A DNA stretch of 64,000 nucleotides, from assembly GCA_963719165.1 (NCBI GenBank), contig CAVRAV010000001.1, positions 1,637,215 through 1,701,214 on the forward strand. Reading direction: 5' to 3'. The stretch comes from an uncultured Actinomycetes bacterium. Lineage in GTDB: Bacteria > Actinomycetota > UBA4738 > HRBIN12. The translations under genes and the position numbers were made by a program. Under the pieces are notes generated by a model that made no database searches, was not told the origin of the DNA, and saw only the letters and a list, made by a program, of their open reading frames with translations. Of this stretch, positions 1 through 64,000 are shown piece by piece; within the stretch, counting starts at the first letter, position 1; each line of letters begins with the position of its first letter.

Positions 1-9
1 AACGCCGAC

Positions 10-381
10 GTGGACCCCGAGGACGACGCCGGTGAGGATCTCGAGGCGATGATCGAGCAGGCCGACCATGCGTTCGGCGCGGAGTCGTTCGGAACCACCG
101 CGGAGGAAGAGCTGCGGGGCGAGTCCTTGGACCAGCGGCTCTCCGAGGAACGGCCGGAGCGACCCAGGAACGACACCGAGCTCGCGATCGAAGATGCCGA
201 CGCCCCGGACGACGAGGCCCAGTTGGTGGCGGAGGCCACCACCGAGCGCGAGGCCTATGTCGCGCCCGAGGAAGCAGCCTTGACGGTGCGTGACACGGCG
301 CCCGGCGCCGTCGACCACGAAGGGGACGAGTACGTCGAGCTGTTCGACGAAACCCTCGGGACTTCCGGGGATAGCGCGTGA
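10..381 (+). CDS. Acidic hypothetical protein (D/E-rich), possibly the C-terminal part of a gene starting upstream of the window
   Basis: ORF from a GTG at 10 that may extend 5' of the window; low-complexity acidic composition; stop at 379-381 followed by a hairpin. Confidence 0.35.
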   Translation: MDPEDDAGEDLEAMIEQADHAFGAESFGTTAEEELRGESLDQRLSEERPERPRNDTELAIEDADAPDDEAQLVAEATTEREAYVAPEEAALTVRDTAPGAVDHEGDEYVELFDETLGTSGDSA

Positions 382-390
382 GCCAAGACA

Positions 391-419
391 GAAGCCCGGC
401 CCCTCACGGACCGGGCTTC
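391..419. terminator. Stem-loop between convergent genes (gaagcccgg / ccgggcttc, 9-bp stem)
   Basis: Inverted repeat read directly from the sequence between the 10..381(+) and 437..1471(-) stops; weak T-tract. Confidence 0.35.
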
Positions 420-436
420 TTGGCGAGACGGTTCGA

Positions 437-1471
437 TCAGCTGCCGCCCGGTCCGACGATCAGGGTGTGGTCGTCGAACCACTCGGCGGTTCGACCGGCG
501 GCGACCCTCGCGGTCGAGCCGGTGTCGACGGTCGTCACGTATATCGATCCGCCCTTGCGGTAGGAGATCCGCGTCCCATCCGGAGACCACCTCAGCCAGC
601 CGAGACGCCCGCGAGGACCCACGGCCCGAGGGGCTCCCCCGTGGAGGCCCGCGATCCATAGCTTTCCGCCGGCGAGATCCTTCCCGCTGACCGGAGCGAG
701 GTACGCGAGCGAGCGGCCGTCCGGCGCGTACCCGCCCCATGCAGCGTCGCGTTGGACGATCGTCGGTGTCCCGCCCGCGACCGGGACGGACCAGAGGTCA
801 AAGCTCGAATCGTGGGGGTCGCCTCGCGGGAGCTGGAAGAGGACCGACCGACCATCCGGCGCGAAGCTCGGGAACATGTACCACCAGTCCCACTGCTGCG
901 TCTGATCGAAGTTCGTCAGTCGCGTCCGCCGGCCTGTCGCCACATCCTGGACGAACAGGTTGCCGAGTTCCTGTGTCGAGGCGTGCCGTTGCTGATACAA
1001 GACCTGCGATCCGTCCGGGGACCACTGTGCACCGAAGCCACCCCATCCGGTGGCTGAGATCTGGCGGTCCTGGGTCCCGTCGACGTTCGCCACGTAAAGG
1101 GGATCCATCCCGCTGCAACACGCGTTGTAGGCGAGCCTCGTGTGGTCGGGGGAGACCGCATAGTAGGTCCCCGACGCTGCGATGCTCTTGGGAAGCGGCG
1201 TCGACTGGCCGGTGGTGAGGTCCACTATCGCCGACCCCATCCCGGGCTGGATGGATGTCGGCGGGCGATCGGCCGGCACCCCTTCCGTGCTGCCCCGCGT
1301 GAGCGCATAGGCGGCGACGGAACCCGCGACGAGTACCGTCACCGCCGCGAAGGCACCGATGCGGCGATTCCTAGCCGATCGTCGCTGCCTCCCGACCTGT
1401 CGTTCGAGGGCCCCGGGCTCCTGATCAACCTTCTGCGTTGCCATGCGAAATACCTCCTGCAGCTCAGGCAT
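437..1471 (-). CDS. Membrane-anchored anti-sigma factor with a C-terminal TolB/PD40-like beta-propeller
   Basis: Single TM segment (IGAFAAVTVLVAGSVAAYAL) followed by WD40-like/PD40 repeats (YAVSPDHTRLAY, WSPDGSQVLY, WSPDGTRISY); start overlaps the ECF sigma stop (ATGA at 1464-1471). Confidence 0.7.
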   Translation of the reverse strand: MPELQEVFRMATQKVDQEPGALERQVGRQRRSARNRRIGAFAAVTVLVAGSVAAYALTRGSTEGVPADRPPTSIQPGMGSAIVDLTTGQSTPLPKSIAASGTYYAVSPDHTRLAYNACCSGMDPLYVANVDGTQDRQISATGWGGFGAQWSPDGSQVLYQQRHASTQELGNLFVQDVATGRRTRLTNFDQTQQWDWWYMFPSFAPDGRSVLFQLPRGDPHDSSFDLWSVPVAGGTPTIVQRDAAWGGYAPDGRSLAYLAPVSGKDLAGGKLWIAGLHGGAPRAVGPRGRLGWLRWSPDGTRISYRKGGSIYVTTVDTGSTARVAAGRTAEWFDDHTLIVGPGGS

Positions 1472-1985
1472 CCCGCGCTCCTTCCGCTCTTAGGGTCCGG
1501 CGACCTTGCGTGGCGAGTGACCGAACCGTGGACGGTCGGACGCGCAGGATGCGCGCCGCCTGCTCGGAGGGGTATCCGAGCAGGTCCACGAGCAGGAGCG
1601 CCGCCCGCTGCCTCGGCGTGAGCCCGAGGAGGAGTTGTCGAACATCGGCTCGCATCTCCGCCTCCCGGTACGCGTCGGGGGGCTCCGCGATAGGGATCAG
1701 CTTCCGGATAGCCATGGAAGCTCTGCGCCGCCGTAGTCGGAAAGCGTTCAGCGCGACACGGAAGAGGTAGGCCGTCGGATCGTCGATCCGATCGACTTGG
1801 TCCCACCGCTCCCAGAGCCTCAGGAACGCGTCCTGCGTGAGCTCTTCCGCATCGTGTCTATTCCCGGTCACGAAGTAGAGGGCTTTGAACAGCCGTTCGC
1901 GTTCCTCCTCGTAGAAGACCTCGAAGCGGGCCCCTGCTTCGAGTCCTCCCGAGGCGAACCTCACGACTTCTTCTCCTGCTCGCAT
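1464..1985 (-). CDS. ECF-family RNA polymerase sigma-70 factor
   Basis: Sigma region 2 (ELTQDAFLRLWERW, DPTAYLFRVALNAFRLRRRR) and region 4 (LTPRQRAALLLVDLLGYPSEQAARIL); co-operonic with the anti-sigma factor. Confidence 0.85.
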   Translation of the reverse strand: MRAGEEVVRFASGGLEAGARFEVFYEEERERLFKALYFVTGNRHDAEELTQDAFLRLWERWDQVDRIDDPTAYLFRVALNAFRLRRRRASMAIRKLIPIAEPPDAYREAEMRADVRQLLLGLTPRQRAALLLVDLLGYPSEQAARILRVRPSTVRSLATQGRRTLRAEGARDA

Positions 1986-2166
1986 ACGTCATAGATGCGT
2001 GAGGACCATGTTCTGCTGAAATCGGGTGAGGAGAAACTCCGTCAAGGATTGAACGCGGTTGAGGAAGAGCTCTTGGCTGTCCGCCGGCCATGAGACCGCG
2101 TTCACATCTCGGCCTCGCCTCGCCGAGCCGCAGCCCTCGTCTCGGGCGATGGCCGATCATGGGTCC

Positions 2167-2706
2167 TCAGAACCAGCCGGAGTCGGGAGCGCGATCGACA
2201 GCAGGGCCGAACGGCTTCCCTTGATGTCGAACGGTGATGACCCTCCACCTGACGGGCTTGGTATGGCGGATGCCCCGGAAGCTGCACCATCCCGACCGAG
2301 GGGCGACATCCCAGGCGAGCGGGGTCAGGTGGCTGCCGCTCCCCGCGCCGGGACGGGTGCCGCGATCGCAGAACACACCAGAGCTGCCGGGGTCGTCCCA
2401 CACGTAGAGGCGGTAATCCCAACGCCCCGCACCCACGGAATCGATGAACAGCACGAAGGTGCCGCCGTTGGCCAGTCGGAACCGTTGGAACGTGCTGAAT
2501 CGCCACGTGTAGCGATGCAATCGCGCGTGGAATCGCAGGGAGACATGGGCAAGATCGAGCCTCGAACCGGTGTCCTTCGCGTCGCGGAAGGAACCGAGTT
2601 GCGCAGACGCCGCGGCGGGAGTTGCGAAGGCAACGGCCATCGTGAGGACGATCAGGATGCAGACCCTGGTCCGCCTCGCTGGAACGTCCATCCGCATGCG
2701 ACACAC
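2167..2706 (-). CDS. Secreted hypothetical protein (signal peptide)
   Basis: N-terminal hydrophobic signal CILIVLTMAVAFATPAAASA; Trp/Tyr-rich mature part; an alternative start at about 2691 (MDVPARR) is possible. Confidence 0.5.
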   Translation of the reverse strand: MCRMRMDVPARRTRVCILIVLTMAVAFATPAAASAQLGSFRDAKDTGSRLDLAHVSLRFHARLHRYTWRFSTFQRFRLANGGTFVLFIDSVGAGRWDYRLYVWDDPGSSGVFCDRGTRPGAGSGSHLTPLAWDVAPRSGWCSFRGIRHTKPVRWRVITVRHQGKPFGPAVDRAPDSGWF

Positions 2707-2948
2707 CTCCGTCTCGTCCCATTCAAGACGATCGGTCCGGGAACGATGCGAGCGCGCGCTCTCGGAGGTGATCCGGTGGTGTGAGTGTATGCCGGTTCAC
2801 GGTCCGGCGCTGTCGACGGAACCAGCTCGAACAGGCCTCCAGGTCATCCGGCTCCGACCGCCGGGGCCCGCCGCGCATCGGAACTCCGCTGTTTCCGCAG
2901 CTCTGCGTCCTCCGACGGTGGGAACGCTCGCCGACGGGTCGGCGGCGG

Positions 2949-3614
2949 CTACCCGACGTTCAAGATGAACTTGATCGTCGCCACCTGGTCGGTGTGAGTC
3001 GGGTCCGTGAAGACGTCGCCCAGCCAGATCGTGTGCCGGCCTGGCTCGAGGCCCCGCACCATCACGAACCAACCCTCGAGGAACATCTGATACTCCCCCG
3101 CAGGGACGCCGAAGAGGTTGTCCGTGCCCAGGTCGAGCCGCACCCACGAGCCGGTCTTGAACCGGTTGATCTCGCGGATCCGCTTCCCGTCCACCTTGAC
3201 CACCGCGTCGTGGGTCATCGCCATGAACGCATCGGCGATCGCTTTGGTGGCCCTCCGCGTGTCTGCGTCCAGACCTACCGTCGCGAATTGACCACCGGGG
3301 GTGACGAGCAGGGGCCTGTGAGCCGGGACGTGGCAGTGCACGACGAGGCCTTCGGAGGTCGCGACCGGCATGAACAGGATCCCGCCACGCGCCGTCACCG
3401 CATCGCAGGTGGGGTTCACGATGGGACTCTCGGCCACCGGTGGCTCGAACAGGTACCGGGCGAACCGCCGGGTCCAGGCCTCGTAGGACACGCCGAGGGG
3501 ATGGGTGTTCGGTCCATAGACCACGCCGCCTGACCCTTCGGCGTTCGCGCCTGCAGGCAACGCCATGGCCATGACGACGAGCAGCCCCACCAGGACGAGC
3601 GATCGTTTCCTCAT
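2949..3614 (-). CDS. Secreted hypothetical protein (signal peptide MRKRSLVLVGLLVVMAMALPAGANA)
   Basis: Clear Sec signal peptide; real-looking composition. Confidence 0.6.
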   Translation of the reverse strand: MRKRSLVLVGLLVVMAMALPAGANAEGSGGVVYGPNTHPLGVSYEAWTRRFARYLFEPPVAESPIVNPTCDAVTARGGILFMPVATSEGLVVHCHVPAHRPLLVTPGGQFATVGLDADTRRATKAIADAFMAMTHDAVVKVDGKRIREINRFKTGSWVRLDLGTDNLFGVPAGEYQMFLEGWFVMVRGLEPGRHTIWLGDVFTDPTHTDQVATIKFILNVG

Positions 3615-4200
3615 CCGTGCCCTCCCTCTCCAGCCGTTCCCTGGACGGGAAACGGTTGGGTCATCTTCTTCCGCAAATCAGACTGGGGTCAATAGGCGTG
3701 GGCCATCTGGCGCAGATACCCCAGGGCCTTCTGACACCGTCGGAAATCGTTGACCTGTCCTACCAACACGAGCACACACGCCGCGCTTATCCACCTCGTT
3801 CGAACTGATCCGCTCGCATCAGCGCACGCAGTACTTCGCGGCGTGGGTCCATGTGCGAGAGAAGCTCGCGGAGCTCACGGTCGAGCAATCATCCGACTCC
3901 CCCGCGCACTCGCCTTGGCGACGTCCGTCACGGCTGAGAGTTCGCTGAGTATCCGCGCCACGCGCAAGCCGTCGGACGCCGCCGCTAGTACTACCCCTGG
4001 AACCACCGAGCAGACGAGGAGGTGGACACAGCGTCGGAACTGTGGATAGCAAGAGGGGGTGGTCGCATGGATCACCCGTCGACGCGGATTCGCCACACAC
4101 AGGGAGGTGCGTTCATGGCGTGGGAGTCGTCCAGCAGCTGATCGTGTACGCGTCGCTCGCCGAGGGCGCGGCGGCGGGACCTACTAGGAAGGAGTTCGAG

Positions 4201-4854
4201 ATGTCTGCACAACCTCGATGGGATGACACGGCACCCGCTCAGCGCCCGGTCTCGGTGCCTACGAGCCGGGCGATGGGGGACACGGATCGGAAGACTGCAC
4301 GGATCGTGTCGGTGATCGCCCTGGCCAGCATCGCTGCCGGCGCGATCAACCTCGCCGTAGCGGCGACGATCGGCGGCGGCAACGCCCAGACCTATGCGTT
4401 CTTCGGAGCGGTGGGCGCGGCGCAGGTCGTCTGGGGCATCCTGGCACTGGTCTGGGTAGCCCCCTGGTGGCTCGTGCTCGGCGCGTTGGGTAACGCGGTC
4501 GTCGTGGCCACGTGGCTCGTCTCCAGGACGGTGGGGCTCCCGTTCGGTCAGTTCGCCCACGTCGTGCTGCCGGTCAGGTTCCCCGACAGCGTGGCGACGA
4601 TCCTCGAAGCGGTGACCGTCGTCGGTGCGGTTCTGCTGATGGTTCGGGGATCCGCTACGACGCGGGCCGCGGCACGTGTGCGGGGCTTCACGCTCGCGGC
4701 CGCGGTGTTGATCGGCGCGCTCGGCCTCGCCGGGGTCCTGTCGCAGGCCAACGCGTTCGCATCCGGCGGTGGAGGCGGCGGCCAGAACGGCCCGACCGCG
4801 CCCTACGGTGGGAACGGTGGAGGGGGAGGTCCGGCCGGCGGCTACGGCTACTGA
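4201..4854 (+). CDS. Integral membrane protein with a Gly-rich C-terminal tail (GGGGGGQNGPTAPYGGNGGGGGPAGGYGY)
   Basis: ATG at 4201 preceded by aggaaggag; 5-6 predicted TM helices; the upstream part of track ORF 4042..4854 looks non-coding. Confidence 0.6.
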   Translation: MSAQPRWDDTAPAQRPVSVPTSRAMGDTDRKTARIVSVIALASIAAGAINLAVAATIGGGNAQTYAFFGAVGAAQVVWGILALVWVAPWWLVLGALGNAVVVATWLVSRTVGLPFGQFAHVVLPVRFPDSVATILEAVTVVGAVLLMVRGSATTRAAARVRGFTLAAAVLIGALGLAGVLSQANAFASGGGGGGQNGPTAPYGGNGGGGGPAGGYGY

Positions 4855-5088
4855 CGGGCCGCCGCTCGAACAGCACGACCCACGCGTGGCGCCCGGCCGT
4901 TCTCCGGCCGGTCGCCGCGCGGACGCCGCGACCCGAGGCCTCAAGTCGATCGGCTCCAGTTCCGGGATCCCAGCAGGCGATCCGCAAACCCGAGCCGGGC
5001 TCGACCGCTCCCCTCTTCGCGAGGGTGGACATCGTGGTTGAGACGCCTGACAGGGAAGAACCTGAACTACGGCTCTTCGGCCCGGCCC

Positions 5089-6567
5089 TTAGGCACTCGG
5101 TGGCACCGGGGACGACGGGTCGGCGACCGCGTAGAGCTGCCACCGACCGTCGATGCCCTTCATCGCGTGCGGACCGCGGTCTCGGAAGTTGAGGGCGGAC
5201 CCCATCACCAGATCCCGCACGGTGCCGGAGACGAGGATCTCCCCCGGATCGGCGGCAGCCATGATCCGGGCGGCGAGGTGGACCGCGATCCCGCCGACGT
5301 CACCGCCCCGCAGCTCGACCTCGCCGGTGTGGATCCCGGCCCGGATCCGCACGTCGGCCCGCTCGAGCTCCTCGCGTAGGGCGGCGGCGCATCGGATCGC
5401 GCGCCCGGGCCCATCGAAGGTCGCGAGGATCCCGTCCCCGGTGGTCTTCACCAAGATCCCGGCGTCCTGCTCCACGAGATCGCGGGCCGTGGCATCGTGC
5501 AGATCCAACACCGCCGCCCAACGGCTGTCGCCTAGACGATTCGCCGTACCGGTGGAGTTGACGATGTCGGTGAACAGCACCGACGAGAGCTGCCGTCCGG
5601 TCGGGGTGGCCCGCCGAGAGCCGGCGATGAATCGCTCCAGCGCACCGAGCTCAACCTCGGGATGGTCCCAGTAGGCAATCACGTCGCCGCTGGGGATCGG
5701 CAGGAACGTGGCGCCATCGATGTGCTCGGCGACGTAGCGCGCGAGCTCGATCGGGACGAACGCGTTGTCCTCGGGGTGTATGACGAGCGTCGGTGCTGTG
5801 ATCGCCGGGAGCAGTGAGCGAGCGTCGGCAGCAGCCGCGGCGGCCTGATACGCGGCGATCGCGCCAGGACTGCTGATCAGCCGCTGGAGCTTCGCGTACC
5901 AGGAACGCAGCCGCTCGTCGCCGGCGCGGCTCGGGAACAGCAGGTCGAAGGTCTGGCCCGTTCCCCAGCCCTCCTCGAAGCGCTCCATCTGTGCCCGCAA
6001 CGCCTCGGGAGACATCCCCACCGGGTAATCGTCGTCCCACAGGACCCGCACGGCGACCATGACCAAGACGAGGGCCCGGACGCGCTCGGGCCGGGTCGCG
6101 GCGAACAGCATCCCGGCGGGTCCGGCGGGTCCGCCGCAGATGAGGGCCGCCTGCTCAGAGCCGACGGCGTCCATCACGGCCTCGATCTCTTCGGCGAACG
6201 CCTCCCAAGGCGGGAGCGCGTTCAGCTGGACGGGGTCGGAGGCGCCCGTGCCCCGCATGTCGAACCGGATCACGCGCGCCCAGGTGGCCAGCTGCGACAG
6301 GAACAGCCGGTGGGCGGGCTCCTCCCACTCCACGTCGAAGGAGCCCCAGAAGCCGGCCGTGAAGACAACATCGATCGGAGCGTCTCCGATGATCTGGTAG
6401 GCGATCCGCTGGTCGTCCAGCGTGGTGTAACCGGTGACGGGTTCCAAGGGCTCGAGTCTAACCAGCGAGGCGGGGCGGGGGTGGTGCAGCGACGGCGAGG
6501 CTCCTTGATCGAGAGGTTCATCGGGGTTGTGTTCCCATTGCTCACGCCCGCTGTCGAGCTTTCCCAC
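5089..6567 (-). CDS. Alpha/beta-hydrolase domain fused to a class III adenylate/guanylate cyclase domain
   Basis: N-terminal hydrolase fold; C-terminal cyclase motifs (VLFTDIVNSTG, VKTTGDGILATF, IRAGIHTGEV). Confidence 0.8.
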   Translation of the reverse strand: MGKLDSGREQWEHNPDEPLDQGASPSLHHPRPASLVRLEPLEPVTGYTTLDDQRIAYQIIGDAPIDVVFTAGFWGSFDVEWEEPAHRLFLSQLATWARVIRFDMRGTGASDPVQLNALPPWEAFAEEIEAVMDAVGSEQAALICGGPAGPAGMLFAATRPERVRALVLVMVAVRVLWDDDYPVGMSPEALRAQMERFEEGWGTGQTFDLLFPSRAGDERLRSWYAKLQRLISSPGAIAAYQAAAAAADARSLLPAITAPTLVIHPEDNAFVPIELARYVAEHIDGATFLPIPSGDVIAYWDHPEVELGALERFIAGSRRATPTGRQLSSVLFTDIVNSTGTANRLGDSRWAAVLDLHDATARDLVEQDAGILVKTTGDGILATFDGPGRAIRCAAALREELERADVRIRAGIHTGEVELRGGDVGGIAVHLAARIMAAADPGEILVSGTVRDLVMGSALNFRDRGPHAMKGIDGRWQLYAVADPSSPVPPSA

Positions 6568-6889
6568 TCAGATCGATGTCGGGCGCCAAGAGCGCAGGTT
6601 GAAGGGCAGACGGGCTCGAATCGCGAGAAACGAGGGTGTCGACAATGGAGCGCGATCCTGGCGAACCGCCTCACGTTCCCTACCGGATCTGTAGATTGCC
6701 AAGCGCCTTCATCACGTGGCTCCGGCTTCGCGCATCGGTCGACCTGCGAACGGCGAGATCGTCATCGCGACTCGCCCGAACAGCCAAGCTCATGACCTCC
6801 GTCGAGACCCTCGGATCGAACGGTCGGTGGCCTCCTCCACGCCGCACGATCGGGCTCATTCGAGTGCGTCGCCGTGAGAACATCGAGCG

Positions 6890-7793
6890 GTGCACCGGAT
6901 ACTGGTTGGTACCAGGGACGGGCTCCAGACGATCGGCGACCGAGGTCCCGTTGGGCCTCATCCAACTCGCCGGTCGGTCCGTGACTGCCGTCGTCCGAGA
7001 CGGTCCCGAGCTCTGGGCGATCGTGGATCGATCCGAGGTCTGGCACGCACCCGAGGCCGGCTGGCGCCTGGTGGCCACGCTGCAGGGCTACCAAGCGACG
7101 TGCATCGCCATGACCGACGCGATCCATGTCGGCTCGTCCAACGCACGACTGTTCCGACTCGCCGGGGAAACGCTCGAGCCCGTGGTCGCGTTCGACGACG
7201 CGGAAGGCCGCTCCGAGTGGTACACACCCTGGGGCGGACCGCCCGCCACTCGCTCCCTGTCTGAGTGGGGCGACGACGTCTATGTCAACGTCCACGTCGG
7301 GGGGATCCTTCACACCGGAGACCAGGGGCCTACGTGGAACCCCACGATCGAGATCGACGCCGACGTCCACCAAGTCGCAACCGCGGAGGGCTTCGTCCTG
7401 GCCGCCTGCGCCGGCGGGCTCGCGACGAGCCTGGACCACGGCGCAACCTGGACGATGCGGAGCGAGGGGCTCGATGCTCCGTACTCGCGCGCGGTGGTCG
7501 TCTGCGGCGACACGCTCCTCATGTCTGCCTCGAACGGCCCGCGTGGTGGTCGCGCCGCCGTGTACCGGGCCGATATCTCCGCCGGTGCGTTCGAACGCTG
7601 CACGGCCGGGCTCCCTGGATGGTTCGACGACAACATCGACACCTATCACCTGGATGCGCTGAACGACGGATCGTTCGCGGCGTTCGGCACCTCCGACGGA
7701 CGCATCTTCGGTTCGGAAGACGCCGGATCGACCTGGCAGGAGATGGCCTCCGATCTCGCCACGATCCAGCACGTCCTGGTGCTGCCCGACTGA
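6890..7793 (+). CDS. BNR/Asp-box or Ycf48-like beta-propeller protein, apparently frameshifted near 6950
   Basis: Family-typical N-terminus MHRILVGTRDGLQTIGDRG sits in frame 2 (track ORF 6890..7264); the rest (EVPLGLIQLAGRSV...HTGDQGPTW...HGATW...DAGSTW) is in the frame of track ORF 6636..7793. Confidence 0.55.
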
Positions 7794-7833
7794 CTCAAGA
7801 CCCCACCCGATACACGAGCCCGGTGAACAGGAG

Positions 7834-8598
7834 TCAGTTCGCCCGCAGCACGTCGAGGAACGCCGCCTCGGTGTCGGGAGACGGGCTGGCGCCGAGCTCC
7901 GAGGCGAGCGTCTCGCGGAGACGGTCGTAGGTCGCGAGCGCCTCGGCGTTGTTGCCGGCCTCGACGTGCGCCCGCATGAGCGTCACGTACGCGCGCTCCC
8001 GGAACGGTTCGAGCGCGATGATGCGCTCCGCGTCCCCCGCCGCGCCGGTCAGGTCGCCCTGCCTGATCGCGATCTCGGCTCTGCACGACAACGCCCGCAC
8101 CTGGATCGTTCGAAGCTGCGTCCGCTGCCGATGCACCCACTCCCCCTCGGCGCCCTCGAGGAACGGACGTCGCGCGATCGCGTTCGCGACGAGCGCCGCC
8201 CCGTTCGCCGCGGCGAGGTCGCCCGCCCGCAGCGCCGCCTCCGCGTCGTGCGCCGCGGCCGCGGCGGCTTCGACGTCGATCCATGCGTCGGGCGGCAGGC
8301 GAAGCTGGTAGCAACCGAACGCATGCTCGATCGTCGCCTCGGCTCCGCTCTGCGCGAGCACGCCGCGCAACTTGCTCACGATCGCGCGCAGGGCCGTGGC
8401 CCACGCTTGGGGCGGGGTTCCGTCCCACACCACGTCGGCGATGTGCTCGGTCGACAGCGCGTCGCGGCGTTCCGACGCCAGCAGCGCGAAGGCGAGCCGG
8501 CCCTGCCCGCCGGGGAACCGGCTCTCGGCCACGAGGACGTCGCCGCGCTCGATCGCGACGTTGCCGGCGAGGTAGATCCGCAGCTGTGGCTCGTCCAT
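7834..8598 (-). CDS. SARP (AfsR/DnrI/RedD)-family transcriptional regulator
   Basis: ATG at 8598 (MDEPQLRIYLAGNVAIERGDV) gives the OmpR-type winged helix followed by a bacterial transcriptional activation domain; track ORF 7834..8781 overextends 5'. Confidence 0.8.
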   Translation of the reverse strand: MDEPQLRIYLAGNVAIERGDVLVAESRFPGGQGRLAFALLASERRDALSTEHIADVVWDGTPPQAWATALRAIVSKLRGVLAQSGAEATIEHAFGCYQLRLPPDAWIDVEAAAAAAHDAEAALRAGDLAAANGAALVANAIARRPFLEGAEGEWVHRQRTQLRTIQVRALSCRAEIAIRQGDLTGAAGDAERIIALEPFRERAYVTLMRAHVEAGNNAEALATYDRLRETLASELGASPSPDTEAAFLDVLRAN

Positions 8599-8685
8599 GC
8601 CATCCCCTCGGGGCCCGCCGGGCGAGGCGGCGCCAACGTTGCGCCAACGTCGCTTGCCTAGTATCCGCCCCGAGGAGGTGATCGC

Positions 8686-8838
8686 ATGATCAAGGAAGTC
8701 ACCTGCGAGTGCGGCTTCTACGCGCGCGGGATCGAGGACGACCTCGTCGTCGCCGTCCAGGCGCACGGGGCGGCCAAGCACGGCATGGACGTCACCCGTG
8801 AGCAGGTCATCGCCCAGCTCAAACCGGTCGGCGCCTGA
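8686..8838 (+). CDS. DUF1059-family small protein (50 aa)
   Basis: Not in the ORF track (<60 aa); RBS gaggagg at 8672-8678; MIKEVTCECGFYARGIEDDLVVAVQAHGAAKHGMDVTREQVIAQLKPVGA matches the DUF1059 pattern. Confidence 0.6.
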   Translation: MIKEVTCECGFYARGIEDDLVVAVQAHGAAKHGMDVTREQVIAQLKPVGA

Positions 8839-8932
8839 TCCCGGACCGACCTGCGAACACGGCGCGGGCCGAGCGCCCGAGGACCGGAACCGCGGCGCCC
8901 CGGAAGGCGCCGCGGTTCCGCGTCGCCCTCCG

Positions 8933-9319
8933 TCACATCGCGGTTTCGAACAGCCCCATGGTGTTGCCCTCGCTGTCCTTGAAGTACGCGAAGGCCCCCA
9001 TGTTCGGGATCGGGGTGCGCGGCGTGACCGTGCTGCCGCCGCCCGCCTCGATCTTCTTGAGGGTCTCGTCGATCGAGTCGACCCCGATCGTGATCACCGG
9101 GTACGGCGTCTCCGATCCGCGGCCCGTGAACCCGCCGTTGATCGCGCCGGGCTCCTTGGGTCGCATCTGCTCGTCGATCGGGACCGTGGTCGCGGTGGTG
9201 TAGACCATCCCGTTGCCCATGTCGTTGTCGTTGAGCTCCCAGTCGAAGACCGAGCCGTAGAACTCCTTGGCTCGCGAGTGGTCGTCGAACGTGATCTCGA
9301 AGTGCACGACCTTGTCCAT
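8933..9319 (-). CDS. VOC/glyoxalase-bleomycin-resistance-fold protein
   Basis: MDKVVHFEITFDDHSRAKEFYGSVFDWE... is a typical glyoxalase-like domain. Confidence 0.8.
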   Translation of the reverse strand: MDKVVHFEITFDDHSRAKEFYGSVFDWELNDNDMGNGMVYTTATTVPIDEQMRPKEPGAINGGFTGRGSETPYPVITIGVDSIDETLKKIEAGGGSTVTPRTPIPNMGAFAYFKDSEGNTMGLFETAM

Positions 9320-9471
9320 CGGTTCCCCTTCCCCTCGGATCCTCCAAACCTACCGCGATTCGGCGGAGGACGCGGAGGGGGTGGCCCGAGCGAGAAATGG
9401 ATGAACGGGATAGTCTCCCTCCCAAGGGACCGTGCCCGCAGGAGTGCCCGCGGGAGAGAAGGAGGAACGGG

Positions 9472-10227
9472 ATGAAGGTACGGGTTGTTCTTGGCCTGTG
9501 CGCACTGCTGGCGGTCGCCATCTGGCCGGCGACGGCAGGCGCGGATCCATTCGTGGGACCACCCCTGTGTGCGAGTGCGGGGACGGCGTTGTGGGGCTCC
9601 CACCACGGCAACCTCACCGTGAACGGCGACGCGTACGTGCCGGCCGGCAAGGCCCTGCGGGTCAGCGCCAACCTGAGGCTGAGTCCCGGGGCCTGCCTGG
9701 ATGCGTTCACGCTCGGCACCGTGCACGTGCACGGCAACATCCGCGTCGGCGAGGGCGCGGTGCTCGCGCTCGGGTGCACGCCCGACTCGATCGGGCCGGT
9801 TCCGCCCTGCGGCACGACCACGACGAACGACACCGTGGGCGGGAACATCGTCGCCCAGGACGCGCTCACGATGTACCTGGACGGCAACACGATCCACGGC
9901 AACGTGATCTCGCGCAACGGTGGTCCGGGCCTGCACGGCGAGTTCCTCAACTTCCCGATCAAGGACAACACCATCGAGGGTGACTTGATCGTCCGAGGTT
10001 GGAAGGGCGGCTGGGCCGGCGCCATCCGCAACGATGTCGGCGGAGACCTGGTCTGGACCAAGAACAAGAGCGCCACCGACCCGGACTCGAACGAGGTGCA
10101 GACGAATTGGATCGCCGGCGACCTGCGCTGCTACGGCAACTCGCCCCGCGCGCAGGTGAACCCGAACGACGGCGGCCAGCCCAACGCCGTCGGCGGTCAC
10201 AAGCTCGGGCAGTGCGCCGGACTCTGA
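9472..10227 (+). CDS. Secreted hypothetical protein, probable beta-helix-like repeats
   Basis: ATG at 9472 after gagaaggaggaa; signal peptide MKVRVVLGLCALLAVAIWPATAGA; repeated GN/GD motifs. Confidence 0.6.
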   Translation: MKVRVVLGLCALLAVAIWPATAGADPFVGPPLCASAGTALWGSHHGNLTVNGDAYVPAGKALRVSANLRLSPGACLDAFTLGTVHVHGNIRVGEGAVLALGCTPDSIGPVPPCGTTTTNDTVGGNIVAQDALTMYLDGNTIHGNVISRNGGPGLHGEFLNFPIKDNTIEGDLIVRGWKGGWAGAIRNDVGGDLVWTKNKSATDPDSNEVQTNWIAGDLRCYGNSPRAQVNPNDGGQPNAVGGHKLGQCAGL

Positions 10228-10369
10228 GGTCGCGCGACGTACGAAGATAGCCGCGAACGCGGGCCGGGGATCCACCGGATGCCCGGCAAGCAGGAGCGAA
10301 CGAAGCGAGGGGCCGGAGCTCCTCGCTTCGTTGCGTCACGGCCGGAGATCGTAGGAAGGGGACGGAGAC

Positions 10370-10879
10370 ATGAGACGAAGCACCATGGCGGCCGCGGGCG
10401 TGGTCGCGGCGATCGTCGCGATCGGAGTCTTGCCCACGGCGTTCGCGGCGCTGCATGCCCGGCAGGCCCCGCCGGCCAACTGCGTGCGCAACCAGCTCGG
10501 CGTCCGGTCCAACGGATCCCAGGGCGCCGCCGGCACGATCTACGGAGCCTTCGTGTTCACGAACCGCTCACACGCCGCCTGCAAGCTCAAGGGCTACCCA
10601 GGCATCCAGCTCTTCGGCAAGCAAGGGCGCCCCATCCACACCACCGTGCGACGCGACCTCCCGCCCGGACCCAAGAACGTGCGGCTCGCGCCCGGCGCGT
10701 CCGCCACCTTCCGCACGAGCTTCAGCGACGTGTCCTCCGGCGGCCCGTGCCCCACGTCGAGCGTCGCGCAGATCACGCCGCCGAACGCGGGGGCGTCCCT
10801 GTTCATCCCGGCCGTGATGTTCCCGTGTGAGGGCGTCGTGCACGTCTCGGCGGTGCGCCCCGGCGTGCACCACGCGTAG
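10370..10879 (+). CDS. Secreted DUF4232-domain protein
   Basis: Signal peptide followed by the DUF4232 pattern (FVFTNRSHAACKLKGYPGIQL...ATF). Confidence 0.7.
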   Translation: MRRSTMAAAGVVAAIVAIGVLPTAFAALHARQAPPANCVRNQLGVRSNGSQGAAGTIYGAFVFTNRSHAACKLKGYPGIQLFGKQGRPIHTTVRRDLPPGPKNVRLAPGASATFRTSFSDVSSGGPCPTSSVAQITPPNAGASLFIPAVMFPCEGVVHVSAVRPGVHHA

Positions 10880-10914
10880 GTAGCCAGGCGTATCCAGCCG
10901 TCGAGGACGTCGAA

Positions 10915-12216
10915 CTAGGGCGCCGGCGTGCCGGACCGATCCCGCGCGCTCGGCTCGAGTGAGCCGTCGCGCTCGGGGTCGCGCGCTCCCGGCATGAGCA
11001 TGAACACGACCGTGGCCGCCGCGCCCAGGACGCCCGCCACGATCAGCACGTCGTCGGCGCCGATGACGGCCGCGAGCGGCCCCACCACCAGGAACGAGAT
11101 GGGCGCGCCGAGGATCGAGATCATCCAGTCGAGGGAAGACACCCGCCCCAGGAGCTCGTTGGGGACGAGGCGCTGCATGGCCGTGAACCAGATCACCACC
11201 AGCACGGAGATGGCGCTCTCCGCGACGAACGACGCCGCCATCGCCTGGGGGATGTTCGCCACGACCCCGAACGCCGCGGTCATGCCCATGCCGACGGCCC
11301 ACGCCGCATACATCACCGTGATCGGCCTCCGCGGCAGCCCGCCGCGCTGGGCCATGTACAACGACGCGATGACGGATCCCACGCCGCCCGCCCCGAACAC
11401 GAGGGCCAGTTGGAGCTCGGTCCCCGACATCTGGTCGGTGACCACGAACGGCACGAGCGTCTCCCACGGGCCCCAGACGCAGAACAAGCTGACCGCACCG
11501 CAGAGCAGCCCCCATTTGATCCAGGGGGTGGAGCGGACGTAGGCGATCCCCTCCCGGATGTCTGCCCAGAGCTCGGTCTGCTCCTCATCGTTCTTGCGGT
11601 CCGCGCGCACTTCCATCATCCAGATGCAGGCGGCGGACACGACGAACGTGAGCCCGTCGAAGATGAACGCCCAGCCGGTGCCCGCGGCCGCCACCACGCT
11701 GGCGCCGATCAGCGGGCCGACCACGATCATCGCGAACGGCCTGACCGTCGAGCCGATGGAGTTCGCCTGCACCAGCTGGTCTTCGGGCACGATCATCGGG
11801 ACGATCGAGCTGAACGCGGGCCAGAAGATCGCCTGCCCCGCGCCGTAGACGAACACGAGGCCGATCAGCAGCGGGATGGTGATCACGTCCAGCAGGATCA
11901 CGATGCCGATCGCGGCGATCGCCACGAGGCGCAGGAGATCGCCGATGATCATGAGGTGCCGCCGATCCATCCGATCCGAGAGCGCACCCGTCGCCAGCAG
12001 GAAGAGGACCTGCGGCAACGTCCACGCGATGCCCACCGCCGAGAACACGGCCGGCGAGGCCTCCAGATCCTTGTAGACGAGCCAGGCCACCGCGAACACG
12101 TAGATCCCGTCGCCGATCATGGAGACGGTCTGCCCGATCCAGAGCAGGCGGAAGTCGCGGTGGCGCAGCGGTTGCAGCACCCCGACCCGTTCGAACAGCG
12201 GCGGACGCTCGCTCAT
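10915..12216 (-). CDS. MFS transporter
   Basis: ATG at 12216 (MSERPPLFERVGVLQPLRHRDFRLLWIGQTVSMIGDG); 12 TM helices; MFS signature. Confidence 0.8.
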   Translation of the reverse strand: MSERPPLFERVGVLQPLRHRDFRLLWIGQTVSMIGDGIYVFAVAWLVYKDLEASPAVFSAVGIAWTLPQVLFLLATGALSDRMDRRHLMIIGDLLRLVAIAAIGIVILLDVITIPLLIGLVFVYGAGQAIFWPAFSSIVPMIVPEDQLVQANSIGSTVRPFAMIVVGPLIGASVVAAAGTGWAFIFDGLTFVVSAACIWMMEVRADRKNDEEQTELWADIREGIAYVRSTPWIKWGLLCGAVSLFCVWGPWETLVPFVVTDQMSGTELQLALVFGAGGVGSVIASLYMAQRGGLPRRPITVMYAAWAVGMGMTAAFGVVANIPQAMAASFVAESAISVLVVIWFTAMQRLVPNELLGRVSSLDWMISILGAPISFLVVGPLAAVIGADDVLIVAGVLGAAATVVFMLMPGARDPERDGSLEPSARDRSGTPAP

Positions 12217-12380
12217 CCGGTCGGGCCCTCGCCGTTGTGCGCCTGAAAGGTCACGTTCTCCCCGATCGTCGTGCGACGCTCTTCGGCAGAGGGTATCCCG
12301 CCACACGATACCGACGGCCCCGCAGTGCTCGCCGCCGCGACCCGGGCTACCCTTCGCCGAGGCGGGGCCCAGGAGGGGAT

Positions 12381-12936
12381 GTGAAGCGACTGAAGATCGA
12401 CGAGGCGTTCGTGCTGCGATGGGCCGAGCGGTACGCGGAGGACATCTCCGACGCCGAGGGGGCGTTCGAGGAGCGGCTGTTCTCCACCGGGTCCGCGACC
12501 ATACGAGCGCGCGGGTACCTCACGCGCGGAGAGTTCATGACGATCGCGATCTGGAAGTCCCCGCGCGCTCGGTCACGGCTCGAGCGGAACGACGCGAGAA
12601 GCGTTCGCGCGGTGTCGTCGCTGGCGTTCGCCCCCGATGCCGTGGAACGGGCGTCGGTGCTGACGGGCCTCTCCGGCGTCGGCGAGCCGATCGCGTCGGC
12701 CATCCTCGCGGTCTGGGATCCCCTGCGCTTCACGGTGTTCGACTGGCGCGCGACCGAGACCTTGCGGGCCGCGGGTTACTTCCGATCGAGTGGAGGCGGC
12801 GTGAGCCTCGGGCTGTACCTCGCGGTGTGTCGCGAGCTCGCGGATCGGGCTCGATCTGCCCGACACGACCCTTCCCAAGCTGCGGCTCCTGGACCGGGCC
12901 CTGTGGGCGTACAGCGCCCGAGGATCCTCGCGGTAG
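12381..12936 (+). CDS. Hypothetical protein with an apparent +1 frameshift near 12860
   Basis: GTG at 12381 after aggagggg; reads in the 12237 frame to ...LAVCRELADR, then continues naturally in another frame (GLDLPDTTLPKLRLLDRALWAYSARGSSR*) to TAG at about 12936. Confidence 0.4.
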
Positions 12937-12946
12937 CATCGCCGGC

Positions 12947-14383
12947 GTGGACCGTCCCGATCCCGCCGAGCTCGACGCCGTCATCGACCTCGTCGCGCGC
13001 GAGGCCGCCGCGTACCTCCACGGCCTCGACGACCGTCCCGTGCGCGATCCTCGCGCGGAGGAGGTCGCCGCGAGCTTCGGGGGACCGCTGCCCGAGCAGG
13101 GCGTCGGGGCGGTCGGGGCGCTCGAGGAATTGCTCGGCGGGATCGACGGCGCGGTGCACTCCGCGGGGCCGAAGTTCTTCCATTTCGTGGACGGCGGGGC
13201 GACGCCCGCCGCGCTCGGTGCGGACTGGCTCACCTCCGCGCTCGATCAGAACCCGGGCGCCTGGGTCTCCTCGCCCCTCGGGGGGCGGCTCGAGCAGGTG
13301 TCGATCGGATGGCTCAAGGAGCTGTTCGGGTTGCCGGCCGCCTGGGGCGGCGTGCTTACGACCGGCGCCACCATGGCGAACTTCGTGGCCCTCGGATGCG
13401 CCCGACGGTGGTGCGCCGAGCGCGCGGGCGTCGACGTGGACGAGCTGGGGCTCGCCGCCGCGCCGCCGATCACCGTGCTCGGCGGCGGCTACACGCACCC
13501 CAGCGACGTGAAGGCGCTCGGGATGCTGGGCGTGGGCCGGGGTCGCGTGCGGCAACTGAGCCGCGATGCCGTGGGGCGCGTCGACCTCGACGCGATGCGG
13601 GCCGCGCTCGCCGAGCTGAACGGGCAACCCGCGATCGTCATCGGCAGCGCCGGCGAGGTGAACGCCGGCGACTTCGACCCGCTCGTGGAGATGGCCGAGC
13701 TCGCGTCACAGCACGGCGCCTGGTTCCACGTGGACGGGGCCTTCGGGCTGTTCGCCGCCCTCTCGCCGCGCACCGCGCACCTGGTGGAGGGGGTCGAACG
13801 CGCCGACTCGGTGATCGCCGACGGCCACAAGTGGTTGAACGTGCCCTACGAGAACGGGTTCGCGTTCGTGCGCGATCCGACCCTGTTGCCGGCCGTGTTC
13901 GGCTCGGGCGCCGCCTACCTCCCCGACATCGACGACCCGCAGCCCAACTGGGGCTACCTCGGACCCGAGATGTCGCGGCGGGCGCGCGCCTTCCCGGTCT
14001 GGGCGACCCTGCGGGCGTACGGTCGCGAGGGCCACCGCGCGATCGTGGAACACGACCTCGACCTCGCGCAGCGGCTCGCGGCCACCGTCGACGAGGCGCC
14101 GGACCTCGAGCGGCTCGCCGAGGTGCAGCTCAACATCGTCTGCTTCCGCTACCGCCCGCCGGGCTCGACCGACGGTCCGGCGCTCGACGACCTCAACCGG
14201 CGGATCGGCGAGGCCGCGCTCGTGGACGGTCGCGTCTTCTTCGGCTCGACCGACTACGGCGGCCGCGTGGCGTTCCGCCCGGCGCTCGTGAACTGGCGAA
14301 CCCGCGAGGAGGACGTGGACCTCGTGCCCCAGGTCGTCCGCGAGCTCGGCGCGAAGCTCGCCGCCGGCACGACCGTGACCTGA
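12947..14383 (+). CDS. PLP-dependent group II decarboxylase (aromatic amino acid/DABA decarboxylase family)
   Basis: GTG at 12947; motifs SAGPKFFHFVDGG, TTGATMANFVALGCARRW, VIADGHKWLNVPYENGF (PLP-Lys region). Confidence 0.8.
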   Translation: MDRPDPAELDAVIDLVAREAAAYLHGLDDRPVRDPRAEEVAASFGGPLPEQGVGAVGALEELLGGIDGAVHSAGPKFFHFVDGGATPAALGADWLTSALDQNPGAWVSSPLGGRLEQVSIGWLKELFGLPAAWGGVLTTGATMANFVALGCARRWCAERAGVDVDELGLAAAPPITVLGGGYTHPSDVKALGMLGVGRGRVRQLSRDAVGRVDLDAMRAALAELNGQPAIVIGSAGEVNAGDFDPLVEMAELASQHGAWFHVDGAFGLFAALSPRTAHLVEGVERADSVIADGHKWLNVPYENGFAFVRDPTLLPAVFGSGAAYLPDIDDPQPNWGYLGPEMSRRARAFPVWATLRAYGREGHRAIVEHDLDLAQRLAATVDEAPDLERLAEVQLNIVCFRYRPPGSTDGPALDDLNRRIGEAALVDGRVFFGSTDYGGRVAFRPALVNWRTREEDVDLVPQVVRELGAKLAAGTTVT

Positions 14384-14403
14384 ACGGCCGACCGAACGGA
14401 GCC

Positions 14404-16599
14404 TCAGACGCGCGAGAGGCCGAGTCCGTCGATCACCACCGGCTGGCCCGCCGAATGAACGCGGATCGCGACCGCGCCCGCATGCAGCGCGCTCCACGAC
14501 ACCACCCTCACGAGCCGGCGCCCGATCACATCCGCCCGTGTGGAGACCCTACGCAGCAGCACGCCGTTCCACAGAACGTCCACGGTCCCGCCACCAGGAC
14601 GTTCCTGGACGAGCAGTGAGATCGCCCGCGCCTTGACGGCCCGCAGACGCAGCGTGGCCCCGCGGCGTCTCGATCGGGTCGCCGTACCCTGGTAGAGACG
14701 TCCGGCGGACGACTCCGTCCACGCCCCCCTGGATCCTCGGAGCGACCGGTCGTCAACCGGCGCTGCCGCGCATGCCCGCGCGCTGTTCGAGGCCCCGCTC
14801 GCGTTGAAGGCATCGATCAAGAAGCAGGTGGTGTCACCCGGAGCGAACGGCGATCCGATGGCCGTGCCGGTGATCGTGGTGCGGTGCCAACGGTGTGGGA
14901 ACCCCTTGGTGAACGGCGCCGAACGCCACCGCACCCCGTATCCGGTGGCTCCCTCGGAGGGCGACCACGTGACATCGTAGGGACCGAGCCGGAAGCTCGC
15001 CGCGGACGAAGTGACGATCGGCTTCTGCGGTTCGGCGATCTGTGTCGGGCCTACCGTGAAGTCGGACGAGGTGCACCAACCCTGGGCCGGAGTGATGACG
15101 CAGATCGGACCCGTCGCGGCGCCCTGAGGCACCGTCGCATCGATGTGGGAGTCCGACACGTCCTGGAACGAGGCGGGCACGCCGCCGAACTTTACCGAGG
15201 TCGCCCCGGTCAGCCCGCTCCCCGTGATGCTGACCGGGGAGTCGACGGGAGCCTGGACCGGGGTGAAGGATGAGATCTCCGGGTAGACGGACGTGCACGT
15301 GGATGCGGCGCCAGTGTCCTGCCCGACACCACCCCAACCGCCGTACGAGAGGTGCTGATTCGTGGCGCCATCCCACCACATCCACTGCTGCGCGCTGCAA
15401 TGTCGCAGGCGATAGACGTTGTCCGTCCAGCGGTTCCCGGCGCTCGTGCCCACCCCGTGATTCACCACGCCGTTCGATGCGGTCGCTTTGTTTACCACGT
15501 CGATCGCGTTGCGAACGGCGAGGTTGTCCCGATTCGGATAGTTGGCCCCTTGGTCGCACCTCGGAGCGGGGGCGGGGACGGGGTCATGCCTGTTTCCGAA
15601 CATACGGATACCCCAATTGGGCGAGGTCGCGGAGGGTACCGTGACGACGTTGTCCCGAACCGTGACCCCGTTCGAGTCGTACAGATCGATGGCGGCCACG
15701 AGACCTCCGTCCACGGCGTTGTCGTGGATGTCGCCGCCGGTCGGACCGCCGCAGCTCACCTCCACGCGGATCCCTTCCTGTGGGAGCGCGGCGTTCACCG
15801 CGTTCGCCGTCTGCTCGATCGTGTTGTTCGAGACGTCGAATCCGCGCGTGTCGATGTCGAGCCAGAGCTGCGCTCCCCCCGCATTGCCTCGGAACGTGGT
15901 GCCCCGGACGATGAGGTCGGTGTCGGTGTTGAACTTCGCCCCTCCGGCGAACCCCGGCGACCACCCGGTCGTGGTCGGGTTGTCGTAGACGAACGAATCC
16001 TCGACCGTCAGCGCATCGACTCGGACGGCGCGCAGCCCGAAGTCACCGGTGGGATTCGACACGGCATCGTAGGGGGTCGAGCCGTTGCGCTCGATCGTGG
16101 AGCCCGACACCGTGATGTCCTCGGCGGTGTTGATCGCGATCCCCACCTGCCCCGCCCCGGTGGCCGTGATGCGGTTGAGGGTCCAGCCGCTCACGACGCC
16201 GCCGCCCGCGGCGCCGCTCCCGATCTGCACGTCGGCCTTTCGGGCTCCGTCGAGCACGAGGTCCTGCAAGGTGACGTCGTTTCGGCCGTCCGAGCCCTTG
16301 AAGCAGTAGACGGCCGCCGCGCACTCGATCACGGTCGGTTCCGACCCCACGCCGATCACGGTGATCCCCGATGGGGGGACGAGGGGAGCCCCGATCGCGT
16401 AGATGCCCCCCTCGAGGCAGGCAACGCCTCCGTCGGTGCCCGCCTCAGCGCCAACTGCGGCAAAGAACATCCCGAGGTCGGCGCCGGCGGACGCGGTCTC
16501 CGTGCACGCCGGCCCGGCATCGGCCGGTCCTGCCCCGCCGATCAACAGGGCCATGCTGAGGCAGGACAGGGCGAAGGAAGCGGCCAACCTCATCTTCAT
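14404..16599 (-). CDS. Large secreted protein: right-handed beta-helix (pectate-lyase-like) + IPT/TIG + fibronectin-III-like domains
   Basis: Signal peptide MKMRLAASFALSCLSMALLIGGAGPADA; beta-helix repeats (NNTIEQ, IHDNAVDGG, VRDNVVTV); IPT-like PVSITGSGLTGATSVKFGGVPASF. Confidence 0.75.
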   Translation of the reverse strand: MKMRLAASFALSCLSMALLIGGAGPADAGPACTETASAGADLGMFFAAVGAEAGTDGGVACLEGGIYAIGAPLVPPSGITVIGVGSEPTVIECAAAVYCFKGSDGRNDVTLQDLVLDGARKADVQIGSGAAGGGVVSGWTLNRITATGAGQVGIAINTAEDITVSGSTIERNGSTPYDAVSNPTGDFGLRAVRVDALTVEDSFVYDNPTTTGWSPGFAGGAKFNTDTDLIVRGTTFRGNAGGAQLWLDIDTRGFDVSNNTIEQTANAVNAALPQEGIRVEVSCGGPTGGDIHDNAVDGGLVAAIDLYDSNGVTVRDNVVTVPSATSPNWGIRMFGNRHDPVPAPAPRCDQGANYPNRDNLAVRNAIDVVNKATASNGVVNHGVGTSAGNRWTDNVYRLRHCSAQQWMWWDGATNQHLSYGGWGGVGQDTGAASTCTSVYPEISSFTPVQAPVDSPVSITGSGLTGATSVKFGGVPASFQDVSDSHIDATVPQGAATGPICVITPAQGWCTSSDFTVGPTQIAEPQKPIVTSSAASFRLGPYDVTWSPSEGATGYGVRWRSAPFTKGFPHRWHRTTITGTAIGSPFAPGDTTCFLIDAFNASGASNSARACAAAPVDDRSLRGSRGAWTESSAGRLYQGTATRSRRRGATLRLRAVKARAISLLVQERPGGGTVDVLWNGVLLRRVSTRADVIGRRLVRVVSWSALHAGAVAIRVHSAGQPVVIDGLGLSRV

Positions 16600-16656
16600 G
16601 CTGCCTCCCGGCGTCGCGCGTCGACCCGAGTGTGCCTTGGGATGCGCCCTCTTGCA

Positions 16657-17241
16657 ATGGCCATCCGGCTACAGTTGGCGATCGTGGAGACCTGGGTCGT
16701 GCTCCTGCGCGGGATCAACGTGGGCGGCAAGAACGTGATCCCCATGGCGTCGCTGCGCGACGAGTTCGCCGCGATGGGCTTCCGCGACCCACAGACCCAC
16801 ATCCAGAGCGGGAACGTGCTCGTGGAGAGCCCGAGGAAGCGGAGCAAGGCGGCCGTGGCGCGCATCGAGCGCCACCTGTCCGAGGCGTTCGGGTACGGGG
16901 CGCGCGTGGTCGTGCGCGACACCCCCGAGATGGCGGCGATCGTGGCGGCGATGCCTGCCGACTGGGACCCCGACGATCGCACGGTTCGCCACAACGTGAT
17001 CTTCCTCACCGACGGCGTCGCCCCCGACGACCTGATCGGCGGGCTCGAGGTCGATCCCGCCATCGAGTCGATCGCGGCGAGCCCCCACGCCGTCTATTGG
17101 TCCGCGCCGATGAGCACCCTCACGCGCACCGCCATGGTGAAGCTGAGCGCGCACCCCCGCTACCCCGAGGTGACGATCCGCAACGCCCGCGTGACCCTCA
17201 AGCTCTTCGACCTGATGCAGGCTCGAGACGAACGGGGTTGA
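16657..17241 (+). CDS. DUF1697-family protein
   Basis: ATG at 16657 in the frame of track ORF 15352..17241; VVLLRGINVGGKNVIPMASLR is the DUF1697 N-terminal signature. Confidence 0.75.
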   Translation: MAIRLQLAIVETWVVLLRGINVGGKNVIPMASLRDEFAAMGFRDPQTHIQSGNVLVESPRKRSKAAVARIERHLSEAFGYGARVVVRDTPEMAAIVAAMPADWDPDDRTVRHNVIFLTDGVAPDDLIGGLEVDPAIESIAASPHAVYWSAPMSTLTRTAMVKLSAHPRYPEVTIRNARVTLKLFDLMQARDERG

Positions 17242-17358
17242 CGGTTCCAAACCGTCGGTTCCTGGAGCCCTGTTGGGGCTCATTTAGCGATCCCCTTACC
17301 TCGCCGCCTGTGAGATGGACCCGCGACGCGACCCGCCGTCGCACCCTCGACACGGGAG

Positions 17359-17880
17359 GTGGCGCGCATGGTTCGCACCGAGCAGGTCACGAAGGCGGGA
17401 CCGGACGTCGCCAGGATCCCGGACGCCGGGCCGAAACGGCCCCGATCCATGCCCTGGCTCGTAGGCGCGTTGGTGATCATGACCCTGGGGTTCCTCGCGC
17501 TCGCAGGGCTGACCTTCTACCAGCACCACGCCCGAACCGACGCCGAGCGCCTCGCCGCCGAGGTCGCGACGGCCTGGGGCTCGGCGGCACCCGCCGGCCT
17601 CGGTGGCGTCTACGATCGCCACGCCGTGCTGATCGACGCGCAAGGGACCAGATCGACCGGGATCAAGTCCATCGTGGCCGCCGCCAAGGACCGCGGACCG
17701 AACTTCACGATGACGCAGTTGGGCGACGTCGCGTCGACGCCCGACGGCGCCTTCGCGACCTTCGCCTACCGCTTCGCCGGAGACGGGCGGGGATCGGGCA
17801 TGGCGGTCATGAAGATCGACGCCGGCAAGGTCGTGCGCCAGTGGAACTTCGAGTCGACCATCGCGCGCCCCTCGAAGTAG
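17359..17880 (+). CDS. Membrane-anchored hypothetical protein (SnoaL/NTF2-like C-terminal region)
   Basis: TM helix LVGALVIMTLGFLALAGLTF followed by a soluble domain. Confidence 0.55.
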   Translation: MARMVRTEQVTKAGPDVARIPDAGPKRPRSMPWLVGALVIMTLGFLALAGLTFYQHHARTDAERLAAEVATAWGSAAPAGLGGVYDRHAVLIDAQGTRSTGIKSIVAAAKDRGPNFTMTQLGDVASTPDGAFATFAYRFAGDGRGSGMAVMKIDAGKVVRQWNFESTIARPSK

Positions 17881-17889
17881 GGCGGTCGA

Positions 17890-18876
17890 TCACGTGTGCG
17901 ACGTGATCACGCCGTTGGCGAACCTGCCCGTGGCCCCCGGCGCCGTCCAGCTCGCAGCCACGTAGCGCCGGCTGCCGTTGGGCATGGAGCAGGTGGCGTC
18001 GAAGCTCGCCGCTTGCACCTGCGTCACCGTGCCGGTGCACAGCGTCCCGCTCGGCAGATACTCCATCTGGAACGCGGTCGAGTCGAGGCTCGACGAGCTG
18101 ACGAGCAGGTCGGCGCGAACGAGGACCCGCTGCGGCCCGGTGCCGTTACCCGCCATCGACACGATCCCGCGCGTCACCCCCACGTCGGTGAGGATCTGCC
18201 CACTCAGCGAATCGCTGAAGGTCGCGGCGTTCCACGTGTGAGGCCGGAAGCGCAGCGGCCCCATACCGAGTGAGGCAACGAGCGCGACGCCCATCACCGA
18301 GGCCAACGCCGGCGCCGTGCGAAGGGGCCATCGCCCGGGCGCCGCACGCCGGAGCACGCGCCAGACCGTCAAGCCGCAGACGGTACCCACGGCGACCGCG
18401 AAGATCGCGATCATCCACGGCGTGCTGCGGTCCGTGCCCGAGCCGATGCCGTGCAGGGTGGCGGCGCCCCACACCGCGAAGTTGACGTAGTGCGCGCGTC
18501 GCCAGAACCGGTAGCTCAGCTTCGCGTTGCGGTAGTGATTCGTCACGGCGAGCGCGAGCAGGAGCTCGGCGGCCACGATCCCGAGGCCGGTCCAGATCGG
18601 CCGATACGAGGCCAAGAGCGGCACGACGAGCGATGCGAGCGAGAACGGCAGATACGAGTCGATGGCGATCGCCACGATGTGCAGCACCACGAACGTCCCC
18701 GTGAGCAAGCCAGTGAACCGGTGCACGTCTTCCAGCGCGAACCGCGGCCAGTGCTTCATCCGCTTCTTGCCGGTCATCCCGAGCCCGAGCGCGACGTTCA
18801 GCGACAGCAGGACGTAGGCCACGATGCCGCCGGCGCGCGCCGCATACCAGTCGATGGGGCTCGACGTCAGATGCAC
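17890..18876 (-). CDS. Ferric-reductase-like transmembrane component (MsrQ/YedZ-like) with a C-terminal extracytoplasmic domain
   Basis: GTG at 18876 with GGGAGG 7 nt upstream; HIDWYAARAGGIVAYVLLSLNVALG... and conserved His in the TM helices; overlaps the ApbE stop by 10 nt. Confidence 0.65.
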   Translation of the reverse strand: MHLTSSPIDWYAARAGGIVAYVLLSLNVALGLGMTGKKRMKHWPRFALEDVHRFTGLLTGTFVVLHIVAIAIDSYLPFSLASLVVPLLASYRPIWTGLGIVAAELLLALAVTNHYRNAKLSYRFWRRAHYVNFAVWGAATLHGIGSGTDRSTPWMIAIFAVAVGTVCGLTVWRVLRRAAPGRWPLRTAPALASVMGVALVASLGMGPLRFRPHTWNAATFSDSLSGQILTDVGVTRGIVSMAGNGTGPQRVLVRADLLVSSSSLDSTAFQMEYLPSGTLCTGTVTQVQAASFDATCSMPNGSRRYVAASWTAPGATGRFANGVITSHT

Positions 18877-19721
18877 GCGAGGGCCTCCCGCAGGCCGCGG
18901 TCCCAGCTTCCGTTCGCACGGATCTCGCCGTCGAGCCCCACGAAGCGCGCGGGGATCCCGCGCTCCTCGAGCCAGGCGGGGCCGTCGCCGCCCGCGAGGA
19001 ATCCGGCCTTGGCCGCGACGTCGGCCGCCAGGCACGTCGCCCCGCACGCGGTCACCGACGACCAGGGCGACGTCGACGGGCGGCGGGTCCGAGGATCGAT
19101 CAGGTGGTGCTGGAGCACGTCCCCGCGCAGCCACCGCCGCTTGGCGGTCCCGCTCGTGGCGAGCGCCCCGCGTTGCAGCGTGACCGATCCCTCGTTCGGC
19201 AACGCGACCGTGAGGGCACCTCGGGCCGCCACGTCGCCGCCCGCGGAGACGAACCCGTCGCCCGAGAGCAGCTTCATGGCGTCGTCGACCGCGAGCGCCT
19301 TCACGACCCCGTTGAGGTCGAGCTGCACGCCGGGAGGCACTCCCACCACGCGGCCGAGCGAGATCACGCCGGCCGGCTGCACGCCCGTCACCGGATCCGC
19401 GGGTCGAGCGTCCGGCGCGAGCGAGGCCGAGTCGCGGTCATACCCGGCCGCGACGAGCTCCGCGCCCAGGGTCGGGACGACGAGCCCGCCGGTCTCCTCG
19501 GCGACGCGCAACGCGGTGCGGAGCGTCTCGGCGAACAGCGGGGACGCCAGCACGAGCCGCCCGGCCGCGGCGTTGATGCGGTTCAACTCGCTCCGCGCGA
19601 TGAACCTGCTGAAGACCAGGTCGCGCTCGTGGAAGAGCCGCTCGACGGCCTCGAGCGCAGCCGCGGCGGCGCCACCCACCACGATCTCGCAGCCCATCGC
19701 CTCGAACGTGTGCTCGCTCAT
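18867..19721 (-). CDS. apbE: FAD:protein FMN transferase ApbE
   Basis: ATG at 19721 (MSEHTFEAMGCEIVV is a typical ApbE N-terminus); 285 codons; ATGA overlap with the upstream small ORF. Confidence 0.8.
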   Translation of the reverse strand: MSEHTFEAMGCEIVVGGAAAAALEAVERLFHERDLVFSRFIARSELNRINAAAGRLVLASPLFAETLRTALRVAEETGGLVVPTLGAELVAAGYDRDSASLAPDARPADPVTGVQPAGVISLGRVVGVPPGVQLDLNGVVKALAVDDAMKLLSGDGFVSAGGDVAARGALTVALPNEGSVTLQRGALATSGTAKRRWLRGDVLQHHLIDPRTRRPSTSPWSSVTACGATCLAADVAAKAGFLAGGDGPAWLEERGIPARFVGLDGEIRANGSWDRGLREALACI

Positions 19722-20059
19722 GACACCGACGTGGCCGCCCCGGGCGGCGCCTGAGCCGGGCCGACCACGCCGCCCTGCAGGAGGTCTCGCTTGACCACCT
19801 CGACGAACCTCGTCGGCGCCTCGAGGGCGGTGGCCGATCCTTTCGGGTGGCCCGCGTAGGAACGCTGCGAGAACACCATCGCGATGCCGAACGCCACCGC
19901 ACCGAGCGAGGCGACACCCGCCTTGGCGCCGAAGGCGCGCCGGCGAGCCGATCGCAGTTCCGCGGCTCGAGCGCCCGATGCTGCGCGCCCACCCGATGCT
20001 GTGCGCCGGCCAGATCCGCGAGATCCCGTCCTGCCGTCCATGCCAGGTTCGCTCCTCAT
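19718..20059 (-). CDS. Small membrane-anchored protein translationally coupled to ApbE (possible degenerate FMN-binding domain, GSAT motif)
   Basis: TM segment VASLGAVAFGIAMVF; stop overlaps the apbE ATG (TCATGA); the N-terminal start is uncertain. Confidence 0.4.
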   Translation of the reverse strand: MRSEPGMDGRTGSRGSGRRTASGGRAASGARAAELRSARRRAFGAKAGVASLGAVAFGIAMVFSQRSYAGHPKGSATALEAPTRFVEVVKRDLLQGGVVGPAQAPPGAATSVS

Positions 20060-20155
20060 GTCCGCCTTTCGTCACGATTGTCCCGGGGCCAGCTGAGAGC
20101 GAGCTGTGGATCCTGCGGAGAAGTGGTGGCGAAGCGCAGTTGCTAGGTTCGGTCC

Positions 20156-21100
20156 GTGGATGCCGTGCTCGAATGCGTGGGTCTGCGCAAGACGTTCGGA
20201 GCGCGCGTCGCCGTGGACGACGTGAGCTTCGCGATCGCCCCCGGGGAGACCTACGGACTCCTCGGCCCCAACGGGGCGGGCAAGACCACCACGATCTCCA
20301 TGGTGTGCGGGCTGCTCGGGCGTGACGGGGGGCGCGTAACCGTCCAGGGTGAGGCGCTCGACCCCGGCACGGTCAAGGTCAAGGCCGCGATCGGCTTCGT
20401 ACCGCAGGAGATCGCGATCTACCCCGACCTCAGCGCCCGCGAGAACCTGCGGTTCTTCGGCAAGCTCTACGGGCTCTCGGGGGCCGACCTGGACGCACGG
20501 ATCGAGCGACTCCTGGACACGATCGGCCTGGCGGATCGTGGGGATGAGCGCACGGACGCCTTCTCGGGCGGCATGAAGCGGCGGCTCAACATCGCGTTGG
20601 GGATGCTGAACGATCCGGCGCTACTCGTGCTCGACGAGCCCACCGCGGGTGTGGATCCGCAGAGTCGCAACGCCATCCTCGGCACGGTGGAATCGCTCGC
20701 ATCCACGGGCATGGCCGTGCTCTACACGACGCACTACATGGAGGAGGCCGAGCGGCTCTGCGATCGCGTCGGCATCCTCGACGAAGGAACGATGAAGGCG
20801 GAGGGCACGCGCAGGGAGTTGATCTCGTTGGTGGGTGAACAGGACCGGCTCCGGGTCGAGGTCCGCGGCGACCTGCCCGCCGCGGCGAGCGCGACCCTGG
20901 CCGTGCCGGGGGTGACGGAGGCCGTCGCCCGGGAGGGCGGGCTCGACCTGATGGCGCGCGACGTGCGCGCGTCGCTCGCGGAGATCGTGCTCGCGATCGA
21001 CGGCACGGGCGCCGGCATCCTTTCGATGGAGGTCCACGAGCCCAACCTGGAGGCGGTCTTCCTGCACCTCACCGGCAAAGCGCTCCGCGACGAGGAGTAG
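20156..21100 (+). CDS. ABC transporter ATP-binding protein
   Basis: Walker A GPNGAGKTT, ABC signature FSGGMKRRLNIA, Walker B LLVLDEPTAGVD. Confidence 0.9.
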   Translation: MDAVLECVGLRKTFGARVAVDDVSFAIAPGETYGLLGPNGAGKTTTISMVCGLLGRDGGRVTVQGEALDPGTVKVKAAIGFVPQEIAIYPDLSARENLRFFGKLYGLSGADLDARIERLLDTIGLADRGDERTDAFSGGMKRRLNIALGMLNDPALLVLDEPTAGVDPQSRNAILGTVESLASTGMAVLYTTHYMEEAERLCDRVGILDEGTMKAEGTRRELISLVGEQDRLRVEVRGDLPAAASATLAVPGVTEAVAREGGLDLMARDVRASLAEIVLAIDGTGAGILSMEVHEPNLEAVFLHLTGKALRDEE

Positions 21101-21103
21101 GCG

Positions 21104-22258
21104 TTGCGCAACGCCTGGACCATCGCGCGCAAGGACCTGAAGCGCCGCGTGCGCGACCGCACGGCCATCCTGGTGGCGCTCGTGCTTCCGTTCGCGCTGG
21201 CGGGGATCTTCAGCCTGACGTTGAGCGGCGTCGACAGCGGCGCGTTCGAGGTGACCTACGCGGTCGTCGGCTCCGACGGGGGCGCCCTCCCCGGGGACTT
21301 CACCCAGGAACTCAAGGCCCTGGGGTTCGTGACGTTGCGCGACGCCGGCTCGCGAGCCGCGGCTGAGCGCCTGGCCGAGGACGGCGACGTCGACGCTGCC
21401 ATCGTGTTCCCGCCCGGGTTCACCAACGACGTGCGCGCGGGTGACGGCGGCCGCATCGAGGTGCTGACCTCCCCCGACTCCAGCATCGGTTCGCTCGTCG
21501 CCGTGTCGCTCGCACGCTCGTTCGGCTCGAACCTGGACGCTGTTGGGCTCGCCGTCGCGGCGGTCGCCGGCCCGGGAGGGCGGAGCGACCCGGCGTTGGT
21601 CGCGCTGGCGCGGACCCTCCCTCCCGCCGCCACGATCCGGACGGCCACCGTCGAGGACCAGGTGGCGTCCCAGTCCACGTTCTTCTCGATCGGGATGGCC
21701 GTGTTCTTCCTGTTCTTCGCGGTGGAGTTCGGCGTGCGCGGTCTGCTGGAGGAGCGCGAACAGGGCACCCTCTCCCGGCTGCTGGTCGCGCCGATCGATC
21801 CGTCCTCGGTGATCGGCGGGAAGGCCCTGACGAGCTTCGCCCTGGGCCTCGTGAGCACCACGACGCTCGTGGTGGCGACCACCTGGTTGCTCGGCGCCGA
21901 GTGGGGAGCCCCGGGCGAGGTGGCGCTGCTCGTGGTCGCCGGCGTCCTCGCGGCGGTCGGCGTCACCGCCATGGTCGCCACGTTCGCGACCACCACCGCA
22001 CAGGCCGGTGCGTTCGTCTCGGTGGTCGCGGTGGTGGGGGGCTTGCTGGGCGGGACGTTCTTCCCGATCTCGCAGGCGGGCTGGCTCGGGACCCTCCGGT
22101 TCCTCTCGCCGCAGGGATGGCTCATGCGCGGCTTCCAGGAGGCTTCCTCGGGCGGTGGGATGCGCAACATCGCGGCGCCGCTCGCGGGCATCCTCGCGAT
22201 CGCGCTCGTCACCGGGGCCGTCGCCTGGGCGCGGGCCAAACGCATGGTGGCGGGATGA
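21104..22258 (+). CDS. ABC-2 family transporter permease
   Basis: N-terminal TM, large extracytoplasmic loop, then 5 TM helices; follows the ATPase by 3 nt. Confidence 0.8.
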   Translation: MRNAWTIARKDLKRRVRDRTAILVALVLPFALAGIFSLTLSGVDSGAFEVTYAVVGSDGGALPGDFTQELKALGFVTLRDAGSRAAAERLAEDGDVDAAIVFPPGFTNDVRAGDGGRIEVLTSPDSSIGSLVAVSLARSFGSNLDAVGLAVAAVAGPGGRSDPALVALARTLPPAATIRTATVEDQVASQSTFFSIGMAVFFLFFAVEFGVRGLLEEREQGTLSRLLVAPIDPSSVIGGKALTSFALGLVSTTTLVVATTWLLGAEWGAPGEVALLVVAGVLAAVGVTAMVATFATTTAQAGAFVSVVAVVGGLLGGTFFPISQAGWLGTLRFLSPQGWLMRGFQEASSGGGMRNIAAPLAGILAIALVTGAVAWARAKRMVAG

Positions 22259-23417
22259 AGGCGTTCGTGATCGCGGGCGCCAACCTGCGCCGGCTCCTGC
22301 GGGACCGCACGGGCGCGTTCTTCGTGCTCGTGTTCCCGTTCCTGATCATCCTCGCGCTCGGGGCGGCGTTCGGATCCGGCTTCACGCCCAAGCTCGGGGT
22401 GGTGGGCGGGATCGGGCGAGCTGGGGCAGGACCTGCGCAGCAGGATCGAGGCGACCGAAGGCCTGGACGTCCGGTCGTTCGCCGACGCCGACGCCCTTCG
22501 GCAGGCGGTCGCCCGCGGCGATGTCGAGGGCGGCCTCGTGATCCCCTCGGACTACGACGGCCGGATCCGTGCGGGCGGGACGGTGCCGCTCAGCTACGTG
22601 GCGCGCTCCGGGAGCGCCGGCCAGCGGCTCCAGGCCACGGTGAGCGCGGTGGTCGACGCACAGAGCAACGAGATCCGTGCCGCGAGGTTCGCGGTCTCCG
22701 AGGGGGCGGCCACGGGGTTCGACCAAGGCCTGCTGCGAGCGAGCGCGGCATCGACGGGTTTCTCGGGCGTGAGCGTTCACGAGCCGCATCGCGGGCGGGG
22801 TGAAAGTGGCGAGGCCGTTCGACACGGGCGCGGCACAGGAGCTCGTCTTGTTCATCTTCCTGACGTCGCTCTCTGCCTCGGCGATGTTGATCGAGACGCG
22901 CAGGCTCGGCTTGACGAGGCGGATGCTGGCCTCGCCCACGCCGGTGCGCACGATCCTGGCGGGCGAGACGCTCGGACGCTACGCGATCGCTCTCGTCCAG
23001 GGCACGCTGATCGTGGTGGGCACGCTGCTCGTCTTCCGCGTGGAGTGGGGCAACCCCCTCACGACGGGGCTGGTGGTCGTACTGTTCGCGCTCGCCGCGA
23101 CCGGAGCCGCCATGCTCATGGGATCGCTCCTTCGCAACGCCGCCCAGGCGGGAGCCGTCGGGGTGTTCCTCGGGCTGGTGCTGGCGGCCCTCGGAGGGTG
23201 CATGGTCCCCCTCGAGGTCTTCCCCCCGGCGATCTTCGCCATCGCGCATCTCACCCCGCACGCCTGGGCGATCCAGGCGCTGACCGACTCGATCGCCACG
23301 CACGCCTCGCCGGCGGACGTCGCGACCGACCTCGCGGTCCTGAGCGCCTACGCGCTCGTGCTCCTGAGCGTGGCCACGGTGGTGCTGCGCAGGACGATCA
23401 CCGACCCGGGCGGCTGA
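22255..23417 (+). pseudogene. Second ABC-2 permease, broken by two apparent frameshifts (~22415 and ~22780)
   Basis: One continuous permease read across three frames: MKAFVIAGANL...KLGVVGG (frame of 21901), GELGQDLRSRIEATEG...STGFSGVS (frame of 22538), ARPFDTGAAQELVLFIFL...TITDPGG (frame of 22800); ATGA overlap with the upstream permease. Confidence 0.7.
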
Positions 23418-23443
23418 GCCCGTCGCCCCCGAGGCCGGCCCCC

Positions 23444-23818
23444 CTAGACCTGGTTCGAGAGCTCGATGCTCCAGCGCCACGCCGAGAAGTCCTCGGCGTG
23501 CCACCAGGCCGTGAGGATCCCGACCTCGCCGCCCGGCAGGATCACCGGCTTGCCGAGGTCGGAGCCGTCGGGCCAGACGTTCTCGCGCTCCACCGCCCGG
23601 CCGCGGATCCACAGGCGCGCGATCGGCGAGGCCAGCTCCCCCGGCAGCTCGCTCCCCCGCGCCACCAAGTTGCGGTCCTCGTCGAACACCTCGACGTCGA
23701 CGCGCTCGGGCAGGGCGTGGGCCAGCACGTCGGTGTGCGGCTCCATGCGGCCGCGCGCGACTTCGAGTCCCGCCGACGCGCCATCGGGGTTGCGGATCTC
23801 CCAGATGTGCACGGCCAC
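23444..23818 (-). CDS. Hypothetical protein
   Basis: Coding-like composition; convergent with the permease. Confidence 0.45.
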   Translation of the reverse strand: MAVHIWEIRNPDGASAGLEVARGRMEPHTDVLAHALPERVDVEVFDEDRNLVARGSELPGELASPIARLWIRGRAVERENVWPDGSDLGKPVILPGGEVGILTAWWHAEDFSAWRWSIELSNQV

Positions 23819-23830
23819 GGCGTCGGCTCC

Positions 23831-25198
23831 CTAGGACGCCGGGACGATGTTCTGGTTCAGGTGGAACAGGTTGTCGGGGTCGTAGGTGCGTTTGACCGTC
23901 GTCAGCCGATCGTAGTTGCCCCGATAGTTCTCCCGGATCCTCGCCTGGTCGTCCTCGGCCATGAAGTTGATGTACCCGCCCTCCTCAGAATGAGGCGAGA
24001 CCGCCGCGTGGTAGTCCTTCACCCAGGCGATGTTGGCCTCGTTCTGGCCGGGGTCGGGCCACATGCCCGCGATGACCGCGGCGAAGTTCGCGTCTCGATA
24101 CGCGAACGCCGTGGCATCGGGCGCCACCCGATGCGCCGCGCCGTTGATCGGGTAGATGTGCACGGTCGAGTTGACGACCGGAACCTTGGCTCCGTGCTCG
24201 AGGTGCGCGGCGATGAGGTCGTCGGTGAGCTCCTTGACGAAGCTCGCCTTCCAGTAGTGCTGCAGGCCGGCCGGGACGAGCCCGTCGAACGCTGCGTTCA
24301 GCGCCGGATAGGGCATGGGGCCGATCATCTCGGCCACCACGGGGGCGGCGTCGCGCAGCCCCTTCAGGTGGACCTCGCCCTCGTCCAGCGGGCCGGTCCA
24401 GCACGACACGAACGCCATGAACGTGTCGCCGTGGCGGTCCTCAGGGATGAACGGCAGCGGCGGCGCGATCTGGAAGGCCGGGAATCCGCCGAACTGCTCG
24501 GGGGCGTCGGCGATGAACGCTCGGTACCACTCGAGGACGGCGCGCCCGTCGGACAGCTCGAAGAACATCGCTCCGCCGTAGATCATGTCGACGGGTGCCA
24601 GCTTGAACTCGAACGAGGTGACGACCCCGAAGTTCCCGCCGCCGCCACGGATGGCCCAGAAGAGATCCTCGTGCTCGCGCTCGCTCGCGATCACCATGGC
24701 GCCGTCCGCCGTGACCACGTCGGCGGACACGAGGTTGTCCAACGAGAGGCCAAGGCCCCTCGTGAGATAGCCGATGCCGCCGCCCAGGGTGAGTCCACCC
24801 ACGCCCGTGGTCGAGATGATGCCCCCGGTGCTCGCCAGGCCGTATGCGCCCGTGGCGTGGTTGAAATCACCCCACGTCGCTCCGCCGCCGGCTCGCGCCG
24901 TGGCGGCGCGCGGGTCCACGCGAACGCCGCGCATCCCCGACAGGTCGATCGCCACGCCGCCGTCGCACGTGCCGAAGCCCGGCACGCTGTGGCCGCCCCC
25001 GCGGACCGCGAGATCGAGCCGGTTCTCACGCGCGTGGTCGACGCACGCCATCACGTCGCCGGCATCGACGGCTCGAACGACGACGGCGGGGTGCCGATCG
25101 ATCATCGCGTTGTACACGACGCGGGCCTCCTCGTAGCCCTCGTCACCTTGCGCCACGACCTCGCCCCTGACCCGTTCCCTGAGCTGATCCAGGCCCAT
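23831..25198 (-). CDS. FAD-linked oxidase (FAD_binding_4 + berberine-bridge-enzyme-like C-terminus)
   Basis: ATG at 25198; FAD-binding PCMH domain (RGGGHSVPGF, TGGIISTTGVGGLTLGGGIG); BBE-like tail. Confidence 0.85.
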   Translation of the reverse strand: MGLDQLRERVRGEVVAQGDEGYEEARVVYNAMIDRHPAVVVRAVDAGDVMACVDHARENRLDLAVRGGGHSVPGFGTCDGGVAIDLSGMRGVRVDPRAATARAGGGATWGDFNHATGAYGLASTGGIISTTGVGGLTLGGGIGYLTRGLGLSLDNLVSADVVTADGAMVIASEREHEDLFWAIRGGGGNFGVVTSFEFKLAPVDMIYGGAMFFELSDGRAVLEWYRAFIADAPEQFGGFPAFQIAPPLPFIPEDRHGDTFMAFVSCWTGPLDEGEVHLKGLRDAAPVVAEMIGPMPYPALNAAFDGLVPAGLQHYWKASFVKELTDDLIAAHLEHGAKVPVVNSTVHIYPINGAAHRVAPDATAFAYRDANFAAVIAGMWPDPGQNEANIAWVKDYHAAVSPHSEEGGYINFMAEDDQARIRENYRGNYDRLTTVKRTYDPDNLFHLNQNIVPAS

Positions 25199-25314
25199 GC
25201 CCACGTCCAACACTCCTTTCCGCCGGAACGACACGGTTCTACTCCCCCTTCGACGTAGACCGCAACTCCGGATAGGCCGGGTTGGCCGTCACCTCCGGGC
25301 CTTAGGGTGGCCGC

Positions 25315-27402
25315 GTGAACGACGTCTCGACCGCGGCCCTCGACCATCTCCGGCGCATGCTCGGGCCCGAGGCCGTGTTCCGTACCGGTCAGCCCGAGGC
25401 CATCGAGGCGGTTGCGCGCGACGGGGGCCGCGTCCTGCTCGTGCAGCGCACGGGCTGGGGCAAGTCCGCCGTGTACTTCATCGCCACCGAACTCCTGCGC
25501 GAACGAGGCGCCGGCCCGACCTTGCTCGTCTCCCCGCTGCTGGCGCTCATGCGCAACCAGATAGAGATGGCCGCCCGCATCGGTGTGCGCGCGGAGACGA
25601 TCAACAGCACCAACCCCGACGCGTTCGAACCCATCGTCCGACGCCTCGCCGACGACGAGATCGACCTGCTCCTGGTTTCGCCGGAACGCTTCGCGAACGC
25701 GCGATTCCGCGAGGAGATGCTTTCGGTGATCGCTCGGAAGGTCGGCCTGCTCGTGATCGACGAAGCGCATTGCATCAGCGATTGGGGCCATGACTTCCGT
25801 CCCGACTATCGCCGGATCGTGAGCGTGCTCGACGCGCTTCCGGATCGCGTGCCGGTGCTCTGCACCACCGCCACCGCGAACGACCGCGTGATCGCCGACA
25901 TCACCGAGCAGCTCGGCGGCGGGTTGCAGACGTTCCGCGGCACCCTGGACCGCGAGAGCCTCTCCCTGGCCGTCGCCGACGTGCCGAGCCAAGCCGAGCG
26001 GATGGCCTGGCTCGCGCAGACCATCCCGGGCCTCGACGGCTCGGGCATCGTCTACGTGCTCACCATCGCCGACGGCGAACGCGTGGCGGCCTTCCTGCGT
26101 CGCATGGGCATCGACGCCGAGGCCTACAGCGGCGCCACGGACAACGACGACCGCGTGCGTTTGGAACAGGCCCTGATCGCGAACGAGTTGAAGGTGCTGG
26201 TGGCCACCTCGGCGCTCGGCATGGGGTTCGACAAACCCGACCTCGGCTTCGTGATCCACTACCAATCCCCCGGCTCGCCCATCGCCTACTACCAGCAGGT
26301 CGGGCGCGCGGGCCGCGCGCTCGCTCACGCCCCCGCGGTGCTGCTCTGCGGCGTGGAGGATCGCGAGATCCAGGACTACTTCATCGAGACGGCGTTCCCG
26401 CCCCGTGAGCAGGCGGAGGCGATCGTCGGCCTGCTCGCGTCGGCAGACGGCTCGGGCCCCACGTCGCTGAACGAGCTGATGGCGGCCGTGAACGTCCGTC
26501 GCTCGCGACTCGAGTCCATGCTGAAGGTCCTCGAGGTGGAGGGGGCCGTGGCGCGCGAACGCGGCGGGTACGTTCGGACGCAGCGACCTTGGACCTACCC
26601 CGCCGAGCGCGTCGATCACATCACCGCGCTCCGACGGCATGAGCAGGAGGCCATGCGCCGTTACGCCCACCACGACGGGTGCCTCATGGAGTTCCTGCGG
26701 CGCGAATTGGACGACCCGGGCGCCGAACCGTGCGGGCGATGCATGGTGTGCACGGCCTCGCCGTTGCAGGTCGAGGTGGCGCCGGAACTGCGGGCCGCCG
26801 CGCGGGAGCACCTGCGCGGATCCGACCTGTTCGTGGAACCGCGCAAGCAATGGCCGTCGGGCATGCCGGGCGCGGGGTCGCCCAAGGGACGCATCACCGA
26901 GGAGGAGCGGCCCGAGATCGGCCGCGCGCTCTCGGTGGTGGGCGACGGCGGCTGGGGACGGCTGGTGGCGCAGGGTCGTGGCGAGGACGAGCGTTTCGCC
27001 GACGACCTCGTGGCGGCGTCGGCCGAGCTGGTCTCCCGGCGGTGGGAGCCGGAGCCCGCCCCCGGTTGGGTGACCTGCGTGCCCTCGATGACGCACCCCG
27101 ATCTCGTGCCCGACTTCGCGCGGCGGCTCGCGGCGGCGCTGGGCCTCCCGTTCCACGAGGCCGTCCGCAAGGTGGGGCAGAACCAGCCCCAGGCAACCAT
27201 GCGCAACAGCGCTCAGCAGGTGCGCAACGTCTGGGACGCCTTCGAGGTCGACGGGCTCGGTGCGTCGTCCAGGGACCCCGTCCTCCTCGTCGACGATCTC
27301 GCCGACTCCCGGTGGACGCTGACCGTGGTCTCGCGCGCGCTCCGGCAGGCCGGCAGCGGGCCGGTCCTCCCCTTCGTGCTGGCCACCGCCGTCAACGGAT
27401 AG
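25315..27402 (+). CDS. recQ: RecQ-family ATP-dependent DNA helicase with a ~250-aa C-terminal extension
   Basis: Motif I TGWGKS, DEAH, helicase C; RQC-like Zn-binding Cys (CGRCMVC); long C-terminal domain. Confidence 0.8.
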   Translation: MNDVSTAALDHLRRMLGPEAVFRTGQPEAIEAVARDGGRVLLVQRTGWGKSAVYFIATELLRERGAGPTLLVSPLLALMRNQIEMAARIGVRAETINSTNPDAFEPIVRRLADDEIDLLLVSPERFANARFREEMLSVIARKVGLLVIDEAHCISDWGHDFRPDYRRIVSVLDALPDRVPVLCTTATANDRVIADITEQLGGGLQTFRGTLDRESLSLAVADVPSQAERMAWLAQTIPGLDGSGIVYVLTIADGERVAAFLRRMGIDAEAYSGATDNDDRVRLEQALIANELKVLVATSALGMGFDKPDLGFVIHYQSPGSPIAYYQQVGRAGRALAHAPAVLLCGVEDREIQDYFIETAFPPREQAEAIVGLLASADGSGPTSLNELMAAVNVRRSRLESMLKVLEVEGAVARERGGYVRTQRPWTYPAERVDHITALRRHEQEAMRRYAHHDGCLMEFLRRELDDPGAEPCGRCMVCTASPLQVEVAPELRAAAREHLRGSDLFVEPRKQWPSGMPGAGSPKGRITEEERPEIGRALSVVGDGGWGRLVAQGRGEDERFADDLVAASAELVSRRWEPEPAPGWVTCVPSMTHPDLVPDFARRLAAALGLPFHEAVRKVGQNQPQATMRNSAQQVRNVWDAFEVDGLGASSRDPVLLVDDLADSRWTLTVVSRALRQAGSGPVLPFVLATAVNG

Positions 27403-27430
27403 GGACGGCCGCGGCTCGGGGTCGCTTCGC

Positions 27431-28612
27431 TCAGCGTTCGTCCTGGCGGGCGATGAACTCGGCCATGCCCGGCACGGTGAACCCGATCAGACCGTGTTCG
27501 GGGGCGTAGACGAGGCCCTTGTGGATGAGGTTCGCTCGAGTGGGGCCCACGGCGGCCGGCTCCTTGTCCAGCCGTCGCGCCACCTCCCCCGACTGGCTCG
27601 GCCCCTGCCCGTCCACGGCCATCGCGCTCATGTACGCGCGTTCCGTGGGGCTCGCTCGCTCCCAGCGGCTCCTGAAGAACCCGTGATCGAGGCTGTCCAT
27701 GCCCACGCGGATGCCCACCTCGGCGTCGGCGAGCTCGATGCCGGGTCCCGGGGCGAAGTCCCACGACGCCTTCCCGAACTCCTGGAGGAAGTAGGGGTAG
27801 CCCGAGGACCGAGTCACGATGGCCTCGACGGCGTCGAGGGCCCAGCTCACCTCCACGTCGTCCGCGGGCCGGGTGAGCGCGGCCGCCGCCGCGGTCGCGT
27901 CGAGCGCCCCGATCATGAGGTACTCGAACAAGCGCTCGGCGTAGGAGCGCGCCTCGGCGAGGACCCGCGGGAGCGACGGGAGCCCGGCTCCCACCACGTA
28001 GAACTGGGCGTCCTGCTGCCCCGCCTCGTGACACGCCTGGCAGATCGCGCTGAGCTCGCCGTCGTCCAGATCCTGCATCTCGTCGATGAACAGCGCGACC
28101 CCGGTGCCGAAGTCCAGAGCCGCGGCCGCGAGGTCGAGCCCCAGGTCGGTGAGGTCGATCTCCAGCGACCCGGTGTCGGCGCGGCCACGCTCCGGATCGA
28201 TCTCGATCCCCACGGACAACCCGCCGCTGGGGTCCGTGCTCAGGGAGAAGGACCTGAACGTTGCGAGAGCGCGGCGCGCCTTCTCCGCGACGCCCCAGGA
28301 GCCGGTGGCTTCTCGCAGCGCACGGTTCAACGACCGCGCGACCTGCACCCTGAAGGGCCGGCTCCCGCCTCCGCCCTCGGCCTCGACCTTCGCAACGATC
28401 CACCCGTCGGATCGCGCTCGCTCGGCGAGCTCGTTCAACAAGACGGTCTTGCCGACGCCCCGCAGTCCGGTCATCACGATGCTCCGGCTCGTGAGCCCGC
28501 GCCCGGCCCGATCCCGCAGGACGTCGAACAGCTCGATCTCGCGATCGCGCCCGGCGAGCTCGCGAGGCCGCAGTCCGGCCCCAGGTGAATACGGATTCGA
28601 CACGGGATCCAT
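27431..28612 (-). CDS. AAA/ORC-Cdc6-like ATPase (archaeal-type ATP-binding protein)
   Basis: Walker A GLRGVGKT, Walker B LFIDEMQDL; C-terminal winged-helix-like region. Confidence 0.75.
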   Translation of the reverse strand: MDPVSNPYSPGAGLRPRELAGRDREIELFDVLRDRAGRGLTSRSIVMTGLRGVGKTVLLNELAERARSDGWIVAKVEAEGGGGSRPFRVQVARSLNRALREATGSWGVAEKARRALATFRSFSLSTDPSGGLSVGIEIDPERGRADTGSLEIDLTDLGLDLAAAALDFGTGVALFIDEMQDLDDGELSAICQACHEAGQQDAQFYVVGAGLPSLPRVLAEARSYAERLFEYLMIGALDATAAAAALTRPADDVEVSWALDAVEAIVTRSSGYPYFLQEFGKASWDFAPGPGIELADAEVGIRVGMDSLDHGFFRSRWERASPTERAYMSAMAVDGQGPSQSGEVARRLDKEPAAVGPTRANLIHKGLVYAPEHGLIGFTVPGMAEFIARQDER

Positions 28613-28701
28613 CGATATCGGAGTCTAGCTGGGTATAACGACAGACGATAGAGCCCGATACATCGCTGTATACCTCCATCACTCCTGCCACGCGAGCCTG
28701 C

Positions 28702-29004
28702 GTGGCCTCGCGGGGCGCGGTACGGTTGGTGGGTATGGCCGAGTACGAAGCGTGTCCCTGTCGCGGGTATCGGGAATGTCCGATGTGCAAGGATCTTCGT
28801 CCGTGCGGCCAATTCGGGCACAGCCGCTGGTGTCCTCCCTGCCAACGCCTGCGGCGCCAGGGTCTGCGCCCGCGGCCCTCGACCCGCCGGGCCCAGATGC
28901 CCGCCGGTCGGATCTGCCGGGGCGAGGGCTGCGGCACCCGCCTGTCGGTCTACAACGCCGATGACCGATGTGCGGTCTGCGTGCGTGGCCGCCAGCCCGT
29001 CTAG
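28702..29004 (+). CDS. Small Cys-rich zinc-ribbon-like protein (paralog family with 52166..52462)
   Basis: 13 Cys, with CPCRGYRECPMC and the shared motif CRGEGCGTRLSVYNADDRCAVC; immediately upstream of the LuxR regulator; the start may be at about 28735 (MAEYEA). Confidence 0.5.
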   Translation: MASRGAVRLVGMAEYEACPCRGYRECPMCKDLRPCGQFGHSRWCPPCQRLRRQGLRPRPSTRRAQMPAGRICRGEGCGTRLSVYNADDRCAVCVRGRQPV

Positions 29005-29065
29005 CGAGCCGACGACGACGCCCGCGCGGGGGGCGTACGCTCCTGCGGCGACGTGACAGGGGCGA

Positions 29066-30712
29066 GTGTCCCGGCGGAGGGGCGTGGTGGAGCCGGACAA
29101 CGCGATCGAGGAGGCGCATGACGCGCTGACGCGCGGAGCGTGGGCCGAGGCGTACGACCGGTTCCGAGCCGTCGAGCCCAACCTGATGGGGCCGCGGGAC
29201 CTGGAGGGACTCGCCGACGCCGCGTGGTGGGTGTCGCGACTCGAAGAGTCGCTCGATGCACGTCAAAGGGCGTATGCCGCCTACGTCGCCGCGGGGGACG
29301 AGGCCGCGGCCGGAGCCGTCGCCGCCCGGCTCTCGATCGAACACTTCGTTCGCGAGGAGACGTCGGTCGGCGCCGGCTTCCTGATGCGGGCGCAGCGTCA
29401 CCTGAAGGACCTGCCCCCTTGTCTGGAGCAGGGCTTCCTCGCCGTGGTCGAGGCCAACGTTGCGCGCTTCGCCGGCGATCTCGACGGCGCGCGCAGCGGT
29501 TCCCGCGTCGCGATCGAGATCGGCCAGCGGTTCGGCTCGTCCGACGTCCTCGCGATGGCGATCCATACCGAGGGCCTCGCCCTGCTCGACGCGAATGAGG
29601 TGGCCCAGGGCATCGCGCTGTTGGACGAGGCCATGACCGCGGTGCTGGGCGGCGATGTGAGCCCCTACTTCACGGGCATCATCTACTGCAACCTGATCCA
29701 GGCGTGCCTTGAGCTGAACGACATCCGCCGGGCGGGCGAGTGGAGCGACGCCGCGCGCACGTGGTGCGAGGCCCTCCAACCCGGATCTCCGTACCCGGGC
29801 ATGTGCCGGGTGAATCGCGCCGAGGTCGCCCGCCTGCGCGGGGCGTGGCCCGAGGCGGAAGCCGAGGCGCTGCTCGCTTCGGAGGAACTCCTCGACGTCG
29901 ACCCCGGATTGGCGGCGTCGGCGCTCAACCAGGTCGGCGAGATCCGGCGGCGCACGGGCGACCTGGACGGCGCCGAGGCGGCCTTCGCCCGTGCGCACGA
30001 GTTCGGCGCCGACCCGCAGCCGGGTCTCGCCCTGCTCCGGCTCGCCCAGGGGAAGGTCGACGCGGCGCGCTCGGGCCTGCGGATCGCACTCGCGGCGGAG
30101 CGGCAGCGGCCGCGTCGCTCCCGTCTCTTGACGGCCCAGGTGGAGGCCGCCCTGGCGGCCCGGGACCTCGAGGAGGCGCGGGCAGCCGCGGACGAGCTGG
30201 AGGCGGCGGCCCGGGATGCAGCGACCCCGGCGTCCGCCGCCGCGGCTGCCACGGCCCGAGGCGCGATCCACCTGGCCGAGGGCGACGTGCCCGCTGCGCT
30301 CCGAGACCTGGGGGCCGCGAGCGCCTCCTGGCAGGACCTGAAGCTGCCCTACGAGGGGGCGACGGCTCGCGTGTTGTACGGGCGCGCGATCCGCGCGAGC
30401 GGGAACGAGGAGGGGGCGCGGATGGAACTGCGCGCCGCATCCGCCGCGTTCGAGCGCCTCGGCGCCGTCCCCGACGCCGCCGCCACCGCCCGGCTCCTCG
30501 ACGAACCTGGATCCCTCCCGGCCGGGATCACCGCGCGCGAGGCCGAGGTGCTTCGCCTGGTGGCGGCGGGCAAGACGAACCGCGACATCGCGGTGGAGCT
30601 GGTGATCAGCGAGCACACGGTGGCCCGGCACCTCCAGAACCTGTTCGCGAAGCTCGGCGTTTCCTCCCGGTCGGGCGCCACCGCCTACGCCTTCGAACAC
30701 GACTTGGCCTGA
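29066..30712 (+). CDS. LuxR-family transcriptional regulator with a large N-terminal TPR/MalT-like helical domain
   Basis: C-terminal HTH (REAEVLRLVAAGKTNRDIAVELVISEHTVARHLQNLFAKLGVSSR); Ala/Leu-rich helical repeats. Confidence 0.85.
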   Translation: MSRRRGVVEPDNAIEEAHDALTRGAWAEAYDRFRAVEPNLMGPRDLEGLADAAWWVSRLEESLDARQRAYAAYVAAGDEAAAGAVAARLSIEHFVREETSVGAGFLMRAQRHLKDLPPCLEQGFLAVVEANVARFAGDLDGARSGSRVAIEIGQRFGSSDVLAMAIHTEGLALLDANEVAQGIALLDEAMTAVLGGDVSPYFTGIIYCNLIQACLELNDIRRAGEWSDAARTWCEALQPGSPYPGMCRVNRAEVARLRGAWPEAEAEALLASEELLDVDPGLAASALNQVGEIRRRTGDLDGAEAAFARAHEFGADPQPGLALLRLAQGKVDAARSGLRIALAAERQRPRRSRLLTAQVEAALAARDLEEARAAADELEAAARDAATPASAAAAATARGAIHLAEGDVPAALRDLGAASASWQDLKLPYEGATARVLYGRAIRASGNEEGARMELRAASAAFERLGAVPDAAATARLLDEPGSLPAGITAREAEVLRLVAAGKTNRDIAVELVISEHTVARHLQNLFAKLGVSSRSGATAYAFEHDLA

Positions 30713-30831
30713 GCCCGCACTCGTGGTGCGTTCTCACCACTCGGCCCTCGCTGCGAAGTTGGTTACAACCGTCGATGTGCCGGTGCCGTCCCTGCCCCTA
30801 ACGTCGACCCATGTCGAGCGGAAGGGCGGAG

Positions 30832-31935
30832 ATGAAGACCGAGCGGTTCGAGACGATCGTGATCGGCGGGGGGCAGGCGGGCCTGACGGTGGGGTACGAA
30901 CTGCAGCGAGCGGGTCGCCCGTTCGTGATCTTGGATGCAAACGAGCGGGTGGGCGACGCGTGGCGCAAGCGCTACGACTCCCTGCGCCTGTTCACGCCGG
31001 TCCGGTACAGCGGCCTGCGTGGCCGGCGATTCCCGGCAGCGGGCTCCACCACGGTCACCAAGGACGAGATGGCCGACTATTTGGAGTCCTACGCGCTCCA
31101 CTTCTCGCTGCCCGTGCGCAATGGGATCCACGCCGATGGCCTCGCTCGGCAGGAGGATGGCTACGTCGTGAGCGCGGGCGACCGCCGGTTCGAGTCCGAC
31201 AACGTGGTGGTGGCCTCGGGGGCGCATCAGGAACCCCGCGTGCCGGCCTTCGCCCGCGATCTGGATCCCGCGATCGTGCAGGTGCACTCCAGCGCCTACC
31301 GCAACCCCTCGGAGCTGCGCGACGGCGGCGTGCTCGTCGTCGGAGCCGGGAACTCGGGTGCGGACATCGCCATGGAGCTCGTCGCCGACCACCCGACCTG
31401 GCTCTCCGGCCCCGACCGCGGCCACGTTCCCGTGAACATCGACAGCGGCTTCGCCCGGCATCTCGTGTTCCCCATCGTCCGGTTCATCGGGATGCACGTG
31501 CAGACGCGGCGGACACCGTTGGGGCGCAAGGCGATCGCGAAGGCCGCGGGCCGCGGAGGCCCGCTCGTCCGCGTGAAGCCGAAGGACCTCGTGGCAGCGG
31601 GCGTGCAGCGCGTGCCCAAGACCGTGGGCGCCCTCGATGGGGCGCCGGTCCTGGAGGACGGTCAGGTCCTCGACGTCACCAACATCATCTGGTGCACCGG
31701 GTTCCGTCATGATCTGTCTTGGATCGACGTGCCGATCTTCGGCGAGGACGGGGCGCCCGTTCACGAGCGTGGCGTCGTCACGAGCGAGCCCGGCCTGTAT
31801 TTCGTAGGGCTGCCGTTCCAGTTCTCGGCCGTCTCCGACCTGCTTCCGGGGATCGGCCGGGACGCCGCGTACGTGGTGAAGCAGCTCACGCGCCGCACGG
31901 CTCGGGGGACAACTCGCGTCACGGTCGCCGCCTGA
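30832..31935 (+). CDS. Flavin-containing monooxygenase / NAD(P)-binding oxidoreductase (CzcO-like)
   Basis: Rossmann GXGXXG twice (VIGGGQAGL, VVGAGNSGAD); start 21 nt into track ORF 30811. Confidence 0.8.
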   Translation: MKTERFETIVIGGGQAGLTVGYELQRAGRPFVILDANERVGDAWRKRYDSLRLFTPVRYSGLRGRRFPAAGSTTVTKDEMADYLESYALHFSLPVRNGIHADGLARQEDGYVVSAGDRRFESDNVVVASGAHQEPRVPAFARDLDPAIVQVHSSAYRNPSELRDGGVLVVGAGNSGADIAMELVADHPTWLSGPDRGHVPVNIDSGFARHLVFPIVRFIGMHVQTRRTPLGRKAIAKAAGRGGPLVRVKPKDLVAAGVQRVPKTVGALDGAPVLEDGQVLDVTNIIWCTGFRHDLSWIDVPIFGEDGAPVHERGVVTSEPGLYFVGLPFQFSAVSDLLPGIGRDAAYVVKQLTRRTARGTTRVTVAA

Positions 31936-32021
31936 CCCCCACCGAGATCCGGACGTCCCGCGACTTGACCGTCGGGTGCTCGTCGTCGGAGACTCTGCGC
32001 CGACGACGAAGGGGAGGGACC

Positions 32022-32405
32022 GTGAGGAGCAGGAAGCTTGTGTCGGCGGCGGTGGGCATCGCCATCGCGGGAGCCGTGGCGTTCTCTGGGATGGCGAGCG
32101 CGGGCACGGCCGCGATGACGCACCTCACCATCAAGGCGCAGTCGGGCGATCTCTCCGGCACCATCAGCAGCCCGAAACCGAAGAAGTGCGCGAGGAACCG
32201 CAACGTCCTCGTGTACCAGCAGAAGGGCAAGCACCAGAACCTGAGCGTCGACAAGAAGGTCGCGAGCGACACCGCGGGACTCAACGGAACCCGCTACGAG
32301 TGGTCGATAGGGAACTCGGGGCTCACCGGCAAGTTCTATGCGCACGTGAAGCGCACGCCGAACTGCAAGGCGGCCTCCAGCAAGACGGTGAAGACCCACA
32401 ACTAG
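32022..32405 (+). CDS. Small secreted hypothetical protein
   Basis: GTG at about 32022 after gaaggggaggg; signal peptide; Lys-rich mature part. Confidence 0.5.
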   Translation: MRSRKLVSAAVGIAIAGAVAFSGMASAGTAAMTHLTIKAQSGDLSGTISSPKPKKCARNRNVLVYQQKGKHQNLSVDKKVASDTAGLNGTRYEWSIGNSGLTGKFYAHVKRTPNCKAASSKTVKTHN

Positions 32406-32540
32406 CCAGCACAAATCCCCATCGCCGCGGCGAGGAATTCACCGGCCACGGAGGCCCCCTGGAGGCCCGCTCCGCGGGGGCCGTTCGCCCCTGCATCGCA
32501 CCATGAGCACGTGGTGCGATGGGCGCGGGAGGTGGAGACG

Positions 32541-33068
32541 ATGAAGGCTTTGGTGATCTACGAGTCGATGTACGGCAACACGGCCGCGATCGCAGAGGCG
32601 ATCGGTGGGGGGTTGCGAGCGGGGGGCGTGGAGACGGCCGTGATGACGGTCGATGGAGCGGACCCGGCCATGACGTCCGAGGTGGATCTCCTGGTGATCG
32701 GGGGGCCTACCCATGTCCACGGCATGACGCGAACGTCCACCAGGGAGCAAGCGCGCAAGGACGAGCAGAACGCCTACGACGACCCCACCACGGGCCCGGG
32801 GCTGCGTGCGTGGATGGACGAGCTCCCCATGGGCGGCGGCCGATGGGGTGCCGCGTTCGACACGCGGATGCAAGGGCCGAAAGCCTTCACGGGGTCGGCG
32901 GCCAGGGGCATCGGCCGACGGCTCGCCGGGCGAGGGTTCGCGCGAGCTGCCGCGCCGGCGAGCTTCCTGGTCACCAAGCAGAACACGCTCGTGCCGGGCG
33001 AGCCCGAGAAGGCCCGCGCATGGGGCAGCGAGATCGCCCAGACCCTGGCCGTGACCTCGAACACCTAG
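32541..33068 (+). CDS. Flavodoxin-like protein
   Basis: MKALVIYESMYGNTAAIAEAIG is the classic flavodoxin N-terminus. Confidence 0.8.
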   Translation: MKALVIYESMYGNTAAIAEAIGGGLRAGGVETAVMTVDGADPAMTSEVDLLVIGGPTHVHGMTRTSTREQARKDEQNAYDDPTTGPGLRAWMDELPMGGGRWGAAFDTRMQGPKAFTGSAARGIGRRLAGRGFARAAAPASFLVTKQNTLVPGEPEKARAWGSEIAQTLAVTSNT

Positions 33069-33249
33069 GCCCAGCTAGGGGGCGATCGCCGCGGCGCCCC
33101 TCGCCGAGGTCCGGTTGGGCGCGCAGAGCTTGGGTCCTTGCGAATAGGCTTGGGCCGTGGCCTGTGACGAGAGCTCGTGAAGCGGGAGCGCAATCGGCGT
33201 TCGCCGGAGAGCTGACAGCCGACGAACCACCAACCGCACGGGAGGACCT

Positions 33250-34113
33250 ATGACCAACCGCAGACGATCGTTGTCCATCCTCTATCTAGGGCTCGCCGCC
33301 GCCGTGGTGGTCGGATTCGCGGCCGGCGCCGCCTCGGGGTCGGGGCAGGGGGCCGCGGGTGCGTCGGGTGGCGAACGCACATCGATGCCCGGCTTCTCCC
33401 GCGTGGCGTTCCTCAGCCACGTGAACAACCCGGCCGTGATCCCGGGCTTTCCGGGCGACCCGAAATTCTCCTTGCGGACCGCGTTCACGGTTGCGAAGGA
33501 CGGCTTCTATCTCCAGGACGTGCATGAGGGCGAGCACACCGGCACGCACTACTCGGCGCCGTGCCATTTCCACGTCGAGGCGCGCTGCGCCGATCACCTC
33601 GCCGCCGGCGACTTCGTGCTGCCGGCGGTGGTGATCGACGTCCGATCCGAGGTCGCCGCCGACGTCGACTTCGAGTTGAGCGTCCGCGACCTCAAGGATT
33701 GGGAGACCGCCCACGGACAGATCCCCGCGGGCGCCGCGGTCCTGCTGTGGACCGGCTGCGATCGCTACTGGGGACCCGCGTTCTCCCCCCAGGCGAAGAC
33801 CTACTACAACTGCGGCTCGGCGCACGGGCGCTTCCGCCAGCCCGGATTCTCGAAGTGGGCGGTGCGGTGGCTCATCAAGACGGGGGTGCTGGCGAGACGC
33901 GGGGCCCTCGGCTCGGACACGTTCGGGCCAGACCCCGGCTCCGACCCGCTCTACCTCGAAACCTCGTTCACGCTCCGGCGCCATCGCCTCACGCTTGAGA
34001 ACCTCACGAACCTCAAGGCGATGCCCACGACCGGTGGCTGGCTCGTGGTGGGAGGTCCGAGGAACCGGCGAGGCAGCGGCGCGCCGAGCACCGTGTTCGG
34101 CTTCGTGCCCTAG
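33250..34113 (+). CDS. Cyclase-family protein (kynurenine-formamidase-like), secreted
   Basis: Signal peptide; cyclase-family motif HTGTHYSAP. Confidence 0.8.
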   Translation: MTNRRRSLSILYLGLAAAVVVGFAAGAASGSGQGAAGASGGERTSMPGFSRVAFLSHVNNPAVIPGFPGDPKFSLRTAFTVAKDGFYLQDVHEGEHTGTHYSAPCHFHVEARCADHLAAGDFVLPAVVIDVRSEVAADVDFELSVRDLKDWETAHGQIPAGAAVLLWTGCDRYWGPAFSPQAKTYYNCGSAHGRFRQPGFSKWAVRWLIKTGVLARRGALGSDTFGPDPGSDPLYLETSFTLRRHRLTLENLTNLKAMPTTGGWLVVGGPRNRRGSGAPSTVFGFVP

Positions 34114-34178
34114 CCGATGCTGGGGCCCGGTCCGGTCCGAGGGACGATCGCAGCCGACGGCTCGCGCTCAGGCGCCTG

Positions 34179-34730
34179 ATGGTCGAGTGGGATGGCACCA
34201 TCGTGCTGAGCACCGAGCGGCTCCTGCTGCGCACGTTCCTGCTCGACGACCTCCCGTTCTACGCGGCGCTCAACGCCGATCCCGAGGTGGTGCGCTACCT
34301 CGGGGGCGAGCCCCTCACCCGAGAACACTCCGACGACATCGCGGCCTGGGCGAACGAGGTGCACGCGGAGGAGGGCATCGGGTTGATCGCCGTGGCGCGT
34401 CGGGAGGACGGCGCGTTCCTCGGGATGTGCGGGCTGCATCACCAGGAGTCGTTCCCCGACGAGGTCGAGGTGGCGTGGCGCCTCGCGCGCAAGCACTGGG
34501 GCAACGGCTACGCCACGGAGGCCGCGACGGCCTGGCTCGACCACGCGTTCGAGGCCCTGCACCTGCCGAGGGTGATCTCGATCGCCGACGAGCCCAACAC
34601 GCGCAGCCTCGCCGTCATGCGGCGCCTTGGAATGACCTTCGAGCGCGAAGCCACGATCGAGGACGAGGGGATCGTGTTCGAGGCGGTGGTCTACGCGATC
34701 ACGGCGGAGCGGTGGCGCGCCCGGCGGTGA
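34179..34730 (+). CDS. GNAT-family N-acetyltransferase (RimL-like)
   Basis: TERLLLRTFLLDDLPFYAALNADPEVVRYL..., acetyl-CoA-binding WGNGYATEAA. Confidence 0.85.
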   Translation: MVEWDGTIVLSTERLLLRTFLLDDLPFYAALNADPEVVRYLGGEPLTREHSDDIAAWANEVHAEEGIGLIAVARREDGAFLGMCGLHHQESFPDEVEVAWRLARKHWGNGYATEAATAWLDHAFEALHLPRVISIADEPNTRSLAVMRRLGMTFEREATIEDEGIVFEAVVYAITAERWRARR

Positions 34731-34750
34731 CGCGGCGTTCGCCCCGCCAT

Positions 34751-35380
34751 CTACCCAACGTCCAAGGGGCCGAACTCCGGCGCATGACGCGGACCCGGCG
34801 AGGCGAGCCGCAGCTTCAGCAACATCCAGAAGGCGAGCTCCACCGACGGTCCGACCAGGAGCGCCAACGCGAGCGTGCCCAAGCCGGCTACCCCTCCGAG
34901 GAGGAGACCGGCCACGAGCACCGTGATCTCCATCGCGCCGCGCACGAGGCCGATGCGCTGACCCGTCCTCCTCGTGAGCGCCATCATGAGGGAGTCGCGT
35001 GGCCCGGCGCCCAGCCCCGCGCCGATGTACAGGGCGGAACCGACCCCGAACAGCAGCACCCCGGCCGCCACGAGTAGCACCCGGACGAGCAGGGCAGCCT
35101 CCGAGAGTCTGTCGACGAACGGGATCGCGACCAACACGTCGATCGAGGCTCCGATCACCAACGCGTTCGCGATGGTCCCGAAGCCGGGCGGCGTACCCGC
35201 GATCCACGCGATGGCGACGATCACGAGGCCCACGACCACGCTGGCCGTGCCCAGCGAGAGCGGCGAGTGCTCGGCGATCCCCATGTGAAACACGTCCCAG
35301 GGCGGAAGCCCCAACTGGGACTCGAGCATGCACACGATGGCGACGGCGATCAGCACCAACCCCACGAAGAGCGCGACCAT
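34751..35380 (-). CDS. YczE/YitT-like membrane protein
   Basis: ATG at 35380 (MVALFVGLVLIAVAIV...); multi-TM; the track ORF overextends to 35476. Confidence 0.7.
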   Translation of the reverse strand: MVALFVGLVLIAVAIVCMLESQLGLPPWDVFHMGIAEHSPLSLGTASVVVGLVIVAIAWIAGTPPGFGTIANALVIGASIDVLVAIPFVDRLSEAALLVRVLLVAAGVLLFGVGSALYIGAGLGAGPRDSLMMALTRRTGQRIGLVRGAMEITVLVAGLLLGGVAGLGTLALALLVGPSVELAFWMLLKLRLASPGPRHAPEFGPLDVG

Positions 35381-35557
35381 GCGGGCGGGCAGTGGCCCGT
35401 TCAGCAGCGGCGCGTCCTTCACGGTTCGATCACCTCCACAGCCTAGAGGGGCGCGGTCCCGGCCGGTGCGCGTCAAGACTGGGGCGCGGTCACGGCTGGG
35501 ACCTCGTGAGACTCAAGGAATCGACCCGCCGCGGTCGACAACCCTTCGGAAAGAGAG

Positions 35558-37525
35558 GTGATCGTGAGCGCGTCCCCCCGGCGCCGTCTGCGCACGCACA
35601 CGCATGTCGCCGCCGCGGCGGTGCTCCTGCTCCTGTTCACCGGCGTCCAGGGCGCGGCGGCCGGTCCGCATCGCGTCCGCCTCGTCGGCACGTACCGCGC
35701 GATGGCCGTCGACGGGATCGGCTGGGGCCGCACCGATCACTACCTGGTCGCCGGCGACGAGACGTACCTGATGCAGCGCGGGGGCGACTTCCCTCCCTTG
35801 GCCTCGGGGTCGCGCGTGGAGGTGGACGGCACCCTCGACGGAGCGAAGCTCGAGGCCGCCTCCGTCGAGCTGGCGCCGGGCGCTCGCGTCGCGGCGGCCG
35901 CTCCGACCGCCACCCCGCGGCTGGCAACCGACACCCGGAAGGTCCTCGCGATCCTCGTGAACTGGACCACGCCCGACTCCGTGACCCCGGCCTCGGCCGT
36001 CCATCAGCTCGAGGCGGTGAACGACACGTGGTACGACGACGCGTCCTACGGCCAGGTCCGCATGACGGCCCAAGCGACGAACTGGCTGCGGATCCCGGCC
36101 CCTGCCGGGTGCGACTCGGGAGGGATCATGTCCAACGCCCTCGGGGCGGCCGGCGACGCGGGCTGGAACCTCAACGCCTACGACCACCTGCTCGTGTACT
36201 TCCCCTACGACGCGACGTGTGGGTACGCGGGGATGGCCTACGTCGGCTGGGGCCGGCTCTGGATCAACGGGTACATGGACACGCGGGTGACCGTCCACGA
36301 GATCGGGCACAACCTCGGCCTGTACCACGCACATTCCGTGGCGTGCACGCAGTCGGGCACGGCGGTCGCCTGGTCGACCACGTGCAGCCGCAGCGAGTAC
36401 GGCGACCCCGCCGACGCGATGGGCAACGGGTTCGCTGGGGTCGGACGCTTCAACGCCTCGCAAGCCGACGAACTCGGTTGGCTTCAGGGCCGGGAGAAGG
36501 ATGCGAAGCCCGCCGGCGGGACCTACGAGATCGCGCCGCTCGGCAGACAGCGTGCAGGCCTCCAGGCGCTCCGATTGCCGGGGACCACCCACGACGTGTG
36601 GATCGAGTACCGCCGGGCCACGGGGATCGACTCGTGGCTGGGGGCGGGTATCACGGGCGGCGTCCTCGTGCACGTTCCGGCAGACGTCGGCGGCTCCGAC
36701 GTGTTGGACATGACGCCCGGCGACGCGAACCTCTCGAACGCCGCCCTGACACCGGGAGCGACCTGGGTGGACCCTGCCACGGACTGGGCCATCCATGTGG
36801 TCGCGGTCCGCCCGAGCCGTGCGACCGTCACCGTCGGGAAGGTGCCCGACACGACCGCACCCACCTTCACGTCCCAGCCGCATCTGTCCTTCGCATCGCC
36901 GCAGCAACTGCCCCGGACGGGGAAGCCCGTCCGGGTGCGGGTGCGTTGGGCCGCCAAGGACCCGGGAGGTTCCCACACCGGCTACGACGTTCGCATGGCC
37001 ACCGATGGTGGCGCGTTCACGACGCTATCGACGGATCGCCGGGCGGCGTCGTGGAACATCGAGGCCGCCCCCGGGCATACGTACGCGGTGCAGGTGCGGG
37101 CGGCCGACGGATGGGGGAACCGCAGCGACTGGACCGAGGCCCCGCGGATCTCGCTCGGCGTGCTCGGCGAGGGTCGCCTCGACTACCACGGACGGTGGTC
37201 CGCCCGCCCCGACCGGCGAGCGCTCGGACACACGTACCGGGTCACGACGCGTGCCGGCGCATCGGCGACGCTGCACGTGCGCGCCTCCGCCGTGGCCGTG
37301 CTCGGGCGGATGGGTCCCGCCTACGGATCCGTCCGGGTCTTCGTCGACGGACACCGGGCGCGATCGTTCTCGCAGCGGGCCGGCGGGAACGACGACCGTC
37401 GGGTCACGTTCCGCGTGACGTTGGGCCACGGGGCGCACGGCGGCACGCACACGCTCCGGTTCGTGAACGTGGGCGCGCGAAGGCACCCGTCGTTTTCGAT
37501 CGACGGCATCGCCGTGCTGCGTTGA
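35558..37525 (+). CDS. Secreted metzincin zinc metalloprotease (HEIGHNLGLYH; M11/gametolysin-like) with C-terminal FN3-like domains
   Basis: Signal peptide; HExxHxxGxxH motif read directly; 655 aa in a single frame. Confidence 0.8.
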   Translation: MIVSASPRRRLRTHTHVAAAAVLLLLFTGVQGAAAGPHRVRLVGTYRAMAVDGIGWGRTDHYLVAGDETYLMQRGGDFPPLASGSRVEVDGTLDGAKLEAASVELAPGARVAAAAPTATPRLATDTRKVLAILVNWTTPDSVTPASAVHQLEAVNDTWYDDASYGQVRMTAQATNWLRIPAPAGCDSGGIMSNALGAAGDAGWNLNAYDHLLVYFPYDATCGYAGMAYVGWGRLWINGYMDTRVTVHEIGHNLGLYHAHSVACTQSGTAVAWSTTCSRSEYGDPADAMGNGFAGVGRFNASQADELGWLQGREKDAKPAGGTYEIAPLGRQRAGLQALRLPGTTHDVWIEYRRATGIDSWLGAGITGGVLVHVPADVGGSDVLDMTPGDANLSNAALTPGATWVDPATDWAIHVVAVRPSRATVTVGKVPDTTAPTFTSQPHLSFASPQQLPRTGKPVRVRVRWAAKDPGGSHTGYDVRMATDGGAFTTLSTDRRAASWNIEAAPGHTYAVQVRAADGWGNRSDWTEAPRISLGVLGEGRLDYHGRWSARPDRRALGHTYRVTTRAGASATLHVRASAVAVLGRMGPAYGSVRVFVDGHRARSFSQRAGGNDDRRVTFRVTLGHGAHGGTHTLRFVNVGARRHPSFSIDGIAVLR

Positions 37526-37534
37526 GCGACGGCC

Positions 37535-38596
37535 TCACCGCGCGATGAGGAGCAGGCCGCAGATCCCGAGCACGTAGGCCACGAGCACGAACCACGCATC
37601 GGGCCCCAGTCCGAGGACCTTGCGCCTGGGCCGGAAGAGCAGCCCCATCGCGAAGATCGCGGTCACGGCGAGCCCCATCCCGCCCAGCCACAGCGAATCG
37701 TTGCTCACGGAGGTCAGCACCGGCTTGCCCGCCAAGATGTCGGCGAGCAGGAACAGCGTGATCTGCACGGAGTTGCCACCGAAGATGTCGCCCATGGCGA
37801 GCCCCACCTTGCCCAGTCGCACCGCGCGGATCCCGGTGCTGATCTCGGGGAGCGCCGTGACGGCGGCCAGGATCGTGGCGCCGAAGATGACGCCGTTGAT
37901 CCCCCACGTGGTCGCGAGCCCGTCGCCGGACTGCTCGAGCGCGACGCCTGCCGCGAGCGTCACCGCCGCGGCCGCGCCGAACCAGGTGACGGCCCGGCGC
38001 GTGGAGGCGTTCGCGAACCGGTTGGGCCGAACGCCCTTCACGGGCCCCGGTTGCGCGGCGACCAGGGTGCCCTGCAGGGTGCCCTCCACCGACTCCCAAT
38101 GCTCCGAGCGTTGGATCCGCTGGAGCCCGACCATGCCGAGCAGCCACGCGACGACGATGATGAGGGACACGGGGCTCACGGGTCCGACGGCGACGCTCGC
38201 GGGAAGCAGCGGGCCCATCAGGGCGATCGACACGACCATCACGACGAGCAGGGCCTCGAAGATCGGCTCGACGACCTTCGACATCGTCGACAGCGGCGTC
38301 TCGCTGCGCGACACCGCATCGATCAACACGAGGACCAACGTCTGCATCCCGATGCCGCCGAGGAGGTTCCCGGCGGCAAGACCGAGGTTCCCGTGTACGG
38401 CGGCCGATGCCGTGACGGCGAGCTCCGGCAAGGTCCCGACGAACCCGAGCAGGATCATTCCCCCGAGTGCCTCACCGAGACCGAAACGGTCGTCGATGAC
38501 ATCGGTGGCGTCGGAGAGCACCACTCCGGCGATCCAGGTGGCCGCCGCCGCCAGGACGAATACGCCGATCAGCGCGCCGGTGCTCCAGGAACCCAC
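37535..38596 (-). CDS. Na+/Ca2+ exchanger (CaCA)-family membrane protein
   Basis: Two alpha-repeat regions (GNLLGGIGMQTLVLV / GDIFGGNSVQITLFL); 10 TM helices. Confidence 0.8.
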   Translation of the reverse strand: MGSWSTGALIGVFVLAAAATWIAGVVLSDATDVIDDRFGLGEALGGMILLGFVGTLPELAVTASAAVHGNLGLAAGNLLGGIGMQTLVLVLIDAVSRSETPLSTMSKVVEPIFEALLVVMVVSIALMGPLLPASVAVGPVSPVSLIIVVAWLLGMVGLQRIQRSEHWESVEGTLQGTLVAAQPGPVKGVRPNRFANASTRRAVTWFGAAAAVTLAAGVALEQSGDGLATTWGINGVIFGATILAAVTALPEISTGIRAVRLGKVGLAMGDIFGGNSVQITLFLLADILAGKPVLTSVSNDSLWLGGMGLAVTAIFAMGLLFRPRRKVLGLGPDAWFVLVAYVLGICGLLLIAR

Positions 38597-38646
38597 CCGC
38601 GCAAACTATCCCAAGCTCGGGGGGCCGCCGAGTAGCATCTGGCGCC

Positions 38647-39945
38647 ATGACGCTCCCCCTCCGCCGCGCCCTTGCGATGGCCCTGACCGGCGGGGCGCTG
38701 CTCGCCCCGCGGGCCTCCGCCGCCGTGGTGTGGGGGCCCGATCACCCGGTGGGGCCCCCCTCCGTCTGGAACCCGGGAGCATCGCTGACCGCGACGGCCG
38801 ACGGACTCCTCGTGGTGTGGTCGAGCGACTGCCCGCCCCCGCACGGGCGATGCGCGACCGACCGCGGTCCGTTCATGGGGGTGTTCGCGCAGCGCGGCGG
38901 AGGCGGCCGGTGGTCGAAGCCGGTGCGGGTTTCCCAGCCCAAGCGCCAGGCCGAGCGCGCCTCGGTGACCGGCGCGGGCTCCGCCGTGCTGGCCGGCTGG
39001 GTCACGCAGACCTCCTACCGTCATTACCGCGCCACGGCGCCTCGCGCCTTCTACGTGCGACGCGCCTCTCGGTCGGGCCGGCACTGGTTCCCGGCGGTGC
39101 GTCTGTCTCCGGCGGGCGGCCGCGTCGACTACCCGACCCTCGCGATGACGGGCAGCCATGCGTACGCCGCCTGGACGATGGCCGGATCGGGGGCGATCCG
39201 GCTTGCCACGAGCGCCGACCAGGGCAAGACGTGGAGCGTGAGCACGGTCGGCAACACCACCGCGCGCCCCGACGGCGCCGAGGGGTTCGCCGGCTACCCC
39301 GTCGTGGGGGCGAGCGGATCCAACGTGGCGCTCACCTGGTACGCGGACGGCGACGGAAAGCAGGTGGTGAAGACCTCGAGCGCCGGCGGCGCCGACTGGA
39401 ACAAGTCCTCCGCGCTCGACGTGCTCACGCCGCGCGGTCCGAACGACGGTTTCCACTACGCGGGGGCGCGGGGCGCCACCGACGGCACGACCGAGGATGT
39501 GGCGATCTCCTACACCACGACGGGCGGGCTCGCCGTGCGCGTGTGGGATGGGTCGACGCTGGGTCCGGAGCGCGACGTGCTCGCGGGCACCTGGCCGACA
39601 AACCTGCGGGGCCGGACCTACGCCGGCGCCTACGGTCCGGCCGTCGCGCCCTCGGGGACCGAGGACCTGGTGGTGGCGTTCGGCGCGTGCCGCCGGACGC
39701 AGCTCGCGAACCCGTGTGGCTCCACCCGTCGATCCGCGCGTGTCGATCTGTTCGCGACGAGCTCCGGCGACGGCGGCCTCAGCTGGTCGAGCCCGCTCCG
39801 ACTCTCCGGCAAGGAGGCGAGGATCAACGAGTCTCCGTCGCTCGCGCTGACGCGTCCCACCCGCGCCGTGGTGGTGTGGAACGCGCGCGACCCGGCTTTC
39901 CTCAGGTACGGGTTGCGCCTGCGCGCCGGCGTGGGCGGACCCTGA
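38647..39945 (+). CDS. Secreted BNR-repeat (sialidase-like) beta-propeller protein
   Basis: Signal peptide; Asp-box repeats SADQGKTW, SSAGGADW, SSGDGGLSW. Confidence 0.75.
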   Translation: MTLPLRRALAMALTGGALLAPRASAAVVWGPDHPVGPPSVWNPGASLTATADGLLVVWSSDCPPPHGRCATDRGPFMGVFAQRGGGGRWSKPVRVSQPKRQAERASVTGAGSAVLAGWVTQTSYRHYRATAPRAFYVRRASRSGRHWFPAVRLSPAGGRVDYPTLAMTGSHAYAAWTMAGSGAIRLATSADQGKTWSVSTVGNTTARPDGAEGFAGYPVVGASGSNVALTWYADGDGKQVVKTSSAGGADWNKSSALDVLTPRGPNDGFHYAGARGATDGTTEDVAISYTTTGGLAVRVWDGSTLGPERDVLAGTWPTNLRGRTYAGAYGPAVAPSGTEDLVVAFGACRRTQLANPCGSTRRSARVDLFATSSGDGGLSWSSPLRLSGKEARINESPSLALTRPTRAVVVWNARDPAFLRYGLRLRAGVGGP

Positions 39946-39957
39946 GCACCCAGACGC

Positions 39958-40278
39958 TCAGCACGCACGCCGAAGGCAGAACCCTCGGTAGGGCCGGCCC
40001 TGGATGCACGCATGGAACCGCCGCGAGCATCCGCCGCACCGGTACAGGTTCCCGCCGCACGCGCACCCCGTCTTGCTTATGGGTTCGCACCCCACCTTGC
40101 AGGGGTCGGGATGGGGTCGTGCGCGGGCCCGCGTGGCGCCGAGGGTGCTCACGGCCGCGTAGGCCCCGAAGGCCGCGAGCGAGGCACGCGAGACGAACGA
40201 CCGCCGCGTGAGCTCGCGTGTCCGCTCGCGCGGCGATCCGGACCGCTCGACGACCGGTGGCCCCGCTTGCTCAGCCAC
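39958..40278 (-). CDS. Small Cys-rich exported protein with a twin-arginine signal (TRRSFVSRASLAAFGAYAA)
   Basis: 9 Cys in a ~52-aa mature region; start overlaps the stop of the upstream TlpA-like gene. Confidence 0.55.
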   Translation of the reverse strand: MAEQAGPPVVERSGSPRERTRELTRRSFVSRASLAAFGAYAAVSTLGATRARARPHPDPCKVGCEPISKTGCACGGNLYRCGGCSRRFHACIQGRPYRGFCLRRAC

Positions 40279-40844
40279 CGGCGGCTCCCACGATCCGCAC
40301 GCCGTCGCCCTCGGCCACGAGATCCGCGACCTCGTCCACGGTCTGGACTGGGCCGCGGGAGACCACGGCGCCGCCCTCGTCGATCACGAACACGGTGGGC
40401 GTGATGTCCACGCCGAAGGCGTCGGAGACGTCGGTGCCGTGCTCGCTCACCAGCCGAACACGCTCGGCCGCGTGCCACCCGGAGGGATGGGCCTGGAGAT
40501 CGCCCCGGCTCACCACGACCACCGTGGGGAGCCGCCGCGCCGCTGCTTCGGACACGACGCCGGGCACGAGCGTTGCGCACGCGGCACATGCGGGGTCCGC
40601 GAAGAGCACGAGGTGCCGCAGGCCTGCCGTCTGGCGCGCATCGAACACGCTCGCCGTCGGCGGCGTCGGCGCGGAATCCGGGAGCTCGGCTGCCCGGCGC
40701 GATGCCCCCGGAGAGATGACGCACCGCGGCCTCGTCCGCGGCCCGGAGCTCGCCGATGGTCCGTGCGGCTCCCGAAAGCGCCAGCAAGAGCCACGCCACC
40801 GCCGCCGCGAGCACCCCGACCAGGACCCATGGCAGCCAGCTCAC
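40271..40844 (-). CDS. Membrane-anchored TlpA-like thiol:disulfide oxidoreductase, apparent frameshift near 40650
   Basis: GTG at 40844 (GTGA overlap with upstream stop); TM anchor then APGFRADAADGERV in one frame and FDARQTAGLRHLVLFADPACAAC (CxxC) in the frame of track ORF 40271..40648. Confidence 0.6.
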
Positions 40845-41302
40845 GTTCGCACCCTCTCCACGCGCAGCGACGCGAGGGCGTCGTTCGCGATCCGCAGACG
40901 GGCCGCGGTGTGCAGGTCCAACGACGCGATGAGGTAGAGGCTGAACGGACGGCCGCTCATGGAGAAGAACCGCTGCACGCCGGCCCGGTCCGGCGCAGGC
41001 ACCTGGAGCGTCCGCGGATCGAGATCGTTCGCGCGGATGCGCGGGGCCCCCTGTGGCGCGTAGAGGCCCACGTCGGCGAGGTCGGGCGAGAAGCTCACCA
41101 ACGAGCACACCAAGCCGCCACGCCGCCCGCGCAGGGTCGCCGCCGTCTCCAGGTAGGAGCCGTGGTCGAAGGGCAACGGCACGTCGGCGAGGTGAAGCAC
41201 GGGGTGGTTCTCCGCGGGAGGGGGCAGGCGCGGGGTGAAGATCCGCCCCTCCCAGCCGGGGGGAACGTCCACCGAGAGCCCCCGGTCGGCCAGCCTCGTC
41301 AT
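40841..41302 (-). CDS. Hypothetical protein (153 aa) inside the thioredoxin/Cys-rich operon
   Basis: ATG at 41302 overlaps the upstream stop (ATGA); coding-like composition (MTRLADRGLSVDVPPGWEGRIF...). Confidence 0.5.
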   Translation of the reverse strand: MTRLADRGLSVDVPPGWEGRIFTPRLPPPAENHPVLHLADVPLPFDHGSYLETAATLRGRRGGLVCSLVSFSPDLADVGLYAPQGAPRIRANDLDPRTLQVPAPDRAGVQRFFSMSGRPFSLYLIASLDLHTAARLRIANDALASLRVERVRT

Positions 41303-41898
41303 CGCAGCACCACCGCGGCGGCGGCCACAGCCAGTGCCGACTCGCCCCACAGGATCGCCCGACGGACCGGGCCGCCCCAGCGCGAGAGCCCTCCTTGGAC
41401 ACGGCCGAGTTGCGACCGCTCCCGCACGCCCGCCACCGCGAGGATGGGCAACGCGCGCAGGGTGCCGAACACCAACCCGATGAGCGCGGCCCGCGGGACC
41501 CCGCCCACGAGCAGCTCGGAGAACAAGGCGGCGTAGATCGCCGACGCGGTGACGATCGTCACGAACCCCGCCCCCAGTTGGAACCCGAACCCGGCGCCGA
41601 ACACGGGCCCTCGGTAGCGCAGCATCCACTCCTCGTTCACCTGACGACGCACCGAAGGCAGCCGCAGGCCGCCGATCCCCAGGTCGGCCGCGAGCCCCAG
41701 GAACACCGCCGCCACCAGGAGCGCGATCCGCGCGGTCCACGGAAGCGTGCGCGCGAGTGGCAGGCCCACGAACCCCAAAACGGCGCCCACGAGCGCGCCG
41801 GCGGACGCGGAGGCGACGACGTAGGCAGTGGCCGTCGGCCAGAACCGGGATCCGCGTGCCCGCTGCCCGAGCGGGGTGATGCTTCCCATCATCGACAT
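41299..41898 (-). CDS. Integral membrane protein (4-5 TM helices), hypothetical
   Basis: Hydrophobic segments; ATGA coupling to the downstream gene. Confidence 0.55.
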   Translation of the reverse strand: MSMMGSITPLGQRARGSRFWPTATAYVVASASAGALVGAVLGFVGLPLARTLPWTARIALLVAAVFLGLAADLGIGGLRLPSVRRQVNEEWMLRYRGPVFGAGFGFQLGAGFVTIVTASAIYAALFSELLVGGVPRAALIGLVFGTLRALPILAVAGVRERSQLGRVQGGLSRWGGPVRRAILWGESALAVAAAAVVLR

Positions 41899-41981
41899 CC
41901 CTCAGGGCGACCAGGTCGACCGGACGGCGGCGGCGGCGGCCAGGCCCAGGGCGAGGCCGAGGTACACGCCTGATCCGCCGC

Positions 41982-42662
41982 TCAACGCGGTCCCCCGCCG
42001 TCGGACGAGCCTTCCGCGCGAGCCAGCTCCTCATCGGCCATCGCGTCGGTGAGCAGCGACCGGACCTGGTCCCACGAGCTCGCGGCGCCCTCCCCGCGGA
42101 CCTCGCCGTCGGCGCCCACCATCACGAAGAACGGCGACATCGTGATGCCGTAGTCGGCCCAGGCCTCGGTGGACATCACGACCGGAACGTCCGCCGGCGC
42201 GAGATCCTGCAGGCGGGACGGGCTCTCGAGGTCACGTCCCTTGGTCACCACGACCACGCGGGCGCCCTCGGGCATGGGTCGATGCGCGCCCGCGCGCAGC
42301 CCCTCCCAGAAGGCGCGGCAGGTCAGGCAGCCGCTCGACAGGAAGGCCACGAGCACGGGAACCCCCGCCGAACCGACGGGCGTCACCACGGCGTCACCAC
42401 CCAGCGTGCGGCCGGACAGGTCGTAGGCCGGGGTGAGGTCCCGAGGGCCCGGCAGGTGCGTGGGGATGCGCGGCGCCTCCGGTGCAGGGGCCGCCTCGTC
42501 CGAACGGTTCCCGAGGGGGAGCGGCTGCGGGCTGGGTGCCTCGTCGGGAGTCGGCAGGCGCCGGAGGATCTCCGCGTGGCTGCGCAGGAGCCCCACCACC
42601 ACGAACGCGAGCAGTGCGAGCAGGAGCGTCTCGATGACCACGATGACGGTGAGGGCGGTCAC
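41982..42662 (-). CDS. Membrane-anchored thioredoxin-like (TlpA/ResA-like) protein with a CxxC motif (SSGCLTCRAF)
   Basis: GTG at 42662 overlapping the stop of the Cys-rich gene (GTGA); TM helix then thioredoxin fold. Confidence 0.65.
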   Translation of the reverse strand: MTALTVIVVIETLLLALLAFVVVGLLRSHAEILRRLPTPDEAPSPQPLPLGNRSDEAAPAPEAPRIPTHLPGPRDLTPAYDLSGRTLGGDAVVTPVGSAGVPVLVAFLSSGCLTCRAFWEGLRAGAHRPMPEGARVVVVTKGRDLESPSRLQDLAPADVPVVMSTEAWADYGITMSPFFVMVGADGEVRGEGAASSWDQVRSLLTDAMADEELARAEGSSDGGGPR

Positions 42663-43246
42663 AGGCAGCCCGCCTCGTGCGAACAGGTCACCTGGTCGAC
42701 GGCGGCCGAACAGTGGCAGTTCACGCATTCGATCTCGCAGGGCAGCACGCACGTGACGAGCCGGCATTGGATCGGCGTGACCGCGGCGATCTGGGTGTTG
42801 CACTGGCCGTAGCGGAAGACCACGCAGCACGTCTTGAAGTTCCTGCAGTCGTCGCTGCCACAGTGGCAGCCGCCGGGGCACGCCTTCCCGGGATCGATGC
42901 TGCAATCGAGGTAATAGCGGACGTTCGTGGTGCCGCACAGGCCGCTGCCCCCGTAGCTGCATTGCCACCACCCGCCGACGAACGTGTTCTGGGGGCAGCC
43001 GAAGTTGGAGCCGCCGGGAAGCGTGCAGCAGAAGGCGGTGTAGCCAGCGCAGCACCGGGAACCCGGCGGACAGCGGCTGCAGGATGCGCGCACGAGGTCC
43101 TCCGCCGCCACTGGGCGCGTCGCATACCGCACGGGCGCCACCGCCAGGGCGGCAGCCGCGACCGTCGCGCGCTCCGCACGTGAGCGCTCGGGCCCGCGCG
43201 CCACCCACGAGGTGGCAGCCTTCATCGCCCGCTCCGCCACGCTCAC
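42659..43246 (-). CDS. Cysteine-rich exported protein (25 Cys in 195 aa; CC doublets, CxxC, CHC motifs)
   Basis: Cys codons cannot arise from GC-frame artefacts; N-terminal Ala-rich signal-like region; start and stop both overlap neighbours (ATGA at 43243-43246, GTGA at 42659-42662). Confidence 0.65.
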   Translation of the reverse strand: MSVAERAMKAATSWVARGPERSRAERATVAAAALAVAPVRYATRPVAAEDLVRASCSRCPPGSRCCAGYTAFCCTLPGGSNFGCPQNTFVGGWWQCSYGGSGLCGTTNVRYYLDCSIDPGKACPGGCHCGSDDCRNFKTCCVVFRYGQCNTQIAAVTPIQCRLVTCVLPCEIECVNCHCSAAVDQVTCSHEAGCL

Positions 43247-43902
43247 GGGCCCCCGGCCTCCGGTCGATCGCCTCGATCGCCTCGATCGCCTCGATCATTC
43301 GGGCTCGCCCCGTCGGTATCGGGCCACAAGCTCGCATGCCCCTGGCCCACGCCCGACATCGCCAACGCCGCGTCGGCGCGCCGATGTCGGTCCGGATCGA
43401 AGAGCTCCTGCTCGTGATGGGTGGGCGGCGTCCACGCACGGAACGCCGTCGGGGCCTCAGCCACCACGACCGTGACGAGCCATCCCGCCACACAGAGTCC
43501 GACGGCCGCGGGCGCCGCGACCCACCCGACGGCCCTCACGATCGACGGCAACGCGGTGACGCCGATCAGCGCGGCCGCCACGCCCGAGGCGGCGGCGGTC
43601 AGGTTCAAGCCGACATGCACCCAGCTTGGGGGGACGTCGTGTTCGCCGGCGCACCCGCATGAGGCCGCTTGCGGCCGCGCCAGCTTCAGGTAGGCCACGA
43701 ACGCGGCGAACCCGGTGTACAGCGCCGCGAGGAGGAAGGCCACGCCGGGAACCGGACGCGCCAGGGCGGCGACGCCCACCGCCATCTCGACGACACCGAG
43801 CGCCCGAACCCCCCAAAGGCGGGCCGGAAGGCCTGCAGCGTAGAGCGCTTGGGAGGTGGCGTTCGGGCGCACCGTCTTCACGGCACCGCCGATGACGAGC
43901 AA
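43243..43902 (-). CDS. DoxX/MauE-like integral membrane protein with an SCGCAG motif and a C-terminal DRG repeat
   Basis: 4 TM helices; CGC motif between TM2 and TM3 as in MauE-type proteins; tail DRGDRGDRGDR encoded by a 9-bp tandem repeat. Confidence 0.55.
   Translation of the reverse strand: MLVIGGAVKTVRPNATSQALYAAGLPARLWGVRALGVVEMAVGVAALARPVPGVAFLLAALYTGFAAFVAYLKLARPQAASCGCAGEHDVPPSWVHVGLNLTAAASGVAAALIGVTALPSIVRAVGWVAAPAAVGLCVAGWLVTVVVAEAPTAFRAWTPPTHHEQELFDPDRHRRADAALAMSGVGQGHASLWPDTDGASPNDRGDRGDRGDRPEAGGP
43256..43292. repeat. 9-bp tandem repeat (gatcgcctc x ~4) inside a CDS
   Basis: Read directly: cgatcgcctcgatcgcctcgatcgcctcgatc. Confidence 0.6.
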
Positions 43903-43989
43903 GGCTGCCGCGAGGAGGAAGACGGGGGCGAGGCGGATGGGCTCGATGCCGCCGGAGCGTAGGGGAGCCCCGACCCATCGTCAATCGGG

Positions 43990-44370
43990 CTAGGCGGTGG
44001 TTGCCTCCGGCTCCAGGAGCACGTGCACGGCGTCCGCGACGTCCTGCGGATCGAAGGGTTTGGTCATGACCATGTCGGCGCCGCTCGACAGGCAGCGCTC
44101 CCGCTCTCGCGACATGGTGACCGCCGTGAGCACGAGGATCGGCACCCGTTTCGTGTCCGCGTCTTCGCGCAGGACGGCGAGGACGTCGTAGCCGTTCACG
44201 GAGGGCATCATCAGGTCGAGCACGATGACGTCGGGATGCTCGGCGCGCGCAACCTCGATGCCCGCACGCCCGCCGTCCGCGATCAGGATCTGGTGGTCCT
44301 GCCCGTGAAAGGCGTAGCGCAGGATCGTCCCCACCACGGTCTCATCATCGATCACCAGCACTCGCGACAT
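43990..44370 (-). CDS. Single-domain response regulator (CheY-like receiver)
   Basis: ATG at 44370 with GGAGGTGA RBS; MSRVLVIDDE...DLMMP...KPF receiver motifs. Confidence 0.8.
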   Translation of the reverse strand: MSRVLVIDDETVVGTILRYAFHGQDHQILIADGGRAGIEVARAEHPDVIVLDLMMPSVNGYDVLAVLREDADTKRVPILVLTAVTMSRERERCLSSGADMVMTKPFDPQDVADAVHVLLEPEATTA

Positions 44371-44446
44371 CACGTCACCTCCCAGCAACTGCCTTCTGAC
44401 ATCGGCGCGACCGGGCCACACCTGAAGGCCCTTCTGCACGGGCCCT

Positions 44447-44836
44447 TCAGCGCAGGTCGAGGCCTTGGATCCCCTCGAAACCCGACCGGTCGAACGAGAT
44501 GAGCGACCTGTCTCGCGCGATGGCGGTGGCCGCGATCAACAGATCGTGCGCGCCTCGAGGACGTCCGGGCCGCCGCGCCTGCTCGAGCAGCCCCGCATGC
44601 ACTTCGGCCACGGCCAGGTCGTAATCCTCGACCGGGATCGTCGTCACGACCTGTTCGACGAACGTAGCGCGCTTGGGGCGGCGGCGTGCATCCGCCAATC
44701 TCACACCGACCCAAAGTTCGGCCGCCGTCACGGCGGCGATGCTGACATCGTCGTCATCGCGGATGAGATCGTCCAGCTCAGAGAGCCGGCGCTCGACCGC
44801 GACCAGGACGGAGGTGTCCAGGATCACGCGTCCCAC
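44447..44836 (-). CDS. vapC: Type II toxin VapC (PIN domain)
   Basis: VILDTSVLVA..., acidic PIN residues. Confidence 0.8.
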   Translation of the reverse strand: MGRVILDTSVLVAVERRLSELDDLIRDDDDVSIAAVTAAELWVGVRLADARRRPKRATFVEQVVTTIPVEDYDLAVAEVHAGLLEQARRPGRPRGAHDLLIAATAIARDRSLISFDRSGFEGIQGLDLR

Positions 44837-44996
44837 GGCGACCCCGCCACGGGGAGGTCGGCCCTGAGCGCCCTGACCTCATCAGCCCAGGCCGGATCGC
44901 TCGGCGCTCCGGTGAGAAGGCCCTTCACGGCCGCTCCCGTGGCGCCGGTTGCCGGCTGCTTGAGCGATGTCGGGCCGACGAGGTACCGTGAGCCCA
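44823..44996 (-). CDS. vapB: Putative VapB-like antitoxin (57 aa)
   Basis: ORF absent from the track (<60 aa); stop overlaps the vapC GTG (GTGA); ATG shares a CCATGG palindrome with the divergent fmdB-like start; coordinates +/-1. Confidence 0.35.
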
Positions 44997-45223
44997 TGGC
45001 CACCTACGAGTACGTCTGTCTGGCGTGTGAGCATCCGTTCGAAGAGCGCCGCTCCATGAGCGCCGTGGACACGGCCCTGGCATGCCCACAGTGTGGAAGC
45101 GATCGCGTGCGTCGACGGTTCTCGTTGTTCGCCGCAGCTTCGGGCACGACCTCCGACGCGGCGGCAGGCGGTGCCGCCAACTCGGGGGGCTGCTGCGGGG
45201 GCGGGTGCGCCTGCGGCGGATGA
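44996..45223 (+). CDS. FmdB-family zinc-ribbon protein
   Basis: MATYEYVCLACEHPFEERRSMS...CPQCGSDRVRR and a Gly/Cys tail; the family pattern is recognisable. Confidence 0.7.
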   Translation: MATYEYVCLACEHPFEERRSMSAVDTALACPQCGSDRVRRRFSLFAAASGTTSDAAAGGAANSGGCCGGGCACGG

Positions 45224-45296
45224 CGTCGGTCGGCCGTGCAGCCCCACCGGGCCGGCGCCGCACGCGGGGAGGCGGCCGGATCGAGGAAGGAGCAGC

Positions 45297-45752
45297 ATGG
45301 TGAACGCGATCCCCGAGGGGTACCACACCGTCACGCCCTACCTGACCGTGCGAGGCGCGGCGGGCCTGATCGATTTCGTCAAGATGGCGCTCGGCGCTGA
45401 GGAGCGACTCCGCATGCCCGGACCCGACGGCACCGTCGGTCACGCGGAGGTGATGATCGGCGACTCGGTCGTGATGCTGGCAGACGCCGCCGAAGAGCCC
45501 AGGCCCTCCACGCTGCATCTCTACGTGGAGGATGCCGACGCCACGTACGAACGCGCGCTGGCCGCGGGCGCCACCTCCGAGCGCGAGCCGCGGGACGAGT
45601 TCTATGGGGACCGGATGGCGGGGGTGCGCGACGCGTACGGCAACATCTGGTGGTTCGCCACCCACCGCGAAGACATCTCCGACGAGGAGATGGTGGCCCG
45701 CGCGGAGGAGCGCGCCACGAGCTCCCCCGAGGGAGGCACCCCGCCGAGCTAG
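45297..45752 (+). CDS. VOC/glyoxalase-family protein (PhnB-like)
   Basis: ATG after ggaaggag; YLTVRGAAGLIDFVKMALGAEE is a glyoxalase-like domain. Confidence 0.8.
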   Translation: MVNAIPEGYHTVTPYLTVRGAAGLIDFVKMALGAEERLRMPGPDGTVGHAEVMIGDSVVMLADAAEEPRPSTLHLYVEDADATYERALAAGATSEREPRDEFYGDRMAGVRDAYGNIWWFATHREDISDEEMVARAEERATSSPEGGTPPS

Positions 45753-46429
45753 CGGACGACCTTGATGTTCACCATGGGCGAGTCGAGCGCGCTGAACATC
45801 CTCACCCACATGATGACGTAGGCCTCCAACGCCCGAGCGTTGGTGATATCGCCCAGATCTACGATGTCGCGCCAGCCGAAGGCTCTGAGGAAATCCGCGA
45901 CCTGCGTCTTCGCGTCCTCGTCGTCGCCGCACAGCACGAACGTGTGGTCGCCGTCGGCGAGCGCCTCGGGATGGGTCATGAGCGCCGCCGTCATCATGTT
46001 CCACGCCTTGACGACCCGCGCCGACGGGAACGCACGCTGGATCTGCTCCCCCAGAGAATCGGTGTTCGTCACCCACAGGGAGGGAGGGAATCCGCCGGAG
46101 AAGTCGAGCGGATTCGCGGCGTCGATGATGATGCGAGCATCGATGGTCCCGGCGCCGGCCGCCGTGAGGGCGTCAACGGAGGCGGAGCCGAGGGTCGCGT
46201 TCACGAGGAGCTCGGCACCTTTTCCGACCTCCGCGAACGCCGCGACCGCGATGTCCTCGTGCTCGCCGCGCCACGATGCGAAGGGCTGGGTCCCCATCTG
46301 ATCGGGCTCGTCGCGCGCCATCAATGAATCGACATCGCGCGTGCCGATGCTGACGTCGTTCCCGATGCGCGCGAGTCCCTCAGCAAGCGACCTGCCCACG
46401 ATCCCTGTTCCCAGCACGCCGATCCGCAT
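45749..46429 (-). CDS. NADP oxidoreductase, coenzyme-F420-dependent family (F420_oxidored Rossmann)
   Basis: ATG at 46429 after gggaaagggg; MRIGVLGTGIVGRSLAEGLA is a dinucleotide-binding N-terminus. Confidence 0.75.
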   Translation of the reverse strand: MRIGVLGTGIVGRSLAEGLARIGNDVSIGTRDVDSLMARDEPDQMGTQPFASWRGEHEDIAVAAFAEVGKGAELLVNATLGSASVDALTAAGAGTIDARIIIDAANPLDFSGGFPPSLWVTNTDSLGEQIQRAFPSARVVKAWNMMTAALMTHPEALADGDHTFVLCGDDEDAKTQVADFLRAFGWRDIVDLGDITNARALEAYVIMWVRMFSALDSPMVNIKVVR

Positions 46430-46548
46430 GCGCCGCCCCTTTCCCGAGTGCCGTTCGGTCTGCCCAGCCACCGTACGTCGTTCTTCCGCCTCGTGCCCGG
46501 GGACCACGCATCGGTGGGGTATCGCGACGCCGAGATCCCGCGAGCTGA

Positions 46549-48528
46549 TCAGCGAACGATCCAGCCATCCACGGCGACGCCCGCACCCCGGCTCACCGCA
46601 CGATGGGTGCCCAGGACCACGACGCGAAGGACGTGCACACGGTCCGCCAGGCCGTCGATCGTGCGCAACGCTCTGAACACGCGGGTGGCCGCGTACAGGT
46701 CGACGGTCTTCGCGAGCTTGCCGTCGATCCAGAGTTGCGCGAGTCCCATCGAGGGGCCGCGCGACGTGATCCACGTGGCCCCGGTGCCGTGGAACCGCAG
46801 CGTGGCCGCCGCGCCCGCCACGTCGTTCAACACGTAGCCCCCGTTCGTCGCCTCCGCCGCCGCCACCCGAGCCCACGTCCCTTCGATGGGCTTGGGGTTC
46901 GCGCGCACGACGCCGTTCGCGCGGACGGCATCCACAGCGACGAGCGTTCCCCGTGCTCGGGGCGCCTTGGTGCCGAGCACCCGCACGGTCAATTTGTGCG
47001 CGCCCGATCCCAAGCCGGTGAAGCGATGCCGGACCCCTGCGCGGAAGGACCGAGCGTAGCCGTCGATCGTCCCCTCGGGCGTGCCGTCGATGGACACGCC
47101 GGCCTCGCCCATCGTGGGGCCCGACACGGAGAATAGGGTCAGAGCGCCGCCCCGGAACGCGAACGTCTGGAACGCGCCCCGCCGCCGGTCGACGAGGTAG
47201 GAACCCCCGAGGGCCCGGCGGTCGGCCTTGCGTCCCCAGGCGTAGCGGGTCCCCGCTCCGTCCTCGTCCAGGGTGACGGCCGCATCGAAGCGCGCACTCA
47301 CGCTGACCGGGGAGGTGACGGACACCGTGCAGGTCGCCGACGCCCCGCCGCAATCGCCCCCCCACGACCCGAAGCCGGATGCGGAGTCGGGCGACGCGGT
47401 GAGCGTCACGGTCGTTCCGTAGGGCAGCCTCGCGGAGCAATCGGCGCCGCAATGGATACCGGCCGGCGACGAGGTGACGGTGCCGCCGCCGGTCCCCGTC
47501 ACGCTCACGTCCACCGGGTAGCCGAACACCGCGGTCGCGGCCACGCGACCGCGCACGACCACCGTGCACGTGGGCGCGCTCCCCGCCGATGCGCACGCGC
47601 CGGTCCATCGCAGGAGCGACGCCCCCGCCGTGGGGGTCGCCGTCAGGGTCACGGGGTCGCCCGGGTTCGTGAGTCGCGTGCATCCCGATCCATCTGGCCG
47701 GCAATCGATGCCGCCGCCGGCCACCCGACCGCCCCCTTCGTCATGCACGGTGAGGCGCGCGATCTGGCCGTTACGCAGGTCCGTCCCGTGGAAGTGGTCC
47801 CGGTCGACGTTGGTGGTGATGCCGTGCACCCGCCCCGAGCTCGTCCACTGCCAGAAGGTCCACCCTCTCCCGCCCCAGTTCGCGGCGGGGATGTCCGGCT
47901 TGTTCACCTTCCAGTGCGCGATCCACAGCGGATATCCGTGATCGGCGAACCAGTGCGAGTCGCCCAGATTCGTCCGCCAGAAGTACGGGCTCGCGTAGAT
48001 CATGGGCCGTACGCCCGTCCGCGCCTTCACCCGCATCACCCACGCCCGCACCCAATCCTGAAGCTGCGGCACGCTGAGCCCTCCCGTGTGCTCGATGTCG
48101 AGCACCGGCAGGATGTCGCCGACCCCGTTGCGTGCGGTCGCCACGAAATGATCCGCCTCCGCCACGGGATCCACCGCCGTCGCCTTCGGAGTGGCGACGT
48201 GGTACGAGCCCACGGACAATCCCCTGACGGTTGCGCCGCCGAGGTTCGTGGCGTAGGTCGGATCCTCGTACTTGGATCCCTCGGTGGCCTTCATGATGAC
48301 GAACTCGGCACCGGCGGCGCCCACCTTCTGCCAGTCGATGACGTTCTGCCAACGGGAGACGTCGATCCCGGGGGCGCGATCGGCCACCGCCGCCATCGCG
48401 GGGCGGACGGCGGGCACCACGGCCAAGACCGCGGCGAGGACGACCACGGCGAGCAGGCGCTTGGCGAACGAGCTGGGGAAGGCGATGGCGACCACCCTAC
48501 CGGAGGACCCCACCATCCAACGGAACAT
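46549..48528 (-). CDS. GH25 lysozyme (muramidase) with C-terminal Gly/Thr-rich beta-rich domains
   Basis: Signal/TM then DVSRWQNVIDWQKVGAAGAEFVIMKATEG is a GH25 catalytic-domain signature. Confidence 0.8.
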   Translation of the reverse strand: MFRWMVGSSGRVVAIAFPSSFAKRLLAVVVLAAVLAVVPAVRPAMAAVADRAPGIDVSRWQNVIDWQKVGAAGAEFVIMKATEGSKYEDPTYATNLGGATVRGLSVGSYHVATPKATAVDPVAEADHFVATARNGVGDILPVLDIEHTGGLSVPQLQDWVRAWVMRVKARTGVRPMIYASPYFWRTNLGDSHWFADHGYPLWIAHWKVNKPDIPAANWGGRGWTFWQWTSSGRVHGITTNVDRDHFHGTDLRNGQIARLTVHDEGGGRVAGGGIDCRPDGSGCTRLTNPGDPVTLTATPTAGASLLRWTGACASAGSAPTCTVVVRGRVAATAVFGYPVDVSVTGTGGGTVTSSPAGIHCGADCSARLPYGTTVTLTASPDSASGFGSWGGDCGGASATCTVSVTSPVSVSARFDAAVTLDEDGAGTRYAWGRKADRRALGGSYLVDRRRGAFQTFAFRGGALTLFSVSGPTMGEAGVSIDGTPEGTIDGYARSFRAGVRHRFTGLGSGAHKLTVRVLGTKAPRARGTLVAVDAVRANGVVRANPKPIEGTWARVAAAEATNGGYVLNDVAGAAATLRFHGTGATWITSRGPSMGLAQLWIDGKLAKTVDLYAATRVFRALRTIDGLADRVHVLRVVVLGTHRAVSRGAGVAVDGWIVR

Positions 48529-48596
48529 CGGTGCGTCTCCGCCGCGCAGGTCGTTCGCCGCGTGTCGAACTCCACGATCTGGGTAATGCAACGCAG

Positions 48597-49616
48597 ATGG
48601 AGGCCCATAGCGACACGCCCGTGCTGCCAACCCCTGCGCCCACGCTCCCCCACGCCCGTGGGCCTCGATCCCACGCGTTGATCCGGGCCTTGACCGACGG
48701 CGGAACGATCGGCGTTCCCGAACCCTCGTCCGATCCCTTGCGCGACGAGGACCTGCACCTCGCGCTCTACGTCTGCTATGAGCTGCACTATCGCGGCTTC
48801 GAAGGCGTCGACGACGAGTGCGAATGGGATCCGGAGTTGCTGCGCTTCCGAAGGACCCTCGAGCGCGAGTTCGAAAACGCTCTGGCTGCGACGATCCGGG
48901 TCTCGGACGAAGAGGCGCTCGACGTGTCGTCCACCCTTCGCGATCTCGCCGGAGCCACGACCCTGGATCTGGCGAGCTTCCTGGGCCGCAGGGCGAGTCT
49001 GGACCAGATTCGAGAGTTCGTCATGCACCGCTCGGCGTATCACCTCAAGGAGGCCGACCCCCATACGTTCGTGATCCCGCGCCTGAGCGACGGACCCAAA
49101 GCAGCCTTGGTGGAGATCCAGGCTGACGAGTACGGAGGGGGGAGGCCACTGCGGATGCATGCCGCGCTCTTCTCCCGGATGATGGTGGGCCTCGGGTTGG
49201 ACCCGACGTACGGGGCCTATCTCAACGTCATCCCTTCTTCCTCCCTGGCACCCGTGAACCTCATGTCGTTATTCGGGCTGCATCGAGGCTGGCGCGGTGC
49301 GGCGGTGGGGCATCTGGCGCTGTTCGAGCTCACGTCGGCTCGGCCGAACCGGCTCTACGGCGACGGGCTGCGACGACTGGGCCTCGGTCCTGAGGTCACG
49401 GCCTTCCACGACGAGCACGTGGAGGCGGACTCGATCCACGACATGATCGCGACCTACGACCTGGCGGCCGCGTTGGCCGAAGCCGAACCCGGATTGGCCG
49501 GCTCCATCGTGTTCGGGGCGAAGGCGCTCGACCTCATGGAGGGCATGGCCTCCAGCCAGCTGCTCGATCCGTGGGAGCGGGGCCTGTCGAGCTTGTTGGC
49601 GTCGGGAACCGCGTGA
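48597..49616 (+). CDS. Iron-containing redox enzyme family (heme-oxygenase-like fold, PF14518-type)
   Basis: ATG at 48597; helical; HDEHVEADSIHD-type metal-ligand-like segments. Confidence 0.65.
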   Translation: MEAHSDTPVLPTPAPTLPHARGPRSHALIRALTDGGTIGVPEPSSDPLRDEDLHLALYVCYELHYRGFEGVDDECEWDPELLRFRRTLEREFENALAATIRVSDEEALDVSSTLRDLAGATTLDLASFLGRRASLDQIREFVMHRSAYHLKEADPHTFVIPRLSDGPKAALVEIQADEYGGGRPLRMHAALFSRMMVGLGLDPTYGAYLNVIPSSSLAPVNLMSLFGLHRGWRGAAVGHLALFELTSARPNRLYGDGLRRLGLGPEVTAFHDEHVEADSIHDMIATYDLAAALAEAEPGLAGSIVFGAKALDLMEGMASSQLLDPWERGLSSLLASGTA

Positions 49617-49618
49617 GC

Positions 49619-49897
49619 CTACTCGTGGAAGGCGGCGTCGGTCTGCCCACGATGGCGGATCGGCTCATCCCGCTGACGATCACCACCCTGCGTCATCGAA
49701 GGCCCTCCGACCGCGTGGCTGCCATCGCACAGGGGGGCCAGCCTCGAACGTCCACAACGGCATAAGGCGATGACGCCGCGGTCTGTCCCGATCTCGCTCG
49801 ATCCGTCTCGCAGCACCACCTGGCCGCGCACGAGGATCGGGCCATCCGGGTAGCAACGGATCTCAACGTCGGCCGTTCCTTGCGCGTCCGAGTCCAT
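49619..49897 (-). CDS. CDGSH iron-sulfur domain protein
   Basis: CRCGRSRLAPLCDGSH is the CDGSH [2Fe-2S] motif; start inferred at the Met 30 nt inside the track ORF. Confidence 0.65.
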   Translation of the reverse strand: MDSDAQGTADVEIRCYPDGPILVRGQVVLRDGSSEIGTDRGVIALCRCGRSRLAPLCDGSHAVGGPSMTQGGDRQRDEPIRHRGQTDAAFHE

Positions 49898-50022
49898 CCT
49901 CCGCGCGTCGTCCATGGACCGGCGCATACCCTCGGCCGGCGCGCCGAAACGCTCGCGGAGAAGGTTTGGGCGCTCTCACCCCGGGTAATCGCAGCCAGAC
50001 CGCGGCACGAAGGAGGCGAGTG

Positions 50023-50349
50023 ATGCCACAGAAGGCTTGGTCCAAGAAGCGCGAGCGGCAGTACGAGCACATCAAGGACGGGCTCGAGGAGGGCGGACGA
50101 TCCGAGCACGTCGCCGAGGAGATCGCCGCGCGCACCGTGAACAAGGAGCGCGCTCGCGCCGGCGAAGCGAACACCTCGAGCCCGACGTCGACCGAGGACA
50201 TCTCCTCGGGCCGGCGAGGGGGGCTCCGTTCGCACCGCGGGCCGGGAGGTCGCACCTACCGCCAGCTGTACAACGAGGCCCGGGACCGAGGCATCGAGGG
50301 CCGCTCGAAGATGAACAAGGCGCAACTCCAACGCGCCGTGGACCGCTGA
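50023..50349 (+). CDS. Small basic protein with a C-terminal Rho_N-like (SAP-like) domain
   Basis: ATG after ggaggcgag; C-terminal RTYRQLYNEARDRGIEGRSKMNKAQLQRAV. Confidence 0.6.
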   Translation: MPQKAWSKKRERQYEHIKDGLEEGGRSEHVAEEIAARTVNKERARAGEANTSSPTSTEDISSGRRGGLRSHRGPGGRTYRQLYNEARDRGIEGRSKMNKAQLQRAVDR

Positions 50350-50368
50350 TCCCATCCCTTGAGGAAAG

Positions 50369-50845
50369 GTGCCTGGATTGAACGCATTGCAGTTGTTGAA
50401 GAGCGACCACGCCAAGGTCAAGGATCTGTTGAGCAAGCTCGATCGCACAACCGAACGCGGGGTGAAGACACGGGAGGGGCTGTTCGCCCGGTTTCGCTCG
50501 GAGATGTCGATCCACGAGCAGATCGAAGAGGAGATCTTCTATCCGGAGCTCAAGGAGCACGCCAAGTCCAAAGACATCGCGCTCGAGGGCTATGAAGAGC
50601 ATCACGTGGTGGACATGGTGATGTCGGAGTTGTCGGATCTCCCCTACGACGACGAGACGTGGGGCGCGAAATTCACGGTGATGAAGGAGAACATCGAGCA
50701 CCACGTCACGGAAGAGGAAGGGGAGATGTTCAAACGAGCGCGTCAGGTGCTGAGCCGACGCCAACTCGATGAGCTCGGCGAACGCATGGCAGAACGCAAA
50801 GCCGAGCTACGTCGAGCGAAGAAGCGCAACGTCAAGGAGTCGTGA
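50369..50845 (+). CDS. Hemerythrin HHE cation-binding domain protein
   Basis: LLKSDHAKVKDLL...HEQIEEEIFYPEL...HHVVDM...HHVTEEE are hemerythrin-like His/Glu motifs. Confidence 0.8.
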   Translation: MPGLNALQLLKSDHAKVKDLLSKLDRTTERGVKTREGLFARFRSEMSIHEQIEEEIFYPELKEHAKSKDIALEGYEEHHVVDMVMSELSDLPYDDETWGAKFTVMKENIEHHVTEEEGEMFKRARQVLSRRQLDELGERMAERKAELRRAKKRNVKES

Positions 50846-50873
50846 GAACAATCAGAGGGAAGGAGCAGTGAAC

Positions 50874-50966
50874 ATGCTGGCAGCCATCGGTTTGGGCATC
50901 ATCGGCACCATCATCGTGATCGCGCTCGTGGTTGCGGTCGTCATTTGGCTGATGCGTCGCGCGTGA
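50874..50966 (+). CDS. Possible 30-aa hydrophobic micro-protein (MLAAIGLGIIGTIIVIALVVAVVIWLMRRA)
   Basis: ATG preceded by gggaaggag; single TM; not in the track. Confidence 0.35.
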   Translation: MLAAIGLGIIGTIIVIALVVAVVIWLMRRA

Positions 50967-51385
50967 TCCTCAGCCGAGGGTGCCGCGAGAGCCCGGTAGC
51001 GCGTTCCGCGAGAAGGGCCCGTGGAACGTCCCGCCCGTCGGGCTCACGCCATGGGGGGAGGGGGGCTCGGAGCGGGCGGAGAGGGCGGCGTGGGCGCGGG
51101 CTCCGGCGTGGGCTGCGGGATGGGAGAGGGCACGGGATCCGGGGAAGGGACCGGCGGCTGCTCGAAACGCACACCGAGGAGGCCTCGCTTCTCAGCGGGT
51201 TGATCTATCCTCGCGCGACGATCCATCCTGTTCATTGGTCTGACTCCCTTCGATCTGTCCTTGCGGTCTCGAACGAGGTTCGCCTTACGCCGTACCCCCC
51301 TCGCCCCGCCGCAAACGCCCGCCGGCCGACCCGGCCCGATAGCGGCGTGTTTAGGCGAACGTCCCCCTGGGTATCCGCACCGGCC

Positions 51386-51781
51386 ATGGACGGACGTAAC
51401 GAAATGACCGAGGACCGGGGAGCCCCGGCCCACCGAGCGCAACGGCTGAAGGGCCGCTGGTTGCGACGAGCGGCCGTGGCGGCCGCCCTGGGAGTGGGTG
51501 TCGGAGCCATCGTCGGCTACGCGCTGGGGATCGCCGCGTTCGCGCGCGGATCGCGAGGCTTCTGGGCCGTGCTGATCGCCTGCCTCATCTTCTCCGTCCT
51601 CGTCGCGGTGCTCGTGGCCAGCTATTCATCTCTCGAGTCTCCCGACCCGTCTCAGGAGCCCTCGCAGGTCGACCGTCCGATCCGCGATCGCCCGGGCCTA
51701 ACGCGGAACCAAAGAGAAGCACCCGGTGGAACGGCGGACTCAGCGACCGACCCGCGGGGGTCTCCACGGACGTCGGACTGA
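51386..51781 (+). CDS. Small membrane protein, hypothetical
   Basis: Two TM helices (AAVAAALGVGVGAIVGYALGIAAF, FWAVLIACLIFSVLVAVLVA); ends 3 nt before the RsbW-like gene. Confidence 0.4.
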   Translation: MDGRNEMTEDRGAPAHRAQRLKGRWLRRAAVAAALGVGVGAIVGYALGIAAFARGSRGFWAVLIACLIFSVLVAVLVASYSSLESPDPSQEPSQVDRPIRDRPGLTRNQREAPGGTADSATDPRGSPRTSD

Positions 51782-51783
51782 AC

Positions 51784-52182
51784 GTGCCCGTCACTCCGGC
51801 CGCGGCCAGGCTCGCACGCCGCCAGCTCCAAGAACCGCTTGACGCGCTGCTCGGTCCCGCGCGAGGGGCCGACGTCAGACTTGCCATCACGGAGCTGATC
51901 GCGAACGTGGTGCGACATGGGGGGGCGGCTCCCGGACGATCGGATGCAACTCAACGTCAAAGCGACGTCGTCCACGCTGACGGTGCGGTTGCGCCAGCCC
52001 ACGGGCGCTCGAGGCGATGGCGACGGGACGCGGCGATGGCGCTACCCGAGGGCGGTTGGGGACTGATGATCGTGGAGGAACTCACGGACCGCTGGGGCAT
52101 CATCCCGGGGCCACCCGGGCGAGGTGTGGTTCGAACTCGATATCGGCTGGATGTCCGGTTGCCCGTCAGCCGCCGCGCTTGA
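51784..52182 (+). pseudogene. RsbW-like anti-sigma factor/serine kinase (HATPase), with two compensating frameshifts (~51900 in a G7 run, and ~52010)
   Basis: LAITELIANVVRHGG then the family-typical middle (RLPDDRMQLNVKATSSTLTVRLRQPTGARGDGDG) in the +1 frame, then back to LPEGGWGLMIVEELTDRWGI. Confidence 0.55.
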
Positions 52183-52462
52183 CCCAGCGGTCCCCGGTTC
52201 CGCTCATACGCTCCCAGACGCCTTCGTAGACCCCCTGGACCAGCTCGTCGTCGCGCCGGCGCCTGGGGGCCTGCACTGGCCGAAACACGGGCGGCGCGTG
52301 GAGCGCGCAATACGGCCCTTGGTTGTACATCGACAACGCGGTCGAGCAGCCGGGCCGCCGACACACCCGCTCGGCCACGTCCCGGCGTCCGCTCGTCACC
52401 TTGCGGCCCGAACCCGGGAGGCTGCCCTTGATCGTGATGTCCTGTCCGTGGCGTTCGGTCAT
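52166..52462 (-). CDS. Small zinc-ribbon-like protein, paralog of 28702..29004
   Basis: Shared motif VCRRPGCSTALSMYNQGPYCALH versus ICRGEGCGTRLSVYNADDRCAVC. Confidence 0.5.
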   Translation of the reverse strand: MTERHGQDITIKGSLPGSGRKVTSGRRDVAERVCRRPGCSTALSMYNQGPYCALHAPPVFRPVQAPRRRRDDELVQGVYEGVWERMSGTGDRWVKRGG

Positions 52463-52596
52463 GTGGCTCCCCGTTCCCGGTTCGATCCGTCGTTGCGAGA
52501 GGACTACCCAGCCGTCGGGCGGTGAAACGCCGAGCCGGGTTTAGCGGCAGCGACCGCGGGGTAGTCACCCCGTAGTCGAGCGGAGAGGAGAGCGAG

Positions 52597-52743
52597 ATGT
52601 GCCTGTCATGTGGTTGCGGCCAGCCGAACGAGCGACACGGCAACGACGACAACATCACGATGGAGGACTTCGAGAAGGCGGGCGCGGCGGCAGACATCTC
52701 GCCTGTCGAAGCTGCCAACAACATCCAGTCTGGGATGTCCTAG
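52597..52743 (+). CDS. Small CxxCGC metal-binding protein (48 aa): MCLSCGCGQPNERHGNDDNITMEDFEKAGAAADISPVEAANNIQSGMS
   Basis: Not in the track; strong RBS ggagaggagag at 52582-52592. Confidence 0.55.
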   Translation: MCLSCGCGQPNERHGNDDNITMEDFEKAGAAADISPVEAANNIQSGMS

Positions 52744-52828
52744 CCGGCGGGAGCTCGAAGTCGGACGGAATTCCCGCCATGCCGGCCCTCGATCGCTTCG
52801 CGACCGGGGGCCGGCGGCGTGTCGGGAC

Positions 52829-53877
52829 ATGACGATGGCTGCGCCCGCGGCCACGCGCCGCCTGCATCGGGTCGATGGCGACTCCCCGGGGATCTCCCGG
52901 CACCGAGCGGGGCGAGGGTTCGCCTACCGCCATCCCTCCGGTCGTCCCGTTCGAGACACCGCCACGCTGGAGCGCATCAAAGGCCTCGCCATCCCCCCGG
53001 CGTGGGAGGACGTGTGGATCTGTCCGGACCCCGCAGGCCATCTCCAGGCGTCGGGCGTCGACGAGGCGGGACGCCGACAACCGCTCTATCACCCCCGCTG
53101 GCGGGAGCGACGCGATGGAGAGAAGTTCCGGCGGGTGGAGGACTTCGCGACGCGGCTCCCCGCCCTCAGGACCTCGGTCGCGGAGGATCTCGGGCATTCG
53201 TGGTTTCCCGCGTGCCAGGATCTTGGCCTGCGCCGTTCGACTGCTGGATCAGGCATTCTTCAGGATCGGATCCGAAGCCTATGCGCGACGCAACGGATCG
53301 TTCGGCCTCGCGACGCTCAAGCGATCGCACGTGACCGTTGGCACGCGGTCGTGTGAGCTTCGACTATGCCGCGAAGAGCGGCAAGCGCAGGCATCAGGAG
53401 GTCCGCGATCCCGAGATCCTTCCCCTCATCCGAAGCCTGCTTCGGCGCAAGGGAGGGGGACGCGAACTGCTCGCGTTCAAGGAGGCGGGGGTGTGGCGAG
53501 ACGTCCGGTCGACGGACATCAATCACTACCTCAAGGATCTCGCCGGCGACGAGTACACGGCGAAGGACTTCCGCACGTGGCACGCAACGGTTCTCGCCGC
53601 GATCGAGCTCGCGACGGTTCGCGATGCGGAGGGAGCCGCTGCGCGCAAGCGAGAGATGGCCGCCGCCGTGCGCACGGTCGCGGAGCAGCTCGGCAACACG
53701 CCGGCGGTGTGTCGAGCCTCCTACATCGACCCCCGCGTCTTCAACCGCTTCGCCGAGGGATGCACCATCGCCACGGACCTCCCGGATGTGGACGTGAGCA
53801 CCGACGACCCGGCGATGCGTGGGCGTGTCGAGCGAGCCGTCCTGCAGCTGCTGGGTGGAGCGCCGCATAGGGGCTGA
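52829..53877 (+). pseudogene. Bacterial DNA topoisomerase IB (poxvirus-type), broken by two apparent frameshifts (~53210 and ~53340)
   Basis: N-terminal (RHRAGRGFAYRHPSGRPVRD...RWRERRDGEKFRRVEDF), middle (VRLLDQAFFRIGSEAYARRNGSFGLATLKRSHVTV) and C-terminal catalytic (FRTWHATV...CRASYIDPRV, active-site Tyr) segments lie in three different frames. Confidence 0.75.
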
Positions 53878-53899
53878 GCGTCAATCCGGCCGACCCGGA

Positions 53900-54982
53900 T
53901 CAGAGGTGGTCCGAGGGCTCGAGCGGGGTCGACCCCTCCTCCTCGATCTGCTCCTCGGCCAGGCCGTCGCCTTCTCGCACCCGTTCCCGCATCCAGACCT
54001 CGACGATGACCACCTTGATGGCGGCGGCGACCGGAAGCGCCAGCAGGGCTCCGGCGAAGCCGGCGAGGCTGCCGCCCACGAGGGTTGCGATGATCACGGC
54101 GGCCGGCGACAGGTTGATCACGTTCTTCATCACCTTCGGCACGACGAGGTAGTTCTCGAATTGTTGATACGCCACGAAGAACACCGCGGCGAGGAGGCCC
54201 TTCACGGGCGAGGCGACGAACGCCACCAGGATCGCGGGCGCGGCACCGAGGTAGGAGCCCACAGCGGGGATGAGATCGGCGAAGCCCGCCCAGATCGCGA
54301 GCGGCACCGCGAACGGGACCCCGATGGCGAGCATGGCGACGAGCGTGGCGATGCCGCACAGGACGGACGTGATGAAGTTCCCCACCACGTACCCGCCGAT
54401 CCGATCGACGGTGGAATCGATCACGCGACGAGCTTGCGCACGATGGTGCGGGCGCACGAGGATGGTCGCCGTCCGTCGCATGCTGGGCAGGGAGACCATG
54501 AAGTAGATCGCCAGCACCGTGACCGTGACCGCCTCGAACACGAGGCTGCCGACCCGGCCCGCTACCCCGAGGATCGTCCCGAACGAACGGCCCGCGGTCT
54601 GGGGGAGATGCTCGATGAACCCACGAACCTGATCCGTCACGTGATTCTCACGCATGAGGTTGCCCACCCAGTCGTTCCGCGCTTCGAGCGAACCGAGGTA
54701 CCGCGGGATATCCGCCCCGAGCCCTCCTGCCTGCGCGACGAGCGGCGGCACGATGAACCAGGCGAACGCAAGCGCCAGGAGCGCGATCACCGCCAAGAGC
54801 AACGCGACCGCCCAACCGCGAGCGAGACCGCGACCGGTCAGCCAACCGATCACCGGCTCGGCGCCCAAGGCGATCACGATCGCGATGAGGATGAGGATGA
54901 GGATGTTGAGCACCGAGCGCGCCACCGCGAACGCGCCGACCGTCAGCACGACGATGGCCGTCGCCTTGGCCCAGTAGCGCAT
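53900..54982 (-). CDS. AI-2E family transporter (PerM/UPF0118)
   Basis: ATG at 54982 (MRYWAKATAIVVL...); 8 TM helices; the track merges it with the upstream gene (53900..56479). Confidence 0.8.
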   Translation of the reverse strand: MRYWAKATAIVVLTVGAFAVARSVLNILILILIAIVIALGAEPVIGWLTGRGLARGWAVALLLAVIALLALAFAWFIVPPLVAQAGGLGADIPRYLGSLEARNDWVGNLMRENHVTDQVRGFIEHLPQTAGRSFGTILGVAGRVGSLVFEAVTVTVLAIYFMVSLPSMRRTATILVRPHHRAQARRVIDSTVDRIGGYVVGNFITSVLCGIATLVAMLAIGVPFAVPLAIWAGFADLIPAVGSYLGAAPAILVAFVASPVKGLLAAVFFVAYQQFENYLVVPKVMKNVINLSPAAVIIATLVGGSLAGFAGALLALPVAAAIKVVIVEVWMRERVREGDGLAEEQIEEEGSTPLEPSDHL

Positions 54983-55068
54983 CGGGGGCCATCGTCGATC
55001 TCCAGGGGCCACGTCGCCCGCAGGTCGATCTCGCGCGGCGTTCGGCGTGAGGTCCGACACCGCCGACT

Positions 55069-56434
55069 TCATCCGGTCAGCTCCCGCAGGGCCGTTCCCA
55101 CCGCTTCGGATCGCGTGGGGTACGCATGGATGAGCGTGGAGGCCTCGCGCGCCGGCGTCCGCGATCGCATGAGGGCGCAGACCTCGTGGATCATGACGCC
55201 CGCGTTGGGCATGACGATGTGTCCGCCCACGATCTCGCCGGTTTCGCGAGAGGCGATGAGCTTGACGATGCCGAACGGATCCCCGTCGATCATCGAGCGC
55301 TCGACGTCTTCGGCGCGAACGGTCGCGGCGGCGATCTCGAGGCGCTTGATCGCGCGCCACCTCCTCGGTGAGACCCACGCTCGCGACCTCCGGTGAGCAG
55401 AACGTCACGCGCGGCACGACGCGGTAGTCCTTTTCGACGGGTTCGCCCAGGATGTCGTGAGCCACGATTTGGGCTTCATACGTCGCGACGTGCGTGAAGA
55501 GGAGGTCTCCGGTCGCATCCCCGACGGCCCAGATGTTGGGTTGGGTCGTTCGGAGTGTTGCGTCGAGGATGGGCTTTCCCTCGGGATCGAGCTCCACGCC
55601 GGCCGAGTCGAGGTCCTGCCCGTCGAACACGGGCCGGCGACCCGCCGCGACGAGCACCTCCTGGGTTCGGACCTCGCCCCCATCCCAGCTGAGCGTCCAC
55701 TCGTTCTCGTGGCGCACGGCACCTTCGAGCCGGGTGTCAACAAGCACGTCGATCCCCTCGCGCTCGAGGACGGTTCGAGCCTCCGCCGCCGCGTCGGCGT
55801 CCTCGCTCGGCATGAATCGCTCCGCGGCCTCGAACATGCTCACGCTGGCTCCGAAACGCGCATAGATCTGCGCGAATTCCGTCCCGACCGCCCCCGTCCC
55901 GATGACGGCGAGTGAGGACGGCACCGCCGTGGGTGTCCACACGGCGTCCTTGTTGGTCCAGTAGGGCCCGTCTCCCAAACCCTTGATGTCGGGGACCTGC
56001 GCCTGCGTGCCGGTCGCGAGGATGATGCGATCGCAAGACAGGCGCGTCCCGTCCGCGAGCTCCACGGACGAGTCCCCGATGATCCGTGCCTCGGCCGGGA
56101 GCACCACGATGCCCGCCCGTTCGAACGGCGCGGCGCCTTCTCCCGACATCTCCTGGATCACGGAGCGAGCTCGTGCCTGCACCGCGGGAAGATCCACTTC
56201 GGCCGAGCATCCGCGCACCCCGAAGCGCTCCGCGTGCCGAGCTTCGAACGCGCGATGCGCTGCTCGGAGCATGACCTTGGTAGGGACGCACCCGTAGTGG
56301 TTGCACTCCCCCCCGAGCTGGCCACGCTCCGCGAGCCCCACGTTCATGCCCGCTTCGGCGAGGCGGAACGCGGTCTCGGACCCCGCAGCCCCACCCCCGA
56401 TGACGAACGCCTCGAAGTGCGCCGCAACGGTCAT
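55069..56434 (-). CDS. Pyridine nucleotide-disulfide oxidoreductase (dihydrolipoyl-dehydrogenase/mercuric-reductase-like), apparent frameshift near 55345
   Basis: ATG at 56434; FAD GGGAAG, redox-active GGECNHYGCVPTK, NAD site; the C-terminal dimerisation domain (AIKRLEIAAATVRAEDVERSMIDGDPFGIVKL...HAYPTRSE) is in the frame of track ORF 55069..55293. Confidence 0.7.
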
Positions 56435-56769
56435 AGCAAGGGCGGAACAACCCGTCGCCGCACGGCTGGGGCACCCCACGGCAGGACCGGGGCGGCCCCG
56501 GTGGTCACGACCACCTCATCGCCATCGTGCCAGATCGCCTCGATCGGTCCGAACAGTTCAAGCGATCGATCGGCCGGGGTTGCCGTCGATCGGCCGCACG
56601 CGCATGCTCGGGCTGCGTCCGAAGGCTCCCACCGGTCACCGCACGCCACGCAATGCACCTCGAGCCGTCCGAGGCTTTCGGCTTCACCGGAGCGCCGATC
56701 GTGTCCTTCGAGGTGCGTTCGTCCGGTCTTCTCTCGGGAGGCCGTCCCTGAAGTCGTCGTCGATCCCAT
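56431..56769 (-). CDS. Small zinc-ribbon-like hypothetical protein translationally coupled to the oxidoreductase
   Basis: HCVACG...CACG; stop overlaps the downstream ATG (ATGA at 56431-56434); true start uncertain. Confidence 0.4.
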   Translation of the reverse strand: MGSTTTSGTASREKTGRTHLEGHDRRSGEAESLGRLEVHCVACGDRWEPSDAARACACGRSTATPADRSLELFGPIEAIWHDGDEVVVTTGAAPVLPWGAPAVRRRVVPPLL

Positions 56770-56889
56770 CTGTTTCGCCTTTCCGAGTCATCTCACCGAG
56801 CTGCCCGATACCTCTTACCCAACGCGGCGGGGCGCACACGTCGTCAACGGCGGTTCCTGACAACGGACGTCCGCCAGGTCCGTGGCCGG

Positions 56890-57441
56890 CTACGCATCGA
56901 GCGGTTCGTGCCTGCGGGGATCCCGTCTCCTGCGGCTCAACGGCAGCAGGTACCACAGCCAGGCGAACGTCCCCGCGACGGCCGCGGTCACGGCCGCGGC
57001 GACGACCCAATCGATCAACATGGCTAGGACGAGCAGGATCGCCGCGCACATGGCCACGGACAGGCACAGCAGGCCTCCCACCGCGAGCCGATCGGAAGCG
57101 GCGATCATCTCGCGTTTGTCCTCCAGGGTTTCGCGCTGGAGGCGACGGAACCGCAACCGATGATAGGCCGACGGTGCGATAAGGAGGACGGACGAGAGCG
57201 AGGCGCTCACAAGCGCGATCGCGTAGAGGACCTGCTGAGGTCCGTGCGTCCGGATCGACGGTTGGCTGAAGGGCAAGATGAGCAGGAACGCGAACAGGAC
57301 CTGGACACCCGGGATCGCGATACGGAGCTCGTTGAGGAGCTCGATCAGCTTGCGATTGAGGCGTTCCTTTTCGCTCTCCCAGGGCCCGGCGGACCCGCCC
57401 ACGGCTTCGCGCACGCCGACGTCGTTCAGCCGTTGAGACAC
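56890..57441 (-). CDS. DUF6328-family integral membrane protein
   Basis: ELLNELRIAIPGVQVLFAFLLILPF signature; 3 further TM helices. Confidence 0.65.
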   Translation of the reverse strand: MSQRLNDVGVREAVGGSAGPWESEKERLNRKLIELLNELRIAIPGVQVLFAFLLILPFSQPSIRTHGPQQVLYAIALVSASLSSVLLIAPSAYHRLRFRRLQRETLEDKREMIAASDRLAVGGLLCLSVAMCAAILLVLAMLIDWVVAAAVTAAVAGTFAWLWYLLPLSRRRRDPRRHEPLDA

Positions 57442-57524
57442 CGTTCACCCCGCTCCCTACCCAGGTCAAGCTGGAATCACCCGCTTGTATACCCATGCCT
57501 GCCGCGGTCAAACGTGTTCCGGGG

Positions 57525-57842
57525 TCAGTCCCGCCCGGGCTCCGCAGACACGAAGTCGAAGAGATCCAGCGTTCCCGTGATCTCGAAGACGCGCCGGACG
57601 GCGCGCGGGGCGTCTACCAGGTGGATCTCGCCGCGGCCGCGGAGCGCCTGAGCGGTCGTGAGCAGCGCCTGGAGCCCGGAGCTGTCCATGAACGACAACT
57701 CCGACATGTCGATGCGCAGATCCCCCGGTTCGGTCGTGAGCGGGAAGATCGCGGTAAGCAGATCAGGGGCGGAGGCAAGGTCGAGTTCACCCGCGAGGTG
57801 GATCGAACGCCCGTTCACATCTAGGTCGAACCCAGCGGACAC
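57525..57842 (-). CDS. STAS-domain anti-sigma-factor antagonist (RsbV/SpoIIAA-like)
   Basis: LRIDMSELSFMDSSGLQALL carries the phosphorylatable-Ser motif. Confidence 0.85.
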   Translation of the reverse strand: MSAGFDLDVNGRSIHLAGELDLASAPDLLTAIFPLTTEPGDLRIDMSELSFMDSSGLQALLTTAQALRGRGEIHLVDAPRAVRRVFEITGTLDLFDFVSAEPGRD

Positions 57843-57982
57843 TGACGCTCCCGTCCCGAATCTCGAATCAGGAGCGTAGGTGGCCCACGCGCGCGCGACG
57901 GTGCGCCAGCGTACCTACAGGGCCGCACGAGCGGCCCGAGGCATCGTGGGCTCACTACGGCTGCGGGCTCCTGCAGCGTCGA

Positions 57983-58387
57983 TCAGACGGAGGACGCGGG
58001 CACGCGGAACCAGACGCGCGTGCATCCGTTGCTCGACACGCCCCAATCCGAGGCCAGCTTCTCGAGCAAGGACAAGCCCCATCCCTTCGGCCCGGGGCGG
58101 CTGCGTCCGCGCGCCCTAAAGCCTTGGCCCTCGTCTTGCACCTCGACCGTGAGGAGCCGGTCCCGCAGGTCGACGGAAACGCAGATCCGACTGTTCGCCG
58201 GAAGCGAGCCGTGGCGCAGGCTATTGGTGGTGAGCTCGCTCACCAAGAGCCGCACGTCATCGAGCGGCTCGGTTCCCAGGTACCCACCCAGCGCGTTCAT
58301 GGCATCCCGCGCCGCGCGCACCGACTGTGGGTCGGGGGGAAGGCGCACGGATAGGATGGGCTTCCGGCCGCTCGATCGATCCATCAT
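57983..58387 (-). CDS. RsbW-like anti-sigma factor / serine kinase (HATPase_c)
   Basis: LLVSELTTNSLRHG ... VEVQDEGQGF ... KGWGLSLLEKLASDWGV. Confidence 0.8.
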   Translation of the reverse strand: MMDRSSGRKPILSVRLPPDPQSVRAARDAMNALGGYLGTEPLDDVRLLVSELTTNSLRHGSLPANSRICVSVDLRDRLLTVEVQDEGQGFRARGRSRPGPKGWGLSLLEKLASDWGVSSNGCTRVWFRVPASSV

Positions 58388-58440
58388 GGTGGGGTCCTAC
58401 CCAACGGGCCCGAAGACGAACCCTGTGGAACCGTTCGGGG

Positions 58441-58623
58441 TCAGCTGAAGATGCTCACACCGCCCGGTCCGACGAGAAGGCCCAGCACGATGAGCACCAC
58501 ACCCCACAGCACCGCGCCTCGAACGATGGTCACGATGCCGACGATCACGAGGATCGCCGCGATCACCCACAAGATGGTGTGTCCGCTGCTGTTCGCGGCG
58601 ATGAGCGCCAGCGCTGACTGCAT
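58441..58623 (-). CDS. GPGG-motif small membrane protein (60 aa)
   Basis: ATG at 58623 after gagagggga; two TM helices ending ...LLVGPGGVSIFS. Confidence 0.55.
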   Translation of the reverse strand: MQSALALIAANSSGHTILWVIAAILVIVGIVTIVRGAVLWGVVLIVLGLLVGPGGVSIFS

Positions 58624-58625
58624 GG

Positions 58626-58859
58626 CTACTTCCCCTCTCTGATCGTGGCGACGATGGGCCTGAGCAGGCGATACAAGGCATACGCCAATAGAGCGAAGCC
58701 GATGATCGCCTTCACTTCGTCCTCGCTCAACCGCGAGTGTCCGGCGACGGGCTTGGCGACGGCGCCCGCCGCGCGGTCGCGCCATCCGGTCAACGCAGAC
58801 CCGCCGACGGCGATCGTCTTGTCGTAGGTCCCTGCGTGGTTCTCGGTCTTAGTTGCCAT
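58626..58859 (-). CDS. Small hypothetical protein with a C-terminal TM segment (77 aa)
   Basis: ATG at 58859 after ggaggag; ends 3 nt before the next start. Confidence 0.45.
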   Translation of the reverse strand: MATKTENHAGTYDKTIAVGGSALTGWRDRAAGAVAKPVAGHSRLSEDEVKAIIGFALLAYALYRLLRPIVATIREGK

Positions 58860-59129
58860 GTCGCTCCTCCAGGTCCGACTCGATCGGCCTCGACGACCCC
58901 CCTGGTGTTTCCGGCGCCCCCGACGCCCCGCGCTGTCCGGTCCGCTCCTGCGGCGATAGCTGCGGGTCCGTGGGGATCGTCGCAGGCTCCTGGTCGTCTC
59001 GATCCTGCACGCGTTGATCCATGTCACCCTTCTTCCGTTGGCCTCGAACGCTCGGTGCGATCCGAGTGGTGCAGCCCTACCCAGGGACCGGCGGCCCGAA
59101 ACACGCCGGACACCGGCGCGTCGGTAGGG

Positions 59130-59489
59130 TCATCGCGCAAGGAAGAACGAAAGCGTGTCGCCCCCGAGGACGGCCTCGGGGATCAGCGCTTCCAAGATCC
59201 CTCGACGGCGATCGGCCGCGGTGCCCGAGGCACCCTGGTCGCCGACGCAGTCAACCGCGACGCCGTCGGCTGCCTGCGAGAGGGCGACCTCGAACGTGTG
59301 GGGCGGCTCGGCGCCCGCGCACAGCTCGTTCAGGATGAGCTTGAGATCTTCGACCGCCTCGGGGCCCAGGCCGAGCGCGTCGCCCGCCGACGTCGCGAAT
59401 GACCGCACCGCAGCGAGCGATGCCGGCTCCGCCGGGACGCGTAGCCGGAGGTCGCTTTCGAGGATCTCCGGGCCCTGCGACCGGGTCAC
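59130..59489 (-). CDS. Anti-sigma regulatory factor (divergent RsbW/HATPase-like)
   Basis: GTG at 59489 overlapping the STAS stop (GTGA); LKLILNELCAGA...VAVDCVGDQG. Confidence 0.6.
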   Translation of the reverse strand: MTRSQGPEILESDLRLRVPAEPASLAAVRSFATSAGDALGLGPEAVEDLKLILNELCAGAEPPHTFEVALSQAADGVAVDCVGDQGASGTAADRRRGILEALIPEAVLGGDTLSFFLAR

Positions 59490-59821
59490 GCCGGGCCGAG
59501 ACCCTCGATCGACGGCAGCAGCTCGAACGTCGAATCCAGGCCCGTCAACGTGAGCACCTTTGCCGGCGATCCGTGGACGCCCACCAGGGCGATCGTCCCA
59601 TCCCGTTCGCGGGCTCGCTTCAGGGCAACGACCAGCACGCCGAGCGAGCTCGAGTCCATGAAGCCGACCCCCGACAGGTCCACGGCGATCCTCGAGGAAC
59701 CCTCGGCGATCGCGGCGGAAAGCGCTTCCTTCAAGGGGGTGACGGAGTAGAGATCGAGCTCGCCCTCGACCGTCATCACGACCCAATCGTTCCGGGCCGT
59801 GGTCTCGAGGCTCAATTCCAT
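59486..59821 (-). CDS. STAS-domain anti-sigma-factor antagonist
   Basis: ATG at 59821; DLSGVGFMDSSSLGVLVVAL. Confidence 0.85.
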   Translation of the reverse strand: MELSLETTARNDWVVMTVEGELDLYSVTPLKEALSAAIAEGSSRIAVDLSGVGFMDSSSLGVLVVALKRARERDGTIALVGVHGSPAKVLTLTGLDSTFELLPSIEGLGPA

Positions 59822-59884
59822 GCGCTGCGTCCTCCACGTCCCAACAGATCCCGTCTCGAAGCGTCCGTAGTATAGGTTCCCTGC

Positions 59885-60286
59885 GTGCAGGAGCGACCCG
59901 CCATCGTCTTGGAGCTGCCCGCGGAAGCACGATTCCTCGCCGTTGCACGCTCGGTCGCGGCGACGGCCGCAGCGGGGCTCGATCTTCCCTACGACACGGT
60001 CGACGACCTGCGCATCGCCGTGGACGAGGCAGCGAGCCTCCTGTTGTCGCATCGGCCGAGCCCCACGCGACTCAGCATCGAGGTGCGGTCCGACACGGGG
60101 GCCGTGCAGGTGATCGTCCGCACGAACGCGGTCGTAAGCGGATGGCCCGACGACGAGGCGGACCTCGCGGGCCTGTCTTGGACGATCATCACCCGGCTCG
60201 TCGACGAGGCGACCGCCGAGGCGACGGCTCTCGGTCCGGCGATCCGTCTTACCCGGCGCATCACGCACGGGCGGCAGGAGCCATGA
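59885..60286 (+). CDS. Anti-sigma regulatory factor (RsbW-like, degenerate HATPase) preceding sigB
   Basis: DLRIAVDEAASLLLSH...LSIEVRSDTGAVQVIV; ATGA overlap with the sigma factor start (60283-60286). Confidence 0.6.
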   Translation: MQERPAIVLELPAEARFLAVARSVAATAAAGLDLPYDTVDDLRIAVDEAASLLLSHRPSPTRLSIEVRSDTGAVQVIVRTNAVVSGWPDDEADLAGLSWTIITRLVDEATAEATALGPAIRLTRRITHGRQEP

Positions 60287-61044
60287 CCTCGGACGATGAG
60301 CCCACCCGGCTCGCCGATGACGACGAGGCCCTCCTCCCGCTGTTCCGCAAGGCGGCTGAGGACCCAGACGCCCGGGAGCGACTCGTCGCCCGCTATCACC
60401 CGCTCGCACGCTACCTCGCCCGCCGTTTCCGGGGCAGGGGGGAGCCCCTCGACGATCTCGTCCAGGTCGCGAGCCTCGGGCTGCTCAACGCCATCGACCG
60501 CTTCGACGCCGATCGCGGCATCCGCTTCACGACCTTCGCCTCCGCCACCATCGTGGGCGAGCTGAAGCGCCACTTCCGAGACAAGGGGTGGGCGGTGCGG
60601 GTCCCCCGTCGGCTGCAGGAGCTCTCGCTCGAGATGAACCGCCTGCTGCCGCAGATGGCTCAGACGCTCGGCCGGATGCCCACGGTGTCCGAATTGGCGC
60701 AACGGCTCGACGTCGACGTGGACGAGATCGTGGAGGCCATGGATGCCGCGCAGGCGTACACGAGCTCGTCGCTGGACGCACCCCTCAGCGACGGAGAACT
60801 CACCGCCGCCGACATGCTGGGGGCGGACGACCCCTCGATCGCGATGCTCGATGAATGGGCGGACATCAGTCCCGCGTTGACCGCCCTGCCCCCCAGGGAG
60901 CGGCGGGTTCTCTATCTCCGCTTCTACGAGGGACGGACACAATCCGAGATCGCCGCCGAGATCGGCGTGTCCCAGATGCACGTATCCCGGATCCTCTCCC
61001 AGACGATCCAGGCGTTGCGCGAGGCGTCGGACGCCCCTTCCTGA
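60283..61044 (+). CDS. SigB/SigF-group (group 3) RNA polymerase sigma factor
   Basis: Region 2 (DLVQVASLGLLNAIDRFD), region 3, region 4 (QSEIAAEIGVSQMHVSRIL). Confidence 0.9.
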   Translation: MTSDDEPTRLADDDEALLPLFRKAAEDPDARERLVARYHPLARYLARRFRGRGEPLDDLVQVASLGLLNAIDRFDADRGIRFTTFASATIVGELKRHFRDKGWAVRVPRRLQELSLEMNRLLPQMAQTLGRMPTVSELAQRLDVDVDEIVEAMDAAQAYTSSSLDAPLSDGELTAADMLGADDPSIAMLDEWADISPALTALPPRERRVLYLRFYEGRTQSEIAAEIGVSQMHVSRILSQTIQALREASDAPS

Positions 61045-61118
61045 GCCTCACCGAGCCGGTTGGTTTGGCCGAGCGACCTCGTGGGAAGACCATCCGTATC
61101 CGAGGACGGGAGGCAGGC

Positions 61119-61328
61119 ATGGATGGCACGCAGGAGCACGCCGAGGGTGCATGGGACAAGACCAAGGGCAAGGTGAAGGAAGGCGTCGGTGACGCGACCG
61201 ACAACAAGGACCTCGAGACCGAGGGGAAGTCCGACCAGGCCAAGGGCAAGATGAAGGAGGCTTGGGGAGACACGAAGGACGCGGGCGAGAAGGCCAAGGA
61301 CGCCGCCAAGGACGTCGTCGACCGCTAG
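61119..61328 (+). CDS. CsbD-family general stress protein
   Basis: ATG after gacgggaggcagg; KGKVKEGVGDATDNKDLETEGKSDQAKGKMKEAWGD is the CsbD repeat. Confidence 0.7.
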   Translation: MDGTQEHAEGAWDKTKGKVKEGVGDATDNKDLETEGKSDQAKGKMKEAWGDTKDAGEKAKDAAKDVVDR

Positions 61329-61345
61329 ACGACGAGGTTTGCCAG

Positions 61346-61398
61346 GACGACGGGCGGGTCAACCGACCCGCCCGTCGTCTGTGTTCGTGTTGTCTTCT
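61346..61398 (+). terminator. Rho-independent terminator (gacgacgggcgggtc-aacc-gacccgcccgtcgtc + T-rich tail)
   Basis: Perfect 15-bp inverted repeat followed by tgtgttcgtgttgtcttct, read directly. Confidence 0.55.
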
Positions 61399-61457
61399 CG
61401 AGGGGCGAGCACGACAATGCCCTCACGGATCTCGATGCGCCCGACCGGAGGCCGAAG

Positions 61458-64000
61458 GTGCCCGTGGTGACGACCGGAACGCCGCGGGAGCGGGTGCTCT
61501 TCCCCGGCAGCGCCACGCGCCTGATCCTCGGTTTGGCCGTTGCCGTCGGAGGCCCGTTGCTCGCGGCTGGGTTCGCCTCGTTGCCGCTCATCCGCGATTT
61601 CCCCGCCCCTCCTATGATCTTGGCGATCGTCCTCGCCACGCTGCTCGGGCGCCTGTTCTGCGGCCTCGTTGCCTCCGTGTGGGCGGCGCTGCTGATCAAT
61701 TACTACTTCGTGGTGCCCCGTGGACAGCTCGATCTCACGGACGCTGCCTCGGTCGCGAGCCTGGGACTCTTCCTGCTGATCGCGGTGGTGTTCTCCGCCG
61801 TCCTGGCTCGTCTCGATCAGGCCCGTGGAGCCCAGGGCGCGCTCCTGGCACTCGAACGGCGGAACCAGCGTCGACTCGAGGGTCTCGTGAGCGTCGCGAC
61901 CGCACTCGCCGGGGCCACGACCCCCGAAGCCGTGGGGGGCGTCGTGGCGGAGCTCGGGCCGGCCGTGCTCGATGCGGCGCACACCCGCTTGTATCTGGAG
62001 GAGGCCGAAGATCGCTCGGCCGCATCCGACGCGCACCGATCCCCATGGTGGCCGACCGGGACCCCTCCAGCCGAGGAGGCGATCCGGTCCGACGCCGCGG
62101 TCTTGATCGCGGGCGCGGACGAGCTCCGTCGCCGATACCCGGATCTCGAGCAGACGATGCCGGGGGAGGCCTGGGCCTGGTTCCCCCTGCGCGAGGCGGG
62201 CCAGATCCGCGGGCTGCTCTTCGTCGAGTTCCACGAGCGACGCCCGTTCGACGAAACGGAGCGGAGCCTGTTGACCGCGCTCGCGCGCGCCGTCCAGGAG
62301 GCCATGGGACGCGCACTTGCCTACGAGCAGTCCGAGCTCGCGCGCCACGACGCAGAACGCCTGCAGCGGGTCACGGCAGCACTGTCGAAGGCTTCCAGTC
62401 CCGTGGAGGTGGCCCAAGAAGCGGTTCGAACGGGTCTCGAGGTGCTGCGCGCCTCCGGCGGCAGCTTCATGGTCCCCTCCGACGACGGGCTCGAACCTCT
62501 GGCCATGGAGGGCTATCCCGCGGAGACAGCTGAGCGATCGACCGCGGTGAGCCTGGACACCGATCTGCCGATCGTGCGCGCCTACCGCAGCGGAACGGCG
62601 CAGATCGTGGGCACGCTCGAGGAATGGCGGGCGGGATTCCCCCACATGGTTCGCACCATGCAGGACACCGGATACATCGCGGTCACCCACCACCCGCTTC
62701 AGGTGTCGTCAACCGTGGTGGGCGTGATCTCGTTCGCCTTCGACGGCGAACGTGCCTTCAGCGCCTCGGAGCGTGCGTTCCTCGACAACCTCGCCGCGCA
62801 GTCCGCACAGGCCTTCTCTCGAGCCCGATCGCTGGAGGCGGAGGCCTCGGCCCGCCGACAGGCCGAACAGGTCTCTCGCCGGCTCCAACGCCTGCACCTC
62901 GTCACCGATGCGGCGCTTTCGACACTCTCGCTCGAGGAGATGGTGCCCGCCCTCCTCAGACGCATCCAGGAGATCCTCGACGCCGACGGGGCGACGCTCC
63001 TGCTGCTGAGCCCGGATGGTCGGTCGTTGATCGAACGGGACGCCGATCCCACGCACGGGCCCGCGACGGTAGAGGTCGGCAAGGGAATCGCCGGGCGGAT
63101 CGCGGCGACCGGCGAGGCGCTCGTGATCTCGAACCTTCGGGAGTGGAAGCCGGTGAGGTCGTGGCTGCAGGAGCAGATGCGGTCCCTCCTCGGCGTTCCC
63201 CTGCGACGAGCGGGCAAGGTGACCGGTGTCCTGCACGTGACGTCGCGGACCGAGGGGCGGTTCGAGGCCGACGATCTGCACCTCATGGAGCTCATGGCCG
63301 GGCGGATCGCATCGGCCCTGGAACGCGCGCAGCTGTACGAGCAGCGCGACCATATGGCGTCGGCCCTCCAGCGAAGCCTCCTGCCCGGATCGCTCCCGCA
63401 GATCCCGGGGTTCGAGGCGGCAACCCTCTATCGGCCCTACATGCCGGGCGACGAGGTGGGCGGCGACTTCCTCGATGTGTTCCCGCAGCTGGAACGGGGG
63501 TGCTGGGGGGCCCTGGTCGGGGATGTGAGCGGGAAGGGACCCGAGGCGGCCGCCGTCATGGGGTTGGCCCGGCACTCGGTCCGTTCGCTCGCCCGATTCC
63601 AGACGCGCCCGAGCGAGCTCCTGAAGACGCTGAACGAGGTGCTGCTCGCCGATCCGTCCATCCCCGATGCCAGGTTCGTCACCATGTGCTATTCGCGTAT
63701 CCACACGGGCACGGACGGTTCGAGGGTCACCGTCTCCCTGGCGGGCCACCCTCCCCCCCTGCTCGCCCACGCCGACGGTCACGTCGAGACCGTGGGCACG
63801 AACGGGGATCTGCTCGGGATGTTCCCGGCACCCGACTACCACGACGTCGCGGTGGACCTCGCGCCGGGGGATCGACTCGTCCTGTACACCGATGGCCTCA
63901 TCGAGCAGCGCGGGATCGACCTCGCAGTGGGCATGGACCGTCTCGCCCAGGTCTTGAAAGCGAGCGCCGGCGCGTCGGCGGATGAAACGGTCGGTGCGAT
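61458..64000 (+). CDS. Sensor PP2C (SpoIIE/RsbU-type) phosphatase: DUF4118 membrane domain + GAF domains + PP2C; 3' end beyond the window
   Basis: Open frame (mod 3 = 0) from GTG 61458 (GGAGG 6 nt upstream) to the window end with no stop; absent from the ORF track because no stop is reached; DUF4118 (LLINYYFVVP), GAF, PP2C (GDVSGKGPEAA, LVLYTDGLIE). Confidence 0.8.
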   Translation, partial: MPVVTTGTPRERVLFPGSATRLILGLAVAVGGPLLAAGFASLPLIRDFPAPPMILAIVLATLLGRLFCGLVASVWAALLINYYFVVPRGQLDLTDAASVASLGLFLLIAVVFSAVLARLDQARGAQGALLALERRNQRRLEGLVSVATALAGATTPEAVGGVVAELGPAVLDAAHTRLYLEEAEDRSAASDAHRSPWWPTGTPPAEEAIRSDAAVLIAGADELRRRYPDLEQTMPGEAWAWFPLREAGQIRGLLFVEFHERRPFDETERSLLTALARAVQEAMGRALAYEQSELARHDAERLQRVTAALSKASSPVEVAQEAVRTGLEVLRASGGSFMVPSDDGLEPLAMEGYPAETAERSTAVSLDTDLPIVRAYRSGTAQIVGTLEEWRAGFPHMVRTMQDTGYIAVTHHPLQVSSTVVGVISFAFDGERAFSASERAFLDNLAAQSAQAFSRARSLEAEASARRQAEQVSRRLQRLHLVTDAALSTLSLEEMVPALLRRIQEILDADGATLLLLSPDGRSLIERDADPTHGPATVEVGKGIAGRIAATGEALVISNLREWKPVRSWLQEQMRSLLGVPLRRAGKVTGVLHVTSRTEGRFEADDLHLMELMAGRIASALERAQLYEQRDHMASALQRSLLPGSLPQIPGFEAATLYRPYMPGDEVGGDFLDVFPQLERGCWGALVGDVSGKGPEAAAVMGLARHSVRSLARFQTRPSELLKTLNEVLLADPSIPDARFVTMCYSRIHTGTDGSRVTVSLAGHPPPLLAHADGHVETVGTNGDLLGMFPAPDYHDVAVDLAPGDRLVLYTDGLIEQRGIDLAVGMDRLAQVLKASAGASADETVGA

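Follow-up and report, generated by a model that had tools for sequence, protein, structure and literature searches.

Several recognisable proteins encoded in this 64-kb window (the whole stretch of DNA that was analysed) begin in one reading frame and continue in another, which raises the question of whether the organism carries these breaks or the deposited assembly introduced them. The first-pass annotation listed ten such frame changes and ascribed them to assembly indel error rather than biology. All ten were recovered by codon-usage Viterbi segmentation and in three-frame views, with the proteins running on in another frame, and the sites were refined by alignment. An additional, eleventh break was identified at 52114. 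The window contains eleven single-base frame breaks in seven otherwise normal genes, a density of about one per 6 kb. These genes, and one intact gene to which the text returns, are as follows.

6890..7793, forward strand, BNR-like beta-propeller gene, +1 at about 6959
12381..12936, forward strand, gene of a 184-aa hypothetical protein, +1 at about 12847
22255..23417, forward strand, second ABC-2 permease gene of an operon encoding an ATPase and two permeases, +1 at about 22408 and +1 at about 22779
40271..40844, reverse strand, TlpA/redoxin-like gene, +1 at 40651
51778..52147 (start approximate), forward strand, RsbW-like anti-sigma kinase gene, +1 at about 51930, -1 at about 52028 and +1 at 52114
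52829..53877, forward strand, bacterial topoisomerase IB gene, +1 at about 53194 and +1 at about 53340
53900..55072, reverse strand, AI-2E family transporter gene, intact, with an orthologue of 390 aa and the same start in the relative described below
55072..56434, reverse strand, pyridine-nucleotide disulfide oxidoreductase gene, +1 at 55344

An extra base (+1) accounts for ten of the eleven breaks and a missing base (-1) for the remaining one (binomial P of about 0.006). The spacing is clustered, with four gaps of less than 400 nt (P of about 0.002), and three genes carry two or three breaks each. The Viterbi segmentation also showed that the coding signal is kept in every piece of the split genes. 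The other long genes had been described as intact, and no further within-gene frame change was detected in the window, the remaining same-strand switches being ordinary gene boundaries. An apparent frame switch at 48830 was rejected as a break of the window; the frameshift belongs to the relative and lies in a Haem_oxygenas_2 gene. Three stretches of weak coding signal (1.9-4.3 kb, 28.5-29.1 kb and 44.9-45.3 kb) gave no Pfam match, and Rfam and tRNA scans of the 64-kb window were empty.

The main comparator is GCA_038249195.1, a short-read genome of a sister species with about 91% nucleotide identity to the window. Its genes are uninterrupted at all seven comparable sites, and the coding sequence that was aligned, about 33 kb, contains no frame-breaking gap that interrupts a coding frame of the window other than those seven. 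The relative carries a single frameshift of its own, the one in Haem_oxygenas_2 mentioned above. The BNR-like propeller has its N-terminus, VHRILVGTRDGLQTIGDRGP, in one frame and the remainder in the next, and the alignment gap places one extra nucleotide of the window at 6959. The frame of the hypothetical protein changes past ...LAVCRELAD and its C-terminus, LDLPDTTLPKLRLLDRALWAYSARGSSR*, lies in the +1 frame, with the alignment gap at 12847. The TlpA/redoxin-like gene occupies two frames, and Pfam Redoxin matches the C-terminal piece. In the disulfide oxidoreductase, the Pfam Pyr_redox_dim profile is matched at 1-24 in one frame and at 25-109 in the next, and 55344 is the sole gap in a 2.6 kb alignment with the relative. 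Removal of one base from the propeller, hypothetical, TlpA/redoxin-like and disulfide oxidoreductase genes gives proteins of 300, 184, 190 and 454 aa, respectively, equal in length to the intact orthologues of the relative.

Three of the seven comparable sites lie in the RsbW-like gene, the orthologue of which is one uninterrupted open reading frame in the relative, ending in FELDIR*. The window gene also shows an in-frame 3-nt difference and is without a stop codon at the orthologous position. An additional G at about 52146 may account for the loss of the stop; it abolishes the TGA present there in the relative and may represent a twelfth break. In a global alignment with the relative, differences at codon positions 1, 2 and 3 number 4, 7 and 26, respectively. 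A first dN/dS estimate of 4.6 for this gene resulted from the way in which BLAST had placed the gaps and was discarded as an artefact; the global alignment gives mainly third-position differences.

The remaining four of the eleven breaks are located in the ABC operon and the topoisomerase IB gene, both absent from GCA_038249195.1; for these breaks the comparison is with the listed homologues, all of which are single, uninterrupted proteins. The permease is split into three pieces, with Pfam ABC2_membrane_3 matched at 43-124 and 170-345 on different frames. Its homologue profile is covered at 3-56, 55-186 and 175-387 over three frames with zero residues lost, and each of the 120 homologues listed is uninterrupted (365-401 aa). 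Topoisomerase IB shows Top1B_N_bact in the first piece and Topoisom_I at 39-84 in the second and 87-200 in the third. Its homologue profile is covered at 2-119, 115-164 and 162-340 in three frames, again with zero residues lost, and the 120 homologues listed are likewise single proteins, of 331-381 aa.

Absence of the ABC operon and topoisomerase IB from the relative marks them as dispensable, and the decay of dispensable genes would match the position of these four breaks. Genuine, very recent frameshifts are a rival explanation, by which a strain or subpopulation would be pseudogenising an accessory ABC exporter, topoisomerase IB, an anti-sigma kinase (one of several) and a redoxin. This explanation is unlikely. 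It is favoured by the clustering of the breaks, with two or three in each of three genes, by the lack of a link to homopolymers, which differs from classic platform errors, by the missing stop codon of the RsbW-like gene and by the occurrence of a frameshift in the short-read relative itself. The clustered spacing, the location of four breaks in two genes that the relative lacks, and the 3-nt difference and missing stop in the RsbW-like gene also count against an artefact. Genuine decay is opposed by the state of the genes around the breaks. No nonsense mutations or in-frame stops were present in the repaired frames, and no truncations, insertions of IS elements or relaxed selection were found to accompany the breaks. 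The repaired genes have dN/dS values of 0.16-0.34, inside the range of 0.03-0.41 obtained for intact neighbours, as under normal purifying selection. The RsbW-like gene contains three indels within 200 nt with no non-synonymous excess. Pseudogene-rich genomes, such as those of Mycobacterium leprae, Sodalis and recent host-restricted pathogens, also contain many frameshifted genes, some with multiple lesions, but the window differs from them in its lack of nonsense mutations, truncations and IS elements, its normal dN/dS and its insertion bias.

A direct comparison within the strain was obtained from Logan contig L085 (run ERR11718635), which is 99.91% identical to window positions 40302-42590, with one mismatch and one gap. 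This gap coincides exactly with the extra base that had been predicted at 40651, and L085 has the TlpA/redoxin-like gene as one open reading frame. A second contig of the same run (3087 nt) has zero gaps relative to the window. This same-strain allele test reached one site (40651) of the eleven. The breaks exist and are specific to the sequence of the window, and one of them does not recur in this independent assembly of the strain. The intact allele in this 99.9% identical assembly argues against genuine frameshifts: at the single testable site the lesion is not shared within the strain, and in this respect too the window differs from pseudogene-rich genomes. ERR11718635 may come from a different sample, in which case L085 may represent an intact allele of a sister strain. 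The other ten breaks are inferred to behave like the one at 40651.

Further look-ups in sequence collections returned no additional alleles. Among the intact neighbours, the 98-aa zinc-finger protein, the 48-aa protein, the DUF7712 protein, the decarboxylase and the sigma factor had no record outside the source, and the AI-2E transporter had no match in the collection in a look-up limited to the exact sequence. Ten repaired full-length proteins gave 0 exact matches in searches for which the junction residue was guessed and the Logan contigs were just 2-3 kb long. Pattern scans of JGI metagenomes that allowed both alleles at 12847 also gave 0 matches.

The direction of the breaks provides another line of evidence. 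Bacterial mutation is characterised by a deletion bias and a repeat-slippage spectrum, as reportedly found by Mira, Ochman and Moran (2001) and in mutation-accumulation studies. The 10:1 insertion bias of the window opposes this spectrum and thus argues against genuine frameshifts. The extra bases would be real if the strain or a subpopulation had recently gone through a burst of single-base insertions outside repeats, for example owing to a mutator polymerase or defective repair; we regard such a burst as quite improbable. If it had occurred, dispensable genes would be knocked out faster than substitutions accumulate, and the intact allele of the Logan contig would belong to a co-occurring non-mutator lineage.

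The common +1 direction (10/11) is also the sole support for programmed +1 ribosomal frameshifting or phase-variable switching, which is so improbable as to be practically negligible. Both prfB-type programmed +1 frameshifting and slipped-strand phase variation involve a +1 change of frame inside a gene, as in the window, but the window has no conserved shift site, repeat tract or conservation among orthologues. The sites have no motif, slippery sequence or simple repeat in common, the shifts are not present in the sister-species orthologues or in any homologue retrieved, and that at 40651 is not in the near-identical contig L085.

Frameshifts were also counted in 80 loci with the same ABC operon, as a control for sequencing technology. 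They were found in 4 of 19 loci from MFD MAGs and in 0 of 61 others (Fisher P of about 0.0025), and all five events were +1. Several more single-base insertions are present in one of the MFD loci (L005), where another locus (L006) has intact open reading frames of 301 and 499 aa. Insertions in the MFD control include GGG[T]CTG, CAG[C]GGG and TCA[G]CCG. That unrelated MFD MAGs show this same +1 signature and none of the other genomes in the 80-locus set does is a further argument against genuine frameshifts. The MFD MAGs are Nanopore-only genomes assembled with Flye and polished in one round with Medaka (PMC12313526). According to PMC9262707 and PMC12313526, polishing is needed to clear long-read assemblies of indels. 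The window itself is most likely from a long-read-only metagenome-assembled genome, with Nanopore as the inferred platform.

Nanopore errors of the textbook kind concern the length of homopolymers, and the first-pass annotation had attributed the breaks to such runs. This attribution was not borne out. The window contains 41 homopolymers of at least 6 nt, several of them within long intact open reading frames, and just one is near a shift. At 40651, 55344, 6959 and 51930 the extra base is unlike both neighbours. Homopolymer-length miscalls of the kind known from 454, Ion Torrent or older Nanopore data are accordingly very improbable as the explanation, and the events of the MFD control show the same pattern. 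In their favour, a G7 run (at about 51919) adjoins one shift, and short runs are extended at 12847 (GG to GGG) and 52114 (CC to CCC). The earlier placement of the first RsbW-like shift in the G7 run is doubtful, because dropping the T at 51930 gives RHGGAAPDD, which fits the RHGGVAPDE of the relative better than does shortening of the run. GATC, a candidate methylation motif, was considered as a mark of error sites and rejected, since its association was not significant (P of about 0.09, with GATC present at a frequency of 10.8 per kb).

The frame breaks are best explained as errors in the consensus sequence of the deposited assembly, almost all being spurious insertions of one base. We consider this highly probable; the organism itself probably carries intact copies of the affected genes. 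The original reading of assembly indel error rather than biology is thus supported by the sister species (7/7 sites), the same-strain site at 40651, the selection estimates and the technology control. A plausible route would be assembly of Nanopore reads with Flye followed by a single Medaka polish, in which modest or uneven coverage could leave residual indels in the assembly. These would break open reading frames, and gene callers would then output fragments or fusions. The window resembles the residual indels of long-read-only (Nanopore or PacBio) assemblies in that single-base indels split conserved genes about once per 6 kb, do not occur in short-read relatives or in an independent assembly, and recur in MFD MAGs. 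It differs from them in that the inserted bases are mostly unlike their neighbours, which counts against an artefact when set beside the homopolymer-length errors of Nanopore data, and in that the breaks are clustered rather than even.

Roughly once every 6 kb, the gene calls of the window are broken up or fused, and the same probably holds for the entire 2.66-Mb contig. This affects annotation based on open reading frames, pseudogene counts, estimates of coding density and completeness, and protein clusters built from fragments. No affected gene should be counted as a pseudogene from the window sequence alone, the issue being one of annotation quality and not of biology. The breaks also provide a signature for quality control, namely an insertion bias with no tie to homopolymers, which is seen again in further Nanopore-only MAGs from the same public project. 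Filters designed around homopolymers would let such errors pass. The open reading frame at 53900..56479, which had been cited as a product of fusion, is a real case, as it joins the shifted disulfide reductase gene to the intact AI-2E transporter gene.

The window has a G+C content of about 70%, so that long spurious open reading frames occur in all frames. It was segmented by a Viterbi procedure with a codon-usage model trained on eleven unambiguous long open reading frames. The majority of the same-strand frame switches simply marked the boundary between two genes, a stop codon lying beside a start, and a subset lay inside recognisable proteins. The ten frame changes claimed in the first-pass annotation are each visible in three-frame views of the window, and an eleventh was identified at 52114 in the RsbW-like gene. 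The eleven single-base breaks (+1 in ten, -1 in one) split seven genes, which encode a BNR-like protein, a 184-aa hypothetical protein, an ABC-2 permease, a TlpA/redoxin-like protein, an RsbW-like protein, topoisomerase IB and a pyridine-nucleotide disulfide oxidoreductase (reductase). Spurious single-base insertions and one deletion in a long-read consensus are very probably the best explanation. The main alternative, and an improbable one, is that dispensable genes carry genuine frameshifts of very recent origin; the bias toward insertions argues against it.

Pfam domains are divided between different frames in the reductase (Pyr_redox_dim, positions 1-24 and 25-109), the permease (ABC2_membrane_3, 43-124 and 170-345) and topoisomerase IB (Topoisom_I, 39-84 and 87-200, the first piece matching Top1B_N_bact), and Redoxin matches the C-terminal part of the split TlpA-like gene. 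Among the matches listed, the repaired topoisomerase IB and permease have single-frame homologues of 331-381 aa (at most 63% identity) and 365-401 aa (at most 81% identity), respectively. A profile of 40 topoisomerase IB homologues is covered at 2-119, 115-164 and 162-340 by three successive frames of the window, and the permease profile is covered at 3-56, 55-186 and 175-387. Neither gene has lost residues, so the lesions are single-base events. The fused open reading frame 53900..56479 pointed out in the first-pass annotation is real and joins the shifted reductase to an AI-2E transporter.

Exact look-up of window proteins identified Logan contigs of run ERR11718635 and two contigs (JBBRWM010000011 and JBBRWM010000013) of a sister species, GCA_038249195.1, which is about 91% identical to the window. 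Its loci L002, L004 and L086 align to 1-361, 6.9-14.4 kb, 16.7-20.2 kb, 23.4-23.9 kb, 25.1-26.3 kb, 29.0-46.5 kb and 47.7-64 kb of the window, with about 82-93% identity in the main blocks. All alignment gaps were listed, and in the shared coding sequence only seven frame-breaking gaps fall where they disrupt a reading frame that is coding in the window.

Frame-breaking gaps in the alignment of the window with the sister species
6959, one extra base in the window (+1)
12847, one extra base (+1)
40653, one extra base (+1; the same base is placed at 40651 by the Logan contig L085)
51930, one extra base (+1)
52026, one base missing (-1)
52114, one extra base (+1)
55344, one extra base (+1)

Besides a gap at 48830, the remaining gaps of non-multiple-of-three length are intergenic or at gene ends. 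The comparison with orthologues that the first-pass annotation had proposed gave uninterrupted genes in the relative for the BNR-like protein (300 aa), the hypothetical protein (184 aa), the redoxin (190 aa), the reductase (454 aa) and the RsbW-like protein (a single open reading frame ending in FELDIR*). When any single base close to the break is deleted from the window sequence, the proteins regain exactly 300, 184, 190 and 454 aa. The relative carries a +1 frameshift of its own in a Haem_oxygenas_2 gene, an extra A (GGGA to GGGAA) at L004:1055-1070, equivalent to about 48830 in the window; the window copy is continuous, and the 287-aa gene call of the relative begins in the wrong frame. One such frameshift in an apparently short-read-built genome indicates a low background of these breaks in either data type.

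The RsbW-like gene contains three breaks, and its aberrant look at first was due to gap placement. In a global alignment to the relative, stretches between the breaks included, it differs at 4 first, 7 second and 26 third codon positions. The G7 run at which the first shift had been placed is doubtful as its site, as removal of T at 51930 fits the protein of the relative better than shortening of the run. At 52140-52150 the window has TGG where the relative has a TGA stop; judging from the sequence, an extra G at about 52146 (CTGGATG, which minus one G gives TGA) may be a twelfth spurious insertion that removed the stop.

The dN/dS values against the relative are 0.34 for the TlpA-like gene, 0.16 for the reductase, 0.25 for the 184-aa protein and 0.26 for the BNR-like gene, and they lie between 0.03 and 0.41 for the 34 neighbouring genes that are intact. 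The repaired frames are all free of stop codons, and the split genes show no signs of decay. Recent real frameshifts gain some support from the four breaks that lie in genes absent from the relative, whereas the absence of any other lesion speaks against them.

Same-strain evidence comes from two Logan contigs of run ERR11718635, whose sample may differ from the one assembled, and reaches one of the eleven sites (40651). L085 (2288 nt) differs from window 40302-42590 by one substitution and one gap, the latter being the extra base at 40651 (coding-strand context GGCG[A]GCG), and its TlpA-like gene is uninterrupted (...FRADAADGGVFDARQTAGLRHLVLFADP...). L001 (3087 nt) shows no gaps and seven substitutions. 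Together they give one indel in 5.4 kb, at the position of a frameshift that protein homology by itself had predicted; L085 also counts against real frameshifts. Six of the L001 substitutions fall within 23 nt (34552-34574) of a GNAT acetyltransferase gene, a cluster that resembles a strain polymorphism or a short tract of recombination.

A technology control was provided by 80 loci, which were retrieved by searching species-representative genomes with the ATPase of the ABC operon. The closest loci (76-83% protein identity) belong to metagenome-assembled genomes of the Microflora Danica (MFD) long-read project, which is described in PMC12313526 as Nanopore-only, with Flye assembly and one Medaka polishing round. 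Frame breaks were detected by tblastn chains of three operon proteins.

Frame breaks in the operon at 80 loci
MFD loci (n = 19): 4 with breaks (L006 with two events, L007, L025, L083), 15 without
All other loci (n = 61): 0 with breaks, 61 without
MFD breaks, all +1: L006:10094 and L006:11080; L007:11269; L025:~12376; L083:~11322

The difference is significant (Fisher P ~0.0025), and such platform dependence is a further point against real frameshifts. All five MFD events are +1, and in the three viewed at nucleotide level (L006, L007) the inserted base is unlike its neighbours. Another MFD locus, L005, carries at least four further single-base insertions in two genes (2866-6216), where the L006 open reading frames are intact (301 and 499 aa). 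The window therefore shows the error signature of the Nanopore-only assembly class, of which we infer it to be a member.

In the window, the extra base is unlike both neighbours at 6959, 40651, 51930 and 55344, and it extends a 2-base run at 12847 and 52114. The first-pass annotation had suspected homopolymer or indel error in the assembly. Indel error is supported by the intact orthologues of the relative, L085 and the MFD control. The homopolymer cause fails, since of 41 runs of at least 6 nt, many in intact long open reading frames, only the G7 at 51919 lies near a break. The breaks are clustered (four spacings below 400 nt, P ~0.002), which would suit recent frameshifts. Programmed frameshifting and phase variation were ruled out, as the breaks share no motif and are not conserved. 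Proximity of GATC to the breaks was not significant (P ~0.09). GATC occurs 691 times in the whole window (10.8 per kb), about four times the base-composition expectation.

Several window segments are missing from the relative (362-6871, 9398-10009, 14384-16676, 20189-23378, 23922-25132, 35464-37495, 50358-50893 and 52826-53890), so gene content is quite fluid between the two species. These include the whole ABC-2 operon, an FAD/BBE oxidase (of which the relative retains no more than a 49-aa BBE remnant), an M11-like peptidase that has an fn3 domain, a hemerythrin-like gene and topoisomerase IB. At 43262-43283, a gene junction, the 9-nt unit GATCGCCTC is repeated; the window is 18 nt longer than the relative here, in frame. 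A dense partner-switching cluster at 57400-64000, kept in the relative, contains several STAS (anti-anti-sigma) and HATPase_c_2 (anti-sigma kinase) genes, a SigB-like sigma factor, CsbD and a large DUF4118-GAF-SpoIIE phosphatase running past the window end. Also kept is a minus-strand run at 40270-43980 in which small membrane-protein genes accompany the TlpA/redoxin-like gene and one for a MauE-family protein; the run may be a disulfide-handling module.

What the first reader, a model, noticed from the sequence alone, without database searches (positions are those of the whole stretch)
39958..43902. Eight-gene operon: two Cys-rich exported proteins, two TlpA-like thioredoxins and two MauE/DoxX-like membrane proteins
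On the minus strand the genes are packed with overlapping stop/start codons: ATGA at 43243-43246, GTGA at 42659-42662, ATGA at 41299-41302, GTGA at 40841-40844, and an 8-nt overlap at 40271-40278. The order is MauE-like membrane protein, 25-Cys exported protein, membrane-anchored CxxC thioredoxin, membrane protein, 153-aa unknown, second TM-anchored TlpA-like thioredoxin, and a TAT-signal 9-Cys mini-protein. MauD (thioredoxin-like) and MauE (membrane) are known to be needed for disulfide-rich methylamine dehydrogenase small-subunit maturation. No MADH is present here, so this looks like a dedicated, uncharacterised oxidative-folding or maturation system for novel disulfide-rich exported proteins. 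It could be a metal-binding, antimicrobial or RiPP-like product. An orphan REC response regulator lies immediately upstream (43990-44370).
Basis: partly seen in the sequence, partly recalled or inferred. Interest (0 to 1): 0.82.

Follow-up and report, generated by a model that had tools for sequence, protein, structure and literature searches.

The report
MauE/MauD/MauF cassette with new cysteine-knot client
A gene cassette found in hundreds of uncultured soil Actinomycetota pairs an unannotated, disulfide-rich exported protein with distant copies of three helper proteins previously tied to methylamine dehydrogenase, so that helper set also serves a second, unknown client.

Summary
The tightly packed minus-strand genes are real. 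The window holds seven ORFs plus a non-conserved REC gene, not an eight-gene operon. The second thioredoxin is split by one extra A. That base is missing from an otherwise identical short-read contig.

The core is five genes:
- MauE, with an invariant CGC motif.
- A 195-aa, 25-Cys protein (B).
- A membrane-anchored CxxC thioredoxin homologous to MauD (hhalign E 8e-11).
- A Cys-less membrane protein homologous to MauF (E 2.8e-10). It is not a second MauE/DoxX.
- A ~150-aa protein with no signal peptide and no known relatives.

Best reading: a dedicated MauFED-type oxidative maturation module for a new cysteine-knot client, possibly MauA-related, of unknown function.

The parts
43243..43947 (-). 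MauE-family membrane protein (gene A). It has 5 predicted TM segments, a CGC motif (SCGCAG), a conserved TM2 Glu and a C-terminal 'GxGxGHxSLWP' tail. The ORF as listed starts at TTG 43902, but TM1 codons continue upstream to a possible ATC start at 43947.
   Evidence: Pfam PF07291, E 5.7e-10, 40 bits against a cutoff of 27. C-G-C and the Glu are invariant in 27 sequences, including P. denitrificans MauE. The start problem was read.
42659..43246 (-). Gene B: a 195-aa, 25-Cys exported protein and the presumed client. It has a long leader (RSRAER plus an h-region here; SRRGFL Tat motif in relatives) and a ~140-aa cysteine-knot domain. Invariant motifs are GYTAFCC, G.N.CP, GWW(K/Q)C, RYY.DC and FRYGQCN.
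41982..42662 (-). Gene C: a MauD-like thioredoxin-fold protein. It has an N-terminal TM helix, an invariant juxtamembrane LLRSHAEILRRL motif, an invariant SGCxxC motif (CLTC here) and a cis-Pro SP(F/Y)F.
   Evidence: hhalign of the family profile against P. denitrificans MauD gives prob 97% and E 8.1e-11 over 118 columns. TIGR02661 MauD scores E 8.4e-6, far below the equivalog cutoff. Alignment A5.
41299..41898 (-). Gene D: a MauF-like polytopic membrane protein of the DsbD_2 superfamily. It has no Cys and lacks MauF's first TM helix with the SPC motif. The N-terminus MLGSITPLGERGRG and the RRQVNE.W..YRGWVYG.GFG.QLG motif are invariant or nearly so.
   Evidence: hhalign against P. denitrificans MauF gives prob 96.8% and E 2.8e-10 over 169 columns. 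tblastn of MauF against the window hits 41353-41919 at E 0.002, and it hits D in 41 loci. Of 31 family members, 15 hit Pfam DsbD_2, best E 2.3e-6. Alignment A6.
40841..41302 (-). Gene E: a 153-aa protein with no signal peptide or TM segment, and no known family. It is a core member of the cassette.
   Evidence: Found in 77 of 83 loci next to D and in all three shuffled long-form loci. The family has at least 1226 proteins, none with a Pfam domain. No PDB sequence match and no similarity to MauJ.
40271..40844 (-). Gene F: a second MauD-like TM-anchored thioredoxin (CAAC). In this window it is split into two frames by one extra A near 40655. It belongs to the clade-specific accessory module.
   Evidence: TIGR02661 MauD E 3e-6, plus weak Thioredoxin_2 and Redoxin hits. 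The frameshift is shown against L004, L005 and L008 and against the otherwise identical contig L086. The gene is present in about 40 of 83 loci.
39958..40278 (-). Gene G: a Tat-signal (TRRSF) mini-protein. The mature part is about 50 aa with 9 Cys, including a YRCxGCG knuckle and FHAC. It is accessory and clade-specific.
   Evidence: Alignment A8 shows 8 invariant Cys and invariant RR. No Pfam hit. Only a weak PHD-finger-like PDB match, E 0.17. Present in 35 of 83 loci.
38647..39945 (+). A 432-aa exported BNR-like beta-propeller protein, convergent with G. It is a conserved neighbour only in the clade that has F and G, and is possibly part of that accessory module.
   Evidence: Pfam BNR_2 E 2.5e-6, below the cutoff. 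Homologues lie adjacent to the cassette in 30 loci, all within L001-L043. No PDB sequence match and no similarity to MauB.

Best explanation
This is a self-contained maturation cassette of the MauF/MauE/MauD type together with its own client.

Shown:
- B is a large, conserved and previously unannotated cysteine-knot domain family. It has a long Tat-type leader.
- B is always co-encoded with a MauE homologue carrying the CGC motif, a TM-anchored MauD homologue carrying CxxC, a Cys-less MauF homologue, and a small protein E with no signal peptide.
- The five stay together even when gene order changes.
- B's cysteines are even in number in the core and come and go in pairs.

Inferred mechanism:
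1. B is exported, by Tat in most lineages.
2. The MauD-like thioredoxin introduces or shuffles its 9-12 disulfides.
3. MauE re-oxidises the thioredoxin through its CGC loop and passes the electrons to the quinone pool. This is the activity recently shown for other MauE proteins, which replace DsbB.
4. MauF-like D and protein E assist in a way that is still unknown, for example as a scaffold or coupling to export (D) and as a handler of the leader or precursor (E).

In the window's clade a second MauD-like thioredoxin (F), a second Tat-exported Cys-rich mini-protein (G) and a secreted beta-propeller form an add-on module.

The function of mature B is unknown. Other Actinomycetota tether it to the wall through LGFP or CWB2 repeats, so it acts at the cell surface. 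B may share ancestry with the TTQ-bearing small subunits MauA and AADH-beta. The enzyme partners that define those dehydrogenases are absent.
For: Component identities:
- MauE: Pfam 40 bits against a cutoff of 27, with invariant CGC and TM2 Glu.
- C against MauD: hhalign 97%, E 8e-11.
- D against MauF: hhalign 96.8%, E 2.8e-10. Plain tblastn gives E 0.002 in the window and hits in 41 loci.

Linkage:
- The five genes co-occur in nearly all of the 83 loci.
- They also co-occur in three long-form loci with different orders: MauE-Trx-D-E-B and MauE-Trx-E-B-D.
- MauE-B fused ORFs appear in five sequences from three sources.
- A conserved 'AGIGPxHPSL(W/Y)P' tail sits on MauE in one clade and on the thioredoxin in the other.

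B as a disulfide client:
- 51 family members have exactly 18 Cys.
- Cys pairs co-vary in presence: C56-C66, C123-C140 and C170-C179 (phi 0.97-1.0), and C96-C188 and C127-C141.
- The fold prediction is confident.
- C-terminal fusions to LGFP, CW_binding_2 and DUF4214 place the domain at the cell surface.

MauE as a DsbB-like oxidase acting through CXC: bioRxiv 10.64898/2026.03.05.709764.

mauF, mauE and mauD being needed for the MADH small subunit: my own knowledge (van der Palen et al. 1995; Chistoserdov et al. 1994). I did not read these papers here.
Against: - No experiment links these proteins, and the direction of electron flow is inferred.
- A crude positive-inside count argues that the thioredoxin domain, and perhaps the CGC loop, face the cytoplasm. 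The Trx1 family averages 0.16 K/R before the TM and 3.0 after it. In P. denitrificans MauE, loops 1, 3 (the CGC loop) and 5 carry 3, 4 and 3 K/R, and the other loops carry none. No proper topology predictor was available.
- In the window itself B's leader reads RSRAER rather than RR, so Tat export of this copy is uncertain.
- D has no Cys, so it cannot relay electrons as CcdA or DsbD do. Its role, and E's, are guesses.
- The MauD equivalog model is far from met (25 bits against 188.6).
- Homology of B to MauA is not established. The mature-domain profile comparison gives E 0.18, and the apparent E 7e-8 comes from the Tat leader. Foldseek finds nothing.
Confidence: 0.68

Rival explanations
1. 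B is a genuine quinoprotein small subunit. On this view it is a divergent MauA/AADH-beta relative that carries a Trp-derived cofactor (TTQ- or CTQ-like, at the invariant GWW(K/Q)C). The cassette would then be a stripped-down amine, or other substrate, dehydrogenase system.
For: - B shares the local motif GG...CP.GT, followed by a W-containing strand and a Y..DC strand. These form a hairpin in the model.
- The context holds MauE, MauD and MauF homologues.
- W93 and W94 are invariant.
Against: - Pfam PF02975 is not matched by any of 30 members.
- The mature-domain hhalign gives E 0.18, and Foldseek finds no hit.
- No MauG, MauB or MauJ is present in the window or in any of the fetched related loci. 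Cupredoxin-like ORFs appear in only 7 loci and are not adjacent.
- There is no conserved second Trp equivalent to MauA W108.
- The core Cys count is even, so no spare Cys is available for a Cys-Trp link.
Confidence: 0.1
2. The cysteines of B and G bind metal or a cluster. The proteins fold in the cytoplasm and leave by Tat. The MauD-like, MauE and MauF-like proteins would then act reductively or as chaperones that keep the thiols available, by analogy with CcdA/DsbD-type pathways.
For: - Tat leaders usually mark substrates that are cofactor-loaded or pre-folded.
- D belongs to the DsbD_2 superfamily.
- G has CxxCG and FHxC knuckles, with a weak PHD-finger-like match.
- The charge bias suggests cytoplasmic thioredoxin domains.
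- According to the preprint, an earlier study proposed that MauE is a reductase.
Against: - Gain and loss of Cys in pairs, and the even 18-Cys core, fit disulfides better than metal sites.
- D has no Cys for thiol relay.
- MauE proteins were shown to act as oxidases that replace DsbB.
- MauA, the precedent client, is a disulfide-rich Tat substrate.
Confidence: 0.1
3. MauE plus the thioredoxin form the organism's general DsbB/DsbA-like disulfide system, and B is only a neighbouring gene.
For: The preprint argues that MauE is a generalist oxidase, widespread and mostly unlinked to MauA.
Against: - B is adjacent in every locus examined.
- The five genes stay together when the order is shuffled.
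- MauE-B fused ORFs exist.
- The MauF-like gene and E are equally bound to the set.
Confidence: 0.07
4. B or G is a precursor of a RiPP or an antimicrobial peptide, matured by the cassette.
For: The products are small, Cys-rich and exported, and they sit next to redox helper genes.
Against: - B's mature part is a 140-aa domain predicted with high confidence.
- Other lineages fuse B to cell-wall anchors as the N-terminal domain of 400-740-aa proteins.
- Pfam and NCBIfam scans of the cassette genes found no radical-SAM, YcaO, lanthipeptide, protease or ABC-exporter family.
Confidence: 0.03

Closest known systems
mau cluster accessory set MauF-MauE-MauD with MauA (mauFBEDACJGMN of Paracoccus denitrificans and Methylobacterium extorquens)
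   Same: A MauE homologue (CGC), a TM-anchored MauD homologue (CxxC, same juxtamembrane motif type) and a MauF homologue are all encoded next to a small Cys-rich protein with a long Tat-type leader. That protein sits where mauA sits in mauEDA.
   Different: - There is no MauB large subunit, no MauG (the TTQ-forming enzyme), no MauJ or MauMN, and no adjacent cupredoxin gene (one search found cupredoxin-like ORFs 2.5-5 kb away in 7 loci).
- The client does not match the MauA Pfam model. It is longer (18-25 Cys against 12) and lacks the second TTQ tryptophan.
- D lacks MauF's first helix with SPC.
- An extra core gene, E, has no mau counterpart.
- The hosts are Actinomycetota, not methylotrophic Proteobacteria.
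MauE-centred disulfide-formation pathway (DsbB-like), bioRxiv 10.64898/2026.03.05.709764
   Same: The CXC active-site motif, the conserved TM1 Lys and TM2 Glu, and a partnership with a thioredoxin-fold protein are all shared. So is the occurrence without MauA.
   Different: That work describes a generalist oxidase tested with E. coli DsbA. Here MauE is locked in a five-gene unit with one particular client, a MauF-like protein and E. After CGC it has A-G instead of the usual F-G.
DsbB-DsbA and VKOR-thioredoxin oxidative folding systems
   Same: The proposed logic is the same: a membrane quinone-linked oxidase re-oxidises a thioredoxin-fold catalyst, which oxidises exported substrates.
   Different: The membrane proteins are unrelated. 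Those systems are general, not client-linked, and act on Sec substrates. No MauF-like or E-like partners are involved.
CcdA / DsbD_2 family membrane thiol-disulfide transporters
   Same: D and MauF fall in this superfamily. Of 31 D members, 15 hit DsbD_2, and D has the same N-terminal S-x-x-P-L type motif region.
   Different: The two catalytic Cys are absent in D, so electron relay by thiol exchange is impossible.

Membership tests
MauE (PF07291) | Match to the Pfam model above the gathering score | tested here: met
   40 bits against a cutoff of 27, E 5.7e-10
MauE (PF07291) | CXC active-site motif in the loop after TM3, with conserved TM1 Lys and TM2 Glu | tested here: met
   C102-G-C104 and E59 are invariant in 27 sequences, including P. 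denitrificans MauE. The Lys is present in the window (GGAVK). The feature definition comes from the preprint.
MauE (PF07291) | Oxidase activity (replaces DsbB) | not testable with these tools
   Needs complementation of an E. coli dsbB mutant.
MauD (TIGR02661 equivalog) | Score above the curated equivalog cutoff | tested here: not met
   25.4 bits (C) and 26.8 bits (F) against a cutoff of 188.6. They are not equivalogs of MauD.
MauD (TIGR02661 equivalog) | Homology to MauD, with an N-terminal TM helix, a CxxC motif and a cis-Pro thioredoxin fold | tested here: met
   hhalign gives prob 97%, E 8.1e-11 over 118 columns against P. denitrificans MauD. SGCxxC and SP(Y/F)F are invariant.
MauF | Homology to MauF over the membrane core | tested here: met
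   hhalign gives prob 96.8%, E 2.8e-10 over 169 columns. tblastn gives E 0.002.
MauF | Full MauF architecture, including the N-terminal helix with the SPC motif | tested here: not met
   D starts at the position of MauF residue ~82 and has no Cys.
MauA / TTQ dehydrogenase small subunit (PF02975) | Match to the Pfam model or a significant profile match of the mature domain | tested here: not met
   None of 30 members hit PF02975. The mature-only hhalign gives E 0.18. The full-length E of 6.8e-8 is due to the leader.
MauA / TTQ dehydrogenase small subunit (PF02975) | Same fold | tested here: inconclusive
MauA / TTQ dehydrogenase small subunit (PF02975) | Two cofactor tryptophans, plus MauG and the MauB partner | tested here: not met
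   Only the adjacent W93 and W94 are conserved. No MauG or MauB is present in the window or in any fetched related locus.
   C has no Pfam hit. F has hits only below the cutoffs. The N-flank has almost no K/R.
RiPP biosynthetic cluster | A short precursor plus dedicated modifying enzyme(s), a protease and an exporter | tested here: not met
   No such families were found among the cassette genes or their neighbours. B is a folded 140-aa domain.

The most novel reading that the evidence does not exclude
MauFED-type modules may oxidise their cysteine-knot clients on the cytoplasmic face of the membrane, so that the protein is already disulfide-locked and folded when the Tat system exports it.

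This would explain several things at once:
- why these clients (B, G and MauA itself) keep Tat leaders;
- why they need a private oxidase set;
- why the cassette includes a protein (E) with no export signal;
- why the MauD-like anchors carry their positive charges after the TM helix rather than before it.

The evidence here is only a crude charge count. It conflicts with the reported ability of other MauE proteins to replace periplasmic-facing DsbB.
Probability: 0.1. Interest if true: 0.85.

Novelty: new variant of a known kind. Interest (0 to 1): 0.6.

Why it matters
MauF, MauE and MauD have been known mainly as helpers of methylamine dehydrogenase. Only in 2026 was MauE shown to be a DsbB-like oxidase.

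This cassette shows the whole trio conserved around a different, unannotated client. It occurs in at least 553 species-level genomes of poorly studied soil Actinomycetota: the named MAGs among the fetched loci include Thermoleophilia, Solirubrobacterales and Gaiellales, and one cluster member is from Iamia sp. That gives three things:

- A natural second system in which the unknown roles of MauF and MauD can be dissected.
- A large new cysteine-knot domain family. Its fold is confidently predicted and essentially unmatched in the PDB, and it is displayed at the cell wall.
- A possible evolutionary bridge to the TTQ small subunits.

It also makes the open question of how disulfide-rich proteins travel through Tat directly testable.

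Tried and rejected
- PDB sequence searches with B alone, and with profiles of B, E and G, gave nothing useful.
- Foldseek against the PDB gave no hit. The afdb50 library was unavailable.
- The hhalign match of B to MauA at 94.6% initially looked like proof of homology. Splitting leader from mature domain showed that the signal is the Tat leader. G's 82% match to MauA covers the Tat leader as well as the start of the mature part, so I gave it little weight; it was not split in the same way.
- E against MauJ gave no similarity. Pfam scans of all E and G family members gave nothing.
- The 432-aa propeller as a MauB analogue found no support.
- Cupredoxin-like hits occur in 7 loci but lie 2.5-5 kb away and are not adjacent. 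I treated them as coincidental.
- The REC gene as a regulator of the cassette is not conserved.
- The promoter and terminator scan was uninformative in this 73% GC DNA.
- Literature searches found no description of this family.

Full report
**Observation**

The window is about 73% GC. On the minus strand between 39958 and 43902 lie seven tightly packed ORFs:

- A: MauE-like, 43243-43902
- B: 195 aa with 25 Cys, 42659-43246
- C: TM-anchored CxxC protein, 41982-42662
- D: 199-aa membrane protein, 41299-41898
- E: 153 aa, 40841-41302
- F: second thioredoxin, 40271-40844
- G: 106 aa with 9 Cys and an RRSF Tat motif, 39958-40278

Four of the five described overlaps are exact. The one at 43243-43246 reads GTGA, not ATGA.

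First, F is in two frames. Compared with three relatives, the window has one extra base. A short-read contig that is otherwise identical over 285 nt lacks that A. The gene is therefore probably intact in nature, and the break is an assembly error or a strain variant.

Second, the first TM helix of MauE is encoded upstream of the TTG start, with no ATG, GTG or TTG in frame. The same is true in the 98%-identical locus L004. An in-frame ATC lies at 43947.

**What each gene is**

- A passes the Pfam MauE threshold. It has the invariant CGC motif and TM2 Glu.
- B, E and G match no Pfam or NCBIfam family.
- I fetched the P. denitrificans mau cluster for direct comparison.
- The family profile of C matches MauD (hhalign 97%, E 8e-11).
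- The profile of D matches MauF (96.8%, E 2.8e-10, 169 columns). Plain tblastn of MauF also finds D in the window (E 0.002) and in 41 related loci. Fifteen of 31 D members hit Pfam DsbD_2.
- D has no cysteine and lacks MauF's first helix with its SPC motif.

So the 'second MauE/DoxX-like membrane protein' is really MauF-like. The cassette holds homologues of all three mau accessory proteins, which from my own knowledge are those tied to the small subunit. MauB, MauG and MauJ are absent from the window and from every related locus. Flanking genes are unrelated: a PIN toxin, a Zn-ribbon protein, a glyoxalase, an F420-type oxidoreductase and a Na/Ca exchanger.

**Conservation**

- B has 312 close homologues, all named 'hypothetical'. 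It has 496 cluster representatives at E <= 1e-3 in 1.84 billion proteins. Relatives occur in at least 553 species-level genomes. The best 80 are all uncultured Actinomycetota MAGs, including Thermoleophilia, Solirubrobacterales and Gaiellales.
- Across 83 loci, A-B-C-D-E are syntenic almost without exception.
- F, G and a convergent 432-aa BNR-like propeller occur together only in the window's clade: about 40, 35 and 30 loci respectively.
- REC is adjacent only in L004.
- In other lineages, for example an Iamia MAG, the B domain is the N-terminus of 400-740-aa proteins with LGFP, CW_binding_2, DUF4214 or propeller-like repeats.
- Three such loci still carry MauE, C, D and E, in two different gene orders.
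- MauE-B fused ORFs recur.
- A conserved tail motif, AGIGPxHPSL(W/Y)P, sits on MauE in one clade and on C in the other.

Together these make a functional five-gene unit very likely.

**The client**

The minimal B domain has 18 conserved Cys; 51 sequences have exactly 18. The window's clade has seven more. Presence and absence of Cys is pairwise:

- C56-C66, C123-C140 and C170-C179, with phi 0.97-1.0
- C96-C188 and C127-C141 are lost together

This is the signature of disulfides rather than metal ligands. C174 is the odd one out.

A mature-domain AlphaFold model built on 105 sequences is confident (pLDDT 88.5, pTM 0.84).

**Is B a MauA relative?**

For:
- By eye, B shares with MauA the run GG...CP.GT, a W-containing strand and a Y..DC strand. 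In the model these two strands form the central hairpin.
- The gene context fits.

Against:
- Foldseek finds nothing.
- PF02975 is never matched.
- The attractive profile-profile score (94.6%, E 7e-8) disappears when leaders are removed. The leader alone gives E 1e-6 and the mature domain alone gives E 0.18.

I therefore treat homology as about even odds and not established. B is not a member of the MauA family as defined. The second cofactor Trp, MauG and MauB are missing.

**Mechanism**

A 2026 preprint shows that two MauE proteins replace DsbB in E. coli through their CXC motif. It proposes quinone coupling and a thioredoxin-fold partner. By analogy, the best model is this:

1. B is exported. 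The Tat motif SRRGFL is present in most relatives but degenerate (RSRAER) in the window.
2. B is oxidised or isomerised by MauD-like C.
3. C is recycled by MauE.

The roles of D and E are unknown.

One caveat matters. A crude charge count places the positive residues after, not before, the TM anchor of C, F and MauD. It also places them on the CGC-loop side of P. denitrificans MauE. That would naively put the redox sites in the cytoplasm. If true, oxidation would precede Tat export, which I give as the low-probability novel reading.

**Verdict**

The finding is real and more than chance. The system is best described as a new variant of the MauFED maturation module, with a new and possibly MauA-related cysteine-knot client of unknown function.

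Noticed in passing
window 43264-43296 (minus-strand coding, C-terminus of MauE): A perfect 9-bp tandem repeat (TCGATCGCC x 3.7) encodes GDRGDRGDR at the MauE C-terminus. It is absent from the 98%-related locus L004, so it is a recent expansion.
   Followed up: partly
window 43243-43400 (MauE tail), and the C-termini of the Trx1 genes in L049-L082: The conserved motif 'R..D..L..AG(I/V)GPxH(P/A)SL(W/Y)P' is attached to MauE in the window's clade but to the MauD-like thioredoxin in the Solirubrobacterales clade. This suggests a shared docking peptide and a MauE-thioredoxin complex.
   Followed up: partly
window 43903-43990: MauE's TM1 codons run upstream of the first canonical start, as they also do in L004. 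This implies a non-canonical start (ATC at 43947) or a shared frameshift relative to the ATG at 43978 in another frame.
   Followed up: partly
window 40650-40660: A single extra A breaks the second thioredoxin gene. An otherwise identical short-read contig (L086) lacks it. A protein identical to E lies on a 2.66-Mb contig, which may be the window's source. If that assembly is from long reads (not checked), similar indel errors could occur elsewhere in the window.
   Followed up: yes
window 44447-44836 (-) and 44465-45223 (+): A PIN-domain (VapC-like) toxin gene and an overlapping opposite-strand ORF with an FmdB-type zinc ribbon lie just upstream of the REC gene. No antitoxin partner was looked for.
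   Followed up: no
L044, L046, L047 (about 4150-4540) and L049, L074, L076, L079 (about 13500-14080): Amicyanin-like cupredoxin ORFs lie 2.5-5 kb from the cassette in 7 of the related loci (E 1e-5 to 2e-7 against P. denitrificans amicyanin). They are not adjacent and are probably coincidental. They would be relevant if B proves to be redox-active.
   Followed up: partly
P0123, P0125, P0128, P0160, P0171 (representative proteins): Single ORFs of 360-450 aa have the B domain in their C-terminal part. P0123 was read in full and joins MauE to a complete B including its leader. Five members of that cluster come from NCBI, JGI and ENA. The topology of such a fusion is hard to reconcile with a 5-TM MauE and an exported B.
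   Followed up: partly
P. denitrificans MauE and MauD (L085 4623-5787): A simple K/R count puts the positive charge on the CGC-loop side of MauE and after the anchor helix of MauD. This is opposite to what a periplasmic active site would predict. It is a crude method, unexplained, and worth a proper topology analysis.
   Followed up: partly

Follow-up and report, generated by a model that had tools for sequence, protein, structure and literature searches.

The window, i.e. the whole 64-kb stretch of DNA analysed, has a GC content of 72% and contains on its minus strand a frame for a protein of 195 aa with 25 cysteines. The locus raises the question whether such a frame is a gene at all and, if so, to which known system its product is closest. 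The original prediction had taken it for a real gene and not for a spurious GC-rich frame, and this is supported by codon usage, Cys excess and homologs. The GC content at the three codon positions is 0.59/0.63/0.89, as in real genes of the window, whereas GC3 is only 0.57 in the ORFs that overlap it, 42677-43183(+) and 42721-43179(-). Of 347 stretches of 100 aa or more without a stop in the six frames, this one is the richest in Cys, and the best 146-aa segment has 25 Cys in its frame against 13-16 in the other five. All 25 Cys, as originally counted, lie within positions 56-194. The sequence GGAGG is present 10 nt 5' of the GTG start, and the claimed coupling to both neighbours was found in the form of GTGA overlaps: one, at the start, is shared with the stop of the MauE-like gene upstream, the other, at the TGA stop, with the GTG start of the MauD-like gene downstream. 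There are 312 homologs, and clustering at 50% identity gives a family of 498 clusters, of which 227 have E<=1e-30. Details of the earlier description were corrected: the spacing in the motif GGCHCGSDDC-x5-CC had been given as x6, and Trp, described as abundant, is represented by three residues, two of which are the invariant W93 and W94 (codons at 42965-42970).

The protein had also been described as unclassified, leader-bearing and disulfide-rich, which agrees with the scans of domain libraries. The ORF had no match in Pfam or NCBIfam, even at E<=1, and the family as a whole is without a domain model or name in the libraries searched, these two included. Searches of PDB sequences by phmmer and profile hmmsearch gave chance matches only (p16INK4a, E 2.2; a 13-kDa complex-I subunit, E 0.33). 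No paper on the family was found in the literature search. PMC13326497 was considered as a MauE paper and rejected, as its "MauE" match is the place name Mauerbach. It is the neighbouring genes, whose identity was missed in the original prediction, that identify the system, as they are homologs of MauE, MauD and MauF. The features of the locus are the following:

38647..39945 (+), secreted BNR/sialidase-like beta-propeller of 432 aa, clade-specific, weak Pfam BNR_2 match
39958..40278 (-), Tat-signal protein of 106 aa, clade-specific, mature part ~48 aa with 10 Cys
40271..40648 (-), second MauD-like thioredoxin-fold protein, 125 aa, no membrane anchor (TIGR02661, 3e-6)
40841..41302 (-), P153, ~150 aa, without signal peptide, ATGA overlap with the MauF-like gene
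41299..41898 (-), MauF-like polytopic membrane protein of the DsbD_2 superfamily, no Cys (hhalign against MauF)
41982..42662 (-), MauD-like thioredoxin-fold protein (TIGR02661 as best NCBIfam match, 8e-6, far below cut-off)
42659..43246 (-), Cys gene, GTG start, 195-aa probable precursor of a MauA-like disulfide-rich domain
42662..43099 (-), its mature domain, residues 50-195, from conservation across 128 representatives
43100..43246 (-), its leader, residues 1-49, from alignments
43243..43902 (-), MauE-like membrane thiol oxidase with CGC motif (PF07291, E 6e-10), start codon uncertain

The gene order MauE, Cys gene, MauD, MauF-like, P153 was found in nearly all of 82 short-form loci (L001-L082). 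The 80 long-form loci (L083-L162) have the same genes reordered (MauE, MauD, MauF-like, P153, Cys gene) or split across strands, and the association of MauE, MauD and P153 with the Cys gene thus survives changes of gene order. A cultured bacterium, Aquihabitans sp. McL0605 (CP188252.1), carries the cassette too. At least 90% of 57 orthologs keep the CGC of the MauE-like protein (sCGC.G). In E. coli, MauE can stand in for DsbB, for which its CXC motif is required (bioRxiv 10.64898/2026.03.05.709764). The MauD-like protein is anchored in the membrane at its N-terminus, keeps GCxTC (CxxC) as a conserved motif and has a cis-Pro motif; in hhalign it was aligned with Methylobacterium MauD over 160 columns (Prob 96%, E 1e-9). 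The MauF-like protein was aligned with Methylobacterium MauF over 154 columns (Prob 96-97%, E 9e-11), and the cross-comparisons of MauD and MauF were all negative. Pfam DsbD_2 matches six of 13 MauF-like orthologs, whereas PDB gave no match for the MauF-like protein. Its gene is present in 79/82 short-form loci and in 25 of the 31 complete long-form loci. The partner most tightly linked to the Cys gene is P153 (76/82 short-form and 72/80 long-form loci). It forms 1897 clusters, all of stand-alone and hypothetical proteins; only one His is invariant, and no site that would bind a metal or cofactor is obvious. No match was found in Pfam or PDB, and no similarity to MauJ or MauL.

At least 540 GTDB species genomes, all from Actinomycetota, carry the family. 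Its carriers are abundant and mostly uncultured soil members of Solirubrobacterales, Gaiellales and Acidimicrobiia. The Cys domain is often the N-terminal part of proteins of 400-740 aa, and C-terminal LGFP, CWB2, DUF4214, ricin-B or FG-GAP extensions were found in 89 of 148 representatives. These fusions suggest an extracytoplasmic, wall-directed role. Fusions of MauE with the Cys domain exist too; their predicted topology is puzzling, and they were hence given little weight as Rosetta-stone evidence.

The leader is composed of an n-region helix, an Ala-rich h-region, a conserved AVAPVRY motif and an AxA-type end. According to the AxA-like site before residue 50 it is ~49 aa long, and not ~55 aa as had been estimated. 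In the window copy the h-region is only weakly hydrophobic and the twin-arginine is degenerate, with E20-R21 instead of RR. The RR pair is kept in 97% of superfamily representatives and decays in the Cys-enriched clade. When the full-length protein was compared with MauA in hhalign, the Prob of 95.5% was mostly carried by the leader, and leader and mature domain were therefore scored apart, with Tat and shuffle controls. Taken alone, the leader matched that of MauA with Prob 97% and scored 50, whereas a generic Tat leader scored 22-24; column shuffles scored about 10, and in 150 of them the value of 50 was never reached. The likeness includes the n-region, which is conserved in both families, and both leaders are unusually long for the Tat type. 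At the level of sequence the long leader is a specific match to a MauA-type leader, and the protein very probably acts outside the cytoplasm.

Invariant in the mature domain are GGWW (W93 W94), RYYxDC (R110, D114, C115), FRYGQCN (144-150), C161-R162 and H190; across the superfamily, W93 is conserved in 96%, W94 in 100% and D114 in 100%. The subfamily of the window has 25 Cys against 16-18 in the conserved core. Extra Cys are gained or lost only in even sets (+4, +6), with C174 as one odd residue, and because they come in such sets beyond 18 invariant Cys, the Cys are predicted to be disulfides rather than free thiols. The AF2 model of the mature domain, computed from 117 sequences, has a pLDDT of 86 and is a beta-rich fold of ~145 aa with three long strands; no internal repeat was detected. 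The model of the full-length precursor (39 sequences, pLDDT 61) was too poor for use. Fold searches with the mature-domain model covered 48,164 and 350,542 PDB chains, and light chains of AADH and MADH were ranked top by two independent programs, with the AADH light chain first in Foldseek. The link to MauA had been proposed from gene context before any structure was searched.

By sequence alone, the similarity of the mature domain to MauA is marginal (profile E 0.003-0.11, Prob <=12%, shuffle p about 0.01). Its hhalign score was 23.9, reached by one of 150 shuffles, with a shuffle null of 13.3 +/- 2.9, and pairwise Smith-Waterman alignment was weak: the window protein reached z 1.7, a member with 18 Cys z 2.8. 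PF02975 was not matched in the Pfam scan, even at E<=1, and the family profile retrieved no MADH or AADH chain from PDB sequences. The light chain of MADH has 12 Cys in six conserved disulfides. A greedy alignment placed 11 of these 12 Cys, together with W57 and D76, on invariant family residues, but its columns W93/W57 and D114-C115/D76-C77 have negligible posterior confidence. At the position of MauA W108 the family has Thr or Val, and the sole invariant Trp are the adjacent W93 and W94.

From leader, model and gene context together, the most probable reading of the ORF is as the precursor of an extracytoplasmic domain that is compact, beta-rich and locked by disulfides; it would be a very distant relative of MauA and would belong to a "mini-mau" cassette retaining only the maturation genes of the small subunit. 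This is held with moderate confidence. As in MauA (PF02975; 1MG2_B, 3C75, 2AGL_D), a small beta-rich disulfide-knotted extracytoplasmic domain is predicted, the gene stands beside homologs of MauE, MauD and MauF, and a local motif DG-x-x-x-CC..G..CP.GT and a strand with Y-x-D-C are found in both. The family domain has 145 aa and 16-25 Cys, whereas MauA has about 125 aa and 12 Cys; the family lacks the second TTQ tryptophan as well as the PF02975 match, has the extra conserved partner P153, and often carries lectin or cell-wall modules in fusion. All its members come from Actinomycetota, while MauA is found in Proteobacteria, and no MauB, MauG or amicyanin was found with the cassette. In tblastn searches for MauB, MauG, MauJ, MauL, MauM and MauN, none was detected in the 64-kb window and none within +/-8 kb at the other loci of L001-L162. 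With no heavy chain or MauG found at these loci and no second cofactor Trp in the family, the protein is not a subunit of a TTQ amine dehydrogenase.

The strongest objection is that an unrelated disulfide-rich secreted or surface protein merely uses generalist MauE/MauD folding, its likeness to MauA being convergence plus a generic Tat leader. MauE is reported as a widespread generalist oxidase whose distribution does not follow that of MauA, with MauA in only 10% of MauE-bearing species, and for this reason the presence of MauE alone does not imply a MauA-like substrate. Candidate "RiPP" clusters of Streptomyces found by decRiPPter contain MauE with or without MauD and a small, unrelated precursor with at least 8 Cys, the rest of mau being absent (PMC7794033), and the mature domain is below significance by sequence methods. 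However, the leader score is double that of the generic Tat control, and the likeness includes the n-region; the mature-domain score exceeded 149 of 150 composition-preserving shuffles; and the TTQ light chains ranked first by two fold programs had been predicted beforehand. A MauF homolog is also present, and MauF is known from mau clusters only. The client differs from those of the Streptomyces clusters: it is a folded domain of 145 aa whose model and leader both resemble MauA, its gene has those of the MauF-like protein and P153 beside it, and it is often part of large wall proteins. The published folding pathway of MauE (10.64898/2026.03.05.709764) resembles the cassette in its order of a CGC-bearing MauE followed by a thioredoxin-fold CxxC partner, but the operon adds one extremely Cys-rich client, the MauF-like protein and P153. 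Such an operon suggests a dedicated rather than a generalist system. An unrelated client is considered unlikely, though it is the alternative to be taken most seriously.

Doubtful as well is a heavy-chain-independent quinoprotein, in which W93 or W94 would be oxidised to a Trp quinone, cross-linked or not, in a wall-anchored redox or amine-oxidising enzyme. In its favour, W93, W94 and D114 are invariant or nearly so, and a MauA-type leader is kept together with MauE, MauD and MauF homologs; D114 falls on the catalytic Asp76 and W93 on the TTQ residue Trp57 in the greedy alignment, and glycan- or wall-targeting fusions are typical of catalytic domains. Against it stand the negligible confidence of exactly these alignment columns, the missing Trp at the position equivalent to W108, and an even number of core Cys (16-18) with no conserved odd Cys for a cross-link of CTQ type. 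No gene for MauG or for LodB/GoxB-like or QhpD/QhpG-like proteins was found in the cassette or its flanks, and P153, with its one invariant His, offers no obvious site for a metal or cofactor. The broader proposal is quite speculative, namely that soil Actinomycetota possess a new class of wall-anchored, heavy-chain-independent quinoproteins or other redox enzymes built on the MauA scaffold, with a Trp cofactor at WW/D and maturation by MauE, MauD, the MauF-like protein and P153. QhpC, the CTQ-carrying gamma subunit of quinohemoprotein amine dehydrogenase, is likewise small, heavily cross-linked and Cys-rich and has dedicated maturation genes. Its cross-links are not disulfides but thioethers between Cys and Asp or Glu, formed by a radical-SAM enzyme; the cassette has no such enzyme, and QhpC is absent from the PDB fold matches of the flagged domain.

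A thiolate protein for metal binding or storage, of metallothionein or copper-storage type, is very improbable. Cys makes up 17% of the mature protein, and motifs CxC, CC and CxxC are present, but the extra Cys come and go in even sets, the operon codes for a dedicated pair of thiol oxidase and thioredoxin, a leader for export is found in the family, the fold is predicted as beta-rich and not as a helical bundle, and neither Pfam nor PDB gave a match to such families. A knottin- or granulin-like mini-protein array, the scaffold originally proposed, or a RiPP or bacteriocin precursor can be practically dismissed, as CC doublets, regular Cys spacing and the RiPP-like status proposed for the Streptomyces MauE/MauD clusters are outweighed by a confident model of a single domain (145 aa, three long strands, no internal repeat), by the lack of any granulin, knottin or defensin among PDB fold matches and of such families among Pfam matches, by a cassette without RiPP-modifying enzyme, and by the frequent N-terminal position of the domain in wall-bound proteins of 400-740 aa.

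If the distant MauA relative is accepted, maturation may proceed as follows. The precursor would be exported through its long MauA-type Tat leader, which applies at the level of the family, the twin-arginine being decayed in the clade of the window. In the cytoplasm P153 might escort the reduced precursor or bind the conserved leader; of the steps, this one is the most tentative. After export, the membrane-anchored MauD-like thioredoxin would make or shuffle disulfides by its CxxC, 8-9 of them in the family core and 12, with C174 spare, in the window copy. MauD would then be re-oxidised by MauE, a DsbB-like quinone-linked CGC oxidase, as homology and the published work on MauE suggest. The MauF-like membrane protein would help in an undefined step, as for MauA. 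The mature domain would finally work at the cell envelope, and in most relatives the "business" domain would be the N-terminal one, fused to wall- or glycan-binding modules (LGFP, CWB2, ricin-B, FG-GAP). Such fusions suggest an enzymatic or effector role around W93-W94, R110, D114 and F144-R-Y-G-Q.

Should this be true, the small subunit of TTQ dehydrogenases would have in this family its first relative outside the context of amine dehydrogenases, and MauE, MauD and MauF would form a portable kit that matures one type of disulfide-knotted domain and is not specific to methylamine. The newly described oxidative-folding pathway of MauE would gain a natural, dedicated client with 8-12 disulfides, and the MauF-like protein and P153 would be added as two uncharacterised players. 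The LGFP, CWB2 and ricin-B fusions hint that some activity at the cell wall of actinobacteria has yet to be discovered, an idea that is testable because Aquihabitans sp. McL0605 is a cultured carrier.

Three further genes accompany the cassette in the window. The second MauD-like protein matches MauD in hhalign with Prob 96%, and its gene is present in 27/82 short-form loci, all of the window's clade. The 106-aa Tat protein resembles the precursor type of the decRiPPter clusters (PMC7794033); it was found in 23/82 loci, and the consensus of 22 orthologs retains tRRgF and the 10 Cys. The BNR propeller was considered as a MauB heavy chain and rejected, as it has no similarity to MauB. Its gene is convergent to the operon and occurs in 20/82 loci; at L021 and L024 it lies on the opposite side of the cassette and is still adjacent to it.

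The Cys gene (42659-43246, minus strand) has a GTG start codon and a product of 195 aa, whose 25 cysteines are confined to residues 56-194. Its codon-position GC of 0.59/0.63/0.89 is like that of real genes of the window (72% GC), while GC3 is about 0.57 in the two overlapping ORFs, which are frame artefacts. A GGAGG is placed 10 nt 5' of the start, and GTGA overlaps join the gene at its two ends to the stop of the upstream neighbour and the start of the downstream one. Among the 347 stop-free stretches of 100 aa or longer in six frames, the product has the highest Cys content, and the best 146-aa segment contains 25 Cys in this frame versus 13-16 in the other five. The original prediction of a translationally coupled 195-aa, 25-Cys ORF is thus borne out by the GTGA overlaps, the GC3 of 0.89 and the GGAGG; corrected in it were the spacing of the second motif (C-x5-CC, not x6), the abundance of Trp (it is not abundant) and the length of the leader (about 49 aa, not about 55 aa). 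Directly 5' of the ribosome-binding site there is a 9-bp tandem repeat, CGATCGCCT, in about 3.5 copies (43263-43296), encoding (DRG)n repeats within the C-terminal tail of MauE, which is long and of low complexity.

The genes of the cassette in the window are:

43243-43902, minus strand: MauE (PF07291, E 6e-10)
42659-43246, minus strand: Cys gene, the flagged ORF
41982-42662, minus strand: membrane-anchored thioredoxin-fold protein, best NCBIfam match MauD
41299-41898, minus strand: polytopic membrane protein, MauF-like by profile comparison with MauF
40841-41302, minus strand: P153, partner protein of about 150 aa, no family

Chistoserdov in 1994 and van der Palen in 1997 reportedly described the phenotypes of mauF, mauE and mauD mutants. 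In profile-profile comparison with proteins of the canonical mau cluster of Methylobacterium, the thioredoxin-fold protein matched MauD (Prob 96%, E 1e-9), and the membrane protein matched MauF (Prob 96-97%, E 9e-11 to 5e-9) over a region including the RRxQV...W..G..[FY]G..LG motif. MauE, besides its Pfam match, matched Methylobacterium MauE with Prob 54%, and all cross-pairs were negative. [quoted passage not shown] Pfam DsbD_2 was recognized in six of the 13 membrane-protein orthologs; the CGC site of MauE is conserved in ortholog alignments, as are the GCxTC and cis-Pro motifs in the thioredoxin orthologs. P153 has no Pfam or PDB relative, no signal peptide and no description found in the literature; its family comprises 1897 clusters, all stand-alone, hypothetical and about 150-170 aa long. 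Just upstream, 43990-44439 encodes a stand-alone response-regulator receiver protein and 44447-44836 a PIN-domain protein; the two are not conserved beside the cassette in other loci (7 and 1 of 82, respectively).

Linkage of these genes is conserved. When 82 homologous loci were searched by tblastn with the partner proteins of the window, the thioredoxin-fold protein was found in 80, the membrane protein in 79, P153 in 76 and MauE in 57, the last count being limited by divergence and contig ends. Architecture was surveyed in the top 148 cluster representatives. Stand-alone proteins make up 51 of these, 89 have a C-terminal extension longer than 100 aa, and eight have an N-terminal extension longer than 100 aa, with MauE in both that were scanned. 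Wall- and glycan-binding fusions are frequent in the family; Pfam identified LGFP repeats, CWB2, DUF4214, ricin-B lectin and FG-GAP in the C-terminal extensions, and propeller- or Ig-like repeats were seen by eye. Iamia sp. are named examples of extended forms. HMMs of the window partners detected P153 in 72, MauF-like in 50, MauD in 44 and MauE in 31 of 80 long-form metagenomic loci, where short contigs limit the counts. The gene order in these loci (MauE, MauD, MauF-like, P153, Cys gene) is unlike that of the window, and the MauE or MauF-like gene is sometimes on the opposite strand. The module thus persists through gene rearrangement and domain fusion. The MauF-like gene is present in 25 of the 31 long-form loci having all four other genes; in Aquihabitans sp. 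McL0605 (CP188252.1), which is cultured, MauE, MauD and P153 accompany a 550-aa Cys-domain-LGFP protein, and a MauF-like gene is lacking within 10 kb. From these counts and this locus, the universal core is MauE, MauD, P153 and the Cys domain; the MauF-like gene is usual but dispensable.

In representatives P0243, P0245, P0248 and P0345, an N-terminal MauE is fused to a complete leader and Cys domain, and one such cluster contains five independent members. If MauE has five helices, the hydrophobic segment of the leader would leave the Cys domain at the wrong face of the membrane, which raises the question of their topology or of an internal translation start. Two other gene calls look like frameshift or read-through products and are assembly artefacts rather than genuine architectures: P0253, joining the Cys domain and MauD in one ORF, and P0057, leaving the family frame after residue 140.

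The Cys gene product matched no Pfam or NCBIfam model and no PDB sequence. A homolog search revealed 312 homologs in a metagenome protein collection, one labelled as a twin-arginine signal protein and the rest as hypothetical. An exhaustive profile search extended the family to 498 clusters (50% identity), of which 227 have E<=1e-30. At least 540 GTDB species genomes carry it, every one from Actinomycetota, mainly MAGs of uncultured soil Solirubrobacterales, Gaiellales and 'Actinomycetes'. The consensus leader, which is long and of Tat type, includes SRRxFL and AVAPVRY as well as an Ala-rich h-region, and has an AxA end. Of 128 diverse representatives, 97% have the RR pair; also conserved are 16 Cys, G92-W93-W94, R110-Y111-x-x-D114-C115, F144-R-Y-G-Q-C-N, C161-R162, P169, D184, T187 and H190. 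No description was found in the literature of the family or of a MauA-like protein without a heavy chain.

Among 117 close members, 18 Cys are invariant. The subfamily of the window has seven more (C56, C66, C123, C140, C170, C174, and C179); intermediate forms have either 22 Cys (the invariant 18 with C56, C66, C123, and C140) or 24 (the 25 minus C174). The extra Cys arrive in even sets, with C174 as the lone odd one, as predicted by structural disulfides and not by metal-thiolate sites. In the family alignment, the twin-arginine is kept in 53/53 members with 18-19 Cys but only in 25/63 with at least 22, so the Cys-enriched clade seems to be losing the Tat consensus; in the window protein the position is E20-R21. 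Loss of RR alongside the gain of seven Cys may mean that the export route has switched within a single protein family. In many long forms (e.g., P0327, P0365, and P0367), an added Cys-rich insertion of the type C-g-c-g-g-s-g-i-C-s-g-a-C-s-g-T-x-C-G-C separates the RYYxDC strand from the CxC motif, so the scaffold tolerates an extra disulfide-rich loop there.

Because of the MauE/MauD context, a relationship to MauA, the light chain of TTQ dehydrogenases, was noted ahead of any structural search. An AF2 model of the mature domain from 117 sequences (pLDDT 86, pTM 0.83) has three long strands, and Foldseek against 350,542 chains ranked the light chain of aromatic-amine dehydrogenase (AADH) first (E 4.6, TM 0.34/0.43); a second structure-search program, run against 48,164 chains, likewise placed TTQ light chains first. 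Such scores are individually weak, and the argument is that both programs agree with what the context had predicted. Profile-profile comparison with an alignment of 48 MauA sequences gave Prob 95.5% and E 1.4e-8 for the full-length profile, with most of the signal supplied by the leader. The leader is MauA-like, n-region helix included (score 50.4, Prob 97%); a generic Tat leader family from the window scored 22-24 and column shuffles about 10, with 0/150 reaching 50.4. The mature domain alone scored 15-24 (E 0.11 to 0.003), outscoring 149/150 shuffles with the superfamily profile (reversed control 11), and pairwise z-scores were 1.7-2.8. In a greedy alignment, in which the columns of W93 and D114-C115 have negligible posterior confidence, family and MauA residues pair as C59 = C23, C65 = C29, C73/C74 = C36/C38, C84-P = C46-P, W93 = W57, C104 = C61, D114-C115 = D76-C77, C127/C129 = C86/C88, C166 = C109 and C177 = C121, with no Trp at the W108 position. 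On these weak but converging signals, the Cys domain is probably homologous to MauA. It is not counted as a MauA member since the PF02975 model does not match it and the cofactor pair is not kept. Homologs of MauB, MauG, MauJ, MauL, MauM, or MauN were found neither in the window nor in the remaining short- and long-form loci. Among known entities, the closest are the MauA/AADH light chains, the MauE oxidative-folding pathway (bioRxiv 10.64898/2026.03.05.709764) and candidate 'RiPP' clusters of Streptomyces with MauE/MauD, whose precursors hold at least 8 Cys (PMC7794033).

MauE takes the place of DsbB in E. coli via a CXC motif and is probably quinone-linked (bioRxiv 10.64898/2026.03.05.709764), and about 8% of MauE proteins are described in the literature as thioredoxin fusions. 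After export, MauD would oxidise or isomerise 8-12 disulfides of the Cys domain and be recycled by MauE, with the MauF-like protein assisting as for MauA. P153 could be a cytoplasmic escort or leader-binding factor, or be co-exported. The cell envelope would be where the folded domain acts, and its invariant WW/R/D/FRYGQ residues form a putative functional site; that this site carries a Trp-derived cofactor is rather unlikely. The interest of the family lies in its size, its ecological spread, its putative dedicated multi-disulfide folding system and the possible new cofactor chemistry.

Two contigs of one MAG (MFD09126.bin.1.74; L008 and L010) each have the full eight-gene extended cassette, so the entire module can be duplicated within one genome. 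In seven Solirubrobacterales loci (L034, L052, L056, L058, L059, L065, and L067, at about 14.6-15.6 kb), tblastn with MauC found an amicyanin-like cupredoxin (E 1e-8 to 5e-4) about 6.5 kb downstream of the cassette, which could reflect plain synteny of related genomes or a distant functional link. Directly downstream of the cassette, the clade of the window has a second mini-system (38647-40648):

40271-40648: anchor-less MauD-like thioredoxin, clade-specific
39958-40278: 106-aa protein with a Tat signal; 10 of its roughly 48 mature residues are Cys; 8-nt overlap with the thioredoxin gene
38647-39945: secreted BNR-like beta-propeller, convergent

Its genes are present in 20-27 of 82 loci, and in two of them (L021 and L024) the propeller is on the other side of the cassette, still adjacent.
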